The notes beneath the pieces are model-generated. The model saw only the letters and a program-made list of their open reading frames with translations, was not told where the DNA came from and did no database searches. Position numbers and translations under genes: made by a program. Below are positions 1 through 64,000 of a stretch of DNA of 64,000 nt, one piece after another. Source of the stretch: Nitrospirota bacterium (GTDB taxonomy: Bacteria > Nitrospirota > UBA9217); the NCBI GenBank assembly GCA_963818475.1, contig CAWFSF010000006.1:448001-512000 (forward strand), written 5' to 3'. Numbering within the stretch: position 1 is the stretch's first letter; the number at the start of each line of letters is the position of its first letter.

Positions 1-42
1 ATCCTGCGAGGCTCTCGGCACGGGAATGGTAAGAGGATAGCA

Positions 43-489
43 TTGCGCTATTATTTCAGGGACCGCATCCGTTCGCTCTTTCAGTTGAATGACACCCCGC
101 ATCGGCTTGCCCTGGCATTCGCTCTCGGCGTGTTTATCGCCTTTTCGCCCACAGTCGGACTGCATTTAATTTCGTGCGTTGTTATCGCCTGGGCATTCCG
201 GCTGAGCAAGGTCGTGGTGTTCACCGCTTCTCTCATCAACAATCCCTGGACCATCGTGCCGATGTACGGATTTTGCATCTGGTTCGGCAGCAAGCTCATG
301 GGGCGCGAGATCGCCATGCCGCAGATCGCGTGGAATGAGCTTACCCTGTCCAGTGCCTATGTGGTCATTAAGCCGTACTTCTGGCCTTTTGTTGCGGGAA
401 CGCTGGTGGCAGGAGGCATTGCCGCTGTCATGGCATACTTTTTAATCTATTGGCTGGTGATCCGCTACAGAAAAGTGGAAGGCAAATAA
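43..489 (+). CDS. DUF2062 family membrane protein
   Basis: 148 aa hydrophobic ORF with TPHRLALAFALGVFIAFSP and NNPWT..PMY motifs typical of DUF2062. Confidence 0.8.
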   Translation: MRYYFRDRIRSLFQLNDTPHRLALAFALGVFIAFSPTVGLHLISCVVIAWAFRLSKVVVFTASLINNPWTIVPMYGFCIWFGSKLMGREIAMPQIAWNELTLSSAYVVIKPYFWPFVAGTLVAGGIAAVMAYFLIYWLVIRYRKVEGK

Positions 490-531
490 AGCGTTACGGC
501 AACCTTTGGCTTGGAGCAAAAGACGTATATA

Positions 532-560
532 TTGACTGGATGAATTATATTGATTATGAT
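532..560 (+). promoter_or_regulatory. sigma-70-type promoter of the + strand glycan operon
   Basis: TTGACT-17 nt-TATGAT. Confidence 0.55.
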
Positions 561-628
561 ATGCGTCACTATCCCGATACATTCACGAAGAGCTATCAGC
601 CTAAGCAGTATCGGATAACAATCTCAGG

Positions 629-933
629 ATGAATGGTGAGAACAGTCCTTTGGCATCCCCCTCGTATCGGTAGTCATCGTGAATTGGAACGGCAGGCATC
701 TCCTGGAGGAATGTTTGGATTCACTCCAGGCACAGACCTGCCGGGATTTTGAGATAGTTCTTGTTGATAACGGTTCGCAGGATGGTTCCTCTGGGTTTGC
801 GCGGGAACAATATCCCGGCGTCAAGCTGATCCAGCTGGGAGAGAACCGCGGTTTTTCCGGCGAGAACAACACCGGCAAGCGGGAAAGCTGGTGGCGAATA
901 AGATTCTCATTCCCCACCCCACCGTGTGAATAG
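629..933 (+). pseudogene. truncated GT2 glycosyltransferase (N-terminal fragment)
   Basis: PLVSVVIVNWNG..LDSL..EIVLVDNGSQDGS..NRGFSGENNTG, then similarity is lost and the ORF stops; ATG at 629 joins this frame only if the C5 run at 657-661 is C6. Confidence 0.7.
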
Positions 934-1015
934 AACGGCTCTGGTAATAGATCAATAGCAATCTTCGACTGAGCAGCACTGAGCAGCCTTGACTGTTCAC
1001 CGGGAATGGATTATC

Positions 1016-2032
1016 ATGGCCTCCATGTCAACTGAACCGGTCAGCATCGTAATCCCCATGTACAATGCTGAAAAATATATTGCGCAGGTCCTTGACGCTA
1101 TTTTTCAGCAGGAGTATCCCGGCGAACGGGAAGTGATCGTGGTGAATGACGGCAGCCGCGACCGTTCTTTGGAGATCGTGCAAGAGTATGCCTGGCAGCG
1201 GACAGGGATCACGGTCATTGATCAAGCCAATCTGGGTGCCGTGACGGCAACCAATAACGGTTTTAAGGCAGCGCGATACAATACTATCTGCAGTGTTGAT
1301 TCTGACGTAGTATTACACCCGGACTGGCTCGATAAGATTATGGCCGAGTTCGCCGATCCTCGCGTGGGAGCCGTGCAGGGATATTATAAAACCCCGGAGG
1401 GAATATCATTCTGGGCGCGGATGATGGGGTATGACGTGGAGAAGCGGTACGACGACATCAAGGAGAAATACGTATCCCAGGTCTGTACCGGCAATACAGC
1501 CTACCGGAAGTCGGCGCTTGAGCAGGTCGGGCTTTTTGATCCTGCGTTCATTTACGGATATGACAACGATATGAGTTATCGGCTTCAAAAAGCCGGATAT
1601 ACACTCGTTTTCCGCAAAGACGCACTTTGCGATCATTACTGGAAGGCGGACCTTTCAAGCTATATAAAACAGCAATATCGCTCCGCATACGGCAGAATGC
1701 AACTCGTTCAGCGGCACAGGGACCGGGCAGGCGGCGATAGCGTGTCCGGTCTGCGCATGATCCTGCAGGTCCCGCTCACGGTCCTGTCGATCGGGTTGGC
1801 CGGAACCGGGGTCTTCCTCAGCATGTTCGGATGGCCGGGCACACTCCTGCTCAATTCCGCTGCTCTTATCTTCGCCGGGCTCATGGCTGACCGGCTGGCC
1901 TTTGCGTACAGCATCATGCGGAAGCAGCATGATGCGCGTGTTCTGCTCCTGCCATTCGTTCACATACTGAGAAATGGCGTCTGGTGCGTTGCGCTGGTGC
2001 GATGGATGCTGGGGACCCTATGGACAAGATAG
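1016..2032 (+). CDS. GT2 glycosyltransferase with C-terminal membrane helices
   Basis: VSIVIPMYN, VNDGSRD, DSD (DxD) motif, YD/Q..R motifs, hydrophobic C-terminus. Confidence 0.9.
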   Translation: MASMSTEPVSIVIPMYNAEKYIAQVLDAIFQQEYPGEREVIVVNDGSRDRSLEIVQEYAWQRTGITVIDQANLGAVTATNNGFKAARYNTICSVDSDVVLHPDWLDKIMAEFADPRVGAVQGYYKTPEGISFWARMMGYDVEKRYDDIKEKYVSQVCTGNTAYRKSALEQVGLFDPAFIYGYDNDMSYRLQKAGYTLVFRKDALCDHYWKADLSSYIKQQYRSAYGRMQLVQRHRDRAGGDSVSGLRMILQVPLTVLSIGLAGTGVFLSMFGWPGTLLLNSAALIFAGLMADRLAFAYSIMRKQHDARVLLLPFVHILRNGVWCVALVRWMLGTLWTR

Positions 2033-2739
2033 CAAAGGCGAAAAAATTCGAACAGGAGCTGGTGCATGGCAAGGGGCTCATCCCAACTCCGTCATCCTGG
2101 ATCGATTATTTTTGGGAAGCACACCGCAATAAGGTCGTGGCTTCGCTGAGCGAACCCTTTCAGCAGGCATCGACGGTATTGTTCATTGGCGTCGGAACCG
2201 GCGATGTGATCCCAAGATTGCGCCCTGTTGGCAAGAGGATCATCGGCATCGATCTGAACAAAACCTGTCTTGCGCAGGCTGCTCAATACTGTGAGGCTGT
2301 TGAGGGGGACGGATCAACCCTTCCTCTTGACGATGAAAGCTGCGACCTGGTCGTGTGCAATATGGTCCTCCACCATATCGTGGAGCAGGGTGGCCTGGAA
2401 AAGACCCTGAGTGAAGCCGCTCGCGTTCTGAGGCCGGGCGGCCGGTTCATGGCCTATGAACCGAACATCTATCATCCTTCAGGAATGGCGTTGACTCTCC
2501 TCAATACCTTTCACCTCTACCATGCGGTAGGGGGGGGGAGCAATTACGAACGAGCGCTATCTCCCTTTTCTCTGGTCAGAGCGTGCCGGCCTTATTTCCA
2601 AAAGGTCCGGGTCCGCACGCTTACATTCGGGCACCCCCGGTTTCCCCTGTTTATGCAAAATACGCTTTTCAGGCTTGATACACCGTGCGCGGCGTTATAC
2701 CCGTTCAGCTTTAGTTTTGCCATCGAAGCAGTCAAATAA
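2020..2739 (+). CDS. class I SAM-dependent methyltransferase
   Basis: VLFIGVGTG motif I, IGID, LPLDDESCDLV..MVLHH, RVLRPGG; start taken at ATG 2020 overlapping the upstream gene end. Confidence 0.85.
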   Translation: MDKIAKAKKFEQELVHGKGLIPTPSSWIDYFWEAHRNKVVASLSEPFQQASTVLFIGVGTGDVIPRLRPVGKRIIGIDLNKTCLAQAAQYCEAVEGDGSTLPLDDESCDLVVCNMVLHHIVEQGGLEKTLSEAARVLRPGGRFMAYEPNIYHPSGMALTLLNTFHLYHAVGGGSNYERALSPFSLVRACRPYFQKVRVRTLTFGHPRFPLFMQNTLFRLDTPCAALYPFSFSFAIEAVK

Positions 2740-2826
2740 TTCTGAAGTACGATGGCGCGCGTGACCGGAAAGGTCTGGATCGCGTAATTCCGCGGTGAAC
2801 CGTTAAGTCGGTTGTGAGGACCCTGC

Positions 2827-4278
2827 ATGAAAATTGGTCTTATCGTCCCCCCTGCAATTTCGCAGGACAGAATCCCTGAACGGGTTTACGGCTGCACGTT
2901 TACGTACTACAAACAGCCCCAGCTTCCGCTCCTGTATGTCGGAGCTGTTCTCGAGAGGGAAGGCCATCAGGTCGTGTTCAGGGACTTCACCGGCAGGAAT
3001 GCTTGGGATGCGTTTGTCAGCTTTGTCGATGCCGCACCCTGCGATCTCTATGTTTTCCATACCGTCCTGCTGGCGGAAAGCGTTGACCTCCGGGCGGCAC
3101 GGCATGTCCTGGAGCATACCGCAGCGAAAATCATTTTCTTCGGCCCCCAGCCGACGCTGAAGCCGCGGAACTTCCTGACGAGCGACCGGTGCTATGTGGC
3201 ACGTGGTGAGGCTGAATTCATAATCCGTGACCTGGCTCGGGCTTTGGAGCACGGTGGTCTTGAGACCGTAAAAGGCATATCCTATCTCAGAACAAGCCAG
3301 ATGGTCGAGGCCGAAAGCTATGGAGTCATCGAGGACCTGGACAGCCTTCCTTTCCCGGCTCGCCATCTGATCGAACGCGGGAAGGATGATTTTTTCAATC
3401 CAAAGCTGCCCTACCGGCCCGTGACGCTGGTCCTGACCTCGCGGGGCTGCAGGTTCCGCTGCTACTATTGCGTGCCCAATGCAATCAGCTGGGCACGCGA
3501 GCTGGAATGGAAGCGGTTTCATCCCGGCACCAAGCCGCCAGTGACGCTCCGGTCTCCCGGGAACATCGCCGCCGAGTTCACGGCCATAAAAGCCCAGGGA
3601 TATCAGGCCGTGTCCATCCTCGATGATATGTTTCTTTTTGGCGGCAAGGAAAGGATTCTGGAGATATGTCGTGGATTAGAACGAGTTCAGCTACCCTTCG
3701 GAGGACTTTCTCGCTGTGAATTTGTGCTCGATGATGAAGTGGGTCAGGCACTGGCACGGGCTGGCTGTAAGTATATCGATCTGGGGATCGAGTCGCTCAA
3801 TCAAAATGTGCTCAATGATATTAAAAAGGACCTGGATATTTCGAAGGTCCGGCAGGCCATCGACCTGCTGAACAAGTATGGGATCGAGCCAAAAGCCAAT
3901 ATCATGTTCGGAGCCTCGCCGCTGGAAACGAAAGACACAATCCGTTCCACGGTTGAGACGATCTCAGCATATCCACTCAATTACTGCATGTTCCTGATTG
4001 CAACCCCATTTCCCGGGACGGAGTTCGATAAGCAAGCAAGGCAGAACGGGTGGGCAATTGAACCAGACATAAATGATCTGGAGAACAATCTTTCGCCTAC
4101 GAACAAGTCACTCGTGGAATACCCACATCTGGGCAAAGGAGACCTGGAACATGCGGTAAAGAAAGCAAATCGGCGATTTTATCTCAGTCCCAGGAGGATT
4201 TGGTTCCAGCTGAGCAAGGTCAGTTCCTGGAAGGCGTTGAAGGATTTGATGGTGACCGGCTGGAAGATCATAAAGTAG
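2827..4278 (+). CDS. cobalamin-binding radical SAM protein #1
   Basis: N-terminal B12-type domain (PLLYVGAVL, FFGPQPT, RGEAE), TSRGCRFRCYYC, GIES, TPFPGT. Confidence 0.9.
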   Translation: MKIGLIVPPAISQDRIPERVYGCTFTYYKQPQLPLLYVGAVLEREGHQVVFRDFTGRNAWDAFVSFVDAAPCDLYVFHTVLLAESVDLRAARHVLEHTAAKIIFFGPQPTLKPRNFLTSDRCYVARGEAEFIIRDLARALEHGGLETVKGISYLRTSQMVEAESYGVIEDLDSLPFPARHLIERGKDDFFNPKLPYRPVTLVLTSRGCRFRCYYCVPNAISWARELEWKRFHPGTKPPVTLRSPGNIAAEFTAIKAQGYQAVSILDDMFLFGGKERILEICRGLERVQLPFGGLSRCEFVLDDEVGQALARAGCKYIDLGIESLNQNVLNDIKKDLDISKVRQAIDLLNKYGIEPKANIMFGASPLETKDTIRSTVETISAYPLNYCMFLIATPFPGTEFDKQARQNGWAIEPDINDLENNLSPTNKSLVEYPHLGKGDLEHAVKKANRRFYLSPRRIWFQLSKVSSWKALKDLMVTGWKIIK

Positions 4279-4319
4279 AAGCGATCTGCGCAGACTGTCG
4301 TGGCTACCTATTCTAATCA

Positions 4320-5015
4320 ATGAAGATCCTGATTATCATACCGGCATACAATGAAGAAAAGAGCCTTCCCGGAGTTATCTCTGAACTGAGGAAAGAGGCT
4401 CCGGAGGCGGACGTGCTTGTCGTGAACGATGGGTCCCACGATAAGACGGTGCATATTGCGCGAGAAATGAGTGCTCAGGTTCTAGACCTGCCGTTCAACC
4501 TCGGGATCGGTGGAGCGATGCAGGCCGGGTACCTCTATGCACAGCGTCGGGGCTACGACATCGCAGTTCAGTTTGATGGCGATGGCCAGCATCTTGCCCA
4601 TGAGATAAAAAAATTGCTGCAGCCCGTGCTGGACGGGAAGGCTGATATTCTTATCGGTTCCCGGTTTCTGGGGCAGGGAGATTACAAACCCTCGTTCTCC
4701 AGAAAAATCGGAATCAAGGTCTTTTCCACTGTGTTATCATGCATCCTCGGAACGCGATTAACGGATACGACATCAGGTTTTCGCGCCGCCAACCGGCGGG
4801 TGATCGAGTTCTATGCCCGCACCTATCCCGACGATTATCCAGAAGTGGAGGCGCTGGTGCTTCTGCACAAGGCCGGGATGCGGATCGCGGAGGTTCCGGT
4901 CCACATGCGTGAGCGCACCAGCGGTCAGTCCTCCATAACAGCGGTGCGTTCGGTGTATTACATGGTAAAAGTGCTCCTGGCGGTCTTGATCGACCTGCTT
5001 AAAAAAACGAGGTGA
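4320..5015 (+). CDS. GT2, polyprenol-phosphate glycosyltransferase (DPM1-like)
   Basis: IIIPAYNEE, VNDGSHD, NLGIGGA, QFDGDGQH, GSRF, TDTTSGFR. Confidence 0.9.
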   Translation: MKILIIIPAYNEEKSLPGVISELRKEAPEADVLVVNDGSHDKTVHIAREMSAQVLDLPFNLGIGGAMQAGYLYAQRRGYDIAVQFDGDGQHLAHEIKKLLQPVLDGKADILIGSRFLGQGDYKPSFSRKIGIKVFSTVLSCILGTRLTDTTSGFRAANRRVIEFYARTYPDDYPEVEALVLLHKAGMRIAEVPVHMRERTSGQSSITAVRSVYYMVKVLLAVLIDLLKKTR

Positions 5016-5019
5016 ATCC

Positions 5020-5376
5020 ATGGATATCTTGGGCATATTGGCGATAGTCGGAAACGGGACGATCCTGCTGCTGGTCATAGAACTGATCCGCAGAGGACGA
5101 TTAAAAGAACGGTATTCTCTTGTCTGGCTCTTTGCCTGCGTTTCTCTGCTGATCCTCTCTCTGTCCAGGGAAACGCTTGAGTTCTTTTCGCATCTCGTCG
5201 GGATTTATTATGCCCCGTCCTTCCTGTTTCTTGTTGCCTTCCTGTTTCTGCTGATGATCACCCTTCACTTTTCCGTGGTCATATCGGGTCTGTCTGAAAA
5301 AAACAAAAAGCTTGCTCAGGAACTTTCATTGCTGAGGAACGAGATGGAGGGACGGGCAGCCCGGAAATCAGAGTAG
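5020..5376 (+). CDS. DUF2304 family membrane protein
   Basis: 118 aa, IRRGRLKERYSLVW, three hydrophobic segments and a coiled C-terminus; usual partner of the preceding GT2 type. Confidence 0.8.
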   Translation: MDILGILAIVGNGTILLLVIELIRRGRLKERYSLVWLFACVSLLILSLSRETLEFFSHLVGIYYAPSFLFLVAFLFLLMITLHFSVVISGLSEKNKKLAQELSLLRNEMEGRAARKSE

Positions 5377-5515
5377 ATGTACCGCAGGCTAGAGCGGGGT
5401 CCTGAATCGAATAAAACCAATACGAAATCAAAAGAATATACTTTACATGCCCCAATTTCCATGCTAAGTTTCACCACACTATCGAATAGCGACTGGTTTC
5501 AGGGAGGATTTTTCT

Positions 5516-6715
5516 ATGGGCTTCGTACAGACGATGAAGGATAAAATGGAAAGGTTCTATAGCAGCCCGCGGTTCAATGGCGCGGCGTTCATTCTCATTG
5601 CTGCGATGGTGCTTATTGCCTATTCCAATACGTTCACCGCCGCGTTTCATTTTGATGACAACCCGTCCATTGCTGAAAACCCAGTGATCAAGCACGTGAC
5701 CATGGAAAATATCACTCAGATCATTATGGGAATTCGGCCGGTCGTTTACCTGAGTCTGATGCTCAACTATCAGCTCGGCGCTCTGAATGTCGTGGGTTAC
5801 CACATATTCAATATTGCCGTTCATGTCATAAACAGCATGTTCGTCTATACGCTCATGCTCTGGACCTTTGGGATGCCCCTCCTCAGCGCCGCGTATCAGG
5901 CAAAGGCAAAAAGAATGGCATTATTCGGCGCGCTCCTGTTTGCCGTGCATCCGATCCAGACAGAGTCGGTAACGTATATTATAACCCGGACGGAGCTGCT
6001 TGCGACGTGCTTCTATCTTGCCACCTTCCTTCTATTCATCAAAGGGGTAAAAACCAAGAAGTTCGGTTACACTATCGGTGCCTTTTTTACCGCCCTCCTT
6101 GCCATGGGGTCCAAGGAATGGGCGGTAACGCTGCCGGCACTGCTCTTTGTCTATGATTTTCTGTTCCTGTCGGAAGGGAAGTTGAAGCCGATAGTGTCCC
6201 GCTGGCTAACGTATGTGATGGTAACGATTCCGTGCGCCACTGTTTTCCGCAACCTGAATCTGTTTTCGAGCAGCTCTGCCTCAGGCATCGGATTTAATTT
6301 GTCCACCACGAGTGGCATCAATGCACAGACGTACCTGCTCACCTCTTTTAATGTAATCTGGACGTATATCCGGTTGATGTTCCTGCCGATCAACCAGAAC
6401 CTCGACTACGACTATCCTATTGCAAAGACTTTGTTTGAATTCCCGACGATCATTTCTTTCATCGGACATCTGATCGTGGTGGGCGGCGCATTCTGGCTTT
6501 ATGTGAAAAAGAGATGGCTGTTGATTCCCTTTGGTGTGGCCTGGTTCTACATCGGCATCTCCCCGGTCCAGAGCGTCGTGCCGATCGTCGATGTTATTTT
6601 CGAGCACCGCATGTATATGCCGTCAATCGGCGTTTTCATCGTATTTGTTACAGCGTATGAGGGCTTGTTTGACCTCTGGACGGAAAAGAAAAGCGGTGCA
6701 GCGAAGATGCGTTAA
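5516..6715 (+). CDS. TMTC-like GT-C membrane glycosyltransferase lacking TPRs
   Basis: FHFDD loop, RPV, YHIFNIAVH, LFAVHPIQTESVTYI..R, SKE, P.NQNLDY, EHRMYMPS. Confidence 0.75.
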   Translation: MGFVQTMKDKMERFYSSPRFNGAAFILIAAMVLIAYSNTFTAAFHFDDNPSIAENPVIKHVTMENITQIIMGIRPVVYLSLMLNYQLGALNVVGYHIFNIAVHVINSMFVYTLMLWTFGMPLLSAAYQAKAKRMALFGALLFAVHPIQTESVTYIITRTELLATCFYLATFLLFIKGVKTKKFGYTIGAFFTALLAMGSKEWAVTLPALLFVYDFLFLSEGKLKPIVSRWLTYVMVTIPCATVFRNLNLFSSSSASGIGFNLSTTSGINAQTYLLTSFNVIWTYIRLMFLPINQNLDYDYPIAKTLFEFPTIISFIGHLIVVGGAFWLYVKKRWLLIPFGVAWFYIGISPVQSVVPIVDVIFEHRMYMPSIGVFIVFVTAYEGLFDLWTEKKSGAAKMR

Positions 6716-6739
6716 AGCATGAGGTCGCCAGTCCGGGGG

Positions 6740-8173
6740 TCATTTATGCGTTTTATCAAAGATCCGGGCAATAATTCTTTTAGAGTGTTTTATGCTCCAG
6801 AACAGGTGCTCAAACACGTTAAGCGCATCGTACTTGAAAATATTTTTTACCACGTTCACAATATTCGACGTTACTGATTCATGTTCATCCATGAATGCAA
6901 AATAATTTTTGCATTTGATGTTTGCCTCGTAATACGCCTGTAATCGTTCCTCCCTGGTGAAATTATCAGTTTCAAATACCACCTTGGGATTTTTCCCCTG
7001 AGTAAAACCGTCTTTCCAATCCATCAGCATGCGCCCGTTGTTTTTTACCCAGTCCCATACCTCGGTTCCCGGGAAGGGAACAAATAAATTGAAGATACAC
7101 GACTCCAATCTCAGTTTTTTTGCAAATGTAACGGACTCGCGAATAGAATTGAGGTGAGAGCCTGGCAGGCCGATAATAAAATTCCCCATAACCGAGATCT
7201 TATGCCTTCTTGCCATCGCGGCCGCACGCACGATGTCAGATAGCTCTTCTCCTTTTTTGATGGTTTTAAATTCCTCTTCTACGCCGCTCTCGATGCCGAG
7301 AGCAACGGCAAAACATCCAGCGCTCTGCATTTTCCCCATCAGTTCGTCATCGACCTTGTCCGCCCTGATCCCGTTCGGACAGGACCATTTGAGTTCCAGG
7401 TTGTCATGGGTGAGGGAATCGCAGAATGTTTTTGCCCTTTTCATGTCCAGCGAAAAATTGTCATCCTGAATATTGAAGTTGCTTATCCGGTATTGTGCTT
7501 TGGCTTTTTTAAGCTCATCGATAACCGTTTCCACGGTTCGTGGAACCCATGTCCTCCCCATGACCACTTTTACACAGCAGTAGGTGCACAGATAGGGACA
7601 GCCCCGGCTCGTAACGAGCGGGTAATTGTTAATGACGCCGTCCGTAACGCTGTCGAAAATGCCGAATTCAGGGTAGGGGATCGAATCGAGATCGGATATC
7701 CTTCCGGCATTTCCGGTAAAAATGATTTCTGAATTCTTTCTGAAGATAATTCCTTTTATTGACTCGAGGCTCCTGTTCGAAGCAAGTGCGTCGAGCAGCT
7801 GTGAGGTGACGATCTCACCTTCACCTACAACGCCGAAATCAAATAAATCGTGCTCTCTCATAAAATTGACGCCGTCGAGCGTGATGTGGGGGCCTCCGGC
7901 GATCAGGATATTGTTCTTATTTTTGACCTTTCGGGCGATCTCCAATGCATAATCCTTTGTGAAGGATTTCATGGAAAATCCGATGATGTCATAGCCCGCT
8001 ATTTCCCTGATCCTGGAGTCCTTATTCTCTCCATTATTGTTGAAATCAAAGACCTTGATATTTTTCGCCTTATTAACTTTCATTAAATAGGAGGCGACGT
8101 ATCCGATCCCGGTATTCAGTCCGAAATGAACGCCCTTGGGGTCGACAAAACAGATTTTATCATTCTTTGCCAT
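6740..8173 (-). CDS. cobalamin-binding radical SAM protein #2
   Basis: GIGYVASYL, GGPHIT, GEGE, TSRGCPYLCTYC, DDNF, GIESG, PFPGT. Confidence 0.9.
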   Translation of the reverse strand: MAKNDKICFVDPKGVHFGLNTGIGYVASYLMKVNKAKNIKVFDFNNNGENKDSRIREIAGYDIIGFSMKSFTKDYALEIARKVKNKNNILIAGGPHITLDGVNFMREHDLFDFGVVGEGEIVTSQLLDALASNRSLESIKGIIFRKNSEIIFTGNAGRISDLDSIPYPEFGIFDSVTDGVINNYPLVTSRGCPYLCTYCCVKVVMGRTWVPRTVETVIDELKKAKAQYRISNFNIQDDNFSLDMKRAKTFCDSLTHDNLELKWSCPNGIRADKVDDELMGKMQSAGCFAVALGIESGVEEEFKTIKKGEELSDIVRAAAMARRHKISVMGNFIIGLPGSHLNSIRESVTFAKKLRLESCIFNLFVPFPGTEVWDWVKNNGRMLMDWKDGFTQGKNPKVVFETDNFTREERLQAYYEANIKCKNYFAFMDEHESVTSNIVNVVKNIFKYDALNVFEHLFWSIKHSKRIIARIFDKTHK

Positions 8174-8195
8174 CGTAATTTGTCCCTTCGCGTAC

Positions 8196-8876
8196 TCAGT
8201 TTGAGAACCGGTATCTCAGCAGCGCCCAGAGGGCGGAGAAGCCGTCGGTCCAGCGTATTTTTTTTCCTTCACGGTAGGTTCTGCCGTAATAGGATATCGG
8301 CATCTCGTAAATTCGGTATTTGTTTTTGCAGAATTTCGCCGTCAGTTCCACTTCGATCTCGAATCGTTTCGAGCGTAAGGTCATGTCCTTCAAGACACTG
8401 CTTCTGAATACCTTATAGCAGCTTTCCATATCTGACAGCGTCGAGTTGTAAAGAATGTTCGCAAAGAGCGTGAGCATCTTATTGCCGACCAGATGCCAGA
8501 ACATATACACCCGCTGCGGTTTTCCCCCGGAAAGCCGCGATCCGTATACCACATCGGCCATACCCCTGAGGATCGGTTCGGCCAGGGCTTGTATCTCCTG
8601 AGGGTCGTATTCCGTATCAGCGTCCTGGACTGCCACGATGTCACCGGTTACGAGTTCGAACCCCTTTCGCAGGGCAGTTCCTTTTCCGCCGTTTTTGGTA
8701 AGGAACGCCTTTTTGAGGCCGACGATATCCAAACGCTCAAGGACATCTTTTGTCCCGTCGGTGGAGCCATCGTCCACTACGATGATCTCTTTGTCGAACC
8801 CAAGCGAGTGGACCTTTCGTATGATCGTTTCGATCGTATTCTTTTCGTTATAAACGGGAATAACAATTGAAATCAT
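8196..8876 (-). CDS. GT2, polyprenol-phosphate glycosyltransferase (DPM1-like)
   Basis: IVIPVYNE, DDGSTDGT, NGGKG, QDADTEYDP, YGSR, DMESCYK, Y.GR.Y.EGKKI.W.DG. Confidence 0.9.
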   Translation of the reverse strand: MISIVIPVYNEKNTIETIIRKVHSLGFDKEIIVVDDGSTDGTKDVLERLDIVGLKKAFLTKNGGKGTALRKGFELVTGDIVAVQDADTEYDPQEIQALAEPILRGMADVVYGSRLSGGKPQRVYMFWHLVGNKMLTLFANILYNSTLSDMESCYKVFRSSVLKDMTLRSKRFEIEVELTAKFCKNKYRIYEMPISYYGRTYREGKKIRWTDGFSALWALLRYRFSN

Positions 8877-11326
8877 GTATGCATTCCTCTCTTTGTGACT
8901 AATTGTTTTCGATTAGCTCCAACGAGATAGGCGAGAGCCAAAACAATGATCGCGCATCCGCTTATCGCGGCGCCGATCGTGAAACTGAGTGGCGTATAGA
9001 TAAATCTGACCCGGGATTTTCCTTTTTCCAGGAACACGGCTCTGAAATTATAGTCCGCCCGGTAGATATCTCGTTTTTTCCCATCCACGAGAGCAGTCCA
9101 TCCCGGGTAGTAAGTGTCGCTCAGTATCAGCAGGCCCCTCTCGGCCATATCAGCATCTATGACGACCTCGCGCGACCCATAGGAGAAGACCGAGGCTAAC
9201 GAACGGCCGGATGCCTGCGACCCCTTCAGCTCCGGCACTGGTGACGGAAGATCGGGGCCCAGAACAGCTTCAGATGCCGGCTTAAAATCAGGCCGATACA
9301 GGATGGCGAGCGCGTCCTCCTTACTGGTTGCCACTTGGGCTTTATGAACAATAAATGCACGCGGAAGCGCATTGAGGTTCTGATAAACATTGATTTCGTC
9401 CGAGTACACTTTTTCCAGAAAGGGAACCTTCAATTCCTGATCTTTCGGTACGAGAAGATATTTGACATTCATGAGGTTGGCAAGAGTGGTGTTCATGGAA
9501 TTGCCGAACATGAAAAAGGTGCCCACGCCTGTTTTCCGGGTCATCAGTTCTTCGTAGCTTTTTAGTGAGATGCCATCGTATCCGCGTACATCCTGAAGAC
9601 CGTAGGGTACCCAGGTATTCATGGCCATGACCTTGCCGATCCCATAGATGCGGTGCAGGCTTTGGTCTTTGCGTAAAAAATCAATGGCCGGCGTTGAAGG
9701 GTATACCTGATCCGGTTTGATGCCCGCCCAGAAGCCGGAAGCAAAAACAAGGAGGTCCGCTATGGTTATCAGGACGAGAAGTGTCTGGAATACCGTCTTT
9801 GTCAGATATTCTTTAGCATAGAGAAATACGGAAAGCGCTGACAGAAGTGCCCAGAGAAGAAAATGCAGCAGTTTGTTGGTAACATATACCGAGAGACCGC
9901 GGCCTGCAACAATCTCCGCAAACGCGCCATACGATATGAGAACCCACAGCAGGAGGGCGATGCCCAGGGAAACAGCGAATAACCGGCTGAACGTTCTGGT
10001 CATGCGTCGTAGATCCGCTTTGTCCGCCATAAGAAGGGAATGCGCGCCAAAGCCGGCGAGCACGGAGACCGAGAAACTGTAAATAAGGACCAGCCGATTG
10101 TTGTTCAGCTTGGCAAAGAGAGGAAGGCTCCAGATCGCATCGCCGATAAGGGGCATACGGTATACCACGGCGAGGGCGAGAATGCCGAGAAACGTAAAGA
10201 AGGCGACCCGTGCCTTACCCGCCGTGTTTCCGGTTATTGCTACGAAAGCCAGAAAAAGCGGCAAGATGCCCGCGTAACCGCTCTGCTCAAGGTAGGTCCA
10301 CATGCCCGCTGCATTACCCCAATAAGTATGCTCAGCGGGATTTCCAAAATAATCGGGGACCACATAGAGCACCAGGCCCTTGAGCGAAGTAACGAATCTG
10401 AAGAACGAATCCGGCGTGACTGAAAAGCCAGCGCCTCCTCTTGCGGCCATCAGTGAACTGAGGTTGATATATTCCCATGCGGGCAACAGCTGGATTGCGG
10501 CAACTGCGACTCCCAGGCAGACCGCTGCGCCATACAGCATTGATGCGTGAAGCGATATGCGTATATCGCGGTTTTCCCGATAGAGCATGAGAATGCGGAA
10601 GAGTGCATACAATCCCGCTGCAGCCAGGACGTGAAAGGTCGTCTCGTAATGGCCGGCCAGAAAGGAACATCCCACCGCAGCGGCCAGGGGCGCAACCGAG
10701 CGAATCGTTTGTGTTGTGAAAACCCGTTCGGAACAAAGAAGAAGGAGGGGGAGGCACAGCGCGGCAAGCACGTGGTTGTGGCCGAGCCAGCCGACCATGA
10801 ATCCGCTGAACATGAAGCTGGCCGCAGCCACAAGTGCGGCGGTGGTAGCGAGCCGTAATTCCTTCAGAAAGAGGTAGGTGAACAGGCCGGCAAAAAATAA
10901 TTTGAGATAAGCAGCCAGCCCGAATGCATACCAGACAGGCAGCATATAAAAGACCGCGTTCAGGGGGAACAAAAACCCCGTGGAATTCGCGAAAAACGGC
11001 CAGCCGCACGAAACCAGAGGATTCCACAAAGGGAATTCACCATGCCGGACCATGTCCGCGGCCTGGTGAAACCAGGGATAGAAGACGAAGGTATTGTCAA
11101 AGAGATTTTCATTGGAAGGTCCGCTGTAGCCGGCTGGAGCGATTGAGCTCCAGGGAGGCACGGTATATAGAAAATCGGCGGGCCACAGTGAATAGCCGAA
11201 AAAAAGCGCCTGACAGAGCAGAAGTGCGGGCAGAACAGCCAGGAGGGCAACAGGCCATCTGTGGTTCCCCGGTATTTCGTGCGTGATAACGCGGCCGTTG
11301 GTTTTGCTGCCGGAACCCTTGCTCAT
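8873..11326 (-). CDS. YfhO-family GT-C membrane glycosyltransferase
   Basis: GEFPLWNP..CG.P, many TM segments, GYDG, NVKYLL, ALPRAF, LILSDTYYPGWTA.VDG; start at ATG 11326 overlapping the upstream TGA. Confidence 0.85.
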   Translation of the reverse strand: MSKGSGSKTNGRVITHEIPGNHRWPVALLAVLPALLLCQALFFGYSLWPADFLYTVPPWSSIAPAGYSGPSNENLFDNTFVFYPWFHQAADMVRHGEFPLWNPLVSCGWPFFANSTGFLFPLNAVFYMLPVWYAFGLAAYLKLFFAGLFTYLFLKELRLATTAALVAAASFMFSGFMVGWLGHNHVLAALCLPLLLLCSERVFTTQTIRSVAPLAAAVGCSFLAGHYETTFHVLAAAGLYALFRILMLYRENRDIRISLHASMLYGAAVCLGVAVAAIQLLPAWEYINLSSLMAARGGAGFSVTPDSFFRFVTSLKGLVLYVVPDYFGNPAEHTYWGNAAGMWTYLEQSGYAGILPLFLAFVAITGNTAGKARVAFFTFLGILALAVVYRMPLIGDAIWSLPLFAKLNNNRLVLIYSFSVSVLAGFGAHSLLMADKADLRRMTRTFSRLFAVSLGIALLLWVLISYGAFAEIVAGRGLSVYVTNKLLHFLLWALLSALSVFLYAKEYLTKTVFQTLLVLITIADLLVFASGFWAGIKPDQVYPSTPAIDFLRKDQSLHRIYGIGKVMAMNTWVPYGLQDVRGYDGISLKSYEELMTRKTGVGTFFMFGNSMNTTLANLMNVKYLLVPKDQELKVPFLEKVYSDEINVYQNLNALPRAFIVHKAQVATSKEDALAILYRPDFKPASEAVLGPDLPSPVPELKGSQASGRSLASVFSYGSREVVIDADMAERGLLILSDTYYPGWTALVDGKKRDIYRADYNFRAVFLEKGKSRVRFIYTPLSFTIGAAISGCAIIVLALAYLVGANRKQLVTKRGMHT

Positions 11327-12729
11327 GCAGAGATCCACCGCGCCGCTCTCTTGGCCATATAATAGAAATGCTGGGGAGAGCGTACCTGTCTCAGCATATT
11401 GATGAAGATCGCCGGCCTGAGATAGAAGAACCTGAGGAACTTTCTTCTCAGCGACCGGAGCTTTTCCTCGGTCAACGTCGGCGTCACATAGGTGAGGTCG
11501 TGAAGGCTGGTATGGTGCTGTTCGGCCCATTCTTCGGCGATCTCTCCGCTTTTCACGAGTTCGTAGTAGATCGGGGTTCCAGGGAATGGTTGGAAATAGC
11601 TGATCCCCACCCGGTCAAGCGGGAGTGAGCACGCGAAGCGGATGGTCTCCATGATCTCTTCCTCGGTTTCAGAAGGAAAACCGACGATAAAAAAGCCGCC
11701 GATGTCGAATCCCGCTTCCCGGGCCATGTGCAGTTGCTTCCTGATCCCTTCAGGGGTGATGTTTTTTCTGATCAATTTCAGTATTCGTTCAGAACCGGAC
11801 TCAATGCCGAAATTTATCGCATAACATCCCGCCTTTTTCATCAGGTTCAGGAGCGGGGGGTCTATCGTGTCCAGCCGAATGCCATTGGGAAAACTCCAGG
11901 AAAAACCGAGGTTCAGCGACAACAGCCGATCGCAGAAATCCTTTACAAAGGCCGTATTGAAGGTGAAGTTGTCATCCTCGATCTGAAACTCTTTAACGCC
12001 GAATCGATCGTGTAGAAGTTTCAGCTCGTCGATCACCGAGTCCACGGACCGGGAACGGATCTTTTTCCCCGAGGCAGCAGAACCTCCGCAGAAGGTACAC
12101 GGAAACGGGCAGCCCCGTGTGACAACGATGGGCGCCATGGGGAAATTTCTGAAAAAAGCTCCATGAGGCGCTTTCGGATAAGAGTCAGGAGGCATGAGGT
12201 CCCAGGCCGGGATGCCTACACTGTCGAGATCTTCGATAAAACAGTTCGTGTTGACCTGCACGGATTCCCCGCTCCGCCAGACCATGCCTGGTATTGCGGC
12301 GAGTTTTTCAGGCGAGAGCGTTTCTGAGGCGATTGCGTCAAGCAGCTGCAGGAAGCCGATCTCGCCTTCTCCTTTGTAAGCGTAATCAAGTACAGGGCCG
12401 GCGAATTTCAGCGTGCCTTCGGGCGACATTGTCGGATGAATGCCGCCGACGATCGTGATCGTCCGGGGTCGAATTTGCTTGATCTCCAGGAGCGTGCGTT
12501 TGATCTCATGGATGTCCTTGGACCATGCCTGGAATCCCGTCACATCGTACGCTCCATCAGACACCATTTTCGCCACAGCTTTCGCATCCATGCGGTCCTT
12601 CAGCGCGTCTAGAATGGTAACGTCGTGCTTATGACGGATGCTTGAGGCAAGCCAACCCAGGGAAATTGGGGGAATGATTTCGTCCGCTACGCTCAGGGGC
12701 TTCACTAAAAGGACTTTAAGCCTTCTCAA
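11323..12729 (-). CDS. cobalamin-binding radical SAM protein #3
   Basis: PPISLGWLAS, GGIHPT, GEGE, TRGCPFPCTFC, EDDNF, GIESG, PFPGT. Confidence 0.9.
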   Translation of the reverse strand: MRRLKVLLVKPLSVADEIIPPISLGWLASSIRHKHDVTILDALKDRMDAKAVAKMVSDGAYDVTGFQAWSKDIHEIKRTLLEIKQIRPRTITIVGGIHPTMSPEGTLKFAGPVLDYAYKGEGEIGFLQLLDAIASETLSPEKLAAIPGMVWRSGESVQVNTNCFIEDLDSVGIPAWDLMPPDSYPKAPHGAFFRNFPMAPIVVTRGCPFPCTFCGGSAASGKKIRSRSVDSVIDELKLLHDRFGVKEFQIEDDNFTFNTAFVKDFCDRLLSLNLGFSWSFPNGIRLDTIDPPLLNLMKKAGCYAINFGIESGSERILKLIRKNITPEGIRKQLHMAREAGFDIGGFFIVGFPSETEEEIMETIRFACSLPLDRVGISYFQPFPGTPIYYELVKSGEIAEEWAEQHHTSLHDLTYVTPTLTEEKLRSLRRKFLRFFYLRPAIFINMLRQVRSPQHFYYMAKRAARWISA

Positions 12730-13919
12730 ACGCCACCTCCATACTGCCTGTATACGCCTTCATAACGCGATCCAATCGTGCGCCATGATAGCATCTCTTT
12801 AATGAATTTACAACCCTTTGCAACCTTCTTCGCGGCGTCCTCTTTGTTCTCTAAAACAAAGCGCATCCTGGCGGCAAGATCGTCGATATCGTTGTATCTG
12901 ACGAGATAACCGATGTCCTGCCTGCCGATGATCTCGCCGCAACCGCAGTCATCAGTCACGATGACCGGCGCCCCGCACAGCATGGCCTCGAAAGGAACCA
13001 AACCGAATATTTCATGGATCGCAGGATAGACCAGCATGTCCGCAGCGCAATAGGCAGACAGCTTGTCTTTGCCTGTCAGAAGGCCGGTGAAGAGAACCCG
13101 GTTCGAGAGGCCTTTTTCGCGTACAATGTTCTCCACCTGGGTCCTGAATCCCATATCATTGCCTGCGATGACGAGTACGGTGTCGGCTGCGTTCATCCGG
13201 TAAAAAGCCTTTACCAGAAAATCAATTCCTTTCCGCGGCGTGATCTTGCCGAGGTAGAGGACCACGTTCTTGTCCAGGATGCCGTACTTCTTTTTAAAGG
13301 CATCGGTTTTCGGAAGGTCGGTGAAGGCGTCGATATCGATACCGTTATAGGTGACATCGATTTTATCGCCTTCAATTCCCATTTCTCGATACTGGCTGAC
13401 TTCATGGTCAGAGACGGCGATGAACCGGGACGCATCTTTTAAAATGCGGTCTCCGAAAATCCTGTCGAAAATAAGCTTAGTGAAGATTCTTCGCTCGATT
13501 CTGAGGATTGTGCCATGGCCGGAGAGCAGGTAGCGCTTACCCTCTTTTTTTGCATAAAAATGGACGATATTGTTCAAAAAATTGCGGTGGCCGTGGAGAT
13601 GAACAATGTCGAAGCCCCTGATCGTTTCACGAACGGCCTTTCGCATTCCCAGCGGCAGGAAAACCTGGTAGTGATATGCGAGGCTGTTGCTGATGTTTCT
13701 GAAGTAGCGGACGGTAATGCCGTCGACCTTCGTTTCTTTGCCGCTTTGGTCGCACCGCCTGTCCTGATCGAGAACGTCTGTGGTATAAACGGTGACATCG
13801 TGCCCCATTTTCGTCAGCTCTCTCGAAAGTTCATACACGACGCGCGGTATGCCGCCGTACGCCCAGGCGGGATAGAAGTAGGGGACCACCTGCAATATTT
13901 TAAGCTTTTTGTCTGACAT
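12726..13919 (-). CDS. GT4 glycosyltransferase
   Basis: YGGIPRVV, NGID, LGKITPRKG, EIFGLVPFEAM (EX7E). Confidence 0.9.
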   Translation of the reverse strand: MSDKKLKILQVVPYFYPAWAYGGIPRVVYELSRELTKMGHDVTVYTTDVLDQDRRCDQSGKETKVDGITVRYFRNISNSLAYHYQVFLPLGMRKAVRETIRGFDIVHLHGHRNFLNNIVHFYAKKEGKRYLLSGHGTILRIERRIFTKLIFDRIFGDRILKDASRFIAVSDHEVSQYREMGIEGDKIDVTYNGIDIDAFTDLPKTDAFKKKYGILDKNVVLYLGKITPRKGIDFLVKAFYRMNAADTVLVIAGNDMGFRTQVENIVREKGLSNRVLFTGLLTGKDKLSAYCAADMLVYPAIHEIFGLVPFEAMLCGAPVIVTDDCGCGEIIGRQDIGYLVRYNDIDDLAARMRFVLENKEDAAKKVAKGCKFIKEMLSWRTIGSRYEGVYRQYGGGV

Positions 13920-14721
13920 GGCCGACTCCGATCTTTTTGAATAAGTGCCCCAGGGTGTAAACTCCAAAGATGCGCAGCATCCTCAAACCCAGGGCCACCA
14001 GGGAGTGATACACGAAAAGCCCGAAGGCCCGGAGGAAGGGTACCCCGCAGCCGATCTGAGCCCTGAACAAGTCTTTGCTGACCGAGAATTTGTTGGAATC
14101 GCTTATGCCGCCCAGCCTCATCACGGCCCATATTTCGTCGACAAAAAAAGGTGTTTCCGTCTCCGTGACGCGCAGCAAGTGTTCATAATCCATTGCATAC
14201 CGGTAGTCGAGTTTGTACGGGCCGAAGCGATCGAAGATGCTTCTTCGTATAAAGGCTGATTGATGAGGCATGATATTCCGCTTTCGCATGCTTTTTCGGG
14301 AAAAGGGCAATCCCATCACGCCTACGATCTCATCCGAGTGCTCAGGCACATAACACGTTTTGCCGTAGACGATGTTTGCCTCGGAATGTTCTGAAAATAC
14401 GCGCATCGCCCGCTCAACGACCTCATCGTTGAAATAGTAGTCCTGAGAATTCAGGAAGGCGATTATGTCGCCGGTGCAGGCGCGCAGACCCTTGTTAAAG
14501 GCGTCGGATATGCCCTTGTCCGGTTCACTTATCCAATAGTCTATTTCCTTATCGTGCGCTTTCAGGGTCTCTTGCGTGTTATCCCTGGAGCCTCCGTCGA
14601 TAACGACATATTCGATGTTGCCGTACGTCTGGCTGCGGACGTTCCGGATCGTGCTTTCCATGTACTTTCCGCTGTTCAGGCAGATGGTGATGATGCTGAC
14701 TTTGGGATCCGCGCTATTCAT
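13900..14721 (-). CDS. GT2 glycosyltransferase (WcaE/WfgS-like)
   Basis: VSIITICLNS, IDGGSRD, SEPDKGISDAFNKG, PHQSAF, MDYE. Confidence 0.9.
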   Translation of the reverse strand: MNSADPKVSIITICLNSGKYMESTIRNVRSQTYGNIEYVVIDGGSRDNTQETLKAHDKEIDYWISEPDKGISDAFNKGLRACTGDIIAFLNSQDYYFNDEVVERAMRVFSEHSEANIVYGKTCYVPEHSDEIVGVMGLPFSRKSMRKRNIMPHQSAFIRRSIFDRFGPYKLDYRYAMDYEHLLRVTETETPFFVDEIWAVMRLGGISDSNKFSVSKDLFRAQIGCGVPFLRAFGLFVYHSLVALGLRMLRIFGVYTLGHLFKKIGVGHVRQKA

Positions 14722-14803
14722 GATGGTTTCCTGACTTTCGGTGTTGAGTTCCGGTATCTATAAGTGAAACAGGGCGTCCTGTTTTTGCTGAAGATAAAGG
14801 CTA

Positions 14804-15961
14804 CTAAATCGCTTTTCTCAAGATGTCTGCAAAGGTTTCTCCAAACGATTGTATCCTCGATTGCAGCAATGAGCGTGCTTGTTCTTCCATTAATAAATCG
14901 GGTCCCGGAGCGGTCTCCTCCCAGGTCCTCATCAGTTTATCTGCGAGATCTTCGGCGTTCCCGGGGTCGAAATAGGCTCCTCCACCCGGCGCCTGTTCCC
15001 TATGAACAGGGATATCTGAGAGCAGGATCCTCTTTCCCAGGGATTTTACTTCTTCCACGGTCGTGCTCCATCCCTCGAAAAAAGAAGGATTCAGGACCGC
15101 GATCGATTGACGCATAAAAGCATAAACATGCGGCAACGGGACCAAGCCCAGGAATGCGATCTGATCTTGCAGGTTATGCTGCTGGACAATTCTTTTCAGA
15201 TCACCGAAGTGCCCGGGGTTTCTATGATCGTTTTCATTGCCGGTACATATGACAAAGACATTTTCATTCCGTTTTTTGAGAAGGTGTAAAGCTTCGAGTA
15301 CCACAATATGGTTTTTATGCTTCCAAAACTGGTTCGGCAGATAGAAAAACTTTTCCGGCAATCGGTAAGACGATATCGCATCTCGCGGATCTTTATTATA
15401 GATATCCGGCTGGATAGGAACGACAAACCTTAAAATATCCACGGGTGTCTGATAATCGGGGAAAAAGGTCTCGAAGTCTTTTCTGGCATCCTGGCTGCTT
15501 ACCACCAGTCTCTTGCTTTGCTTCGCATACTCTCTCATTAATCGCGTGCGAAATACTCGTTCCCGCTCGGTGAACATCCCGGGGAGGTGGAAGTGCTGAA
15601 AGTCCGCGATCCAGTTCACACAGGGAATGTGGAATCCCGGGCCGAACAAGCCGGCATGAAAAACCACCTTTACGTCATGGTGATCAAAGAGACGGGCCGC
15701 GATACGGTCATTGCCGGGCATTCTCCTGAGCACTTGCCGCATGATCCAGGACGGGCTCCATTCGGTGAAACTTCTTGTTGTTACGACGTCCGCAACGTAT
15801 TGACGGATAGCATCGAGCTCCGCCTGTTTGTTTTCGCCGCTAAAAAGAACAGGCTCGATAGAACCCCGGGTAACGGTCTGGAGGGCGCTCAGAATATTTT
15901 TGAGATAATGGCTTCCCCCGGTCCATCCTTTATGTCCGATCAGTGAAAAGGCAACCCTCAT
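14804..15961 (-). CDS. GT4 glycosyltransferase
   Basis: WTGG..Y, DFQH, PNQFWKHKNH, PSFFEGWSTTVEE, SDIPVHREQ. Confidence 0.88.
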   Translation of the reverse strand: MRVAFSLIGHKGWTGGSHYLKNILSALQTVTRGSIEPVLFSGENKQAELDAIRQYVADVVTTRSFTEWSPSWIMRQVLRRMPGNDRIAARLFDHHDVKVVFHAGLFGPGFHIPCVNWIADFQHFHLPGMFTERERVFRTRLMREYAKQSKRLVVSSQDARKDFETFFPDYQTPVDILRFVVPIQPDIYNKDPRDAISSYRLPEKFFYLPNQFWKHKNHIVVLEALHLLKKRNENVFVICTGNENDHRNPGHFGDLKRIVQQHNLQDQIAFLGLVPLPHVYAFMRQSIAVLNPSFFEGWSTTVEEVKSLGKRILLSDIPVHREQAPGGGAYFDPGNAEDLADKLMRTWEETAPGPDLLMEEQARSLLQSRIQSFGETFADILRKAI

Positions 15962-15962
15962 G

Positions 15963-16889
15963 TCATCCTCTGCCCGCTCGTTGATGCCATAGGACATAAT
16001 CACGCACGCCCTGTTTCCAGCCCACTGAGGGTTTCCAGCCGAGCGATTCGGCCCTTGTCGTATCAGCCCTGTAATACTTCGGATCGCCCACCTTTATTAT
16101 GCCGTTAAAGCGTATGGGCAGATGCGTTCCGTACTCATTGCTCACATATTCAAGGATGTCCCGAACCGTGATCGCTTCACCGCTTCCTCCGTTTATGATG
16201 GTGAACCGGTCAGATGTTTCGGAGAGCAGCAGTATCAACCGTGCTGCATCGAGAACGGAAAGCCAGTCCCTCGTTTCCTCCCCCGAGCCAAAGAACATGA
16301 GTTCTTTTTCATTGCGAGAGAACTTTTCGCACGCTTCCCAGAGCAGCTGCTTTTTCAGCCCTTCTCCGTACAGGGAGAAAAATCTGATTATGGATACTTT
16401 CAGGGCGAAATTGTCAGAATAGGATTTACAAAGCTCCTCGGCAATCTTTTTGTGAAAGCCATAGGGCGAAACAGGGGATAGCAATTCGTCCTCTTGCAAC
16501 GGGCGATCGTTCTTCACCCCGTATACTGCTGCACTCGAAGGGTAAACGAGCACTGCGTCCTTGTTAAAAAGGCGCACATATTCAAGTACGGCCAGCGTCG
16601 TGTTCACGGTCCGGTTAAAATCCTCCATGGGATGGGAAACGGAATAGCCTACAGATCCGGAACCGGCGCAATGAACGATGAGGTCGAATTTTCCCTGCAA
16701 CCCGACGAGCGTGTCCACCGTAATGTCTGCCTCTGTCCAGACATCGAGCCCGATCGCGTTGGCGGAGTCCTCTTCCACACTCCCATGACCGACGCCCGTC
16801 ACCACAAAGCCGTTTTGCTTCAGCTCGCGTGCGGTATTTCTGCCGAGAAATCCTGCTGCGCCTGTGATCAGGGCGGTTCTGGTTTTCAT
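15963..16889 (-). CDS. NAD-dependent epimerase/dehydratase
   Basis: ITGAAGFLG, SSAAVYG, YGFHK (YxxxK), GEETRD. Confidence 0.9.
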   Translation of the reverse strand: MKTRTALITGAAGFLGRNTARELKQNGFVVTGVGHGSVEEDSANAIGLDVWTEADITVDTLVGLQGKFDLIVHCAGSGSVGYSVSHPMEDFNRTVNTTLAVLEYVRLFNKDAVLVYPSSAAVYGVKNDRPLQEDELLSPVSPYGFHKKIAEELCKSYSDNFALKVSIIRFFSLYGEGLKKQLLWEACEKFSRNEKELMFFGSGEETRDWLSVLDAARLILLLSETSDRFTIINGGSGEAITVRDILEYVSNEYGTHLPIRFNGIIKVGDPKYYRADTTRAESLGWKPSVGWKQGVRDYVLWHQRAGRG

Positions 16890-17686
16890 GCGGGTTTCCT
16901 TCCGATAAATGAATACAGACGACCCGGAGTCTGGATAAGGGACCCCATCAGGGTCAGCAGCGTGTCAGGAAGCAGCTTCGGCCATGGCCATCTTACCCTG
17001 GCGGATATTCTTCGCTTGACGGACTCCCGGCTCTCCGGGAACAGGTTGATGTCTGACTGCAGCGGGTTGAGAACGCGCTCCACGTCGAGGCCGGCCTCCT
17101 TCATCGCATTGGTATATTCAGAAAGCAGGAATGCATGTTCACCACCGTAAAGACGGTGCAAGGGATGAGCATCAAGAAATATCTGCAGATCGTTCTTTTT
17201 GCTGATCACGTGTTCCCGCGTGGCCACGAACAGTCCCCGCGGCTTCAGAACCCTGTAGACCTCACGGCACAACGCGCGCAAATCGTGCGCGTGGTGGAGC
17301 ATCTGCCTGGCATAGACCAGGTCGAAACTATTATCCGTAAAAGGCAGCTTTTCTCCCCAATCTTCGATCACGGTAATGTCAAGGTTCGTTTCATTCGCCA
17401 GCATCCGGATGGCTCCGGCGCCTACTATGGCACTCTTATCCGGTTCGAGGGCCGTTACTCTCCAACCGTCTCGCGTCAAGGCATAAGATGAAATGCCGCG
17501 TCCCGCGCCAAGGTCTAAAGCCCTTGCGGGAGGATGGGGGAGCACATTCCTGACCGCCTGCCACTCGGTACTATGGTAATACCGATTCGCTGCTGTTGAT
17601 AAGGGGTCGTCGTAAAAACAATCTTTGACCAATTCTGCTTTGTCAGGCTGTTGCCGCAGCCAAAGCACTGCTTCTTCCCAAGTCAT
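16886..17686 (-). CDS. class I SAM-dependent methyltransferase
   Basis: ALDLGAGRG, LPFTDNSFDLV..RQMLHH, RVLKP.G. Confidence 0.88.
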   Translation of the reverse strand: MTWEEAVLWLRQQPDKAELVKDCFYDDPLSTAANRYYHSTEWQAVRNVLPHPPARALDLGAGRGISSYALTRDGWRVTALEPDKSAIVGAGAIRMLANETNLDITVIEDWGEKLPFTDNSFDLVYARQMLHHAHDLRALCREVYRVLKPRGLFVATREHVISKKNDLQIFLDAHPLHRLYGGEHAFLLSEYTNAMKEAGLDVERVLNPLQSDINLFPESRESVKRRISARVRWPWPKLLPDTLLTLMGSLIQTPGRLYSFIGRKPA

Positions 17687-17888
17687 TTTCGCCGGCCTTT
17701 ATCTGGAAAAATGTAATTCTCTGTAGCTCATTCGCAATGCCGTCTCGTTCGGCAGAGTTTGAGAAACCGTCGGTTAAAACGAGGATAATGATCATCATCA
17801 GTAACAGCAGACCGTCTGTTTGCTGCGTAAAGATTCAGCAGGGGTGGAAAAATGACGATCCGGGCATGCTTTCGAAATGAATCATCGG

Positions 17889-19313
17889 TTAAAACCGGAT
17901 TTTCCCGGCGCTGAGGCATTTGCTCAGTCTAGAGCGCGCTCTTTTGGGATCCAGAAAATTGAATATGCTGCTGAACAAAATAATGTTCTTGTTGTCCGCG
18001 GTATTTGCGGATGTATTCGCAGAAAAATTCCAGAAATGCCTATTCTTGTCAAATGGGATCCTATTTCCACTACGATTTATTTGTTTAGACCATTTGAATA
18101 ATTTCAGGAACGAATTTTCAAGCGTATAATACGGGATAGTGTCATAGTTTGCCCACGATTCATCCTGAATATGCCCTTCTTTTTTAAGCTTTTCATAGAG
18201 CAATGTTCCTGGAAGGACGTACAGGATTGAACTGCTCAAAGGGTCTGTCAAGGACAGGGAGTTCAAAAATTCTATTGTTTCACGAATTGTGGCTTCCGTT
18301 TCTCCAGCGTTGCCAACCATGATGAAAGCACTTGTCGCTAAAACGCCACTAAATTTCTTCGAAAGATCGAACGCGTTTCGTATTTGCGGCAAAGAAATTT
18401 TTTTGTTTATGCTTTTCAACATTGTTTCAGAGCCTGTTTCAATTCCCCAACCGATATGTCGACAGCCTGCTTCGACCATGTATGCTATCATCTCTTCAGA
18501 AACAGGCACGACCCTGCATGAGCACGCCCATTCCACCCTGATTCCCCTATCAATGATCTCCTTGCAGACCGCTTTGACCCGTTCAATGCCGAGATTGAAC
18601 GTATCGTCATGAAAAAAAATCTTTTTGACATTGAAGTTTGAGACCAGCATTTCCATTTCGTCGACGACTCTTTGCGGGGAGCTAATACGAACCCGCTGGC
18701 CCCAATAGCTGCTGGTCGAACAAAAGGTACATCTCACCGGACAGCCTCGTGAACCGATGAGAACGCCAATGGAGGATCGATTAATATACTCTCGCGCATA
18801 TGAATAATCCGGCATGGGAAGATCATCGAGATTTGAGATGCTTTCCTGAGGCTGCGTAACTACGACCTCGCCATTATTCTTATACGCAATTCCTCTGACC
18901 TGTTGTAAGAGCGTATTCTTTTCAAAAGCATCGCAGAGATCGCTAAAGGTTTTTTCGCCCTCGCCGATCACAACGACATCAGCATCATAATTATTAAGCG
19001 CTTGTTCATAAAGAAAAGACACATGAACTCCGCCCACCACAATCTTTACGTCTTTGTTGATGGATCGTATCAGCCGTATGCCATCTCTCACAAAACCTCT
19101 GTTAAATGATGTGCAGGTCAGTCCAACGACACGGGGAGCGAAGGAAGCCATCTCTCTTTTAATTTCCCGCACTGCATGGTGCATTTTATTGAAGTGAAAA
19201 GCTTTAACCTCATGTTTCTGTTTTAATGCGCCGACAAGATAGCCGATCCCGAGAGGGAATAGATATTCATCATATTCCTGCAATCCGGGCAAAGACAATA
19301 ACATGATTTTCAT
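17889..19313 (-). CDS. cobalamin-binding radical SAM protein #4
   Basis: FPLGIGYL, GGVHVS, GEGE, SRGCPVRCTFC, DDTF, GIETG, LPGT. Confidence 0.9.
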   Translation of the reverse strand: MKIMLLSLPGLQEYDEYLFPLGIGYLVGALKQKHEVKAFHFNKMHHAVREIKREMASFAPRVVGLTCTSFNRGFVRDGIRLIRSINKDVKIVVGGVHVSFLYEQALNNYDADVVVIGEGEKTFSDLCDAFEKNTLLQQVRGIAYKNNGEVVVTQPQESISNLDDLPMPDYSYAREYINRSSIGVLIGSRGCPVRCTFCSTSSYWGQRVRISSPQRVVDEMEMLVSNFNVKKIFFHDDTFNLGIERVKAVCKEIIDRGIRVEWACSCRVVPVSEEMIAYMVEAGCRHIGWGIETGSETMLKSINKKISLPQIRNAFDLSKKFSGVLATSAFIMVGNAGETEATIRETIEFLNSLSLTDPLSSSILYVLPGTLLYEKLKKEGHIQDESWANYDTIPYYTLENSFLKLFKWSKQINRSGNRIPFDKNRHFWNFSANTSANTADNKNIILFSSIFNFLDPKRARSRLSKCLSAGKIRF

Positions 19314-19387
19314 TCTGAATCCTCCACTGCCCTCTAATTATTTTCCTTCATAGGCCGATCTGCTTTAGTACAAAAAAACGTTACGAT

Positions 19388-20611
19388 TCATTTCAGTTTC
19401 TTTTTGATGATTTCATTCAACTGTACGGACCTTTTAAGAAAAGTATGGTCTTTTAACGTCCTTGCCTGTCCGGCTTTTGCGATTTCCGTCATTTTCTCCG
19501 GGTTGTTGAAAAGCCAGTTTATTTTATCAATACATTCATCGGCCGTTCTATACGCAACTATTTCATAATCCGGCAAGAAAAGATCTGGCAGATTTATTTT
19601 CCAGTCTGTCAATAAACATGAGCCAACTCCTGTGACTTCAAACAGTCTTGAGTTCCCGGCATACGCGCCCGCAACATCAATATGCGAATTAAATCCAATT
19701 TTTGCACGGGAGACGGCTTTAAGCATGTCCAATCCATACACCGGTGGTTTCACTCGAGTTTGAAGGGCGCTGCTATACGCTGTTTTGCGAGGCAAGGAGC
19801 TCCATGCCTCGGCCATATTCAGGATCGGCAACTTCTTAACAACGCGCCCAAATCCGAGCGTCTTTAAGAGGCCGGCGGCTGCATGGATTCCCTGTTTGAG
19901 GCGGGTTGTCAAAAATCGCTGATGATGCAGCTGTGTGTAAATATTAAGATCAATGCCACGGTCAATGAGTTCGTTAATGATTTTGATTCGTTCATTATGA
20001 AAACCTTCGCCGCCGATTAATGATCCTAGAAAAATCAAGTCGATAGTGGGGTAGGTGTTATTCTGGCCGATTTTTGATAAAAGCGACGGTTCAAAGGCAT
20101 GGTGCATTAAATATGATTCGATTCCTTTTTTGTTAAAATAGGTTACGAAATCCGGTGAACATGCCAAAATATAATCGAATGCTTTGAGCTTCTCTAAATG
20201 GTTATCGGAGAAAGGGGCCGAACACCAGCCGATTGCTTGTTTAATAGAAGAGGTTTTGTTTTTTACATGCTCAATCCATTCCCCATTCGCGTAAAAGCTG
20301 TCCTGGAACAGCACAATGTCGGGCTTCAAATCAATTATTTGAGCGAGGACTAATTCTTTCCCCGATAGTTTTATCCCGTGTTCATCTGCCCATCGTTGCT
20401 GCAAACAGTCGGCGTTCGCGACAATCTCATGTGCATCTACTCCCAGCGTTTTTAAATTACGTTCAAAAAAATCAGCCCAGCCGTACGCCGCAGACATAAG
20501 ATGGTTTTTTTGGTCAGCATACGTCATATCCCTGACGAGTGGATTGCGTTGATAATATTCGTTCAGAAATTCTTTGTAAAAAGTGGTAACTTTTAGAAAG
20601 CGATAACTCAT
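19388..20611 (-). CDS. CgeB-like glycosyltransferase
   Basis: YGLDM....RAKIGFNSH, NSRLFEVTGVGSCLLTD, IAKAGQARTLKDHT. Confidence 0.8.
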   Translation of the reverse strand: MSYRFLKVTTFYKEFLNEYYQRNPLVRDMTYADQKNHLMSAAYGWADFFERNLKTLGVDAHEIVANADCLQQRWADEHGIKLSGKELVLAQIIDLKPDIVLFQDSFYANGEWIEHVKNKTSSIKQAIGWCSAPFSDNHLEKLKAFDYILACSPDFVTYFNKKGIESYLMHHAFEPSLLSKIGQNNTYPTIDLIFLGSLIGGEGFHNERIKIINELIDRGIDLNIYTQLHHQRFLTTRLKQGIHAAAGLLKTLGFGRVVKKLPILNMAEAWSSLPRKTAYSSALQTRVKPPVYGLDMLKAVSRAKIGFNSHIDVAGAYAGNSRLFEVTGVGSCLLTDWKINLPDLFLPDYEIVAYRTADECIDKINWLFNNPEKMTEIAKAGQARTLKDHTFLKRSVQLNEIIKKKLK

Positions 20612-20682
20612 TCGGCGTCTCGTTTTATTCTCGCTGTAGCATGCATTGAATCCCGTTAGTATCTAACGTTGCGGCGTAAAAA

Positions 20683-21600
20683 TCAGGCGTGAACATACGG
20701 GTTTTCGGGGAGCAGAATGACATCATAACCCGCATTCCTGAGATCATCTGCCAACCGTTGAGCCGGCTCATCTTTAAAAAGAATGGCAACCGTCAAAACA
20801 GGTTCGTAAAGCCTGATTTTAGCCAGGATATTGAGAAGGGCAATTCTGAATTTCACTTTTCGATACAATCTGCCTTTCGCGGCAAGTTTTTCATATTCGA
20901 CTCCTTTCTCGTAGAAGTCATTAATTCCACGGAAAGCGACGACTCTGTAATTCATGCCCAGAGCAACTTTCTCGATTTCCCGCCGTGAGATCCCATAGAC
21001 ATAGTTCCCTGTACCTTCTTCAAAAGCATGCTTCTCCACCTTTTTTCCGACGAGGGTTTTGCCAAGATTTACCAGATATCTGAATAATTGATATGAGAAT
21101 CCATAGCTAATATAAGAATCAGTCGGCTCAATTAATACGACTCCTTTCGCCGCTACGCGCAGCATTTCGTACAAAGCGATCATCGGTCTTGGAAAATGAT
21201 GATAGGCCTCCTTGCACAAAACGAAATCAAACTCTGAGTCCTTGAACGATAATGACTCGGCATTTTCTTGGCGATACTTTTTAACGTACCCCATTTCCTT
21301 TGCTTCTTTAAGTAATTTGTCAGTTATATCTGTCGCTAATACATCGATGCCTTTGTCCTGCATATACTTGGCGTCGCATCCATATCTTCCATCTCCAACC
21401 GTGAGCCATTTAGCATCAGGCTCTGATTCCAGGAGCGGATCGAGAAGTCTGTACATGCGATCAAAACGCCATGCGCCAACCGACTCCGTTTCAATCCAAG
21501 TCTTGCCGTGAGCCTCTTTTTTGCCACCAATAGAATAATCGTCAAAATTGGCAGCATGGATCTTATAGCTTAAGGTACGGAAATCATCTTTTTTCCCCAT
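20683..21600 (-). CDS. class I SAM-dependent methyltransferase
   Basis: WLTVGDGRYG, ATDI, NAESLSFKDSEFDFVLCKEAYHHFPRP, EMLRVA; GAGGAG RBS before ATG 21600 (alternative start 21663). Confidence 0.85.
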   Translation of the reverse strand: MGKKDDFRTLSYKIHAANFDDYSIGGKKEAHGKTWIETESVGAWRFDRMYRLLDPLLESEPDAKWLTVGDGRYGCDAKYMQDKGIDVLATDITDKLLKEAKEMGYVKKYRQENAESLSFKDSEFDFVLCKEAYHHFPRPMIALYEMLRVAAKGVVLIEPTDSYISYGFSYQLFRYLVNLGKTLVGKKVEKHAFEEGTGNYVYGISRREIEKVALGMNYRVVAFRGINDFYEKGVEYEKLAAKGRLYRKVKFRIALLNILAKIRLYEPVLTVAILFKDEPAQRLADDLRNAGYDVILLPENPYVHA

Positions 21601-21663
21601 GGTTATACGCTCCTCGGTACAATGTTCTGGATCTATGGACGGTTTCAGAATTTCTATCGTCAT

Positions 21664-23599
21664 TTACCGCATTTTCACAAAGGTTTTTTCAAACCAGAGG
21701 AAGTGAAGAAGTCTCCATGCTGTTACGGTGTTTGGCCATGTCCACGATCGCTTGTCCATGTTGTTTTTCAGGAACTTCTGAAACTGCGGCATGTCGATCA
21801 ATTCGTGTTCGGTGCTTTTTCCCAGAAAACCGTTCACCCATGGCTGGAGCGGGCCGTTGAACCATTCAGGCAGCGGCGAATTAAACCCGATCTTTCTTTT
21901 TGAAAGACGAATACTGTCCGGCATTTTCCCGGACATGCCGATGCGTGCTACTCGTTTGGTAAATCCGTCGCCTAACTTGCTGCTGTCCGGCAAAGAAAAA
22001 ACGAAGGTTACGAGCCGCCAGTCCATAAAAGGCATCCGCACTTCCACGCCGTGCGCCATGGAGAGCCGGTCGAAGTTCCGCAGGATCGTCGGCAAGATCG
22101 TGGAATGGAACATCGGATAGAGCATCCGGTTTGCCTCTCCCCAGTGGGACGGCAGCTTGTCGTTCGAGGGAGGGGCCACAAAATCGTCATGCGGAAAGCG
22201 GACGCTTCGCATCAGGAAAGAGCCGACCTGATCCGGACGCATGCTCCTCTTGATGCGGCGCAGGAAAGCAAGGTCGGGATGATAGAGGAGGGCGGACATG
22301 CCGGTGGTTGCAAGCGTATGCAGCAGACCTTTGTCATCCGTTGATAATGATGCCATGTGTTCCTTCATGATCCGCATGTTCCGTAGTGGCGAGAATAACA
22401 GGGATGGGGCATTATGGAATTTCAGGAAATCCGCCTGTTTATACCCGCCCATCAGTTCGTCAGCACCATGCCCGTCCAGAGAAACGACCACCTTTGCCTT
22501 GCGCAGTTCACGATAGATGAGCCAGACGGGTGTTGGAAGTCCAATGTACACATCATCAAAATCCATCAGGATTTTGTCTATGTTCAGGAGGGCATCGTTC
22601 TCTGTTACCGGCATGTATCTCGCCTTGATGCCCGCAAACCGCACTGCCTCCTCGGCCTGGACGCGTTCATCGTTGGACGCGCCGGGAAAGGTTGCAACAA
22701 AGGCCTGTTGCCAGTCCTGCGCCTGGCGCGGGTCTTTTCCCTGCCTGCCGATCTCCGCCAGAGCGCATACGATCGCGGTGGAGTCAAACCCTCCGCTTAA
22801 ACAGGTGCCGATCGGCACATCGCTTCGCATGCGGATCCGGATGGAGTCGTAGAACAATTCCCGAAACTGCTCCGCCTGAGCCTCAAGCGATGACGGCGGT
22901 TCGATGAGATGGTCAAGCGTATTCCACCAACGGACGATGGAGAGCCGGCCATCCTTGATTATGCCGTAATGCCCGCCGGGAAGGCGTCGCAGGCCTTTGA
23001 GCATCGTCCGGTCCGTGCCCTCAATGCCAAAGCCATTGCGCAGGAAAACTGAAGCGCTCTCTTTGTCAACAACAGGTTCGAACCCGTCGAGATACGAGAA
23101 TGCCTTCATTTCCGAGGCAAAGGCGAAACGCGAAGCGGTAAAGGTGTATAAAAAGGGCTTGATCCCGAACCGGTCACGGGAGATAAAGATCGTTTGTTCC
23201 GCCCGGTCATAAATAGCAAAGGCCCACATGCCGTTAAAACGCAGCAGCATCTCAGGCCCCCACTCCCGATAGGCTGCCAGGATAACTTCCGTATCGCTTT
23301 GCGACCGGAAGACATGGCCTTTTTGTTCCAGATCCGCGCGCAGTTCAAGGAAATTATAGATCTCGCCGTTGTAGGTTATCCAATACCGGTTGTCGCGCGA
23401 GGACATCGGCTGGAGCCCTTCCTCGGAAAGATCGAGGATAGCGAGACGACGATGTCCGAAAGCGATTCCCGCATTGTCGATGAACCCATGTTCCGCGGCC
23501 ATCCGGCCCCCGGTGCGCAAGGGAGTCGGTAAACCGCTCGAATCGCGGCGCGATCACGGGTTTATTATCGAAGTTCCATATGCCGGTAATTCCACACAT
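21664..23599 (-). CDS. asnB: asparagine synthase-type amidotransferase, split by a +1 frameshift near 23486
   Basis: MCGITG..HRGPDG in one frame; GHRRLAILDLS, YNGEIYN, LSGGFDS, GHGADE in the next; removing one G from TGGG restores WFIDN. Confidence 0.88.
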
Positions 23600-23727
23600 A
23601 TTTTATCCTGTTAGCTAAATTTCCCCAACCAGTACCACTCTTTGGCTGAAACTATTTCTCCGTAGGACTCTACTGGGAGTTTTCAAGTCCCTCCCTGCAG
23701 TTATGAATCATTTTATTACCGTTCGTG

Positions 23728-25545
23728 TCAAGGTCCCCAGATCTCTAATTCATAAAGGTTGGTGTTCCAGTAATGGCTGGGATCAGTACCCTTGACCGCA
23801 GTTACTACATAGCGCAGATAACGACACGAAACGGGGGCAAAGCTCTCCTTGGTGATCCATGAGTTGTTGCCGGTGACCGAGGCGGCAATAGTGTAGCTGC
23901 CGTCGGCAAAGTTGGGATCGTTGCCGACCCATATCTGAAAATCTACCGCTTTGTTCTCGTCTGCCATGAGTGCATAGCCGCCATAGTTAAAGGTGGCCAC
24001 ACGGCTAATCAGATTCTCGCCGCCCAAGTCTGCCTGTATCCATTTGGGGAAGGTATCAGTGCTATTGACGTGCCAGTAGTCATTATATTGTCCGTCAAAC
24101 ACATTGATCGGGGCAGTCCGGGGCAGATCATTGGATGAGCTTGCGGTAGCGCTGGTTACGGCGTATTTGACCTCGTTGGATGGTAGGTCCGATCCATAGA
24201 TGCGCATATCAGCGACCTGGTAAGAGCCGGCAACAGCCGAGATCAGCAGTCGTACCCATCGGCCGTTTATAACGGGACTGACCGGCAGATTCACTTCCGC
24301 CTGGCTGTTATTGGTCACAGTAGCGGCAACAGTGTAGCGCCCGGGTGCGAAGGTCGGATCGTCCCCGATCAACACCTGGAAACTGGTTGCGACAGCATTT
24401 TGATCGATGCCAAAATTCAGGTAAATCTCGTTGATTGCCTTGCTGTCCCCCAAATCAGCCTGCAGCCATCGGTCAGGGTAACCAAAGTTATCCTGACCGA
24501 TCTTCCAATAAGTGGCAGCATTGCCGTCAAAAGCCTTTATCGGCCAGTAAGGGTCTGTGTCGCTGGACCCGTATGCCGAACTGGCAATAGCAGCCACGAC
24601 AGGCAGCGATGGTGGCGGTACCGGCAACTGGTTTTCAGCGTCAATCTGCAACAAAACAGCAAGGTTCTGCTGGGCTGTCTTGAACATATTGTTCCAGTCC
24701 AGCTTATCCAGCGTATCGCCGCATCCACCATCATTGGATGTACCGTGATAGCCGGGAGCCAGATAAGGAGTTCCGCCGATACTTAGTACTGCTGTTAATC
24801 CAAGGTTCCAGTATGACTGATTATCTGAATAACAGCCTGTTGTCTCGCGCCAGTTGATATCTATACCATATTGGCCGGAAACGGTGTTGAACAAACTGGA
24901 GATCCGTTCTGATTCGGAATTGTTATACCAAAGCACGTTCATGTTTTGACCAAGCACCTCTGACCACCCTATCCCATCCATAATCAGGCCGGTTTTAATA
25001 GTTTCCCCACGTGCAAGTGCCTGGTTTAAGTGCAAATTGCTGCCAATATTGAAAGCGGTTTGTTCATGTCCGACAAAGTTAATAAAGCGGATTGAATAGC
25101 GGCTAGGGTAATCTTTGAGAACACGGGCCAACTCGAGTATCGCAGCGGATCCGGACGCGTTATCGCCAGCCCCAGGCGTGGTGGGTTGGGTATCTAAGTG
25201 ACCGCCCACCTCAATGAATACATTTGGGTAAATACTGCCGATCTTGGTAGCAACAACATTGTGACCAACCCCACCAGTACCATGAAGATTACTGTAGTCA
25301 GCAGAATCACAACCATTACCACCAGTACCTCCTAGATCCACCTGTTCCATAGTCACCTGGTAGCCCCAGGACTCATAGAGTGACTTGGCATAATCGGATG
25401 CCATCTCAAGATTGCTCTTAGGATAAATGACGGAGGTATCCACGGTGCAATTGTCGTCAATAAAAGGGCTGAAATATAGGGCGTGACGCGGGCCGTACTG
25501 ATTGACCAGGATACTAGCAATATTATGTAGATTCTGTTGATTCAC
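23728..25545 (-). CDS. M28-family metallopeptidase with two F5/8 type C (discoidin) domains, no evident signal peptide
   Basis: GGHLD, GAGDNASG, MDGIG, YH; two repeats of AFDG...W..WLQADLG...R..R. Confidence 0.75.
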   Translation of the reverse strand: MNQQNLHNIASILVNQYGPRHALYFSPFIDDNCTVDTSVIYPKSNLEMASDYAKSLYESWGYQVTMEQVDLGGTGGNGCDSADYSNLHGTGGVGHNVVATKIGSIYPNVFIEVGGHLDTQPTTPGAGDNASGSAAILELARVLKDYPSRYSIRFINFVGHEQTAFNIGSNLHLNQALARGETIKTGLIMDGIGWSEVLGQNMNVLWYNNSESERISSLFNTVSGQYGIDINWRETTGCYSDNQSYWNLGLTAVLSIGGTPYLAPGYHGTSNDGGCGDTLDKLDWNNMFKTAQQNLAVLLQIDAENQLPVPPPSLPVVAAIASSAYGSSDTDPYWPIKAFDGNAATYWKIGQDNFGYPDRWLQADLGDSKAINEIYLNFGIDQNAVATSFQVLIGDDPTFAPGRYTVAATVTNNSQAEVNLPVSPVINGRWVRLLISAVAGSYQVADMRIYGSDLPSNEVKYAVTSATASSSNDLPRTAPINVFDGQYNDYWHVNSTDTFPKWIQADLGGENLISRVATFNYGGYALMADENKAVDFQIWVGNDPNFADGSYTIAASVTGNNSWITKESFAPVSCRYLRYVVTAVKGTDPSHYWNTNLYELEIWGP

Positions 25546-25708
25546 TTGGTTAAGGTAGGAAGAAAGAGCTGAACAGCGTTATTCCGCACACAGTATTCTC
25601 CCGTTTCCCGAAGCCGACCGAAGAGGCCACATGCTTTTCATAAGTGTGATCCTATAACTATTTCGCTCCCACCGTGGGGCAAATGGCGGGATGGCCGAGT
25701 GCATGTCA

Positions 25709-26386
25709 TTAATTTCCTGATCCCGTACCAACGGGCTCGAGACGGTGAACGATGTCGTCGATATCCCGCAACGTACTCACGATGAAGTCCGGTTCATATG
25801 TCTTGAGCAAAGACTCATTTCTGATGCCGGTCGTGACCGCGCAGGTCGCGATCCTGAGCTTTTTACCGGTAATGATGTCCATGCCGCTGTCACCCACGAT
25901 TAACGACGGCGACGTAATCACGAGTTTTGCCAAAGTTTCGGCTTTTGAGGAAAGAACAGACTCACTCCGTGCATCCGCGGAAACTTTCGGGGTAAGAACT
26001 GCTGTGAAAAAATGTTCTATATTGAGCCAATGAAGCTGTTTATGAAGCATCACGCGGTCCCGTCGCATTGATACAAGATAGCACGTATGCCTGGATGAAA
26101 GCCGGTCTAAGACAGCTGCTGCTGCATCGAAGAGTTGATCGTTTTGAAGGACTTGTTCCAACTCGATATTCTCTCGTACATACCGGCGCAGCAGATCCGG
26201 GTCAAGATCGGGCAAATGTGACGCGTCTAATATTGCCCTATCGGTGTCATTTGAACGCTTACGTTCCCAGTAGAGCCTCTGCGGCAAGGCGGTTCCGCCA
26301 TGCATGCGTACAAAATTTGAGTACACGCAAAAATATTTCCGGGAAATTTCGACAATCGTTCCATCAAAATCGAAAAAAAGCATCAT
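25709..26386 (-). CDS. HAD-family hydrolase
   Basis: FDFDGT, VGDS..D, VTTG, PDFI. Confidence 0.88.
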   Translation of the reverse strand: MMLFFDFDGTIVEISRKYFCVYSNFVRMHGGTALPQRLYWERKRSNDTDRAILDASHLPDLDPDLLRRYVRENIELEQVLQNDQLFDAAAAVLDRLSSRHTCYLVSMRRDRVMLHKQLHWLNIEHFFTAVLTPKVSADARSESVLSSKAETLAKLVITSPSLIVGDSGMDIITGKKLRIATCAVTTGIRNESLLKTYEPDFIVSTLRDIDDIVHRLEPVGTGSGN

Positions 26387-26390
26387 GGCA

Positions 26391-27140
26391 TCAAGTCACC
26401 GGTCCGGTTCGGAGTGACGCGACAATAATGAGGCTCGAACAGTATTCCGGAAGTTCTTTGCCGACCTCGTACAAGGCATCAACAATCCTGGGGTCCCAGG
26501 ATTCCATCTGCTTGTGAGAAAGCGGTTTGAGAAGAATCCCTCCGATCTGGTTGACCTGATAGCCGGCATTGATAAAATCGTTCTTCAGTCGTTCACTGTC
26601 ATAGATGCGCTTGTGACCTTTTTGAATATCGGCATCGGAGAGGTCGTAAAAATCATGAAGTAAGCCCATTGCCTTGCCGATCCTTTTATGAAGGCCAAGA
26701 GCGTTCGGCACGGTCATCACGAGCAGTCCGTTTGGTGAGAGCCATGATTTCAGTCGCTGGAGAAATGCTACGGGATCATGAACATGTTCTAAAACATTAG
26801 TGGACACGATAAAATCAAAAAGGCGCGCTGGTACATAGTCTTCGAACAGCGTGCACAGGTACGATATATTGTGTGCCGCATTGTACTGCCGGGCTTTTGA
26901 AATCTTGATGTCTGAACCGTCGATCCCGACGACCTGGTTGAATTTGGGGGCCAGCGTCCTGGTAAGCGCTCCGACTCCGCAGCCGATATCGAGCATCGAA
27001 TCACCGATGCAAAAGCCGCTGATCGCCGATATCTTATATTTCATCAATACTTTTTCAAAGCCCTCGTCTTCGGAGAAGTTGAGGGCTATGCCGTCCAGTT
27101 CGCTCAAAGAGACGTGTTTTCCCGTATCGTTTTCGTTCAT
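26391..27140 (-). CDS. class I SAM-dependent methyltransferase
   Basis: MLDIGCGVG, GIDGS, FDFIVSTNVLEHV, LSPNG, TVPN. Confidence 0.88.
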   Translation of the reverse strand: MNENDTGKHVSLSELDGIALNFSEDEGFEKVLMKYKISAISGFCIGDSMLDIGCGVGALTRTLAPKFNQVVGIDGSDIKISKARQYNAAHNISYLCTLFEDYVPARLFDFIVSTNVLEHVHDPVAFLQRLKSWLSPNGLLVMTVPNALGLHKRIGKAMGLLHDFYDLSDADIQKGHKRIYDSERLKNDFINAGYQVNQIGGILLKPLSHKQMESWDPRIVDALYEVGKELPEYCSSLIIVASLRTGPVT

Positions 27141-27141
27141 C

Positions 27142-28017
27142 TTAGTTGCTTTCGCAGTATATTTTTTTTAAAGCTGCTTGCAGGGGGGTTAGTTCCAGCG
27201 CACCCAAAGCTTCAGTGAGTTTCCGGATGTCGTACACGTAATCTATCCTCGGTTTAGTCCGGACACGATATTCAATTCGGAAATCTTTGTCTGCAATCTC
27301 TCGTACAATATTCACGATTTGAATCAAGGATTGACTTTTGCCGCTTGCGATGTTAAAAATTCCGGCAGTTTTACGTTCGCAGAACTCAGCTGTTATTCGC
27401 CCTACGTCCTCGATGAAGAGATAATCCCTCAGATCCATTCCATCGCCGTTCAGGATAACGGTGCCTGTCTTCTTGATGCTTTTTATAATTGACGGAATAA
27501 ACTTTTTGCTCCGGTCGTCCTCGCCAAAAATCTGGCACAGCCGCAGGATACACGTCGGCACGCCGAAATTTGATCCCCAAAGTTCCACAAACTGCTCTCC
27601 GATTCGTTTGCTCAGTGAATAGTAATTTTGCGGTGAAACTTCACTTGATTCCGTAATAATACCGCTGATCTTATAAACGTCGACCGTGCTCAGTTTTACA
27701 AAATAAAGTGGAGGATGGTTTTCCAGTGCTTTTAATATATTCCGAGACATTACTATGTTGTCGAAATAATCCTCGTGCTCTCCTGCGCCTGGAGGGATCT
27801 TTGCCGCAGCATCTACAATAACATCGAAGGTGCGACCTCCCAATGCATCTTTCACTGATTCGAAACTCGTCAGATCTGCAAAAATAGATTCCATCCCGAG
27901 AGGTGTCTGCGCGTCGGCGCGACGCACGATACCCGCTGTTTCAAATCCCCGGCTGATCAGCTCCATCGCAACAGCATTGCCTATGAATCCACTCCCCCCT
28001 GTTATCAACACCTTCAT
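27142..28017 (-). CDS. NAD-dependent epimerase/dehydratase
   Basis: ITGGSGFIG, STVDVY, YSLSK, RDYLFIED. Confidence 0.88.
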   Translation of the reverse strand: MKVLITGGSGFIGNAVAMELISRGFETAGIVRRADAQTPLGMESIFADLTSFESVKDALGGRTFDVIVDAAAKIPPGAGEHEDYFDNIVMSRNILKALENHPPLYFVKLSTVDVYKISGIITESSEVSPQNYYSLSKRIGEQFVELWGSNFGVPTCILRLCQIFGEDDRSKKFIPSIIKSIKKTGTVILNGDGMDLRDYLFIEDVGRITAEFCERKTAGIFNIASGKSQSLIQIVNIVREIADKDFRIEYRVRTKPRIDYVYDIRKLTEALGALELTPLQAALKKIYCESN

Positions 28018-29111
28018 GAATCAATCTCTTCGATTTCTCTTACTAGCTTCTGATACTCATCAACCTTTGTAGTGATTTCATGTTCATGCAAAAGCACCGG
28101 GAGCACATCAATACCCCGTATCCAATACATATTGGGCTTGCACGGATTGACGATGTTGTAGGCCCCGTTGTATTCCCCGAAAGCCAGCTCTGCAAGAATG
28201 TCCGGCATATTGCACCCTGTTTTTGTGATGAAATGGTGTGTTGTAAAAAATTTAGAGATATTGATCTCCGTAGGATTTGGCATGCCATCCCCGTCATAGG
28301 TAAAGTCAACGCTGAAAATTCCGTGTGGGTGCTGGTCGGCAGCCATAATACATCTTCGCGAGATCTCATCGATAATCGGGTCAGCAATAGTTACACCGAC
28401 TCCCGTAAGTCCGGTTACACCCGATTGGGCCCTGTTTCCAAAAGCCCAGTTCAATCGTTTTCTTCCCTGGGCAACCACAAGCCGTCCATGGTGCCAGATC
28501 GATTGCCACGTGACCGTATCGCTCGTTAAATGCTCTGCGGCAACTGCTTTGCCCCACATATTCCTCGCACTGATATGCGCCAGCGCCATATCATACGTCG
28601 GTCTTGACAGAGAACCTTTGCCCGCTGCCCCGATTGTCTCCCGTATCCAGATATTCTGATTGAACTTCTCAAATGCCAGTTTCAGATCGCGTTCTTCGTT
28701 GAGATCAATAGTTTCGGGAACTTTGATCCCGGCATCTTTCCAGATTTTTGCAGATTTGCCTTTGTCTCTCAGAAGTTCGATCGTTTGTTGCGCAGGCATA
28801 TAGAGCTTACAACCCGTCGAAAGAATCTCCTCGCGGTGTTTGCCGATAATGAACGCCTCGATCTCCGGTTGCGAGTGCAGGAAGTCGATCTTCTCTTTTT
28901 TGATAATGTGCTTGATAAAGGGAATGTACTCGCTGTCGGTCGCCCGGGGGCAGAGATATGATCTATCGGTTTCCGCGCGGTGGATATTGTATTTATCGCA
29001 GTCTGTACCGACGATATGATAAAGCTTCCCTTCAGGATCAGCGTCCCGAAGACTCCTCGTGAAACTCAAGGTGGAGGGGCCGCCGCAGGCAGTGGCAAGA
29101 ATATGTCTCAT
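28014..29111 (-). CDS. ATP-grasp enzyme (CarB-like short form), putative carboxylate-amine ligase
   Basis: ILATACGG, DK...IW...GIKVPET, GAAGKG, AEHL, PHGIFSVD, TEIN..F. Confidence 0.7.
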   Translation of the reverse strand: MRHILATACGGPSTLSFTRSLRDADPEGKLYHIVGTDCDKYNIHRAETDRSYLCPRATDSEYIPFIKHIIKKEKIDFLHSQPEIEAFIIGKHREEILSTGCKLYMPAQQTIELLRDKGKSAKIWKDAGIKVPETIDLNEERDLKLAFEKFNQNIWIRETIGAAGKGSLSRPTYDMALAHISARNMWGKAVAAEHLTSDTVTWQSIWHHGRLVVAQGRKRLNWAFGNRAQSGVTGLTGVGVTIADPIIDEISRRCIMAADQHPHGIFSVDFTYDGDGMPNPTEINISKFFTTHHFITKTGCNMPDILAELAFGEYNGAYNIVNPCKPNMYWIRGIDVLPVLLHEHEITTKVDEYQKLVREIEEIDS

Positions 29112-30151
29112 TTGCTGGATTCTCCAGATGCTCCGGCGAGAATTCTCACAACATTCAGCGTATGCGCTATACCGGTCAAACAGGTTGCTCCATTCAGGAT
29201 GCAGTCGAAGAAGTGATCGACCTCAACCTTCAGAGGCTCTTTGAAATCGATCTGCGGCAGCAGCACGTCACCGGACCGGTGGTTGAACGTTTGCGGCGCG
29301 GGAACGTCGAAGTCCATGTTCTCGCCCAAGCGCGCAATCCGGTCGATGCCTTTATCGTATATCGCTATCTTGTTATCGGCGACATCGTCATACACCACCA
29401 TTTTCTTCGATCCGACAACCGTGATGCGCCTGATCTTGTGCGGGTCGAGCCAGCTCACATGGATATTGGCCATGACTTTGTTTGGATACCTGATGTTCAG
29501 GAATACGACATCATCAACGCCTTTTTGAATAAAGTCCATTCCGTGCCGGTGAACAGCAAGCGGCGGGTCGTCATGCAGCCAGTATTGAATAATGCTGATA
29601 TCATGCGGGGCAAAGTTCCACAGGGCGTCCACATCGGAACGGATGCGCCCGAGATTGAGCCGCTGGCTGTAGATATATCTGATCTCTCCCAGGTCGCCTG
29701 AATCGATAAGCCCCTTCACATAGCGGACAGCAGCGTTGTAGAGAAACGTATGCCCGGACATGGCCACGAGTTCCTTCTGCTTTGCCAGCGCTCCGATCTG
29801 TTCAACTTCCTTGACGGTTGTGGCCATCGGTTTTTCGACGAGAATGTGCTTCCCGGCACTCAGGGCCTTGATGGCCAGATCATAGTGTGTGGCAAGCGGG
29901 GTCGCGAGTACGACCGCATCGATATCGCGGTCGTTGAAAATATCAGCAGGGTCTGTTGACGTAAGTACGGACGGATACAGGCCGTTCACATACCGTTGGC
30001 GTTCGGGAGACGCATCGACTACCCTGCTGACCTGACAGCGCTTGTTGGAAATCAGGTTCCGGAGGAGGTTGGGGCCCCAATATCCGACGCCGATCTGCGC
30101 TATTCTCAGGAGCTTTTTTTCATCTGCGTTTTTCTGCGGTACCATTGGCAT
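29108..30151 (-). CDS. Gfo/Idh/MocA oxidoreductase (WbpB/WlbA-like)
   Basis: IGVGYWG.NL.RN, ATP...H, LVEKP, GHTFLYN, RLNLG, APHD, SWL.P.K.R. Confidence 0.88.
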   Translation of the reverse strand: MPMVPQKNADEKKLLRIAQIGVGYWGPNLLRNLISNKRCQVSRVVDASPERQRYVNGLYPSVLTSTDPADIFNDRDIDAVVLATPLATHYDLAIKALSAGKHILVEKPMATTVKEVEQIGALAKQKELVAMSGHTFLYNAAVRYVKGLIDSGDLGEIRYIYSQRLNLGRIRSDVDALWNFAPHDISIIQYWLHDDPPLAVHRHGMDFIQKGVDDVVFLNIRYPNKVMANIHVSWLDPHKIRRITVVGSKKMVVYDDVADNKIAIYDKGIDRIARLGENMDFDVPAPQTFNHRSGDVLLPQIDFKEPLKVEVDHFFDCILNGATCLTGIAHTLNVVRILAGASGESSK

Positions 30152-30161
30152 CCTCGCAAAT

Positions 30162-31259
30162 TCATAGAGTTGACGATTTTACCTGCTCAATAACATACTG
30201 TACCTGCTCATCGGTCATATCTCCGTGGATGGGCAGGCTCAGGATCTCGTCCTTCAGGGAATTGGCAACGGGGAAATCTCCGGGTTGATGGCCCAGATAC
30301 GCATAGGCTTTCAGGAAGGGCAGGGGAATAGGGTAGTGGATCCCGGTGCTGATGCCCTTGTCTTTCAGCTGTTTGATAAGCTGGTCCCGTTGCTTGACAC
30401 GGATCACGTAAAGATGGTAGACGTGTCTCATGTCCGGACTTACGTGCGGCGTCCCGACGACAGCGCGCAAGCCTTCATCATACTGTTTCGCTATTGCGCG
30501 TCTCCGTTCGGTCCAGAGGTCCAGATATTTCAGTTTAACGTCCAGGACCGCCGCCTGCATGCCGTCGAGCCTGCTGTTCATGCCCTCAAATTCATGATTA
30601 TATTTTTCGATCCTTCCGTGATTGGCGAACATGCGCGCTTTTTTTGCCAATTCACCATTATTGGTCACGATGGCGCCGCCATCACCATAGGCCCCGAGAT
30701 TTTTGCCCGGGAAAAAGCTGAAACAGGCGAAATCGCCAAACGTTCCGATGTTTTTCCCGTTGCAGCGCGCGCCGTGCGCTTGCGCGGAATCCTCGATCAC
30801 GTGGAGGTTATATTTTCCGGCAATCCTCATTATTGCTTCCATGTCCGCAGCTTGCCCGTACAGGTGGACGGGGATGATGGCCCGTGTTTTTGACGTTATT
30901 GCCGATGACAGCTTGTCCACATCGATATTGAATGTTGCTTCGTTGCAATCGACAAAGACCGGATGGGCGCCGGCCAGGGTAATGGATTCCGATGAGGCGA
31001 TAAATGAGTTTGCCGCAGTGATGACCTCATCTCCTTCTTTCATGCCTAAAACCTTCAACGCAATAAACAACGCATCAGTCCCGTTGCCCACACTGATACA
31101 GTGCTTGACTCCGACATAACTTGAAAAGCTTGATTCAAATTGCTGGACATATTTCCCCCCGATAAAAGCGGAATTCATAATAACCTCGTGAATCGCCTTA
31201 TCAAGCTCGGACTGGATGTTTATATATTGCGCTTTTAAATCGACGAACGGTATGTTCAC
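30162..31259 (-). CDS. DegT/DnrJ PLP-dependent sugar aminotransferase (WbpE/WlbC-like)
   Basis: IPFVDLKAQY, NGTDAL, PVHLYGQ, EDSAQAHG, SFFPGKNLGAYGDGG; GTG start with GAGGAG RBS. Confidence 0.92.
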   Translation of the reverse strand: MNIPFVDLKAQYINIQSELDKAIHEVIMNSAFIGGKYVQQFESSFSSYVGVKHCISVGNGTDALFIALKVLGMKEGDEVITAANSFIASSESITLAGAHPVFVDCNEATFNIDVDKLSSAITSKTRAIIPVHLYGQAADMEAIMRIAGKYNLHVIEDSAQAHGARCNGKNIGTFGDFACFSFFPGKNLGAYGDGGAIVTNNGELAKKARMFANHGRIEKYNHEFEGMNSRLDGMQAAVLDVKLKYLDLWTERRRAIAKQYDEGLRAVVGTPHVSPDMRHVYHLYVIRVKQRDQLIKQLKDKGISTGIHYPIPLPFLKAYAYLGHQPGDFPVANSLKDEILSLPIHGDMTDEQVQYVIEQVKSSTL

Positions 31260-31643
31260 GGTATCTTCTCCTCTTCGAAACAGGTGCTGCACGATTGAAC
31301 GAGTAAACAAGAAAAAAAGTTTAGGGAAGCGTGAAAAGTTGCTGTATCAAATGCTTATCAAGGTCATGGTGAATCGCGTCCGTCTAAACTACATTTTCAC
31401 TTCGCTCGCTGGCACGCGCCCTGAGCGCCTCCAGAAGCTGCGCCGCGTATCGGCCGGAAGCTGCTCCTGGGAGTGCCAGAACGTAACTACGGATGCCTCA
31501 TTTCAAGCTTGTTCACCTCGACGATATTGCACATCCGACAGGAGAGGTGGCAATGTTTCGTCACATAAAACTGGACATAAAACAGGGAATCCGTGGTAAA
31601 AAAACACGCAGCAAGAATGTTTTGTCTGCCAACTGAACTTAGA

Positions 31644-33005
31644 TTATCCCTGATGCGCCGAAATTATTCTTGACAGACGAAAGGGCAAAAGCAGGCTCTT
31701 GCCATACATCTGCATACTTTTCCTGATCGGCCTGGAAAAACAGGCCGCAATAAAATTTGCCCCGAATGCAGCAACAAGTGAAGCCATCGAAGCACCGATA
31801 GCGCCATATTGCGGTATAAGATACAGATTGACGATAACATTGATCATCATCCCCGCAATATCAACATACAGACCATCCTTCAGATATCCTTCCGCGGTGA
31901 GCCATTTCTGCCGGGCCACTCCGAAAAAAACCGACGTGGCAATCCAGGTCTGAATCGAAAGTATTGTTGCGGCGTTGCGGTATTGTTCACCGTACAACGT
32001 TGCAATGATAAATGGCGCGATAAAGGTAATCAATACCGCTATGGTTATGGCCATCCAGATCATCAGGTCATACAGGCTCTGGATCCGCTTTTTGTACTCT
32101 TCCGCCGATAATTTCCTCGATTTGACAATCTCGGGAAATAGCGAAGCGGTCAAGGCCATGGGGATGAAGTACCACACTTCCACCAGGCGCACTGCAGCGG
32201 AAAACTCTCCGACACTCTTGTCCCCGGTCATATGCCCCAGCATGACCTGATCTATCCTCATGTAGATCATGATCACAATGCCTTGCAGGATGAGCGGCCA
32301 ACTCTCCCTGAGGAGATAGACTGTTTTTTCTGCGGATACTCGCCATGCGCTAAAGGTGTTGCCGGATCTCAGAAAATAGATGGCCAGGCCGATAGCCCCG
32401 GCTAATGCTTCAATCAAGATGGTCAGCGCAAAAGCAACCAAAGGAGCTTTGGCAAGGATCAATGCCACCCTTATCGATGAGGCAACAAGAAAGGCGGCGT
32501 TCCGCGCATAGACCGTATATTTTGACCTCAGGTGGGCCTGGAACAGAAAATCAATGGTATCGAGCGCCTGAAACATGGTGCCGCTGGCAACCAACACAAT
32601 CATCCAGAGCGAAACAGCATCGTTGGGGCGAATCACCAGGATGGTCACGATCGATGCCGCAATGGTGACCATGCTGCCCAGAAGTTTTAGCCAGGTGGCG
32701 CTCCCCAGGGTTTCGTTCGTACAGGAATCGTCGTGGACAATGTCGCGAATTACGATGCTGTCGAGTCCCAGCATGGAAAACGTGCTGAAGATGGCAACTA
32801 GCGCCAGAACGAAATTCAAGGCGCCGAAACGTTCCGGCCCCAGATAGCGTGCCAGCCAGACCGTAACAAGTACGCCCAGCCCCATGCGAACAATTTTGTC
32901 TGCAAACAGCCAGCCTGTGTTGGCAACAATATTCTGGAGATTCTGCCGTCCTTCCAACCGCCGACGGGCGAAGGCGGGCAGGTATTTGATCCAGATAGGG
33001 TTCAT
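31644..33005 (-). CDS. wzx: Wzx-type oligosaccharide flippase
   Basis: NTGWLFADKIVR, LARYLGPE.FG, IYMRIDQVML, LIPQYGAIGA; many TM segments. Confidence 0.88.
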   Translation of the reverse strand: MNPIWIKYLPAFARRRLEGRQNLQNIVANTGWLFADKIVRMGLGVLVTVWLARYLGPERFGALNFVLALVAIFSTFSMLGLDSIVIRDIVHDDSCTNETLGSATWLKLLGSMVTIAASIVTILVIRPNDAVSLWMIVLVASGTMFQALDTIDFLFQAHLRSKYTVYARNAAFLVASSIRVALILAKAPLVAFALTILIEALAGAIGLAIYFLRSGNTFSAWRVSAEKTVYLLRESWPLILQGIVIMIYMRIDQVMLGHMTGDKSVGEFSAAVRLVEVWYFIPMALTASLFPEIVKSRKLSAEEYKKRIQSLYDLMIWMAITIAVLITFIAPFIIATLYGEQYRNAATILSIQTWIATSVFFGVARQKWLTAEGYLKDGLYVDIAGMMINVIVNLYLIPQYGAIGASMASLVAAFGANFIAACFSRPIRKSMQMYGKSLLLPFRLSRIISAHQG

Positions 33006-33037
33006 TGTGTCCTTGTTGAAAATATCAAAGTCCCTGT

Positions 33038-33673
33038 CTAATGTTCTTTACTGTCGGCGAGTGGGAATATGGAATGGATATCCTTTTTCCTTACACCGTT
33101 ATTCATCAGTTCCTGATACACCAGATCCTTATTCGCATATGCGGTGACCAAAACACAGTCGTACGGCATTCCGTTGATCACAGAAAACGGGTGCACATCC
33201 AGGCCGCAGAAGTTTCGCCCTGTATCTTTGGTATCTATCACTGCGACAAGTTCAAGCGATGTTTCCTTGAGCGAAATATACGCGATTTCAGCCACCTCAT
33301 CTGCCCCGGCGAAGACGATTCGCTTCATGCCGTTTTTCTGTAAGTCATAAAACAATGTCCTCAGATTTTTCCTTGCTTCACGATAGACGCGCGTGTAATC
33401 ATGGAGCAGATCGTAGGTGAGTCGGGTCTTTTCCGTGAAGCCCTTGGGAGTGAGATAGTAGGCGTACCTCTTGGTCGGGATCGCTTTGACCGTGATGTAT
33501 CCCTTTTTTACGAGGTTCTTGATGTAGGAATTGACCAGTCCGAGGGCGATACCGAGGCGGCTGCTCAAGTCGCGCTGGGTGAGCGAGTCGTCGTTTGCCA
33601 GCTCATGCAGGATCTGGAGCGAACGGTACTGCTCTGTTTCAGGCGAGTGAGAGCGTTCATGATCCATGTTCAT
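33038..33673 (-). CDS. EPS-associated MarR-type winged-helix regulator with C-terminal Rossmann-like domain
   Basis: TQRDLSSRLGIALGLVN..IK.LVKKG.I, Y.Y.LTPKG..EK, then IVFAGADEVAE. Confidence 0.85.
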   Translation of the reverse strand: MNMDHERSHSPETEQYRSLQILHELANDDSLTQRDLSSRLGIALGLVNSYIKNLVKKGYITVKAIPTKRYAYYLTPKGFTEKTRLTYDLLHDYTRVYREARKNLRTLFYDLQKNGMKRIVFAGADEVAEIAYISLKETSLELVAVIDTKDTGRNFCGLDVHPFSVINGMPYDCVLVTAYANKDLVYQELMNNGVRKKDIHSIFPLADSKEH

Positions 33674-33709
33674 GTTTTGAACATACCATGTTCGGCAGCG
33701 GACTGTCAA
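33666..33709 (-). promoter_or_regulatory. sigma-70-type promoter with overlapping palindromic operator
   Basis: TTGACA (33709-33704), 18 nt, TGgTATGTT; perfect inverted repeat ATGTTCA-N5-TGAACAT at 33666-33684. Confidence 0.7.
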
Positions 33710-33850
33710 GCAGTAAGTTGCTGTTTATTTACCCGGAATCTGTTTCAGGTACCATCCGCCGCAGACCTTGATAAACCTTTACACCCTGTCATTCTGATGC
33801 TATGATAACTCAAGTTTAGAACAGGCTTTCTTTTTGGAACAGGAGATGGA

Positions 33851-34813
33851 ATGGAGCCTAAAATATGTCTGGCGCTCGGCGGGGGAGCAGCCCGCGGCCT
33901 GGCGCACCTCGGCGTGCTGAAGGTCTTCGAAGATGCACGCGTGCCGATCCATATGATCACCGGCACGAGCCTCGGGGCGCTCATGGGCGGGCTCTATGCA
34001 GCCCAGCCCGATGCCGAGTACTGGATGGGAAGGGTGGAGCAGTTCCTCCGGAGCTTCAGGTCCCGTAAAACCCGGCTCGAGTTCATCCGCAGGATGGAGG
34101 AGCCGAATAATAACCACGGATTCTTCAACGACATGGCGAACCTGATCCGCAAGGGCTATTTCTGGGGGGTGACCGCCACCAATCCGGCCTTCATTTCGGA
34201 GCAGGAATATGAAGAATTCATGTATCCGCTTATCCCGGATATCTTGATAGAGGAAACGAAGATCCCCTTTGGGTGCGTGGCCACCGACATCCGCAATGCC
34301 AAGCGGATGGTCTATACGAAGGGTTCTCTCCGGAAAACAGTGAGCGCCAGCTGCTCCCTCCCGGGGATCTTCCCGCCGGTGGCGGACGGCGACATGCTGC
34401 TCGTGGACGGCGGGTGGGTGGAGCGCGTGCCCGTGCGCTGCGCCCATGACATGGGGGCCGATGTCGTGATCGCCGTGGACGTGTCGAGCACGGTGGCTCC
34501 GTTTGATAAAAAATTCGGACTGGACGTGGTCCTGCGCGCCGACGCGGTGACCCGGATCTATTTGAACGACATTCTCGTCACGGAAGCCGATGTGGTCATC
34601 CACCCGTCGGTCGGAAAGACCCACTGGGCGGATTTCAGCAGACCACGGGACCTGTTCCGGCAGGGCGAGGTCGCCGCGCTGGCCAAGCTTGTCGAGATCC
34701 GCACCGCGATCCATCGCGCAACACCGCCGCCAGCGCCGCAGCCGACCATTGTCGACCATATCAAATCGATCAAGGATATCATCGTCGACAAAGTGGTTGG
34801 CGTGAAACCGTAG
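33851..34813 (+). CDS. patatin-like phospholipase
   Basis: GGGAARG, GTSLG (GxSxG), DGG. Confidence 0.9.
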   Translation: MEPKICLALGGGAARGLAHLGVLKVFEDARVPIHMITGTSLGALMGGLYAAQPDAEYWMGRVEQFLRSFRSRKTRLEFIRRMEEPNNNHGFFNDMANLIRKGYFWGVTATNPAFISEQEYEEFMYPLIPDILIEETKIPFGCVATDIRNAKRMVYTKGSLRKTVSASCSLPGIFPPVADGDMLLVDGGWVERVPVRCAHDMGADVVIAVDVSSTVAPFDKKFGLDVVLRADAVTRIYLNDILVTEADVVIHPSVGKTHWADFSRPRDLFRQGEVAALAKLVEIRTAIHRATPPPAPQPTIVDHIKSIKDIIVDKVVGVKP

Positions 34814-34839
34814 GGCGTCGGAGCGTTTCCTAATCAACC

Positions 34840-35535
34840 ATGCGAAAACCGCTTGTCATTGCTCATCGCGGCGACTCTTCCCGCGCGCTCGAAAATTCTT
34901 TCGAGGCTTTCCAGCTTGCGCTTGCTCTGCCGGTGGACATGATCGAGTTCGACATCCGGAAGAGCCGGGACAACCAGCTGTATGTCATGCATGACAAGGA
35001 CACGGGAAGAACAGCGGTAAAGAACCTTAATATAGAAGAATCTTTATCGGATGAGATTTCCAAAGTCAAGCTGAAGAACAACGAACCTATTCCCGTACTT
35101 GATGATGTGTTGAACCTGGTGGCCGGCAGGGTGGGTATCAATATCGAGATCAAGAGCGACGGAGCAGGGGCGGTGTTATCCCGACAGCTCTTTCATTACC
35201 GGTATTCAGGCTACATCATGGTTTCCTCCTTTAAGGAAAAGGAGGTTTTGGATGCTCGGGAGGTGATGCTCGATCTTCCCGTATCGGGGATCTTCGACAC
35301 GTTCGTCCCCGCAGAAGTGAGCAAGTATAGGTCCATGGGGTACGGTCATATCAGCCTCAGAAAAAAGACCGTGACCAGGGAGCTCATCAGCGCCTGCCAC
35401 GACCAGAAGATCAAGGTCTATGTCTGGACCGTGGATGAAGAGGAAGAGATCAGGCGTTTCATAGAGTGGGGCGTGGACGGGATGTATAGTAATAAGCCGA
35501 TGGTGTTGAAGAGCGTTGTGGATGCCTTAAACTGA
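34840..35535 (+). CDS. glycerophosphodiester phosphodiesterase
   Basis: AHRG, ENS, EFD, HD, IEIK, SSF, WTVD, GVDG. Confidence 0.92.
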   Translation: MRKPLVIAHRGDSSRALENSFEAFQLALALPVDMIEFDIRKSRDNQLYVMHDKDTGRTAVKNLNIEESLSDEISKVKLKNNEPIPVLDDVLNLVAGRVGINIEIKSDGAGAVLSRQLFHYRYSGYIMVSSFKEKEVLDAREVMLDLPVSGIFDTFVPAEVSKYRSMGYGHISLRKKTVTRELISACHDQKIKVYVWTVDEEEEIRRFIEWGVDGMYSNKPMVLKSVVDALN

Positions 35536-35564
35536 TGTTTGGCGAGATAAGCGCTGTTTTATAG

Positions 35565-37172
35565 ATGACAAATACAAACAACACGAATTCGGATTTCCTC
35601 TACGACCTCATCGTCATTGGCGGCGGCATCACCGGGGCCGGTGTGGCGCGGGACGCGGCGCTGCGGGGGCTGTCGTGTCTGCTGCTTGAAAAGGGAGACT
35701 TTGCCTCAGGTGTCACGTCCAAATCCACGCGACTCGTCCACGGGGGACTGCGGTACCTTGCAAACTTCGAGGTCGATCTCGTAGCTGAATCACTTCGAGA
35801 ACGGGCCATCTTGCGGCAGCAGGCTCCGTATCTTATACACCCCATGCCGATCCTTATTCCTATCTATAAGGAAGACCCGCACGGCAGGGCGGTCATGTCT
35901 ATCGGTATTCACCTCTACGACCTCCTGTCCCATGAAAAGGACATCCCGCATTATTTTACGTCCAATAGAGAGAAGACGCTCGGGTTTGCGCCGCATCTGA
36001 ACAAGGAAGGTCTTACGGGCAGCGCGTTGTTCTACGACCATCAGATCATGATGCCCGAGCGGCTCGTGGTGGAGAATATCATCTCTGCACGCAGGGCCGG
36101 AGCTGTTCTGCTGAACTATCACCGCGTCGAAAAAATTGAGGAACAGTGCAGTATTACCGTGACTGCCAGGGATGTTCTTTCGGGCGGCACGAAGTCCTTC
36201 CGTTCAAAAGCGCTGGTGAACGCGTCGGGACCCTGGATCGATACGGTCCGGCGCGCTGGCAACATCAACGAGAGAACGATCATCCATCCGACCAAGGGCA
36301 TCCACCTGGTGCTGCCCAAACTGTCCGATCAGGCGTTGTTCGTGACCTCGCGCGACAACAGAATGTTCTTCATCATCCCGCTCGGCGCCTACTCGCTCAT
36401 CGGCACTACGGACACGGAATACCGGGGAGACCTCGATGACGTGCATGCGCAGAAGGATGATATCGATTACCTCCTGACCGAAAGCAGGCGGATTCTTCCG
36501 GGAATGAACCTCGCGAAGGAGTCCATTCTCTATACCTATGCGGGCATCCGGCCGCTTGCATTCTCAGGCACGAGCGAGTCGAAGATATCGCGCAAGCACC
36601 GGGTGGTCAAAGAAGGACGGACAGGCAGGATCATCACCATTGCCGGCGGCAAGCTCACGACCTACCGCAATATGGCGAAAGACACTGTGAATGCCGTTTG
36701 CAAAGTTCTTGGCCGGACTGCCGAATGCGTGACCGATAAACAGCCGCTGCCGGGCGGGCTTCCGGTCTCCTATGAGGAATATATGCGGGAAGCGCTTCCC
36801 GAGCTATCTTCCCGCTATGCCATGCCAACCGAGACCGTGCGGCATCTGATATCGTTCTACGGAGCAAGGGCCGAGGATGTGCTCGAACTGGCACGGAAGG
36901 AGCCGTCTTTGCGTGCGTCGATCTCTCCGGACAGCCGCGATCTCTATGCGCAGGTCCTGTTCAGTGTGAGGGAAGAGGGTGCGAAGACGCTTTCGGACAT
37001 CGTGCTTCGGAGGATGCACCTCGGCATCTCGGCCGGCCGTGGCGATCAGCAGGCAGAGAAGATCGCTGCCCTGGCCGGCAAAGAACTCGGCTGGAGCAGT
37101 GATGAGATAAAACGTCGGGTAGAAGAGTTCAGAGCAGATCTCGAAAAGGACAGGTTCTGCCTGAAATGTTGA
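35565..37172 (+). CDS. glpD: FAD-dependent glycerol-3-phosphate dehydrogenase
   Basis: IGGGITGAG.A.DAA.RG, DFASG.TS.ST.L.HGGLRYL, NASGPW, GTTD, GGKLTTYR. Confidence 0.9.
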   Translation: MTNTNNTNSDFLYDLIVIGGGITGAGVARDAALRGLSCLLLEKGDFASGVTSKSTRLVHGGLRYLANFEVDLVAESLRERAILRQQAPYLIHPMPILIPIYKEDPHGRAVMSIGIHLYDLLSHEKDIPHYFTSNREKTLGFAPHLNKEGLTGSALFYDHQIMMPERLVVENIISARRAGAVLLNYHRVEKIEEQCSITVTARDVLSGGTKSFRSKALVNASGPWIDTVRRAGNINERTIIHPTKGIHLVLPKLSDQALFVTSRDNRMFFIIPLGAYSLIGTTDTEYRGDLDDVHAQKDDIDYLLTESRRILPGMNLAKESILYTYAGIRPLAFSGTSESKISRKHRVVKEGRTGRIITIAGGKLTTYRNMAKDTVNAVCKVLGRTAECVTDKQPLPGGLPVSYEEYMREALPELSSRYAMPTETVRHLISFYGARAEDVLELARKEPSLRASISPDSRDLYAQVLFSVREEGAKTLSDIVLRRMHLGISAGRGDQQAEKIAALAGKELGWSSDEIKRRVEEFRADLEKDRFCLKC

Positions 37173-37227
37173 ACAGGGATTGCATGGACGGGTTTTAAAC
37201 CCGCCCTTACCTATAAGTGAGGTCGTC

Positions 37228-37683
37228 ATGATGAACTGGGCACATGTACATCTTATGATCAATCATTTTCCCGTGATCGGTGTTCTGGGCGCGTTTCTGG
37301 TGTTCGGCTATGGCCTGGTGCGCAAGAGCGACGAGGTGAAGCTCCTGGGCCTCGGATTGTTCGTCCTGATCGCGCTCATCACCATTCCGGTGTTCCTCAC
37401 GGGAGGCGCCGCGGAAAAGGTCGTAAAAGACCTGAACCTGCCGGGCGTGACCGAGTCCTCTATCGGCACGCATGAAGAGATCGCATCACTGGCGCTGGCG
37501 CTGATAGAACTGCTTGGGGCGGTTGCTTTGGGAGGTCTGTTCCTTTTTCGCAAGTCCGGCTCGCTTCCTCAGTGGTATATAGCGCTGGTTCTTGCCATCG
37601 CAGTGGCCTCAGCAGGGATCGTGGGTCTCACGGCGAACTTTGGAGGGCAGATCAGGCATACGGAGATCAGGGAGCCGCGGTGA
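37228..37683 (+). CDS. four-TM membrane protein (DUF2231-like)
   Basis: HL.INHFP, TG..AE, HEE, TANFGGQIRHTEIR. Confidence 0.7.
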   Translation: MMNWAHVHLMINHFPVIGVLGAFLVFGYGLVRKSDEVKLLGLGLFVLIALITIPVFLTGGAAEKVVKDLNLPGVTESSIGTHEEIASLALALIELLGAVALGGLFLFRKSGSLPQWYIALVLAIAVASAGIVGLTANFGGQIRHTEIREPR

Positions 37684-37686
37684 GGC

Positions 37687-37718
37687 AATGCGGAACGTGG
37701 AGTGCGGAATGCGGAATT
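37687..37718. repeat. heptamer tandem repeat (AATGCGG-like x4)
   Basis: aatgcgg aacgtgg agtgcgg aatgcgg aatt. Confidence 0.7.
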
Positions 37719-37738
37719 AAGTCCGAAGGGGAGGTTGT

Positions 37739-38638
37739 ATGGCGCAGTTGATGAAAGGCATTGAGCTCTCTTCAAAGATCCTGGCCGCGGTCAAGGAGGA
37801 AACGGGCAGACTGGCGAAACACGGCATCCGCCCAGGCCTGGCACTGGTTCTCGTGGGCGAGGACAAGTCTTCCTATATGTACTACCAGGCCATCCAGAGC
37901 TCTGCCGCCAGGGCGGGCATCGATATCTTTAACCATACGCTGCCTGCCACGGTATCGTTGAACGAGATCCTGAACGTGATCAAAACGCTGAACAACGACG
38001 AACGTGCCAACGGGATCCTCGTGTTCATGCCGCTGCCGCGCCATATCGATACGCGGAAAGTCGTGAATGCGATCGTGCCGGAAAAGGACGTCGACGGGCA
38101 GGGCGCCATCTCCGTGGGCAGGCTTTCCGCTGATGAGTCAACGTCGCAGCTCTTTGAGCCCGGCTTCACCTTGTCGGTGAGGTCGACCTTTCTTCCCTGT
38201 ACGCCCTACGGGGTGATGCGGATGCTGGAGCATTACGGCGTCGAGCCCAGGGGAAAAAAGGTCGTGATCGTTGGCAAAAGCCTTGCGGTAGGTAAACCGC
38301 TTGCCATGATGATGCTGGTCAAGGAAGCAACGGTCACTATCTGTCATCGCGAGACGAAGGACCTGGGTCTGGAGACCCGGCAGGCTGATATCCTCTGCAG
38401 CGCAACAGGACGGGCCGGGCTGATCAAGACCGACATGGTGAAGGAAGGGGCGGTGGTCGTGGATATCGGCATCAACGTGTTGGACGACGGTACGACCGTC
38501 GGTGATGTAGATTTCGATCCTGTCTCAAAGAAGGCTGCACTCATTACGCCGGTGCCCGGCGGAGTGGGGCCGGTAACGATCGCGATCCTTCTGAAGAACA
38601 CGGTGATCTCTGCCAAGCGGATGGTGGGGGTGGGATAG
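37739..38638 (+). CDS. folD: FolD-family methylene-THF dehydrogenase (atypical active site)
   Basis: PGLA.VLVG.D, PLP, KDVDG, PCTP.G, TPVPGGVGP.T. Confidence 0.85.
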   Translation: MAQLMKGIELSSKILAAVKEETGRLAKHGIRPGLALVLVGEDKSSYMYYQAIQSSAARAGIDIFNHTLPATVSLNEILNVIKTLNNDERANGILVFMPLPRHIDTRKVVNAIVPEKDVDGQGAISVGRLSADESTSQLFEPGFTLSVRSTFLPCTPYGVMRMLEHYGVEPRGKKVVIVGKSLAVGKPLAMMMLVKEATVTICHRETKDLGLETRQADILCSATGRAGLIKTDMVKEGAVVVDIGINVLDDGTTVGDVDFDPVSKKAALITPVPGGVGPVTIAILLKNTVISAKRMVGVG

Positions 38639-38653
38639 TCAAAAAAGTAGTTT

Positions 38654-38805
38654 GGCCGCAGATGAACGCAGATTCTCGCAGATAAAACCAAACACTTTGG
38701 TGAAGCGAATCTGCAGCAAAGTATGGTCTTCTTTGGAATTAAAAGAATTTTTCTTTTTTGACTTTACCTGCAGTTATCCGCGTTCATCCGGTTTTATCTG
38801 CGTCC
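38654..38805. repeat. element bounded by inverted arrays of 10-bp repeats
   Basis: left cgcagatgaa cgcagattct cgcagataaa; right ttatccgcg ttcatccggt tttatctgcg. Confidence 0.7.
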
Positions 38806-38833
38806 GAACTGCCGTGTTTGGCGTGCTGACAAT

Positions 38834-38873
38834 AAAAAATCCCTGACCAGTTTTTTGGCCAGGGACTTTTTTT
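38834..38873 (-). terminator. intrinsic terminator (best on - strand, possibly bidirectional)
   Basis: - strand GTCCCTGGCCA-AAAAAC-TGGTCAGGGAT-TTTTT with G-U wobbles; on + strand these become A-C mismatches, also followed by a T run. Confidence 0.75.
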
Positions 38874-39051
38874 GAGAATACGAAGCAGGCGGAGGCTATT
38901 TTGGCGCGACCCTCAGTTTAAGCGTACGCCAGCGTCTTCGATGGCGGCATCGCGGGCAATGCACACTGCGTTTTGCCGCAGTGTTGCCACGCCTTCCGCG
39001 GAGACGTACGTTCACCTTGCCGTTCCTTGCGAAGGAGGCAAGTACAAATTT
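38834..39051 (-). ncRNA. candidate unannotated structured RNA (~215 nt)
   Basis: promoter TTTAGA-17-TAAAAT (39086-39058), nested stems, own terminator, no credible ORF; family not recognised. Confidence 0.5.
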
Positions 39052-39112
39052 CTGGATATTTTACAGGAGAGATGCTAATATCTAAAAAACACCAATGAGG
39101 AGGAAACGAGCT

Positions 39113-39832
39113 TTGCCAAGGCTTTCTGTGAACGTTGACCATATTGCCACGCTGCGCCAGGCGCGGCGGGGAACGGAGCCGGATCCCGTGGCTGCGGCAG
39201 TGCTTGCCGATCTTGCCGGCGCCGAAGGGATCATCGTTCATCTGCGCGAGGACCGGCGGCATATCCAGGACCGCGATCTGCGGCTGCTGCGCCAGACCGT
39301 GCAGACCAAGCTCAACCTCGAGATGGCCGCCACGGACGAGATGCAGCGCATTGCGCTGGAGGTAAAGCCCGATATCACGACGCTGGTGCCGGAGAAGCGG
39401 GAAGAACTGACCACCGAGGGAGGCCTCGAGGTCGCATCCCGTATCGCTTTTTTTGCCGAGTATATCGGTCGCATCAAACAGGGCACTATCAGCGTCAGCC
39501 TTTTTGTGGACCCTGATGAGGGCCAGATCGCTGCATCAAAGAAAGCCGGCGCGGACTGGGTAGAGGTCCATACCGGCGCCTATGCGAATGCGAGGACCGA
39601 CCGGGACCGCGCGCGCGAGTTCGACAAGATCGTTGAGGCTGCGAAGCTCGCTGCGAGCCTGGGTTTGCGCGTGGGTGCGGGACACGGCCTCAACTATGTG
39701 AACGTGAAGCCAATCGCCCGGATTCCCGAAGTTGAGGAACTGAACATCGGTCACAGCATCATTTCGCGCGCGTCGCTGGTAGGGCTTGAGCGCGCGGTCC
39801 GGGAGATGATCGCTCTCATAAGAGCCAAATAA
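39113..39832 (+). CDS. pdxJ: pyridoxine 5'-phosphate synthase
   Basis: [48 protein letters not shown]; TTG start after GAGGAGG. Confidence 0.97.
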
Positions 39833-39950
39833 CAAGCACCAAGCACCAAACAACAAATGAATTCCAAGCAGCAAATTCTAAAACGTTGGGGATATTATTG
39901 ATTTGAAAATTGGAGCTTATTTGGAATTTGTTTTTTGAAATTTGAGTTTT
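39827..39950. repeat. inverted heptamer-repeat element
   Basis: left aagcacc aagcacc aaacaac aaat; right atttgga atttgtt ttttgaa atttgag. Confidence 0.6.
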
Positions 39951-39970
39951 GCTTTCACCGTGGGGGGGAC

Positions 39971-40375
39971 ATGATCGTTGGAATCGGGGTAGATCTCGTT
40001 AAGATCGATCGCATTGACAAGGCGGGGAAAAACCACCCCGGTTTTTTGGAGCGGGTTTTCACCGACCGTGAACAGGAGTACTGCTCGAAGCAGAAATTCC
40101 CGGCCCAGCATTATGCCGGCAGGTTTGCGGCCAAGGAAGCGGTGCTCAAGGCCATCGGCACCGGCTGGAGCGCGGGCGTGAAATGGACCGATATGGAAGT
40201 GCTCCACGGCGAGGGCGGCGGCCCCATTGTCAACATCGCCGGTCGGGTCAAGGACCTGATGGACCTCAAGGGCGTGAAGCAGATATTTCTCAGCTATTCT
40301 CACGACGAAGGATATGCAGTGGCGCAGGTGGTGCTCGTCGGGAGTGTCGGACATTCACAAGGCGAGCGCAACTAG
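39971..40375 (+). CDS. acpS: holo-ACP synthase
   Basis: IVGIGVDLV, FT..E, AGRFAAKEAVLKA.GTG, S.SHD. Confidence 0.95.
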   Translation: MIVGIGVDLVKIDRIDKAGKNHPGFLERVFTDREQEYCSKQKFPAQHYAGRFAAKEAVLKAIGTGWSAGVKWTDMEVLHGEGGGPIVNIAGRVKDLMDLKGVKQIFLSYSHDEGYAVAQVVLVGSVGHSQGERN

Positions 40376-40418
40376 CAGCAACAATGTTTACTCGGCCATC
40401 AACGGATACTGGAAAATC

Positions 40419-41978
40419 ATGAAGATCGTCACCGCACAACAGATCAGGAACATTGACCGCAGGGCGATCAAAGACTTCGGCATCTCGGGGCCGGTCCTGA
40501 TGGAGAACGCAGCAGCCGGGGTCATGGCCGAAATGGAGCGTTTCTTCGACGGCCTGGCAGGCATGCGCGTGGGCATCATCTGCGGCAAGGGCAATAACGG
40601 CGGCGACGGCCTGTCGCTGGCCCGCCGGCTCAGCATCCGCGGCATCGCTGTGCGCGTCGTGCTGCTCGCGTCCTTCGGCGCCCTGAAAGGTGAGGCCAAG
40701 GCCAATCTTTTCACGCTGCGCAAGATGGACGTTGAGATCGCGCAGAACGCATCGGTCAGGGTCATTGCCGATGTGGTGGCATGGTCCGATATCGTTGTCG
40801 ATGCCATGCTCGGCGTGGGGCTTTCGAGCCCGCTTAAGGGTGCCTATGCCTTTGCCGCGGAACTGATGAACGCGTCCGGCAAGCCCGTGGTCGCAATCGA
40901 TATCCCCACCGGCATCAATGCTGATACAGGCGAGGTCATGGACACAGCGGTCAGTGCCGACCTGACAGTCACGATGGCGGCGCTCAAACGCGGACTGGTA
41001 GTATATCCCGGCGCAAACTATGCCGGCGAGGTCCGGGTTGTGGATATCGGCATTCCAACTGAGGCCATTGATAAGGAGAAGATCACCGCCGGCTTCCTGA
41101 CCTCGGGAGCAGCAGGCGGGCTTCTTCACCAGAGAGACCGTGATGCGCACAAGGGCGCTTTCGGCCATCTTCTGGTCGTAGCCGGATCGCCGGGCAAGAC
41201 CGGCGCAGCCATCATGGCGGCGCGCGGCGCGCTCAGGGCCGGAGCAGGGCTGGTCAGCGTGGCAACGCCGCACAGCCTTGTGCCGATCGTCCAGTCCCAG
41301 ATCGTCGAGTCCATGTGCGTTCCCTCGGCAGAGAGCATTGAAGGCACGCTCGGGATCGGGTCTGATGTGGAACTGCTCAAAGGCGCGGGCAGCATGAACG
41401 CCTGCATCATCGGCCCCGGCCTTTCGACCCATTATGAAACAATTCAGGTCGTACGGAACCTTATTCAACGACTGACGATACCCATGGTCGTCGACGCCGA
41501 TGGAGTGAACGCTCTTGTCGGCTCCCTGGACGTGCTGAAGAAGGTGAAGGCGCCGGTCGTCATGACGCCTCATCCCGGCGAGATGGCCAGGCTCCTTGGC
41601 AGCTCAACCAGCGACGTCCAAAAGGACCGGATCGGTTGTGCAACCGCTTTCGCGGTGAAATATAAGGTAACGCTGGTGCTCAAGGGTGCGGGTACGGTAA
41701 TCGCGACCCCGGACGGCAGGGTGTTCATCAATTCCACGGGCAATCCCGGCATGGCCACCGGCGGCACGGGCGATGTGCTTACCGGGATGATCGGCAGCCT
41801 CCTTGCGCAGGGATATACCGCTTCCCAGGCAGCCTGTCTTGGTGTGTATCTGCACGGTCTTGCCGGCGATCTGGCTGCAAAAGAAAATGGCGAAATGGGC
41901 ATGATCGCCGGGGACCTGATCGAGAAAATACCGGCTGCTATACATACAACCATGCATGTGAACGAAGTGAATAAATGA
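40419..41978 (+). CDS. nnr: bifunctional NAD(P)HX epimerase/dehydratase
   Basis: LMENAA, CGKGNNGGDG, DIPTG, HKG.FG, IGPGL, DADG, TPHPGE, ATGGTGDVL. Confidence 0.95.
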   Translation: MKIVTAQQIRNIDRRAIKDFGISGPVLMENAAAGVMAEMERFFDGLAGMRVGIICGKGNNGGDGLSLARRLSIRGIAVRVVLLASFGALKGEAKANLFTLRKMDVEIAQNASVRVIADVVAWSDIVVDAMLGVGLSSPLKGAYAFAAELMNASGKPVVAIDIPTGINADTGEVMDTAVSADLTVTMAALKRGLVVYPGANYAGEVRVVDIGIPTEAIDKEKITAGFLTSGAAGGLLHQRDRDAHKGAFGHLLVVAGSPGKTGAAIMAARGALRAGAGLVSVATPHSLVPIVQSQIVESMCVPSAESIEGTLGIGSDVELLKGAGSMNACIIGPGLSTHYETIQVVRNLIQRLTIPMVVDADGVNALVGSLDVLKKVKAPVVMTPHPGEMARLLGSSTSDVQKDRIGCATAFAVKYKVTLVLKGAGTVIATPDGRVFINSTGNPGMATGGTGDVLTGMIGSLLAQGYTASQAACLGVYLHGLAGDLAAKENGEMGMIAGDLIEKIPAAIHTTMHVNEVNK

Positions 41979-41988
41979 AGAGGAATAA

Positions 41989-42062
41989 AACCGCTAATGA
42001 ACACTAATGAACACGAATTAAGAAGTAAAAATATTAGCGTATATTCGCGTTTATTCGCGGTT
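41989..42062. repeat. element bounded by inverted arrays of 10-bp repeats
   Basis: aaccgctaatgaa cactaatgaa cacgaat ... attagcgtat attcgcgttt attcgcggtt. Confidence 0.7.
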
Positions 42063-42124
42063 GATAAAGCCTTATTTTGTTAAATCCGCATCATCCCAAA
42101 AATAAAATAAGAGGTGAAGACGCT

Positions 42125-42583
42125 ATGCTGACCGCAAAAGACATTATGACCAGGGATGTTGTCACTGTCAAACCCGAAACCTCCATCGAAGAACTGGCGT
42201 CCCTGCTGGTCAAGCACCAGATCAGCGGCGTGCCGGTGGTGGACGATAAGGGCGATCTGTACGGAATCGTGACCGAGAACGACCTCATCAGCCAGAATAA
42301 ACGGCTCCACATTCCGACCGTGGTCAGTTTTCTCGACGCAGCCATTTATCTCGAAAGTTCGAAGAAGTTCGAACAGGAAGTGAAGCGCATAACCGCCACC
42401 AAGGCCGGGGATATCTGCGCGCGCAAGGTCCTGACCGTCACCGAAGACACGACGCTCGTGGACATTGCGACGATCATGGACGAGAAAAAGACCCATCTGC
42501 TGCCGGTGGTCAAGAACGGCAAGATGGTCGGCATTGTGGGCAAGCGCGACGTGGTCAAGGCTGTGGCACGGCAGGCCGAGTAA
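42125..42583 (+). CDS. CBS domain pair protein
   Basis: AKDIMT..V.TV, ISGVPVVD, GIVTE.DL, LPVV...MVGIV. Confidence 0.92.
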   Translation: MLTAKDIMTRDVVTVKPETSIEELASLLVKHQISGVPVVDDKGDLYGIVTENDLISQNKRLHIPTVVSFLDAAIYLESSKKFEQEVKRITATKAGDICARKVLTVTEDTTLVDIATIMDEKKTHLLPVVKNGKMVGIVGKRDVVKAVARQAE

Positions 42584-43065
42584 TGTTCAGCGTGATCACG
42601 ACAAGTCCGGAGCAGACCTGGCATATCGGCCAGATGCTCGGAGCGCGGCTTGCCGCGGGCGACACGGTCTGTTTGTACGGCGACCTTGGCGCGGGAAAAA
42701 CGAGCTTTTCCTACGGGATAGCTTTGGGGCTCGAAGTGAAGGAACAGTACATCACGAGCCCTACCTTCACCTTTGTGAACGAGTACGAGGGGCGCGTTCC
42801 CTTCTATCATATCGATCTCTACCGTTTACATGATCCCGGGGAGCTGGAAAGCATCGGGTTCGAGGAATATATCGATTCCGATGGTGTGACGGTAATTGAG
42901 TGGGCGGAACGGGCGGAAAACGAGCTTCCGGCCGAGTGCTTCAGCGTATATCTTACTTCGGTGGATGAGAACAGCCGCGAGATCGGGTTCCTGGTCGAGG
43001 GTGAACGGTACGAGAAGCTGCTGGCGGATTTGCAGGCGGACTTGAAAAAGGACCGGATACTGTAA
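42583..43065 (+). CDS. tsaE: t6A biosynthesis ATPase TsaE
   Basis: GDLGAGKT, SPTF, H.DLYRL, IEWAE. Confidence 0.95.
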   Translation: MFSVITTSPEQTWHIGQMLGARLAAGDTVCLYGDLGAGKTSFSYGIALGLEVKEQYITSPTFTFVNEYEGRVPFYHIDLYRLHDPGELESIGFEEYIDSDGVTVIEWAERAENELPAECFSVYLTSVDENSREIGFLVEGERYEKLLADLQADLKKDRIL

Positions 43066-43105
43066 CGGCATCAGGCCTGTCGTCCGGATCGGATAGCGAA
43101 GGACC

Positions 43106-43957
43106 ATGAAAAAAATCGGCATCATCGCAAAGAACATCCCTGAAGCGCAGAAGGCCGCCAAAAAACTGGCCCTCTGGCTTGAGTCGCACGGCAAGAAGGT
43201 CTTCATCGACAACGATACCGCTGCGGCCATCAGGATGGACGGTTACGACCGGGAATCGATCCCCTCGCTCGTTGAAATGCTGATCGTGCTCGGCGGGGAC
43301 GGGACGCTCCTGTCCGCTTCGCGGCTCGTCGCTGACGCGCATCGCGATGTGCCGATCTTCGGCGTCAATCTCGGCAGCCTGGGGTTCATGGCAGAAGTAT
43401 CGCTGGATGAACTGTACGATAACCTCGAAAAGGCCATTGCGGGAAAGCTCGCGACCGAGGACCGGATCATGCTCACGGCGAGCGTGCTCCGCGACGGCAA
43501 GCGCCTGTCCCGGTACCGCGTGCTGAACGATGCGGTGATCAACAAGGGCGCGTTGGCGCGCATGATGGAGCTCAGGGTATCGGTGGATGATGGTCACCTG
43601 ACCACGCTCAGGGCTGACGGGCTGATCATTGCCACGCCTACGGGCTCCACCGCATATTCCCTGTCAGCCGGCGGTCCCATCATACACCCCACGCTTCACT
43701 GTTTTGTCGTGACCCCCATTTGTCCCCATACGCTCTCGAACCGGCCTATTGCCCTACCGGACAATGTCGTGGTCACGGTCTGCCTCACCTCGCAGAGTGA
43801 AGACGTCCTGCTCACACTTGACGGCCAGATCGGGTTCCCGCTGATGCCGAACGACGTGGTTGAGATCAAAAAATCGCGCTTCAAGATGAAGCTGATCAAG
43901 CACCCCACAAAAAGTTATTATGAGATCCTGCGGACGAAACTGAAGTGGGGGAATTAG
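43106..43957 (+). CDS. nadK: NAD kinase
   Basis: GGDGT, G.N.GSLGF, LND, TPTGSTAYSLSAGGPI, L.TKL.WG. Confidence 0.95.
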   Translation: MKKIGIIAKNIPEAQKAAKKLALWLESHGKKVFIDNDTAAAIRMDGYDRESIPSLVEMLIVLGGDGTLLSASRLVADAHRDVPIFGVNLGSLGFMAEVSLDELYDNLEKAIAGKLATEDRIMLTASVLRDGKRLSRYRVLNDAVINKGALARMMELRVSVDDGHLTTLRADGLIIATPTGSTAYSLSAGGPIIHPTLHCFVVTPICPHTLSNRPIALPDNVVVTVCLTSQSEDVLLTLDGQIGFPLMPNDVVEIKKSRFKMKLIKHPTKSYYEILRTKLKWGN

Positions 43958-43986
43958 GAGCAGTTCGGAGTTGGGAGTTCGGAGTT
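43958..43986. repeat. heptamer tandem repeat (GGAGTTC-like)
   Basis: gcagttc ggagttg ggagttc ggagtt. Confidence 0.6.
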
Positions 43987-44021
43987 ATAAATACAGCAGC
44001 TAAAAGCACGGGGCATCTTCT

Positions 44022-44813
44022 GTGAATGAGATACAGCAGGAACTTCTGGAAATAGTATCACAAGTCCGGACTCATCTTGAGTACCAGAGGGCGCTGGGGG
44101 TAACTGTTGTTGAATCGCCTGCTATGCCTGTATCTGCTGCAACGGTCGCTCCGCAGTCGGTGATAAAACCCATAAAAGCCTCAGAACCCGTGCCGCAGAA
44201 ACCTGAGAAAAAAGAGGCCGTTGTAATAGCACGGTCTCCCCATTCCTTGTCAGGCGCGCTCGCAACGGTTCGCGAAGAACTTGATCAGTGTACCCGGTGC
44301 AAGCTCAGCAAGGGCAGAAATACCATTGTCTTCGGCGAGGGAAGTCCCGAGGCAAGACTTGTCTTTATCGGCGAGGGGCCGGGGCAGGAAGAGGACCAGC
44401 AGGGGAGGCCCTTTGTCGGGGCCGCAGGCCAGCTGCTGACGGACATCATTGTCAAGGGCATGCAGCTGAAACGCGAGGATGTGTACATCTGCAATATCGT
44501 GAAGTGCCGGCCGCCGGGGAACCGGAATCCCGAGCCCGACGAGATCGAGGCCTGCGAACCTTTTCTGATCAAGCAGTTGCAGGCGATAAAACCGCAGTGC
44601 ATTGTCGCGCTCGGCAATGTGGCCGTCAAAACACTGCTCAAGACCAAAGCGGGGATCACCTCGCTGCGCGGCACGTGGCAGGCCTATCAGGGGATCCCGC
44701 TCATGCCTACCTTCCACCCGGCATATTTGCTCAGGACCCCGGGGGATAAAAAGCTTGTCTGGGAAGATATTAAAAAGGTCATGGCCGAGCTGGAAAAGAT
44801 CAGGAAAGGGTAG
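44022..44813 (+). CDS. family 4 uracil-DNA glycosylase
   Basis: CTRCKL, GEGPG..ED..GRPFVG.AG, N.VKCRPP.NR.P, TFHPAYLL. Confidence 0.93.
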   Translation: MNEIQQELLEIVSQVRTHLEYQRALGVTVVESPAMPVSAATVAPQSVIKPIKASEPVPQKPEKKEAVVIARSPHSLSGALATVREELDQCTRCKLSKGRNTIVFGEGSPEARLVFIGEGPGQEEDQQGRPFVGAAGQLLTDIIVKGMQLKREDVYICNIVKCRPPGNRNPEPDEIEACEPFLIKQLQAIKPQCIVALGNVAVKTLLKTKAGITSLRGTWQAYQGIPLMPTFHPAYLLRTPGDKKLVWEDIKKVMAELEKIRKG

Positions 44814-44817
44814 AGGC

Positions 44818-44886
44818 AGGGGCCAGGGTTCAGGGTTCAGTATCACTTCCCCTGCCTCTGAGTTCTGACTTCTGGCTACTGAATTT
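44818..44886. repeat. inverted heptamer-repeat element
   Basis: ggggcca gggttca gggttca ... ctgagtt ctgactt ctggcta ctgaatt. Confidence 0.6.
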
Positions 44887-45381
44887 ATGGACAGACTTTG
44901 GACTCCTTGGCGCATGAGGTACATCTTGAACAGCGTTAAAAAACAAACCGGATGCATCTTGTGCGAAGAGGCAAAAAAGAACGATGACCGCAAGAATTAC
45001 ATCCTCTACCGCGGCACGCATTCTTTCGTGATCATGAACCTCTACCCTTATAACAACGGCCATCTTCTCATTGTGCCCAATACCCATGAGTCCGATATCG
45101 ACAAGCTTCCGGCGGACGAACTTGCCGACCTTATGAAGGTGACGCAGGCATCGGTTACTATTCTCAAGCAGGCCATGAAACCCGAAGGGTTCAACATCGG
45201 GATCAACATCGGGAAAACAGCCGGAGCGGGCATTCCCGAACATCTGCATATCCAGATCGTGCCGCGCTGGGCCGGCGATACGAGCTACCTCACGGTGTTT
45301 GATGAGACTCGTGTCATGCCGCAACTGCTTGAGGGGACCTATGCGCAGTTGCGGCCGTATTTTGAAAGGCTCAGCCTCTAG
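44887..45381 (+). CDS. HIT-family nucleotide hydrolase/phosphorylase
   Basis: LWTPWR..YI, CILC, NLYPYNNGHL, GFNIGINIG..AGAG, HLHIQIVPRW. Confidence 0.9.
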   Translation: MDRLWTPWRMRYILNSVKKQTGCILCEEAKKNDDRKNYILYRGTHSFVIMNLYPYNNGHLLIVPNTHESDIDKLPADELADLMKVTQASVTILKQAMKPEGFNIGINIGKTAGAGIPEHLHIQIVPRWAGDTSYLTVFDETRVMPQLLEGTYAQLRPYFERLSL

Positions 45382-45399
45382 GCTCCCGCACTTCAAACC

Positions 45400-48077
45400 A
45401 TGACCGATCTGACCCCCTTAATGAAACAATACCGCGAGATCAAGCGCCAGCATCTGGACGCGATCCTGCTGTTCCGCATGGGCGATTTCTATGAGATGTT
45501 CGACCAGGACGCGGTGACCGCTTCCAAGGTCCTGGAGATCACGCTGACGGCGCGGAACAAGTCCAAAGGCATCGAGACGCCGCTCTGCGGATTTCCCTAT
45601 CACGCGGTGGACGGGTATATCGCAAAGCTTATCCGCCGCGGCTTCAAGGTCGCGGTATGCGAGCAGGTGGAGGACCCGAAGCTCGCCAAGGGGATCGTGA
45701 AGCGCGAAGTGATCAGGGTCGTGACGCCCGGAACGGTGCTTGACTCCAACCTGCTCGATGCCAAGGACAATAATTATCTCGCCTCCCTCTATCCCGCGAA
45801 GAACGGGTTCGGCCTTTCGTTCCTCGATATCTCGACCGGTGATTTTTCCGTCGCCGAAATAGACGGAGCCGAGAATCTTGCGGAGCTGGATACCATGCTT
45901 GCCCGGTTCACCCCCCGCGAGATCGTGCTGCCGCGGGCTTACCAGCCCGACTCCGGGGCTTTCAGGCCTGCTCCGCCAGTATACGCAGGCGATCAACGGC
46001 TACGATGACTGGACCTTTGACTACGAGACCGCGTACCGTGCGCTTTTGGACCACTTCAAGGTCGCCTCGCTCGAAGGATTCGGCTGCAGCGGTATGAAGG
46101 CCGGCATCTGTGCGGCCGGCGCCGCGCTCCGCTATATCGAAGAAACGCAGAAGACCGGCCTGGCGAACATCCGCAGGATGAAACCCTTCAGGACCAAAGA
46201 ACATATGGTCATCGATGCGTCCTGCCAGCGGAACCTGGAGCTGGTCAGAAATATCTACGACGGTTCCGCCCGGGGAACGCTCCTTTCCGTGCTCGACCTC
46301 ACGGTCACGTCCATGGGCGGCAGAAAACTGCGCGAATGGCTCCTGAACCCGCTCATGGATGCGGGAGAGATCGAACGGCGCCTCGACGCCGTGGCGGAGT
46401 TCAAGAACGACCATCAATTCCGCTCGGACCTGAGGACCGCTCTTGGCACGGTCTACGATCTGGAGCGTCTGATCAGCCGTGTTTCGCTTGGCGCTGCGAA
46501 CGCCCGCGATCTGCTTGCGCTGAAACAGTCATTTACCTCGCTGCCGGAAATCCATAAGCTCCTGGCACGATGCAATTCCCGCCTGATCTATGATATGGCC
46601 GAAGACTGGGACGACCTGGATGAAGTCCGCCAGGTGATCGAAAGCGCCATCCACGATGACCCTCCCTATACTCTGCGCGAAGGCAGGCTGATCAAAAAAG
46701 GCCACAGCAAGGAGCTTGACGAACTTCGCTCCATCAGCTCGGAAGGCAAGGGCTGGATCGCCGGCATCGAACTGCGCGAACGGGAGCGCACCGGCATCAG
46801 CTCGCTCAAGGTGAGCTACAACCGGGTCTTCGGGTATTACATCGAAGTGACCAGGACCAACCTCGCGAACGTGCCGCAGGATTTTATCCGCAAACAGACG
46901 CTGGCGAACGCGGAACGGTTCATCACGCCCGAGCTCAAGGAATACGAGGAAAAGGTGCTCGGCGCCGAGGAAAAGATCCTCGACCTGGAGTACCGCCTGT
47001 TCCAGCAGGTGCGGGAAGCGGTGGCTGCTTCGACCGTCAGGATCCAGGACATGGCGCGGCGGCTCGCGATCCTGGACTGCCTTGTTTCGCTTGCTGAAAC
47101 AGCGGCAAAGAACAATTATGCGCGACCGTCGATCATCGACGGCGATATCCTGAAGATCACCGAAGGCAGGCACCCGGTGGTCGAGCTGCTCACGCCGGAA
47201 GAGCGGTTCATCCCGAACGACACACTCCTGGACTGCGAAGAGAACCAGCTCGTCGATCCTTACCGGTCCGAACATGGCAGGCAAATCCACCTACATGCGG
47301 CAGGTGGCGGTGATCACGCTCATGGCCCAGATGGGCAGTTTCGTGCCCGCCCGGGAAGCGCAGATCGGCATCGCGGACCGGGTCTTTACGCGCGTCGGGG
47401 CTTCGGACTTCATCACCCGCGGCCAGAGCACCTTCATGGTCGAGATGAACGAGACCGCCAATATCCTGAACAATGCCACGGATAGAAGCCTCATTATTCT
47501 CGACGAGATCGGTCGAGGAACGAGCACCTTTGACGGCATCAGCATCGCCTGGGCAGTGGCCGAGCATATTCATACGAAGATACGGGCTCGGACGCTCTTT
47601 GCCACGCATTACCATGAACTGACCGAATTGGCGCTCACCATGGACCGGGTGAAGAACTATACGGTCGCCATCAAGGAATGGAACGACCAGATCATCTTTC
47701 TGCGCAAAGTGGTCGAGGGCGGGGCTGACAAATCCTACGGCATCCAGGTCGCCCGGCTTGCCGGTCTTCCGCAGGCCGTGATCCAGCGCGCCAAGGAAGT
47801 GCTGGCCAACCTGGAAAAGGCAGAGTTCAATGAACTCGGCGAGCCGGTTGTGGCATCGCACGATAATGCAGGATACGGAGCTGGTCCTAAGAATGCCGGG
47901 CGGGTTTCGAAAAAAGGAATTTCCTCTCAAGGACCGGAGCCGCAACTGGGGCTGTTCGCCAGTGAGGCGGGGCTGCTTTTTAAAGAGATCGCCGATCTGA
48001 ACCTCGACAGCATGACCCCGCTGGATGCCATGAACAAACTGCATGAGCTCAAGAAAAAAGTGGACGGTGGGGCTTGA
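45400..48077 (+). CDS. mutS: mismatch repair protein MutS, split by two +1 frameshifts (~45947, ~47254)
   Basis: [34 protein letters not shown] across the second shift, [33 protein letters not shown]. Confidence 0.93.
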
Positions 48078-48139
48078 TGCCGGGTGGAATGAACACTCAG
48101 CCGGCCATGCCCTGGTCCCTGCCTGCGGCGCAATTCTTG

Positions 48140-48169
48140 TTGACACCCTGCCCTGCTTTCTGGTAGTAT
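48140..48169 (+). promoter_or_regulatory. sigma-70-type promoter of rplI-dnaB
   Basis: TTGACA-18 nt-TAGTAT with extended TG. Confidence 0.6.
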
Positions 48170-48208
48170 CGTGCCACCATTTAACCGTTCGAAAGGAGTT
48201 GTATCTCA

Positions 48209-48655
48209 ATGCAGGTAATTTTAAGGGAAGATATTGATAAATTAGGAAAGATCGGCGATCTCGTTAAGGTGGCTGACGGTTATGCCAGGAACTTCCTGGT
48301 GCCCGGGAAAAAGGCCATTGAAGCAACACCTAAGAACCTCAATGCCATGAACCATGCGAAGAAGATGGTTTCCGACCGTCTTCGGAAGCTGAAAAAGGAA
48401 GCAGCAGCGGATGCCGACCGGATCAAGAGCCTCTCGATAACGATCAAGGCGAAGGTCGGAGAGGAAGGCAAGCTCTTCGGGTCCGTTACCTCCATGGACA
48501 TTGTTGAGGCCATGAAGGCCCAGGGCGTCGTGATCGACAAGCGGAAGCTCGTGCTCGATGAGCCGATCAAGCGGCTGGGCGACTTTACGATCACCGTCAA
48601 ATTGCACTCCGACGTCACTGCTGATTTCAAAGTGTCGGTCATTGGAGAAGAGTAA
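48209..48655 (+). CDS. rplI: 50S ribosomal protein L9
   Basis: MQVIL.EDI..LG..GD.VKVADGYARNFL, GKLFGSVT. Confidence 0.97.
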   Translation: MQVILREDIDKLGKIGDLVKVADGYARNFLVPGKKAIEATPKNLNAMNHAKKMVSDRLRKLKKEAAADADRIKSLSITIKAKVGEEGKLFGSVTSMDIVEAMKAQGVVIDKRKLVLDEPIKRLGDFTITVKLHSDVTADFKVSVIGEE

Positions 48656-48770
48656 TACTCCAGCTTCCTCTGATCTCTGATCGATGTCCTAGAAGCACAT
48701 TATCGAAGGCTGGTGCATGCACCAGCCTTCGTTATTTCTCTTTCTTTGCTCCGCTCGTTGAGGTCGACCC

Positions 48771-50160
48771 ATGTCCATCCAGACCGAAGTATCCCTGCAG
48801 AAGCTCCCTCCTCAGAACGTAGATGCCGAGCAGATGGTCCTGGGTGCCATCCTGATCGAGAACGACTCGATCAACAAGGTGGTCGATCTTCTCTCCCCTG
48901 ACGATTTCTACAAGGATTCCCACCGCAGGATATTCCAGATCATGCTCGACATGCACGTGGCCCGCGAGGCCATCGATCTGGTCACGCTCAGCGACCATCT
49001 GCGCGGAAAAACGACGATGGAAGGGGTCGGCGGCGCATCATACCTGGCAACGCTGGTCAGCCTCGTCCCCACGGCGGCGAACATCAAGTACCATGCCCGG
49101 ATCGTGCGGGAGAAATCGGTCCTCCGCAAGCTGATCCATACGTCCACGGACATCATTACACAATGCTACGATGATTCCCGGACCGTGGACAGTATCGATG
49201 AGCTGCTGAATACTGCCGAGCGGTCCATCTTCGATATTGCTCAGAAACAGATCGGCAAACCGTTTTTCTCGTTGAAGGAGATCGTCGGCCACAGCATCAA
49301 GATGGTCGAAAAGCTTTACGACCAGAAGGAAATGGTCACGGGAATCCCGACCGGTTTTGTGGACCTGGACAACATGATGTCGGGACTCCAGCCAAGCGAT
49401 CTTATCATCATCGCCGGCCGCCCTTCCATGGGAAAGACCGCGTTCTGTCTGAACATCGCCGCCCATGCGGCGATCGAAAAAGGAAAGACCGTCGCGTTCT
49501 TCAGCCTGGAAATGTCCAAGGGGCAGCTGGTGCTGAGAATGCTGGGTTCCGAAGCAAGGGTGGACGCGCATAAGCTCCGGACCGGCCATTTGTCCGACCG
49601 CGACTGGACGCCGCTGTCCAATGCGGCCGGCAGGCTGCACGAAGCGCCGATGTATATCGATGATTCGGCGGCAATCTCGGTGCTCGAGATGCAGGCAAAA
49701 GCGCGGCGGCTGAAGCTCGAACACGGCCTCGACCTGATCATTGTCGACTATCTGCAGCTCATGCGGGGACGGGGGAGCGAATCGAGCAGGGAACAGGAAA
49801 TATCGAATATCTCCCGTTCGCTCAAAATGCTTGCAAAGGACCTGGAGATTCCGGTCATTGCGCTGTCGCAGCTCAACCGGGCAGTGGAGACCCGGCCCGG
49901 CAAGGAAAAAAGGCCCATGCTCGCCGATCTTCGCGAATCCGGCGCCATCGAGCAGGACGCCGATGTGATCCTCTTCATATACCGGGACGAGGTCTATAAT
50001 AAATGCGAATGCCCTCCTGACGGTGAGTGTTTGTGCGGCAGGAGGGGCGTCGCCGAGATCATCATCGGGAAGCAAAGGAACGGTCCCGGTGGGCAAGGTG
50101 GATCTCACGTATATCAACAGGTTCACGCGGTTCGAAAACGCGGAAAAAAGATCTTTTTAG
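48771..50160 (+). CDS. dnaB: replicative DNA helicase, +1 frameshift near 50086
   Basis: PPQN.DAEQ, GRPSMGKT, FSLEM, DYLQL, LSQLNR, DLRESGAIEQDAD, KQRNGP; removing one C restores VGKVDLTYINRFTRFEN..stop at 50160. Confidence 0.95.
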
Positions 50161-50171
50161 GGAGGACGACG

Positions 50172-50955
50172 GTGGCAACCGAAAAAGCAACGGTCAGCGA
50201 GAATATTCAGAAATATATCCAGAAAGCCGACTGGAAGTCCGCAATCGCGGAGATGGAGAAGCTCTACGCAATTGATCAGGACCCCATCGTCCGGGTGCGC
50301 ATCGGCGATGCGCGCCAGAAGCTCAATCAGAAGCCGGAAGCCGTGAAGGAGTACATTCGCGCCGCGGACCTCTATGCTGAACGAGGTTTCGTGGTCAAGG
50401 CCCTGGCGCAGTACAAACTGGCGCTCCGGCTCGACCCGGCAAGCAAACCAGGCCCAGGAAAAGATGGAGGCCCTCCATTCGCACACCACCGTTGCCGAGA
50501 ACAAGATCGAGCCGCTGGAGTTCGGCACGCTCGAACCTGCCAGCAGCGTGATCCCCCTCTTTGCCGACCTTACTCAGGAAGAGTTCAACGACTTTATCAA
50601 GAGAATGGTCGTGCATACCTATCCGGCGGGCAAGACCATCATCCGCGAGGGAGATTCAGGCAGCTCTGTCTATGTCGCAACCCGCGGCACCGTCGGCGTC
50701 TCTACGATGCTTCAGGGGAAGAAAGTCCAGCTTGCCGTGCTGCAGCCCAGCGACTTTTTCGGAGAGATCGCCTTTCTCACGGGCAAGCCGAGGACGGCAA
50801 CCGTCGAAGCGCTCGAAGAGACCGAACTGCTGGAAGTGCCCGAAGATGAACTGCTGGACCTGATCTCCAAACGGCCGCGCATCAAGCAGGTGCTTCAGAA
50901 GTACCACGAGGAGCGGGTCAAAAACACGCTGGAGAAGGTCAAAGAAGTGATCTAG
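50172..50955 (+). CDS. TPR-like plus cNMP-binding domain protein (one module), +1 frameshift near 50448
   Basis: GGAGG RBS and GTG; colinear with both modules of the next gene; IIREGD, FFGEIAFLTGKPRTATV. Confidence 0.82.
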
Positions 50956-51021
50956 CCCCGTTGCGCGGGTTTCGGGGAGGCCAGAGCAGCACAACCGATT
51001 TGCGAAAACGGAGGCACAGGG

Positions 51022-52731
51022 ATGTCGACCGATAAAGCACAGCTCATCGACGCGATCCAGAACTATCTCGGCAAGTCCAACTGGAAGGCCGCTGTTGCCG
51101 AGATGGAGAAACTGTTTGCCATCGATCCTGATCCCATGATCCGTGTCCGCATGGGAGACGCCTACCAGAAATTGAATCAGAAGGCCGAAGCAGTGAAGGA
51201 ATATGTCCAGGCCGCCGACCTCTTTGCCGCCAAGGGCGTTATCGTCAGGGCGCTTGCCCTGTATAAACTGGCCCTCCGGCTTGATCCGCAGAGCAAACCT
51301 GCCAATGAAAAAATGGCCTCGCTCCACTCGAACACGGCCATGACCGAAAAAAGACCCGAACCGGTTGAAGAAGGCGCCTCGAAACCAGCCCGCAGTGTCA
51401 TCCCGTTGTTCGCAGGACTTACGCAGGAAGAATTCGACGATTTTACGAAAATGATGGCGGTGCACATCCTGCAGCCGGGCCAGCCCATCGTGAAGCAGGG
51501 GGATACCGGCCAGTCGGTGTACGTTATCGCGAACGGCTCGGTCAAGGTCTGGACGCTCGTCCCCTCAGGAGAGCGGCTGGACCTCGCGGTTCTCCGCGCC
51601 AACGAGTTCTTCGGCGAAATGTCCTTCCTTACCGGCAAACCCCGGACTGCAACGGTCGAGACAGCCGAAGATGCCGTGATCCTGGAAGTGACCGAGGACA
51701 AACTGCGTGATCTGGTTACGCGCAGGCCGCGCGTGCTGCAGGTGCTGGAGCAGTATTCCGCGACCCGTGAAAAAGGAACGAGCGCGAAGATACAATCCAC
51801 CCAAAAAGCACCTGCAACGGCGGAAAAGGTCGCGCAGCCGGAAGCCCCAGCGATGAAGGCTGCGCCCCCTGCAGCGCCGCAGCAGAAGCCCCAGGAAGCC
51901 GCTCCGGAGAAGGCCCCGTCCCCGAAGGCGCCGTCTGCGCCGGAAAAAGCCAGGCTGCTGGACAGTATCCAGAAACTCATCGGCAAGGCTGACTGGAAAT
52001 CCGTCATCGCCGAGATGGAAAAATTTTTTCTTATCGAGCCCGATCCGATCGTCCGCGTTCGCATCGGCGACGCCTATCAAAAACTGAACAACAAGGCCGA
52101 GGCCGTGAAAGAGTACCTGCGAGCCGCCGATCTGTATGCAGAAAAAGGCGGAGTCGTCAAAGCGCTTGCACAATACAAACTGGCATTGCGGCTCGACCCG
52201 GTCAACAAGCAGGCCCATGACCGGATCGAAGCGCTGCACTCGAACAAAGCGGTCAAGGATATCAAGGCCGGACCGGCGCAGCAGGGCGATGGGAAAGCGC
52301 AAAAACCGGCCAGCAGCGTTATTCCGCTCTTTGCCGGCTTTTCCCAGGAAGAGTTTAATGCCTTCACCAAGGTGATGAATGTTCACCCGCTCCCTGCCGG
52401 GTTGCCCATCGTGGAGCAGAACGATAAGGGTAAGTCGGTGTATATCATAGCGAGCGGGTCGGTGAAGATCTTTACCACACTGTTGTCCGGAGAGCGGGTT
52501 GATCTCGCTACGCTCGGGTCCGGAGATTTCTTCGGAGAAATATCGTTTCTGACCGGCAAGCCCCGAACCGCCACGGTCGAAACAGCCGAAGATTCCGTTA
52601 TCCTGGAAGTGACCGAAAGCAAACTGCAGGAGATCACGGCCCAGAACCCTCATATGATGGATGTGCTCCGGCAGTATTCGGACATGCGCTCAAAGGGCAC
52701 TGTGGCAAAGATCCTCGAATCCGAGAAATAG
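51022..52731 (+). CDS. protein with two TPR-like plus cNMP-binding modules and an Ala/Pro-rich linker
   Basis: internal duplication: RVR.GDAYQKL...EAVKEY..AADL.A.KG...ALA.YKLALRLDP and FFGE.SFLTGKPRTATV each occur twice. Confidence 0.88.
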   Translation: MSTDKAQLIDAIQNYLGKSNWKAAVAEMEKLFAIDPDPMIRVRMGDAYQKLNQKAEAVKEYVQAADLFAAKGVIVRALALYKLALRLDPQSKPANEKMASLHSNTAMTEKRPEPVEEGASKPARSVIPLFAGLTQEEFDDFTKMMAVHILQPGQPIVKQGDTGQSVYVIANGSVKVWTLVPSGERLDLAVLRANEFFGEMSFLTGKPRTATVETAEDAVILEVTEDKLRDLVTRRPRVLQVLEQYSATREKGTSAKIQSTQKAPATAEKVAQPEAPAMKAAPPAAPQQKPQEAAPEKAPSPKAPSAPEKARLLDSIQKLIGKADWKSVIAEMEKFFLIEPDPIVRVRIGDAYQKLNNKAEAVKEYLRAADLYAEKGGVVKALAQYKLALRLDPVNKQAHDRIEALHSNKAVKDIKAGPAQQGDGKAQKPASSVIPLFAGFSQEEFNAFTKVMNVHPLPAGLPIVEQNDKGKSVYIIASGSVKIFTTLLSGERVDLATLGSGDFFGEISFLTGKPRTATVETAEDSVILEVTESKLQEITAQNPHMMDVLRQYSDMRSKGTVAKILESEK

Positions 52732-52763
52732 ACCGCCAGCGTACGCTGACCCGGAGGTGCCCC

Positions 52764-53618
52764 ATGATCCGCCGACCCGCGGTGGCAGGTCAGTTTTACC
52801 AGGGATCAAAGGAAGCGCTGAAACGGCAGGTAGAGGGATTTCTCATCCCGGATGCCCGGAAGAAGAGTGCGCTCGGCATTCTCTCTCCCCATGCGGGCTT
52901 GATCTATTCCGGTTCCGTGGCAGGGGCGGTCTATTCAAGCGTTGAACTGCCCGGCACCTTCATACTCATCGGACCGAACCATACCGGCCTCGGAGCAGCC
53001 GTATCGATCATGTCCAGCGGTCAATGGGAAACGCCCCTTGGAATTGTCGAGATCGATGAATCTCTTGCAGCGGCCATTCGCGGCCGTTCCCGCCTCATTC
53101 GCGAAGACGACCGGGCCCACCTTCACGAGCATTCTCTCGAGGTGCAACTTCCCTTTATCCAGTATCTTTGTCCGACAGCAACGATCGTTCCGATCCAGAT
53201 GCTCGACACGAGGCTCGAGACCTGTCTTGAGGTCGGCCGGGCGGTGGGGGATTCGATTGCGGAATACGGGATGCGGAATGCGGAATATGATTCTGAAGCC
53301 CGAGATGCGAAATCCAAAGGTCCAGGAGTTCTCGTCGTTGCAAGTTCGGATATGAGCCACTACGAGCCGGCAGAAATCGCACGAAAAAAAGACCATCTTG
53401 CGATCGGTCAAATTCTCAATCTCGACCCTGAAGGTCTTTATCGGACGATTAAAAGCAATCACATCACCATGTGCGGCTTTGGACCTGCGGTCGCCATGCT
53501 TACTGCCTGTAAAATCCTCGGAGCTGCCAATGCAGAGCTGATCAAGTATACTAACTCCGGAGAAGTGAGTGGCAACTATGAGCAGGTCGTGGGGTATGCA
53601 GGTGTCGTCATTGTGTAG
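52764..53618 (+). CDS. amrB: AmmeMemoRadiSam protein B (MEMO1 family)
   Basis: IRRPAVAGQFY, PHAGLIYSG, GPNH, EHSLEVQLPF, ASSDMSHY, TMCG.GP, VVGYAG. Confidence 0.92.
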   Translation: MIRRPAVAGQFYQGSKEALKRQVEGFLIPDARKKSALGILSPHAGLIYSGSVAGAVYSSVELPGTFILIGPNHTGLGAAVSIMSSGQWETPLGIVEIDESLAAAIRGRSRLIREDDRAHLHEHSLEVQLPFIQYLCPTATIVPIQMLDTRLETCLEVGRAVGDSIAEYGMRNAEYDSEARDAKSKGPGVLVVASSDMSHYEPAEIARKKDHLAIGQILNLDPEGLYRTIKSNHITMCGFGPAVAMLTACKILGAANAELIKYTNSGEVSGNYEQVVGYAGVVIV

Positions 53619-53699
53619 TTCATTACATACCAGGGCAATCCTTCCCCTATAATACCATTCACCTGATAATTAAGTATCTGTTTTGTTTATTTATTTTCA

Positions 53700-53715
53700 T
53701 GGCATTGTCATTGCA
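53700..53715 (+). promoter_or_regulatory. sigma-54 (-24/-12) promoter
   Basis: TGGCAT-TGTCA-TTGCA fits TGGCAC-N5-TTGCW; AT-rich tract just upstream. Confidence 0.7.
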
Positions 53716-53776
53716 TAGTCTACTGCAGAAAATGCCGGGTTATGCTGCTGGCATTTTCTTGAGAGGCGGAGAAAAA

Positions 53777-53965
53777 ATGAGAAAGTTCAAGCTTATCTGT
53801 CCCGACTGCAATGCCTCGATCATCACATCATCACCCGGTTCGCTGGTATGGGAACTTTGCCCGGCCTGCCGGAAGCATGTTTGGGATGGGTATGATGCGC
53901 TCATGGCCGACGTGATGCCTCTGATGCCGCCCGGTGAACATGCCAATCGGATGCACTTGCAGTAA
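53777..53965 (+). CDS. 62-aa zinc-ribbon-like microprotein
   Basis: GGAG RBS; CPDC-x16-CPAC; stop 18 nt before pilV. Confidence 0.65.
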   Translation: MRKFKLICPDCNASIITSSPGSLVWELCPACRKHVWDGYDALMADVMPLMPPGEHANRMHLQ

Positions 53966-53983
53966 GTCCAAAGGAGAGAGTCT

Positions 53984-54433
53984 ATGGCAGTCCTTGTCAT
54001 AAAAAAAAGGCAGCAAGGATTTACGCTGCTGGAGCTTCTGATCGCGGTCTCCCTTCTCGCGATAGGCCTTCTTGCCGCAGCCAGCATGCAGGGCGTGGCG
54101 ATCAACGCGAACTCTTTCGCGAACAAAAACTCAATCTCGACATCTATCGCTCAGGAAGTGATGGAAACATTGATGTCACTGCCGATCGATAGTCCAACGG
54201 TGGTCACGGCGGTGACGGATTCGACCTGGGACCTGGACCCGGGGACCGCGGGCACCACGATAGCGGTCCCCGCGGGAGGCACCTACGAAGCTATCTATAC
54301 CGCTCATACTAATACCCCGACAGCCAGCGTAACGACGTTTATTGTGACGGTCAAACAGATCAATCCGGATGGAACGAAGAAAACAATGCTCACCTATACC
54401 GGACTCAAGCGCGTGACGAGGCAGACGATATGA
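53984..54433 (+). CDS. pilV: type IV minor pilin PilV-like
   Basis: QG/FTLLELLIA prepilin site, AQE.ME.L, first pilin of the cluster. Confidence 0.8.
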   Translation: MAVLVIKKRQQGFTLLELLIAVSLLAIGLLAAASMQGVAINANSFANKNSISTSIAQEVMETLMSLPIDSPTVVTAVTDSTWDLDPGTAGTTIAVPAGGTYEAIYTAHTNTPTASVTTFIVTVKQINPDGTKKTMLTYTGLKRVTRQTI

Positions 54434-55387
54434 ACAAGTATCGCAGAACGAGCGGCGGTTTTACTTTGATAGAACTTCTGATCGTTGCCGGCATGCTCGC
54501 CATCGTGATGGCCGCGGTTTATTCGCTGTACCTTACTCATATGCGGTCGGCCTACAGTCAGGATGAGGTGGTCGAGGTGCAGCAGAATCTCAGGATCGCG
54601 ATGGAGAGCCTCAGCCGCGATATCCGGATGGCCGGCTTCATGATTCCGACCAGCGCTCCGGCGCCGGCGAATACCCCGGTTCGGAGCATCAACAATAACT
54701 CGGGAGAGCTCAATTCAGATATCATTGAACTGAACACGGCTTCCGCTACAGGGGTCGTCGGGGTGCTGGCAATACCGTTCCCGGGCGGTGTTGTTGGAGC
54801 AGCGGCGATACAGATAGGCATTGGCGATTCTTTTCCTCTTGATTCCGAGGAATCTACTTATGCTTTTAAAGTGGGCGACTGTCTGAGAATTTTAAACCCG
54901 CAAACCTACGATGAACCCACGGATGCATCAAAAACCGTGGTGCATACGGTCTTCCAGGTGGCGGACATGGGAACGTCCTCGTTAACACTGGTAAAGGCAA
55001 AAGGTACTGATCCGGCGGGGACAATTTTTTCGAGAGGTGACGTGGTTGCCCGGGTCCATAAGGACTCGAACAATCCCAATACCATTAAGTACCTGCTTAC
55101 CACGGGCGGGACTTGCCCCACAGGCCAGACCTGCCTCTCAAGGCTCATAGATGAATGGGCCACGTGCAAAAGACACCCAAGTGGTTGCAACCAATATCGC
55201 AGGCCTTCAGTTCAAATATCTTCTGGATGATGACACTGCCGAACACGACACCGTTTCCTTTGCCGATATGGCCCGGATCCGTGCAGTGAAGATCACGATA
55301 ACCGGTGTGACGTCGGCAACAGCGGGTGCAAAAACACGGCAGATCGCTTCGATTGTCAAGATCAGAAACAGGCAGGAAGAAATCTAA
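54430..55387 (+). CDS. pilW: type IV minor pilin PilW-like, frameshift near 55160
   Basis: G/FTLIELLI, QQNLR.AM..L.RDIRMAG; C-terminal VATNIAGLQFKY..IRAVKITI..VKIRN lies in the next frame. Confidence 0.8.
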
Positions 55388-55420
55388 AACCGGTGTATGG
55401 GGTATGGCGTGGGGATAGTG

Positions 55421-55948
55421 ATGGATAAAATTAAAAAAGATGGAATGCAACTCGCTGACAGCTCTCCGTGGAGCGATCAGAAAGGCATTGCGCTTGTGCT
55501 GGCCCTGGTTATGCTCATGCTGCTCGGTTTTCTCGGCGCTTTTGCCCTTTCCACGAGCGATACGGAACTGCGAATTACCGGGAATTATCGAGCCAGGCAG
55601 GCTTCTTTTTTTGCTGCCGACGGAGGGCTTGAGTACGCCGCCAAGGACGGGATGATCAGGTCTCAGCTGGTCGCGAACAACGTCGCATCCTATCCAACCA
55701 CGAGTGATCCTGCAACAGTGCCCGGCACCGGCGCCGGCACGACGGCAAAAGTGCGCGTTGACTATATGCGCTTCGGCGACCCACCTCCGGGCAGCGGGTT
55801 CGATGCGGTCATCCTCAAGTTGACCGGCAAGAACCTTCCGGCCACGGCTTTCAAAATGCATTATGTGACCATAACCTCGGTCGGGACCGGGCCGATTGAC
55901 TCGGAAACAGCGACCGAATCCATGGTAGGCTGGGTGCAGCCCATGTAG
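55421..55948 (+). CDS. pilX: type IV minor pilin PilX-like
   Basis: KG/IALVLAL without Glu5, SDTELRITGNYR, FFAADGG. Confidence 0.8.
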   Translation: MDKIKKDGMQLADSSPWSDQKGIALVLALVMLMLLGFLGAFALSTSDTELRITGNYRARQASFFAADGGLEYAAKDGMIRSQLVANNVASYPTTSDPATVPGTGAGTTAKVRVDYMRFGDPPPGSGFDAVILKLTGKNLPATAFKMHYVTITSVGTGPIDSETATESMVGWVQPM

Positions 55949-55994
55949 TTGTTGCGAGAATTGATATCCGTATTACCCGATCGACGGAGGTACC

Positions 55995-58900
55995 ATGAAG
56001 AGATTTTTTCTGCCCATGCTGGCGCTGGTTGCGCTAACAGCGTTTTCACAGAGCGCTTTTGCAGCGCCGGATTGCTATAAGGGAGATACCGCGATCTACG
56101 GTTCTCCTACCTCATCACTCCGGCCGAAAGTCCTGTTTCTCATTGATAACAGCCATGCCACCCTGAACCCGGCAGTAGGCGAGCCCTACAATCCCGCCAA
56201 GATCTACACCGGAGGTACAACCACGTTCAGACCTAACTCCGTTTATCTGTCTGACAATCAGGGCATTTTTAACTCGGAGGTGCTCACGGACTATAGCGTA
56301 AACCTTCAGTGCAGCAGCGTAAAAACGATCTTGGGGAGAGCTGGCATCTACGCAGGCAGCGGGACGGTCGATAATCCTAATATTGATGTAATCGCGGGTA
56401 AAGGTGTTTGCCAAACCAGCCATCCGACAGGCGCGGTCTATGCACGCGGGAATTATCTGAATTATCTGGAGACGCCTATTGATCCAAGGCTATACGTGAA
56501 CGTAAATGGCAGTGATTATCTTTTGGCCCTGTCACATGAGCCAATTAGTTGCATGTCGGAACCTTACGACTGCAATGAGCCCGGCAATGAATTGGCAATT
56601 GATTATGAAGGTGAAAGAACGTATGAATGTTTAGTAACAAACGACGATGGGACCACCACCACCGGGACCTGCACCGAAACCGTATCTATCCCGGCATTGG
56701 ATTCAACTCCAGAGGATAGGGCTACATTAACTCCGGTTTACCGATGGGCTGCATTTTGGACAAAACAATCAACAAATACCTCGACTAATTCCTGGTCCGC
56801 AGGTGGAAACAGCGGGCCTGTTTACCCGCCGTGGTACGCTACGCCTAACCCGGGCAAGACCCAGCGCGAGATTGTATATAAAGCGCTTGAGTTGGTGATA
56901 CAAGCTGTACGCGGCAAAATTGATATCGGCGCAATGGTTTACAGCTCGAACAATGTAGGCGGTGAATTGCTCGCTGAGGTCTCTGATCTTTCATCCGAGG
57001 CCACGTATACTGCGTTCCTGGCAAAATTGCCCGGGAATGTGGCAGATAAGGTAGAGGCGCGAGCGTTGACCAGTAGAACAGCCCGGCCTCAGGCGGGGGC
57101 ACTTTACGATGCGGGGTTGTATTTTCAGGGAAACTATGGAAACTCGGGTTTAATGATCGGTAGTGACAGGACTACCCATCCGTCGCCGATTCAGTATAAA
57201 TGCGACAGCAGCGAAATTATCATGATCACGAACGGCATGTCAAATGGCGACCAAAGTCCAAAACTAAAAAATAACATTAAAGATTTTGATGATGATATGT
57301 ATGGTGGTGATGCTCCTCCATATGATGGTGAAGGTGAAGAGATCCCATACGGACAAGGCTCTCACTATCTGGACGACGTTGCAAAGTATCTGTACGATAA
57401 GGACAACATCGCTCTTCCGGGTGAAGATATTCTCCAGCGCGTTAAGACACACACGGTCCTCGTATTCCAGCCCGAAGACTCTCTCGTCAGCAGGGCCTCA
57501 GACAGCGCTCACGGCAACGGGAATTTTTACAATGTCTACAGCGCCGAAGCGCTGGCAAGGGCGCTTGCCGATCTTTTCCAGAGTATTGTTGATGATACGG
57601 ATACGTCCTTTATTGCGCCGGTGGTCCCGGTCAGCCCCGAAAACCGGACCTACAGCGGCAGCAGGGTGTACATGGGTTTTTTCAAGCCCCAAGACAACAA
57701 GTATTGGAAAGGCAATCTGAAAAAATATGGTCTCGACGAGAACAACAATATTGTCGACTCAAGGATCGATGCAGATGGAAAGCATACTTTTTTTGCGAAC
57801 TATATCGATAAGGACAACAACGGCTTCGATGATAGAGGAAACAACACTAATGAAGATCCGCTGGCCAATAAGAGCAGGGACGGCTCTTTCAGACCGGGGG
57901 CGAAGTCTTTCTGGAGTTCAGACGATGACGGCGCATCCGTCGTCTTAGGTGGTGTCGGAGGTGTTCTTAAGGACACTTCCAAGACAGTAATAGACCCGAC
58001 AGGCGCTGATCCGCTTTCCCGTAAAATATACACGAACCTGAATGGAGCGGGATATCTCATTACCACGTCCACTACCACGGGGAATATTTTTACTACAACT
58101 AACACGAGTATCACTCCCGATATGTTCAGGCTTACAACTGTGGAGGCCAAGGATAAACTGATAGGATTCTTCCATGGGGTGAATGCTTACGGTGAGAAAG
58201 AGGGTACAGAGACCACTCCCCCGGCAAACAGGAACTGGGTCCTGGGTGATATTCTCCACTCGAAACCCGTGATCGTGAATTACCAGAGCTATACCCAAAC
58301 AGAAGAAAATGACTGCTCAAAAAATACAGGGATCGTTTACGTCGGATCCAATGACGGGATGCTGCATGCGTTCAGGGATTGCGATGGAACAGAGGCCTGG
58401 GCATTCATTCCGAATGACTTGCTGCCACAGCTTAGGTTCATTACCACAAGGAACCACAACATGTTCGCCGATAGTACGGTGAGTGAGTATGTCTTTGATA
58501 ATAATATGAACGGTACGATCGAAACGGATGCCGCTAATGGTGATAAGGCTGTCATCGTTTTCGGGCTGAGGCGAGGCTCCGGACAGCTCGGGCTGGAGGG
58601 ACGTGGATTTTACTATGCGCTTGATGTGACGGACCCCGAAAAACCCAGAGTTTTATGGGGTCGCATAGGAAACAACACGGCTGGATTTGATGAGATGGGA
58701 GAATCGTGGAGCGAGCCGAAGATCGTAAAAATGAAAATCGGTACGTACGAGAGGATCGTCGCTATTTTCGGGGGCGGATACGATAACTGCAACGAAGACA
58801 GCCGCTATGGGGGGTCCCAGTTTTTCAATGGCGTGTGCGCAAATTTAGCTACCCCCCTGGGTGCTGGCATGAGTTATAGCCCTGGCGCCGCGGTCCCGAT

Positions 58901-59915
58901 TACTCCCAGCGGCAGGGCATTATATTTTGTACAAATTGCCATCCTGGATTCTGACGGGAAACCCGCAATTACTGAAAACGTAACACAACTAAAACGTTTT
59001 GTTCCTGTCAGTACGACAACCAACACAACGATTGAAACGGTCGTACCTCTGCAGTTCAGCCTTATGAGCGAGGTTGCTCCCATAGATTCTGATTCCGACG
59101 GGAATGTGGATAGGGTCTATGTGGGGGACGCAGGCGGGAACTTGTGGCGTTTCAATGTCGGTGACACGAACCGTGTCAACTGGAGCGCCGTTAAATTATT
59201 CAGTTCACATGCAGGATTTAAGGCTTCCGGTGATCCCATGACGAACGTAGCCGATTTTGAATCGAATGGGAGGAGATCCACCGGCCGAAAAATTTTTTAC
59301 CGGCCTGCGGTTACGATGGAGGTCGGTGGTTCGGCGATAGTTTTTTTCGGTACGGGGGACAGGGAGCATCCTCTTAATCAGGCCCACACAGATAGAATAT
59401 ATGCCATTAAGGATACAGGCGGGACGACCACACTGACTGAAAGTCACCTGGTAGATGTCACAGACGACAAGTTGCAGGGAGACGATGCAGAAGCCGCCGC
59501 GTTGACTGTGAGTGCCCTTTCCGCGAAGAAAGGATGGTATATCCGATTGAACCAGCATGCGGGAGAAAAAGTGCTGGCTTTGCCTACCTTGTTCAGCAAA
59601 GCAATTTACTTTACCACGTTTACGCCCAATGCGGTCATGAATTTGGACCCGTGCGAACCGGGGAATCTCGGCATGGGACGACTCTATGCGCTTAACTATA
59701 AGACCGGGGAAGCGGTTATCGATCAGGACGGGACCCCAGGTCTATCGGGTTCTGACCGGTCCACTGAGTTAGGGGCGGGCATTCCGTCAGGCGTGGTGGT
59801 CGTGGTCTCGCAGACCGGAGACGTGCTTGCGCTGATCGGGAGCGGCGGTACCATAACAACCGAAAAGATCAAAGCAACGGGCGGAATCCTTCCCATTTAC
59901 TGGAGACAAAAGTAG
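55995..59915 (+). CDS. pilY1: PilY1/PilC-type pilus tip adhesin
   Basis: signal peptide, vWA-like region, W.GNLKKY, LGDILHS.P, G.NDGMLHAF, WAFIP, D.D.DG.VD..Y.GD, FGTGD, GWY, YWRQ. Confidence 0.88.
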   Translation: MKRFFLPMLALVALTAFSQSAFAAPDCYKGDTAIYGSPTSSLRPKVLFLIDNSHATLNPAVGEPYNPAKIYTGGTTTFRPNSVYLSDNQGIFNSEVLTDYSVNLQCSSVKTILGRAGIYAGSGTVDNPNIDVIAGKGVCQTSHPTGAVYARGNYLNYLETPIDPRLYVNVNGSDYLLALSHEPISCMSEPYDCNEPGNELAIDYEGERTYECLVTNDDGTTTTGTCTETVSIPALDSTPEDRATLTPVYRWAAFWTKQSTNTSTNSWSAGGNSGPVYPPWYATPNPGKTQREIVYKALELVIQAVRGKIDIGAMVYSSNNVGGELLAEVSDLSSEATYTAFLAKLPGNVADKVEARALTSRTARPQAGALYDAGLYFQGNYGNSGLMIGSDRTTHPSPIQYKCDSSEIIMITNGMSNGDQSPKLKNNIKDFDDDMYGGDAPPYDGEGEEIPYGQGSHYLDDVAKYLYDKDNIALPGEDILQRVKTHTVLVFQPEDSLVSRASDSAHGNGNFYNVYSAEALARALADLFQSIVDDTDTSFIAPVVPVSPENRTYSGSRVYMGFFKPQDNKYWKGNLKKYGLDENNNIVDSRIDADGKHTFFANYIDKDNNGFDDRGNNTNEDPLANKSRDGSFRPGAKSFWSSDDDGASVVLGGVGGVLKDTSKTVIDPTGADPLSRKIYTNLNGAGYLITTSTTTGNIFTTTNTSITPDMFRLTTVEAKDKLIGFFHGVNAYGEKEGTETTPPANRNWVLGDILHSKPVIVNYQSYTQTEENDCSKNTGIVYVGSNDGMLHAFRDCDGTEAWAFIPNDLLPQLRFITTRNHNMFADSTVSEYVFDNNMNGTIETDAANGDKAVIVFGLRRGSGQLGLEGRGFYYALDVTDPEKPRVLWGRIGNNTAGFDEMGESWSEPKIVKMKIGTYERIVAIFGGGYDNCNEDSRYGGSQFFNGVCANLATPLGAGMSYSPGAAVPITPSGRALYFVQIAILDSDGKPAITENVTQLKRFVPVSTTTNTTIETVVPLQFSLMSEVAPIDSDSDGNVDRVYVGDAGGNLWRFNVGDTNRVNWSAVKLFSSHAGFKASGDPMTNVADFESNGRRSTGRKIFYRPAVTMEVGGSAIVFFGTGDREHPLNQAHTDRIYAIKDTGGTTTLTESHLVDVTDDKLQGDDAEAAALTVSALSAKKGWYIRLNQHAGEKVLALPTLFSKAIYFTTFTPNAVMNLDPCEPGNLGMGRLYALNYKTGEAVIDQDGTPGLSGSDRSTELGAGIPSGVVVVVSQTGDVLALIGSGGTITTEKIKATGGILPIYWRQK

Positions 59916-59948
59916 CGATAGCATGATGTAACGCATCATCCCGGTGTT

Positions 59949-60941
59949 ATGATAAATAGAACGATAACGAAAAAAACGCGTCGCAAGAAAAGAATCACGC
60001 AAAAAAAAGAACGGGGCAGGAATAATCTGCAGACCGGGGCGCTCCTTGTTATTCTCCTTGCCCTTTTCGTGGCAGCCATGATGTATCGGGGGAAAGAGAT
60101 GAGGGCGGAAAGCAGCGGGTCCCGTGAAATAACGAGTGCGGGTGCAGGAGTTACCCTGCTCCCGAGCCCTCCTACTGCTGCAACCGACCTGGAGGTTTCC
60201 GCCGGGGAATGGGCAGGTGGGGACGTTACGTACCAATGGAAGCGAAACAATGAGGTGATCGGTGGGGAGTCAACAGCGCGGTTAGCCAGAACCAATTTTG
60301 CAAAAGGCGATATCATCTCAGTGACGGTTGTTTCAGGCGGGAGAGAAGAGACTGCATCAGTTGAGATCGCCAACTCTCGTCCTAAAGTTAGTTCCATTTC
60401 TTTTGCGCCTGAAATTCCGACGCCTGGCAGCGAGTTGAGTGCTGCTCCTGTCGCCGTGGACGAGGACGGAGATTATGTGCGGTTCACCTATGCGTGGAGC
60501 GTCAACGGCAGTGAGATCGGCGTGAATTCCGCTGCCCTGCCGGGAAATGCATTTAAAAAAGGCGATCGCATTTCCGTTGCGGTTCTCCCATTCGATGCTG
60601 ACGGAGATGGCCTGCTCTTTGTATCCGATCCGCTCACAACCGGAAACACTTCTCCCCGGTTTGTCTCTACCCCGGCGTCGACATTCAGTGGAACAGGGTA
60701 TTCCTATACTGCAGTTGCTGTTGATCCCGATGGCGATCCTTTAGCCTACTCGCTGGCGCAAGGCCCTCAGGGCATGAAGATCGACAGCGCCAGCGGGGTC
60801 GTCACCTGGCAGATTGATAGCAACCAGGCAGGAACGCATACGATAGAGATTGTTGCCAAAGACCCGGATGGTTTAAGAGCTTTCCAGAAATATTCATTTA
60901 CGGTCGCATTCAACAAGGAGCTGCTCAATGAGGCGAAATAG
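59949..60941 (+). CDS. membrane-anchored Ig-like repeat protein
   Basis: N-terminal TM; two Y.W..N..F.KGD.ISV.V repeats; C-terminal NTSP.F.S.P..DPDGDPL.YSL..GP.GM.ID..SG...W. Confidence 0.75.
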   Translation: MINRTITKKTRRKKRITQKKERGRNNLQTGALLVILLALFVAAMMYRGKEMRAESSGSREITSAGAGVTLLPSPPTAATDLEVSAGEWAGGDVTYQWKRNNEVIGGESTARLARTNFAKGDIISVTVVSGGREETASVEIANSRPKVSSISFAPEIPTPGSELSAAPVAVDEDGDYVRFTYAWSVNGSEIGVNSAALPGNAFKKGDRISVAVLPFDADGDGLLFVSDPLTTGNTSPRFVSTPASTFSGTGYSYTAVAVDPDGDPLAYSLAQGPQGMKIDSASGVVTWQIDSNQAGTHTIEIVAKDPDGLRAFQKYSFTVAFNKELLNEAK

Positions 60942-61431
60942 AGAAGTTTTGTCCGGACAGCGAGGTTTTACTTTGATAGAATTACTCGTTGTCATTGCCA
61001 TCATGACTATACTTTCGGCAATCGCATTGCCGTCTTATCTGGAATGGCGACGAGGCATGGTGTATCGGACCGCGGCGAGAGATATTGTGTCCTTGTTGAG
61101 GGAGGCACGGAGCAAGTCGATAGCCTCCAATAGGAACTACCTGGTGCAATTCGACTCAGCAGCTCATCAGTGTGGAATGAAAAAAGGGGCGCGTAGCCGC
61201 AACACCGTCTGGACTGATACTGGGAATGGTCCGGTAGTATCGAGGTCGGTAGGTAATGAGGTCACTATCAATTCGCTGTATGATTTCCTGGACCACCCAG
61301 ACGAAGCGATTGTTTTTAATCCCGATGGGACGGTGGTGTCGGCGGCCACGATCACCATTTCTGATGTCAATGCGAATCCAAAATTTGCCATCGACGTTGT
61401 CGCTTCCGGAAAAATCAAAATGAAAAAATAA
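60928..61431 (+). CDS. fimT: FimT/FimU (GspH-like) minor pilin
   Basis: RG/FTLIELLVV, LREARSKSI, IVFNPDG, SGKI. Confidence 0.8.
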   Translation: MRRNREVLSGQRGFTLIELLVVIAIMTILSAIALPSYLEWRRGMVYRTAARDIVSLLREARSKSIASNRNYLVQFDSAAHQCGMKKGARSRNTVWTDTGNGPVVSRSVGNEVTINSLYDFLDHPDEAIVFNPDGTVVSAATITISDVNANPKFAIDVVASGKIKMKK

Positions 61432-61585
61432 GAACTCGGTTTCCGCGTTCACCCTCCGACCCCGCCCGGAAGACCTTTATTTCTGGGCTTCCAATTTATA
61501 GCTGTCTTTCGTAATTCTCCTGTAACCCCTCCACTGTAACATTATTCCCATAAACAGGATGTTCAATCCGGTTAATGGAGGGCAT

Positions 61586-62080
61586 ATGGATATAGGGGAA
61601 CGTAGTTTGTCACGTCGTTGTTCCACGCGAGGAATAAGCATGACGGAGTTGCTCGTCGTTCTTTCCATCGTGGCGGTCCTATCAGCCATCGCAATTCCGC
61701 AGGGTATGGCGTGGAAGCGGAACCAGGTCTATCGGGAAGCGACCCGGGAAATAATGCTGGCCTTGCGGGAGGCCCGGAGCAAGGCTTTGAGCGCCAACCG
61801 TGAACACCGGGTGGAATTGAACCAGGTTGAGGGAACGTACCGGATAACCCGGGGGAACCGATCCAATAGCAGCACGACCTGGGACGAGGTCGTGCGCGGC
61901 TGGACATCACTTCCACATGAAATCAGGATCAGCGCGAGCGTATCGGCGATCCAGATGAATACCAACGGGACCGCAACAGCAAGCCGTGTTTTTATCCAGG
62001 ATTCGCTCGCCCAAAATAAAATTAAAGTAATAGTCGCCCCGAGCGGAAGAATCCGGCTCGATTACGAGGATATCAGTTAA
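61586..62080 (+). CDS. second FimT/FimU-like minor pilin
   Basis: RG/ISMTELLVV, LREARSKAL, NTNGTA, SGRI; GGAGG RBS. Confidence 0.78.
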   Translation: MDIGERSLSRRCSTRGISMTELLVVLSIVAVLSAIAIPQGMAWKRNQVYREATREIMLALREARSKALSANREHRVELNQVEGTYRITRGNRSNSSTTWDEVVRGWTSLPHEIRISASVSAIQMNTNGTATASRVFIQDSLAQNKIKVIVAPSGRIRLDYEDIS

Positions 62081-62159
62081 GTGACCGTTGTAAGTGGTTT
62101 TTCCTTTGTTTGTGGTACTATTGCCAATTCGTGAGCTGTTTGAATACCCTTCATCCTCT

Positions 62160-62744
62160 ATGAATGCGAACCGAAAAAAAATTATTCTCGCCTCTCAATC
62201 TCCCCGACGGCGGATGCTTCTGGAGCAGATCGGAATTTCCTGTGACGTCGTCCCATCGGAACTTGATGAAGAGATGCTTCCCGGTGAAACTCCTGACCAC
62301 TATGCTCTGCGCGTTGCCCTGGATAAAGCACGGAGCGTGGCAGCCAGGACGGAGGGGGAGATTGTGATCGCCGCTGATACGATCGTCGTTCTGGATAATG
62401 CAGTCCTGGGCAAGCCTGTCGACCAGGCGGATGCAGTGCGCATGCTGACCATGCTTTCGGGCAGGATGCATCGGGTGATTACCGGTCTGGCCGTGATTGA
62501 CAGCGAGGCTGGAAGGGAATTGTCAGCGACATCGGTTACACGGGTCTGGTTCCGCGCCCTCGACCAGGAAAGCATTTTTTCCTATGCAGCGTCCGGAGAG
62601 CCCCTTGACAAGGCCGGCGCCTATGGCATCCAGGGACGGGGCGCTCTGTTCGTGGATCGCATCGATGGCTGTTATTTTAACGTGGTCGGCCTTCCGTTAG
62701 CACTCCTCGCCGACCTTCTCAGTGCTGCGGGTATAATTCTCTGA
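62160..62744 (+). CDS. maf: Maf nucleotide pyrophosphatase (YhdE-like)
   Basis: ILASQSPRR, AADTIV, LGKP, LSGR.H, DKAGAYGIQG, NVVGLP. Confidence 0.95.
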   Translation: MNANRKKIILASQSPRRRMLLEQIGISCDVVPSELDEEMLPGETPDHYALRVALDKARSVAARTEGEIVIAADTIVVLDNAVLGKPVDQADAVRMLTMLSGRMHRVITGLAVIDSEAGRELSATSVTRVWFRALDQESIFSYAASGEPLDKAGAYGIQGRGALFVDRIDGCYFNVVGLPLALLADLLSAAGIIL

Positions 62745-62858
62745 TCAAACGTGTTCCGGGCCAAATCCGCCATTGATAACGTTCTGCTTGACCTGAATGC
62801 ATTATTCTGCTACATTATGCTTCTGATAGCTCTATTCTCATCGTTTTTCTGGGTTAGC

Positions 62859-62887
62859 TTGACAACCCTTCCTGCTCCTTCTAAAAT
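62859..62887 (+). promoter_or_regulatory. sigma-70-type promoter
   Basis: TTGACA-17 nt-TAAAAT. Confidence 0.7.
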
Positions 62888-62927
62888 AGTATAAAGAGAA
62901 TGTTGCGCAGGAGGCGCAGGAGGCATT

Positions 62928-63569
62928 ATGAGCGTTATTCGAATACTGGTAGCTGATAACAATAGCGGCCAAGTTGAAGCCTTGACAGCCGCGTTAAAAA
63001 AACAGCCGGATTTTGAGGTGGTTGGAGTTGCCGCAACCAGGGAAAATGCTCTCAGACAGCTGTCTATCTTGCCTGATATCATCATTCTGAATCCTGATGT
63101 TTTAAAGCAGCGGACCCTGTCCCGCTTTATCCATTCGGTCCAGGCAAAATCTCCGCTGACCAGAGTAATTATCATGTTAGAGGACCATCCTTCAGATGAA
63201 ACCGTCATTACAGGCGTCAAGACGGGGATCAGGGGTTACATTCGAATTACCGACGGTCCGGTCATTGTGGCAAAGGCGATTCGCGCTGTTCATGATGGCG
63301 AAATATGGGCGGAACGCAGACTTCTCGAAATGGCAATATCAAAGCCAATGTTATTGCCGGAAACGCTTCTTTCTCATATCCCGGGACTTCAACCTCTGAC
63401 GGACCGTGAAATGGAAGTGCTCACCATGGTACTCCAGGGTGCTACTAATCGTGAGATCGCAGACAAGAGCAGTATCAGCGAACGGACCGTGAAGACACAT
63501 TTGTACCGTGTATATAAGAAGCTCAAGGTGAAGAGCAGGACGAAGGCGATAGCGCTTTTATCACATTAA
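62928..63569 (+). CDS. LuxR/NarL-family regulator with degenerate receiver domain
   Basis: LTDRE.EVL...QG.TNREIA...ISERTVKTHL HTH; receiver lacks the acceptor Asp (DIIILN). Confidence 0.88.
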   Translation: MSVIRILVADNNSGQVEALTAALKKQPDFEVVGVAATRENALRQLSILPDIIILNPDVLKQRTLSRFIHSVQAKSPLTRVIIMLEDHPSDETVITGVKTGIRGYIRITDGPVIVAKAIRAVHDGEIWAERRLLEMAISKPMLLPETLLSHIPGLQPLTDREMEVLTMVLQGATNREIADKSSISERTVKTHLYRVYKKLKVKSRTKAIALLSH

Positions 63570-63653
63570 AATAACTCAAGTGCCGAGGCCGGCCCTTTCT
63601 TTCCTGCTCTCCGGCAATGTAATTGTCCTGGTTTAAAATAACTATCGTGTATT

Positions 63654-63695
63654 ACGCCCTGTGAAATGATCAGCTCATTTCACAGGGCGTTTTTT
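63654..63695 (+). terminator. intrinsic terminator
   Basis: perfect 16-bp stem ACGCCCTGTGAAATGA / TCATTTCACAGGGCGT followed by a T run. Confidence 0.85.
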
Positions 63696-63730
63696 GTTCC
63701 TGGTGCAGGTAATGCCTGTGCCAGGTTCTG

Positions 63731-63759
63731 TTGACTTGGGCGTTAAAAGTCTATATGAT
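63731..63759 (+). promoter_or_regulatory. sigma-70-type promoter
   Basis: TTGACT-17 nt-TATGAT, ATG 5 nt downstream. Confidence 0.6.
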
Positions 63760-63764
63760 GTCGC

Positions 63765-64000
63765 ATGTTCACTGTAATTTTTTGTTTATATCTTTTGGTT
63801 GCTGCCATCGGTTACTGGCTGCAATGGCTGAATTACACTCATCTGAAAGCCTATGGCCATGTTGTGCCTCCTGAATTTAGCGGAACTGTCGATCCGGCAG
63901 TGCTCGGGAAAATAAGCGCCTACACCGCTGAAAACAGCAGAGTGGCGATTTTCGAATCGATTATTGACAACGTTGTTGTGATCCTCTTCATGTTTTCGGG
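63765..64000 (+). CDS. M48 (Ste24-like) membrane protease, 5' part only
   Basis: manual translation MFTVIFCLYLLVAAIGYWLQWLNYTHLK..VPPEF...VD...L.K..AYT resembles Ste24-type N-termini; runs off the window, HEXXH not visible. Confidence 0.6.
   Translation, partial: MFTVIFCLYLLVAAIGYWLQWLNYTHLKAYGHVVPPEFSGTVDPAVLGKISAYTAENSRVAIFESIIDNVVVILFMFS

Follow-up and report, generated by a model that had tools for sequence, protein, structure and literature searches.

Four radical SAM proteins of B12-domain architecture in a Nitrospirota surface-glycan locus: candidates for tailoring lipid-linked sugars

A 33-kb mosaic locus for surface glycans in a Nitrospirota genome (bases 1-33,000 of the window, i.e., of the whole 64,000-nucleotide stretch analysed) contains four radical SAM proteins with B12-domain architecture, here called R1–R4. 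Their divergence is ancient, and all four very probably take part in glycan synthesis. The chances are about even that they tailor sugars, probably carried on polyprenyl phosphate, before these are attached by a GT-C transferase outside the membrane. Sequence comparisons support, as a candidate function, the radical-based tailoring of envelope-glycan sugars proposed by the first-pass annotation. The features of the locus are as follows.

989..2032, + strand: GT2 glycosyltransferase, Glyco_tranf_2_3 type (Pfam Glycos_transf_2, 115.4 bits)
1984..2739, + strand: class I SAM methyltransferase (Pfam Methyltransf_11, 73.7 bits)
2827..4278, + strand: R1, radical SAM protein whose N-terminal B12-type domain is degenerate, opens module A (Pfam)
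4320..5015, + strand: short GT2, GacI/PpgS/DPM1 type, module A (Pfam GT2, 81.6 bits)
5020..5376, + strand: small membrane protein with DUF2304, of the GacJ/Rv3632 family, module A (DUF2304, 84.6 vs 25.5 bits)
5516..6715, + strand: polytopic membrane protein, probably a PMT_2-like GT-C, module A (PMT_2, 20.1 vs 26.1 bits)
6740..8173, - strand: R2, B12-domain radical SAM protein, closes module B (Pfam; GC 0.448)
8196..8876, - strand: short GT2, DPM1/AglJ type, module B (Pfam, 114.7 bits)
8873..11326, - strand: YfhO-family GT-C membrane glycosyltransferase, module B (Pfam YfhO, 91 vs 28.5 bits)
11323..12729, - strand: R3, B12-domain radical SAM protein, module B (Pfam Radical_SAM and B12-binding)
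12726..13967, - strand: GT4 glycosyltransferase, translationally coupled to R3 (Pfam Glycos_transf_1, 118.7 bits)
13900..14721, - strand: GT2 glycosyltransferase (Pfam, 81.5 bits)
14804..16003, - strand: GT4-like glycosyltransferase (Pfam Glycos_transf_1, 59.5 bits)
15963..16889, - strand: NAD-dependent sugar epimerase/dehydratase (Pfam Epimerase, 143.9 bits)
16886..17686, - strand: class I SAM methyltransferase (Pfam Methyltransf_11, 74.8 bits)
17889..19313, - strand: R4, B12-domain radical SAM protein, low-GC cassette (Pfam; GC 0.435)
19388..20611, - strand: Glyco_trans_1_2 glycosyltransferase-like protein, low-GC cassette (Pfam, 81.1 bits; GC 0.426)
20683..21663, - strand: class I SAM methyltransferase, low-GC cassette (Pfam Methyltransf_11, 56.2 bits; GC 0.437)
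21664..23520, - strand: AsnB-type glutamine amidotransferase (Asn_synthase, 227.4 bits; NCBIfam asn_synth_AEB, 370 vs 267)
25709..31310, - strand: sugar-precursor block with a HAD hydrolase, class I methyltransferase, epimerase, ATP-grasp, GFO/IDH/MocA oxidoreductase and DegT aminotransferase (Pfam)
26391-27140, - strand: the class I methyltransferase of the sugar-precursor block (Pfam)
31644..33005, - strand: Wzx-type polysaccharide flippase, marking the end of the glycan locus (Pfam Polysacc_synt, 113.3 bits)

The four open reading frames were found where the first-pass annotation had placed them (R1, 483 aa; R2, 477 aa; R3, 468 aa; R4, 474 aa), and they are real genes, since close homologues exist elsewhere (best identity 94, 58, 93 and 87%, respectively). 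Their description as B12-domain/CxxxCxxC proteins held as well: the Pfam Radical_SAM scores of 59.7, 65.2, 101.3 and 81.0 bits for R1 to R4 all exceed the cut-off of 29.5 bits, and a B12-binding match is N-terminal in each protein, above the 32.1-bit cut-off in R2 (34.9), R3 (58.3) and R4 (71.7) and slightly under it in R1 (30.5). The cysteines of the CxxxCxxC motif are identical throughout the four-way alignment, while the proteins are, as claimed, divergent, with about 25% identity to one another (25-26% to R1). R1 nevertheless aligned with the R3 family from end to end, the N-terminal domain being covered as well (442 columns at 100% hhalign probability), and the alignment of the R1 family contains two conserved family-specific inserts, one of them in the first loop of the B12-type domain. 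GT2, GT4, Glyco_trans_1_2 and GT-C genes are interleaved with R1–R4 according to Pfam. The four class I methyltransferases counted earlier are present locus-wide, whereby only 16886-17686 lies inside 2827-19313.

Three of the four radical SAM proteins (R1, R2 and R3) sit within two polyprenyl-phosphate-sugar (GT2 + GT-C) modules of the same kind as the GacI/GacJ/GacL or CsbB/YfhO systems. Module A has the order R1, short GT2, DUF2304 (GacJ-like), PMT_2-like GT-C, and module B the order GT4, R3, YfhO, short GT2, R2. Both short GT2 proteins are predicted polyprenyl-phosphate sugar synthases with the Dol-P-Man synthase 5mlz, ArnC and GtrB as top solved relatives; the one at 4320-5015 reached 103.7 bits with NCBIfam PpgS, under the cut-off of 370, and the one at 8196-8876 143.3 bits with AglJ, under the cut-off of 325. 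According to 10.1101/180810, the DUF2304 protein GacJ binds to GacI and stimulates it. The membrane protein at 5516-6715 is probably a PMT_2-like GT-C transferase, to judge from phmmer matches of 29-71 bits to membrane proteins of related loci, several of which pass the Pfam PMT_2 cut-off, and from PMT_2 being the sole common Pfam family among its Atlas hits (20/30, scores up to 0.98). The reported overlap of R3 with both its GT4 and YfhO neighbours is true in the form of short coupling overlaps. The R3 start, a TTG at 12729 with GGAGG upstream, shares TTGA with the GT4 stop, and the R3 stop in turn shares ATGA with the likely start of YfhO, an ATG at 11326; an overlap of 208 nt arises from the longest YfhO ORF only (to 11530). 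Overlaps of 4 nt occur at three junctions (GT4/R3, R3/YfhO and YfhO/GT2), and the R2 start is 22 nt downstream of the stop of GT2 8196-8876.

According to the proposed mechanism, the short GT2, working on the cytoplasmic side of the membrane, would transfer a single sugar from its nucleotide-bound donor to polyprenyl phosphate. The 5'-deoxyadenosyl radical of the radical SAM enzyme would take a hydrogen from this lipid-linked sugar and an unactivated carbon would be modified, most likely by cobalamin-mediated C-methylation, with rearrangement or deoxygenation as alternatives. The modified sugar would cross the membrane by flipping, and the GT-C would attach it on the outer side, either to a polymer or to a protein. 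For R1 and R3, action on a polyprenyl-phosphate-linked sugar, and hence on a lipid-linked rather than a nucleotide-linked substrate, is a possibility that we rate a little under an even chance; R2 and R4 may instead work on sugars of the growing chain. Remodelling of a hexose already attached to a lipid has been proposed for HpnJ and Cds (passages of PMC13459092 and PMC9204698), and GenK, GenD1 and MoeK5 are named as sugar C-methylating enzymes in parts of PMC9204698.

R1, R2, R3 and R4 each belong to a separate large subfamily without a name. None of the four reached the NCBIfam curated cut-offs (HpnJ, BchE, AprD4, PhpK and others), the scores being 145-170 bits against 577.6 for HpnJ, 85-176 against 481 for BchE, 52-90 against 650 for HpnR and 79-97 against 500 for AprD4. 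Membership of HpnJ or AprD4 was rejected because these scores are far under the cut-offs. Below its cut-off, HpnJ was the top family for R1 and R2. Among solved structures, AprD4 was the best sequence match of R1 and R4, and MgmA, a true cobalamin-dependent C-methylase acting on protein, was the nearest relative of R2 and R3. The predicted structures of R1 (pLDDT 92.2) and R3 (pLDDT 89.9) matched solved B12-type radical SAM enzymes along their full length (TM 0.6-0.8), for R3 including AprD4, MgmA, TsrM, CysS, TokK and OxsB. The closest solved fold to both models was the AprD4 structure with bound carbohydrate substrate (TM 0.74-0.80; 0.75-0.80 for R1). AprD4 is a diol dehydratase and is not known to use cobalamin. 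No cobalamin riboswitch was found within the window. The AprD4-like fold, the sub-cut-off B12 score of R1 and the lack of a riboswitch weigh against the preferred reading, and cobalamin use by R1–R4 is putative.

C-methylation is a tentative assignment with somewhat less than an even chance. A second option is somewhat unlikely, namely that R1–R4 are non-methylases, maybe without cobalamin, and that their radical chemistry rearranges, oxidises or reduces the sugar, be it by contracting the ring into a carbocycle (the proposal for HpnJ and Cds), by AprD4-like 1,2-diol dehydration/deoxygenation or by epimerisation. The affinities to AprD4 in fold (R1, R3) and sequence (R1, R4), the HpnJ preference of R1 and R2, the weak B12 domain of R1 with its conserved loop insert and the presence of four ordinary methyltransferases in the locus are all consistent with this, and the class has recognised non-methylases in HpnJ, BchE and OxsB (parts of PMC9204698). 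However, the NCBIfam scores exclude R1–R4 from the HpnJ and AprD4 families, and the closeness of R2 and R3 to MgmA argues for methylation.

The conservation of gene order was surveyed around R3 orthologues in 80 loci of other genomes, in 72 of which the gene caller kept the anchor. In 23 of the 80 loci, an orthologue of GT2 8196-8876 (at least 150 bits) was no more than 300 bp away from that of R3. Within three genes of the anchor, DPM1-like (DPM1/GacI-type) GT2 genes occurred in 37 of the 72 loci, GT-C transferases in 28 and both together in 20. A GT2 of any kind or a GT-C was this close in 45 loci; neither was in the remaining 27, e.g., in Scalindua and Planctomycetia, where the neighbours were DUF547, SprT-like, Fmt, GAPDH and PGK. 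The frequency of glycosyltransferases dropped with growing distance from the R3 orthologue across the 72 loci: DPM1-like GT2 made up 17% of the direct neighbours (23/134) versus 12 of 440 genes at offsets 5-10. The arrangement is present under about 20 of the taxon labels listed, among Bacteria as well as Archaea. Five loci with multiple radical SAM genes contain repeated runs of GT2, radical SAM and PMT_2/YfhO/TMEM260 genes (Pfam annotation), and 22 of 41 further radical SAM paralogues in related loci have a direct GT2 or GT-C neighbour. AsnB-type genes also turn up again in loci related to that of R3. Clear orthologues of R1, R2 and R4 were found in none of the 80 loci; the neighbourhood evidence covers the R3 family, and the R2 and R4 families rest on fusions.

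Adjacency to GT2 equally fits an enzyme acting just upstream or just downstream of it, and the tailoring might be placed at the nucleotide-sugar or free-sugar stage, before loading by GT2, yielding an unusual donor sugar. We consider this unlikely. Plasmid-borne paralogues with about 30% identity have mixed surroundings: of four inspected, two have a sugar-nucleotide/glycan context, one is in a RiPP cluster and one is lipid-like. The reading draws on two of them, which share about 28-30% of their residues with R3. On pDMC1 of Solidesulfovibrio magneticus and on p6 of Azospirillum lipoferum, the paralogue has a GDP-fucose synthase gene as well as kinase and NUDIX genes for neighbours, in pDMC1 also a nucleotidyltransferase; this gene set is typical of nucleotide-sugar formation, and the kinase/NUDIX neighbours suggest a soluble sugar substrate. 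The substrate of Fom3 is nucleotide-linked. Parts of PMC9204698 count Fom3 as a single C-methylase. On the other hand, no kinase, NUDIX or nucleotidyltransferase gene adjoins R1–R4 in the window, the only intermediate common to the recurrent partners GT2 and GT-C is the lipid-linked sugar, and the precedents HpnJ and Cds are proposed to act after lipid attachment (passages of PMC13459092).

For the R2 and R4 families, the connection to glycan synthesis comes from natural domain fusions. Among the top 150 representatives of R2 relatives, 44 have a length of at least 589 aa; 11 of them are fused to glycosyltransferases (3 GT2, 7 GT4 and 1 AftD-type GT-C) and 3 contain methyltransferase domains. 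An R4 relative with 52% identity (P0366) is fused to an FkbM methyltransferase domain. The best match of the GT2 domains in fusions P0420, P0445 and P0540 is the GT2 at 989..2032, and the glycosyltransferase domains carried by R2 relatives are not DPM1-like but of the chain-building kind to which GT2 989 and GT4 12726 belong. For R2, action on a growing chain therefore fits better than action on a carrier-linked monosaccharide, and the fusion of both subfamilies to chain-building GT2, GT4 or methyltransferase domains suggests that R2 and R4 may act on growing-chain sugars. The enrichment in glycan loci is thus direct for the R3 family and mediated by fusions for R2 and R4. Placement away from characterised clusters together with consistent GT/Wzx/YfhO neighbours, which the first-pass annotation had named as supporting evidence, came out favourably at the level of sequence analysis.

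Targets other than sugars fit less well. Modification of lipids, either of the polyprenyl carrier or of membrane lipids, is very unlikely: the best NCBIfam family of R4 is 'lipid biosynthesis B12-binding/radical SAM protein', one plasmid paralogue adjoins KAS, ACP and PAP2 genes and many lipid-modifying radical SAM enzymes, e.g., GrsA/B, Gmm and HpnP/R, share the architecture (passages of PMC13459092), but the 178.5 bits of R4 are half of the cut-off of 360, Pfam found no lipid-synthesis genes in the locus and the fusion partners are glycosyltransferases, not lipid enzymes. Tailoring of proteins or peptides, either RiPP-like or of a surface protein that is subsequently glycosylated, is more improbable still. 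It would agree with MgmA as a relative of R2 and R3, with sub-cut-off NCBIfam matches to the RiPP enzyme ApyD (137-163 bits for R2-R4, 52 bits for R1), with a plasmid paralogue clustered with PqqD and a peptidase and with giant multi-radical SAM proteins containing SPASM domains among R2 relatives. Yet genes for a precursor peptide, PqqD/RRE, a peptidase or an exporter are absent next to R1–R4, the ApyD-type scores are far under the family cut-offs, and neighbourhoods and fusions favour glycosyltransferases. Chance co-location of radical SAM genes dropped into a variable locus is hardly credible: R2 and the R4 cassette (R4, glycosyltransferase and methyltransferase) have a GC of 0.43-0.45 versus 0.50-0.55 in the surroundings and clustering at 90% identity leaves the proteins of the locus as singletons, with 13-22 cluster members for housekeeping proteins, but the translational coupling, the distance-dependent adjacency kept across phyla and the fusions argue against it.

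A literature search did not find a description of such a system. The arrangement of radical SAM proteins with lipid-carrier modules recurs in many uncultured bacteria and archaea, which suggests that surface sugars are tailored there by an undescribed route.

The four radical SAM (rSAM) proteins of the window, R1 to R4, gave the following scores against the Pfam families Radical_SAM (PF04055, cut-off 29.5) and B12-binding (PF02310, cut-off 32.1).

2827-4278, + strand: R1, Radical_SAM 59.7, B12-binding 30.5
6740-8173, - strand: R2, Radical_SAM 65.2, B12-binding 34.9
11323-12729, - strand: R3, Radical_SAM 101.3, B12-binding 58.3
17889-19313, - strand: R4, Radical_SAM 81.0, B12-binding 71.7

The first-pass annotation had described these proteins as divergent CxxxCxxC radical SAM enzymes with B12 domains. 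All four passed PF04055, and the motif cysteines are invariant in each of them, which bears out the radical SAM part. The B12 part stood for R2, R3 and R4, while R1 alone stayed below PF02310; several R1 homologues are also without a precomputed match to this family. The R1-family profile aligned with that of the R3 family along 442 columns, starting at the first residues (hhalign probability 100%). AlphaFold models of R1 (pLDDT 92.2) and R3 (pLDDT 89.9) had AprD4 as the best whole-chain fold match (TM 0.74-0.80), followed by MgmA, TsrM, CysS, OxsB and TokK, with a probability of 1.00 and query-normalised TM of 0.61-0.75 across all six structures. Taken together, the Pfam domains and the whole-chain fold matches confirm the B12-domain class at the level of architecture. 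The best fold match, AprD4, is not known to be a cobalamin enzyme. The N-terminal domain of the R1 model is alpha/beta, and conserved inserts specific to the R1 family are located in the first loop of this domain and just after the cluster motif. The nearest solved sequences, all at 65-93 bits, were AprD4 (6fd2) for R1 and R4 and, for R2 and R3, the entry 9ccb, identified as MgmA from PMC11796369 and PMC12931638.

The divergence was also confirmed: R1-R4 are mutually 25-26% identical and, judging by sequence, are not recent copies of each other. The best identity to their own relatives was 94% for R1, 58% for R2, 93% for R3 and 87% for R4. In a FastTree phylogeny of 109 rSAMs, including 36 of the 72 anchor R3 orthologues (every second one) and 38 of the 41 extra rSAMs from their loci, each of the four subfamilies fell on one side of a branch with a support of 100, in a tree with long-branch warnings and weak deep branches. 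A weakly supported sister clade of the R1 family was formed by shorter rSAMs of 435-445 aa (L033:7658-8962, L040:1496-2800, L010:8679-9992 and L047:7836-9170), two of them encoded directly 3' of DPM1-like glycosyltransferase 2 (GT2) genes and a third two genes away from one. The L033 protein, the only clade member scanned with Pfam, had no B12-binding match.

None of the curated NCBIfam cut-offs was reached by R1-R4.

Scores of R1-R4 against the named B12-domain rSAM families (bits, with the family cut-off in brackets)
HpnJ (TIGR03471): 145.4, 149.7, 170.0 and 158.6 (577.6); best family for R1 and R2
Sden_1168 (NF038361): 189.1 (575); best family for R3
'Lipid biosynthesis' B12 rSAM: 178.5 (360); best family for R4
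BchE (TIGR02026): 84.9-175.6 (481.35)
AprD4 (NF033070): 78.6-97.2 (500)
HpnR: 52-90 (650)

A placement with HpnJ or BchE would have spoken against the glycan-tailoring proposal, and all four proteins scored far below both cut-offs. The identity with HpnJ was therefore rejected, also because Pfam scans of 54 window proteins revealed neither a squalene-hopene cyclase nor other hopanoid genes; the identity with BchE failed on its score. Membership in the AprD4 family was excluded by the cut-off, although the fold is similar. The P-methyltransferases PhpK (TIGR04479, cut-off 600) and Sden_1168 were rejected with R3 as the best-scoring protein, and no PEP-mutase domain, which would indicate a phosphonate context, was found among the scanned window proteins. 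Against TIGR04295, 'B12_rSAM_oligo', the window proteins reached 44-74 bits, with a cut-off of 400; its short name may hint at an oligosaccharide context seen by the curators for another subfamily. An Atlas search with R3 returned unnamed B12/rSAM clusters only. In PADLOC, R1-R4 matched the candidate PDC-M51A only weakly (17-68 bits), without membership in a defence system, and the five glycosyltransferase (GT and GT-C) proteins scanned had no match.

The context of R1, R2 and R3 is narrower than 'a glycan locus', as these three genes are located within two modules combining a short GT2 with a membrane GT-C glycosyltransferase. Module A is headed by R1, and module B is a tightly packed minus-strand operon of a GT4 gene, R3, a YfhO-family GT-C, a short GT2 and R2. 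The remaining parts of the two GT2/GT-C sets are the following.

4320-5015, module A: short GT2, 231 aa
5020-5376, module A: DUF2304 protein (GacJ-like), 84.6 bits, directly after the GT2
5516-6715, module A: GT-C candidate, a polytopic membrane protein
8196-8876, - strand, module B: short GT2, 226 aa
8873-11326, - strand, module B: YfhO-family GT-C, 91 bits (cut-off 28.5)

Among solved structures, both short GT2s had Dol-P-Man synthase, ArnC and GtrB as their top relatives, each of which loads a sugar onto polyprenyl phosphate. Both remained below the NCBIfam cut-offs of the named equivalogs PpgS and AglJ, the module A protein having 103.7 bits against PpgS, whose cut-off is 370. The PMT_2 match of the GT-C candidate in module A is below the Pfam cut-off, and its assignment is backed by homology to PMT_2 proteins of related loci and by Atlas matches. 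Thus, the parts of a side-branch system, a DPM1/GtrB/ArnC-type GT2 with a GT-C encoded alongside, are present in both modules, the GT-C of module A being weak by Pfam. The small membrane partner, DUF2304, is encoded in module A only; module B is without such a gene, and no GtrA domain was found in the window. The reported overlap of R3 with both its neighbours was confirmed, with 4 nt on each side when YfhO is read from the ATG at 11326; YfhO and the GT2 also overlap by 4 nt, and a gap of 22 nt separates the GT2 from R2.

The association was followed in other genomes with R3 aligned with 21 homologues as a query against one-genome-per-species contigs. The scan yielded 261 R3 relatives, of which 80 loci with 38-67% identity were kept, the window's own genome not being among them. 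In 23 of the 80 loci, an orthologue of the module B GT2 (at least 150 bits) was located no more than 300 bp from the R3 orthologue, often overlapping it or at a distance of up to 16 bp (six-frame ORFs). Any GT2 was present within 3 kb in 40 loci. Further B12-type rSAMs were encoded in 26 of the 80 loci. Gene order was counted with a simple gene caller and an iteratively gathered set of GT-C-like membrane proteins in 72 loci; the other eight were lost since the caller missed the anchor gene, and three of these eight do have an adjacent GT2.

Glycosyltransferase genes near the R3 orthologue in 72 loci (within one gene; within three genes)
DPM1-like GT2: 22; 37
GT-C: 17; 28
Both DPM1-like GT2 and GT-C: 4; 20
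Any GT2 or GT-C: 36; 45

As an internal control, DPM1-like GT2s made up 17, 14 and 12% of the genes at offsets 1, 2 and 3 from the anchor and 0-4% at offsets 5-10, and GT-Cs accounted for 13% of the genes at offset 1, falling to 0-6% for offsets 6-10. The pattern was seen in Patescibacteria, DPANN archaea, Thermodesulfobacteriota, Myxococcota, Pseudomonadota, Elusimicrobiota, Omnitrophota and some Planctomycetota. Among five loci annotated with Pfam, the gene runs included GT2, R3 orthologue, PMT_2 (L003); R3 orthologue, rSAM, PMT_2 (L052); and R3 orthologue, rSAM, GT2, PMT_2 (L062). These five loci encode GtrA domains, as well as AsnB, DegT and class I methyltransferases, the latter three being common to them and the window. 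A GT2 or GT-C also adjoins 22 of the 41 extra rSAM paralogues. Against the association, neither a GT2 nor a GT-C was present within three genes in 27 of the 72 loci. In the Scalindua loci, the R3 orthologue is preceded by DUF547 and followed by an SprT/DUF2786 protein, with a PMT_2-like GT-C and GT2 at 1.4-3.4 kb in L031 and L037; in two Planctomycetia loci it is flanked by Fmt, GAPDH and PGK; and the Smithella loci have GT-C/TPR proteins upstream and PTPS and FolE2 downstream. The 41 extra rSAMs in the 80 loci included no close orthologues of R1, R2 or R4 (best 138, 193 and 231 bits, respectively), so that the neighbourhood evidence for these three is the window itself. In the multi-rSAM glycan locus L062, from a Planctomycetes MAG, genes for a classical sugar C-methyltransferase (Methyltransf_14/13; L062:153-1373) and a NeuB-type synthase are present as well, so that ordinary tailoring enzymes occur there side by side with radical ones.

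More distant relatives were less uniform in context. A plasmid search with R3 returned paralogues of about 27-31% identity only, and the four contexts examined were mixed: two sugar-nucleotide/glycan, one RiPP cluster and one lipid-like. This shows that the B12/rSAM architecture alone predicts little of function. The two sugar-pathway cases, at 28-30% identity to R3, are on plasmid pDMC1 of Solidesulfovibrio magneticus RS-1 (L081, locus coordinates 6613-19257) and plasmid p6 of Azospirillum lipoferum 4B (L082). The pDMC1 genes encode VTT/DedA, two GT2s, the rSAM, NUDIX, a kinase, a TPP-dependent E1 pair, GDP-fucose synthase, DegT, an epimerase, a nucleotidyltransferase and a GT-C; those on p6 encode GDP-fucose synthase, the rSAM, a kinase and NUDIX. 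The position of the rSAM beside kinase and NUDIX genes, with the pDMC1 nucleotidyltransferase further downstream, speaks for a soluble sugar as the substrate of that subfamily. Both hosts are cultivable and might serve as experimental handles.

For R2, relatives were searched in 1.84 billion cluster representatives, giving 51,404 at E ≤ 1e-3 and 6,533 at E ≤ 1e-30. All 44 proteins of at least 589 aa among the best 150 relatives were surveyed for fused domains.

Domains in the 44 long R2 relatives
GT2: 3 (P0420, P0445, P0540)
GT4: 7 (P0449, P0464, P0487, P0489, P0505, P0510, P0535)
AftD-type GT-C: 1, weak (P0462)
Methyltransferase: 3 (P0470, FkbM; P0516; P0540, also counted under GT2)
Intein: 3
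Several rSAM domains without a GT domain: 6
rSAM domains and unannotated sequence only: 22

Hence, a glycosyltransferase domain is fused in 11 of the 44 proteins. These domains look like the chain-building GT2 (989) and GT4 (12726) of the window, unlike its DPM1-like GT2s. An FkbM methyltransferase domain is also fused to one relative of R4 (52% identity). In P0407, P0408 and P0417, inteins are inserted directly ahead of the radical SAM core. P0434, P0469, P0482 and P0517 are giant R2-like proteins of 1,800-2,300 aa with four or five radical SAM domains, three of the four having a SPASM domain.

Several characterised systems share parts with the two modules. Module A matches, in its parts and their order, GacI/GacJ/GacK/GacL of Streptococcus pyogenes and mycobacterial PpgS/Rv3632 in the accessible part of 10.1101/180810, where the DUF2304 protein GacJ binds and stimulates GacI, the GlcNAc-P-undecaprenol synthase, and the sugar is then transferred by the GT-C protein GacL on the outer side of the membrane. 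The likeness comprises the short cytoplasmic GT2, the DUF2304 protein, the GT-C and a Wzx-type flippase in the locus. The differences are that module A is headed by an rSAM gene, R1, with no rSAM mentioned for the Gac system in that part of the source, and that its GT2 is below the PpgS cut-off and its GT-C weakly recognised by Pfam. Like CsbB/GtcA/YfhO, which glycosylate the teichoic acids of Firmicutes, module B joins a DPM1-type GT2 to a YfhO-family GT-C; unlike them, its pair is flanked by two rSAM genes, no GtrA/GtcA is encoded in the window, and the host is a member of the Nitrospirota. In the mycobacterial PpgS/Rv3632 system, the GT-C is Rv3779. Tailoring of a sugar while on polyprenyl phosphate is known from ArnC/ArnD/ArnT and DprE1/DprE2, where editing is done by a deformylase and by a flavin/NADH epimerase pair, respectively. 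Their logic, in which a GT2 loads, an enzyme edits on the carrier and a GT-C delivers, is that of the present proposal, and ArnC was one of the closest solved proteins for each of the two short GT2s; R1-R4 differ from ArnD and DprE1/DprE2 in being radical SAM proteins.

Radical remodelling of lipid-bound sugars has precedents within the rSAM enzymes. According to the accessible text of PMC13459092 and PMC9204698, HpnI puts a hexose on a lipid, the B12-domain enzyme HpnJ is then proposed to remodel the lipid-bound sugar, and a radical remodelling of a lipid-attached hexose is likewise proposed for the calditol synthase Cds. R1 and R2 are like the HpnI/HpnK/HpnJ system of the hopanoid cyclitol ether in having HpnJ as their best NCBIfam family; in contrast to it, R1-R4 are at a quarter of the HpnJ cut-off and the window is without hopanoid genes. 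Furthermore, the carrier would differ from that of HpnJ and Cds, being polyprenyl phosphate from which the sugar is handed to an acceptor outside the cell. For sugar C-methylation, the accessible text of PMC9204698 gives GenK and GenD1 as established and MoeK5 as proposed; GenK, GenD1, Fms7 and MoeK5 share the enzyme class and a carbohydrate substrate with the proposal for R1-R4, but belong to actinomycete secondary-metabolite clusters rather than to an envelope glycan locus.

The polyprenyl-phosphate monosaccharide is the only intermediate common to a DPM1-type GT2 and a GT-C, so that an rSAM encoded with them would act most simply on it or on its nucleotide-sugar precursor. Combined with the precedents of on-carrier editing, HpnJ/Cds and sugar C-methylation, this leads us to propose that R1 and R3 would modify the carrier-linked sugar before flipping and that the GT-C would transfer the modified sugar once flipped. 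The substrates of R2 and R4 may be sugars of the chain as it grows. MoeK5, whose substrate is a lipid-phosphoglycerate-linked sugar, belongs to the same enzyme class. The single most likely chemistry is C-methylation. A serious alternative is that the rSAMs perform deoxygenation or rearrangement without cobalamin; the predicted AprD4-like fold would suit it, as would the HpnJ-like best matches and the altered N-terminal domain of R1. AprD4 is the radical SAM 1,2-diol dehydratase of apramycin biosynthesis and has a carbohydrate substrate, but R1 and R3 are only 19-23% identical to it in structural alignments and no AprD3-like partner was identified.

The surface-glycan locus, delimited from the ORF list and Pfam scans of 22 + 30 proteins, occupies bases 1 to ~33,000. 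The Wzx-type flippase (31644-33005) lies within it, 20 kb from the modules. A third, low-GC cassette (17889-21663) combines R4 with a Glyco_trans_1_2 protein and a methyltransferase. The GC content is 0.426-0.437 in this cassette and 0.448 in R2, compared to 0.50-0.55 in the neighbours, which suggests that the low-GC patches are cassettes gained separately. In 90%-identity clusters, the glycan-locus proteins were singletons or pairs, while two housekeeping proteins, FolD and GlpD, had 22 and 13 members. Patchy GC and few close relatives are the usual picture for a variable, mosaic surface-glycan locus. Neither a cobalamin riboswitch nor any other Rfam match was obtained in the window at gathering thresholds, and no tRNAs were found in it. 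Promoter-like (21 versus 19.3±3.6 in shuffles) and terminator-like sites (30 versus 22.5±4.4) were not clearly above expectation in positions 1-20000. Directly upstream of the GT2 989-2032, an ORF of 84 aa (679-933) covers positions 8-74 of the 168-position GT2 profile (51.7 bits) and is a truncated glycosyltransferase remnant.

Beyond the glycan locus follows housekeeping DNA with GlpD, FolD, PdxJ, TsaE, NAD kinase, MutS, DnaB and a type IV pilin/PilY1 cluster. At 33800-34837, between a MarR regulator and a GDPD gene, a long minus-strand ORF of 345 aa, for which Pfam gave no match, overlaps a long plus-strand ORF of 320 aa. The mutS gene (45400-48077) is split across three frames, 45400-46008 (domains I-II), 45878-47485 (II-IV) and 47274-48077 (domain V, 286 bits); the two frameshifts mean either a pseudogene, and a possible mutator, or assembly errors. 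DnaB (48771-50849) has 692 aa, with helicase domains finishing near residue 442; its last 263 residues gave only a weak TPR_2 match and no intein domain. The type IV pilus minor-pilin cluster (54430-62080) includes N_methyl pilins, PilX_N, a PilY1-like protein of 1,306 aa, an Ig-domain protein and two GspH-like pilins.

B12-domain rSAMs are known from antibiotics, pigments, hopanoids, archaeal lipids and protein modification. No description of such an enzyme in a surface-glycan or polyprenyl-phosphate-sugar pathway was found in the full-text literature searched, which lacks most subscription journals. In the accessible text of the 2026 review of the class (PMC12931638), a term search showed that the words polysaccharide, glycan, glycosyl and sugar are all absent, as is 'polysaccharide' in that of the 2022 review (PMC9204698). 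We rate the finding as an undescribed combination of known carrier-sugar modules and a known enzyme class. Tentatively, and with rather less than even confidence, we propose that rSAM tailoring of polyprenyl-phosphate-borne sugars is a widespread, undescribed step in the synthesis of envelope glycans and glycoproteins, in which rSAMs placed between GT2 and GT-C would make C-methyl, deoxy or carbocyclic sugars on the lipid carrier itself. The cell surfaces decorated with such sugars would be those of Nitrospirota, Desulfobacterota, Planctomycetota, Elusimicrobiota, Patescibacteria (CPR) and DPANN archaea. As the modules are small (two to four genes), they can be tested by heterologous expression. 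If true, on-carrier editing would be a new sort of sugar chemistry in cell envelopes and would give a function to thousands of genes annotated as 'radical SAM protein', considering the 6,533 cluster representatives in the stricter R2 search. It would also explain why costly rSAM enzymes are retained in very small genomes. The cell-cell attachment of CPR and DPANN relies on their envelopes, and the proposed step would offer a first handle on the surface chemistry of these uncultured organisms.
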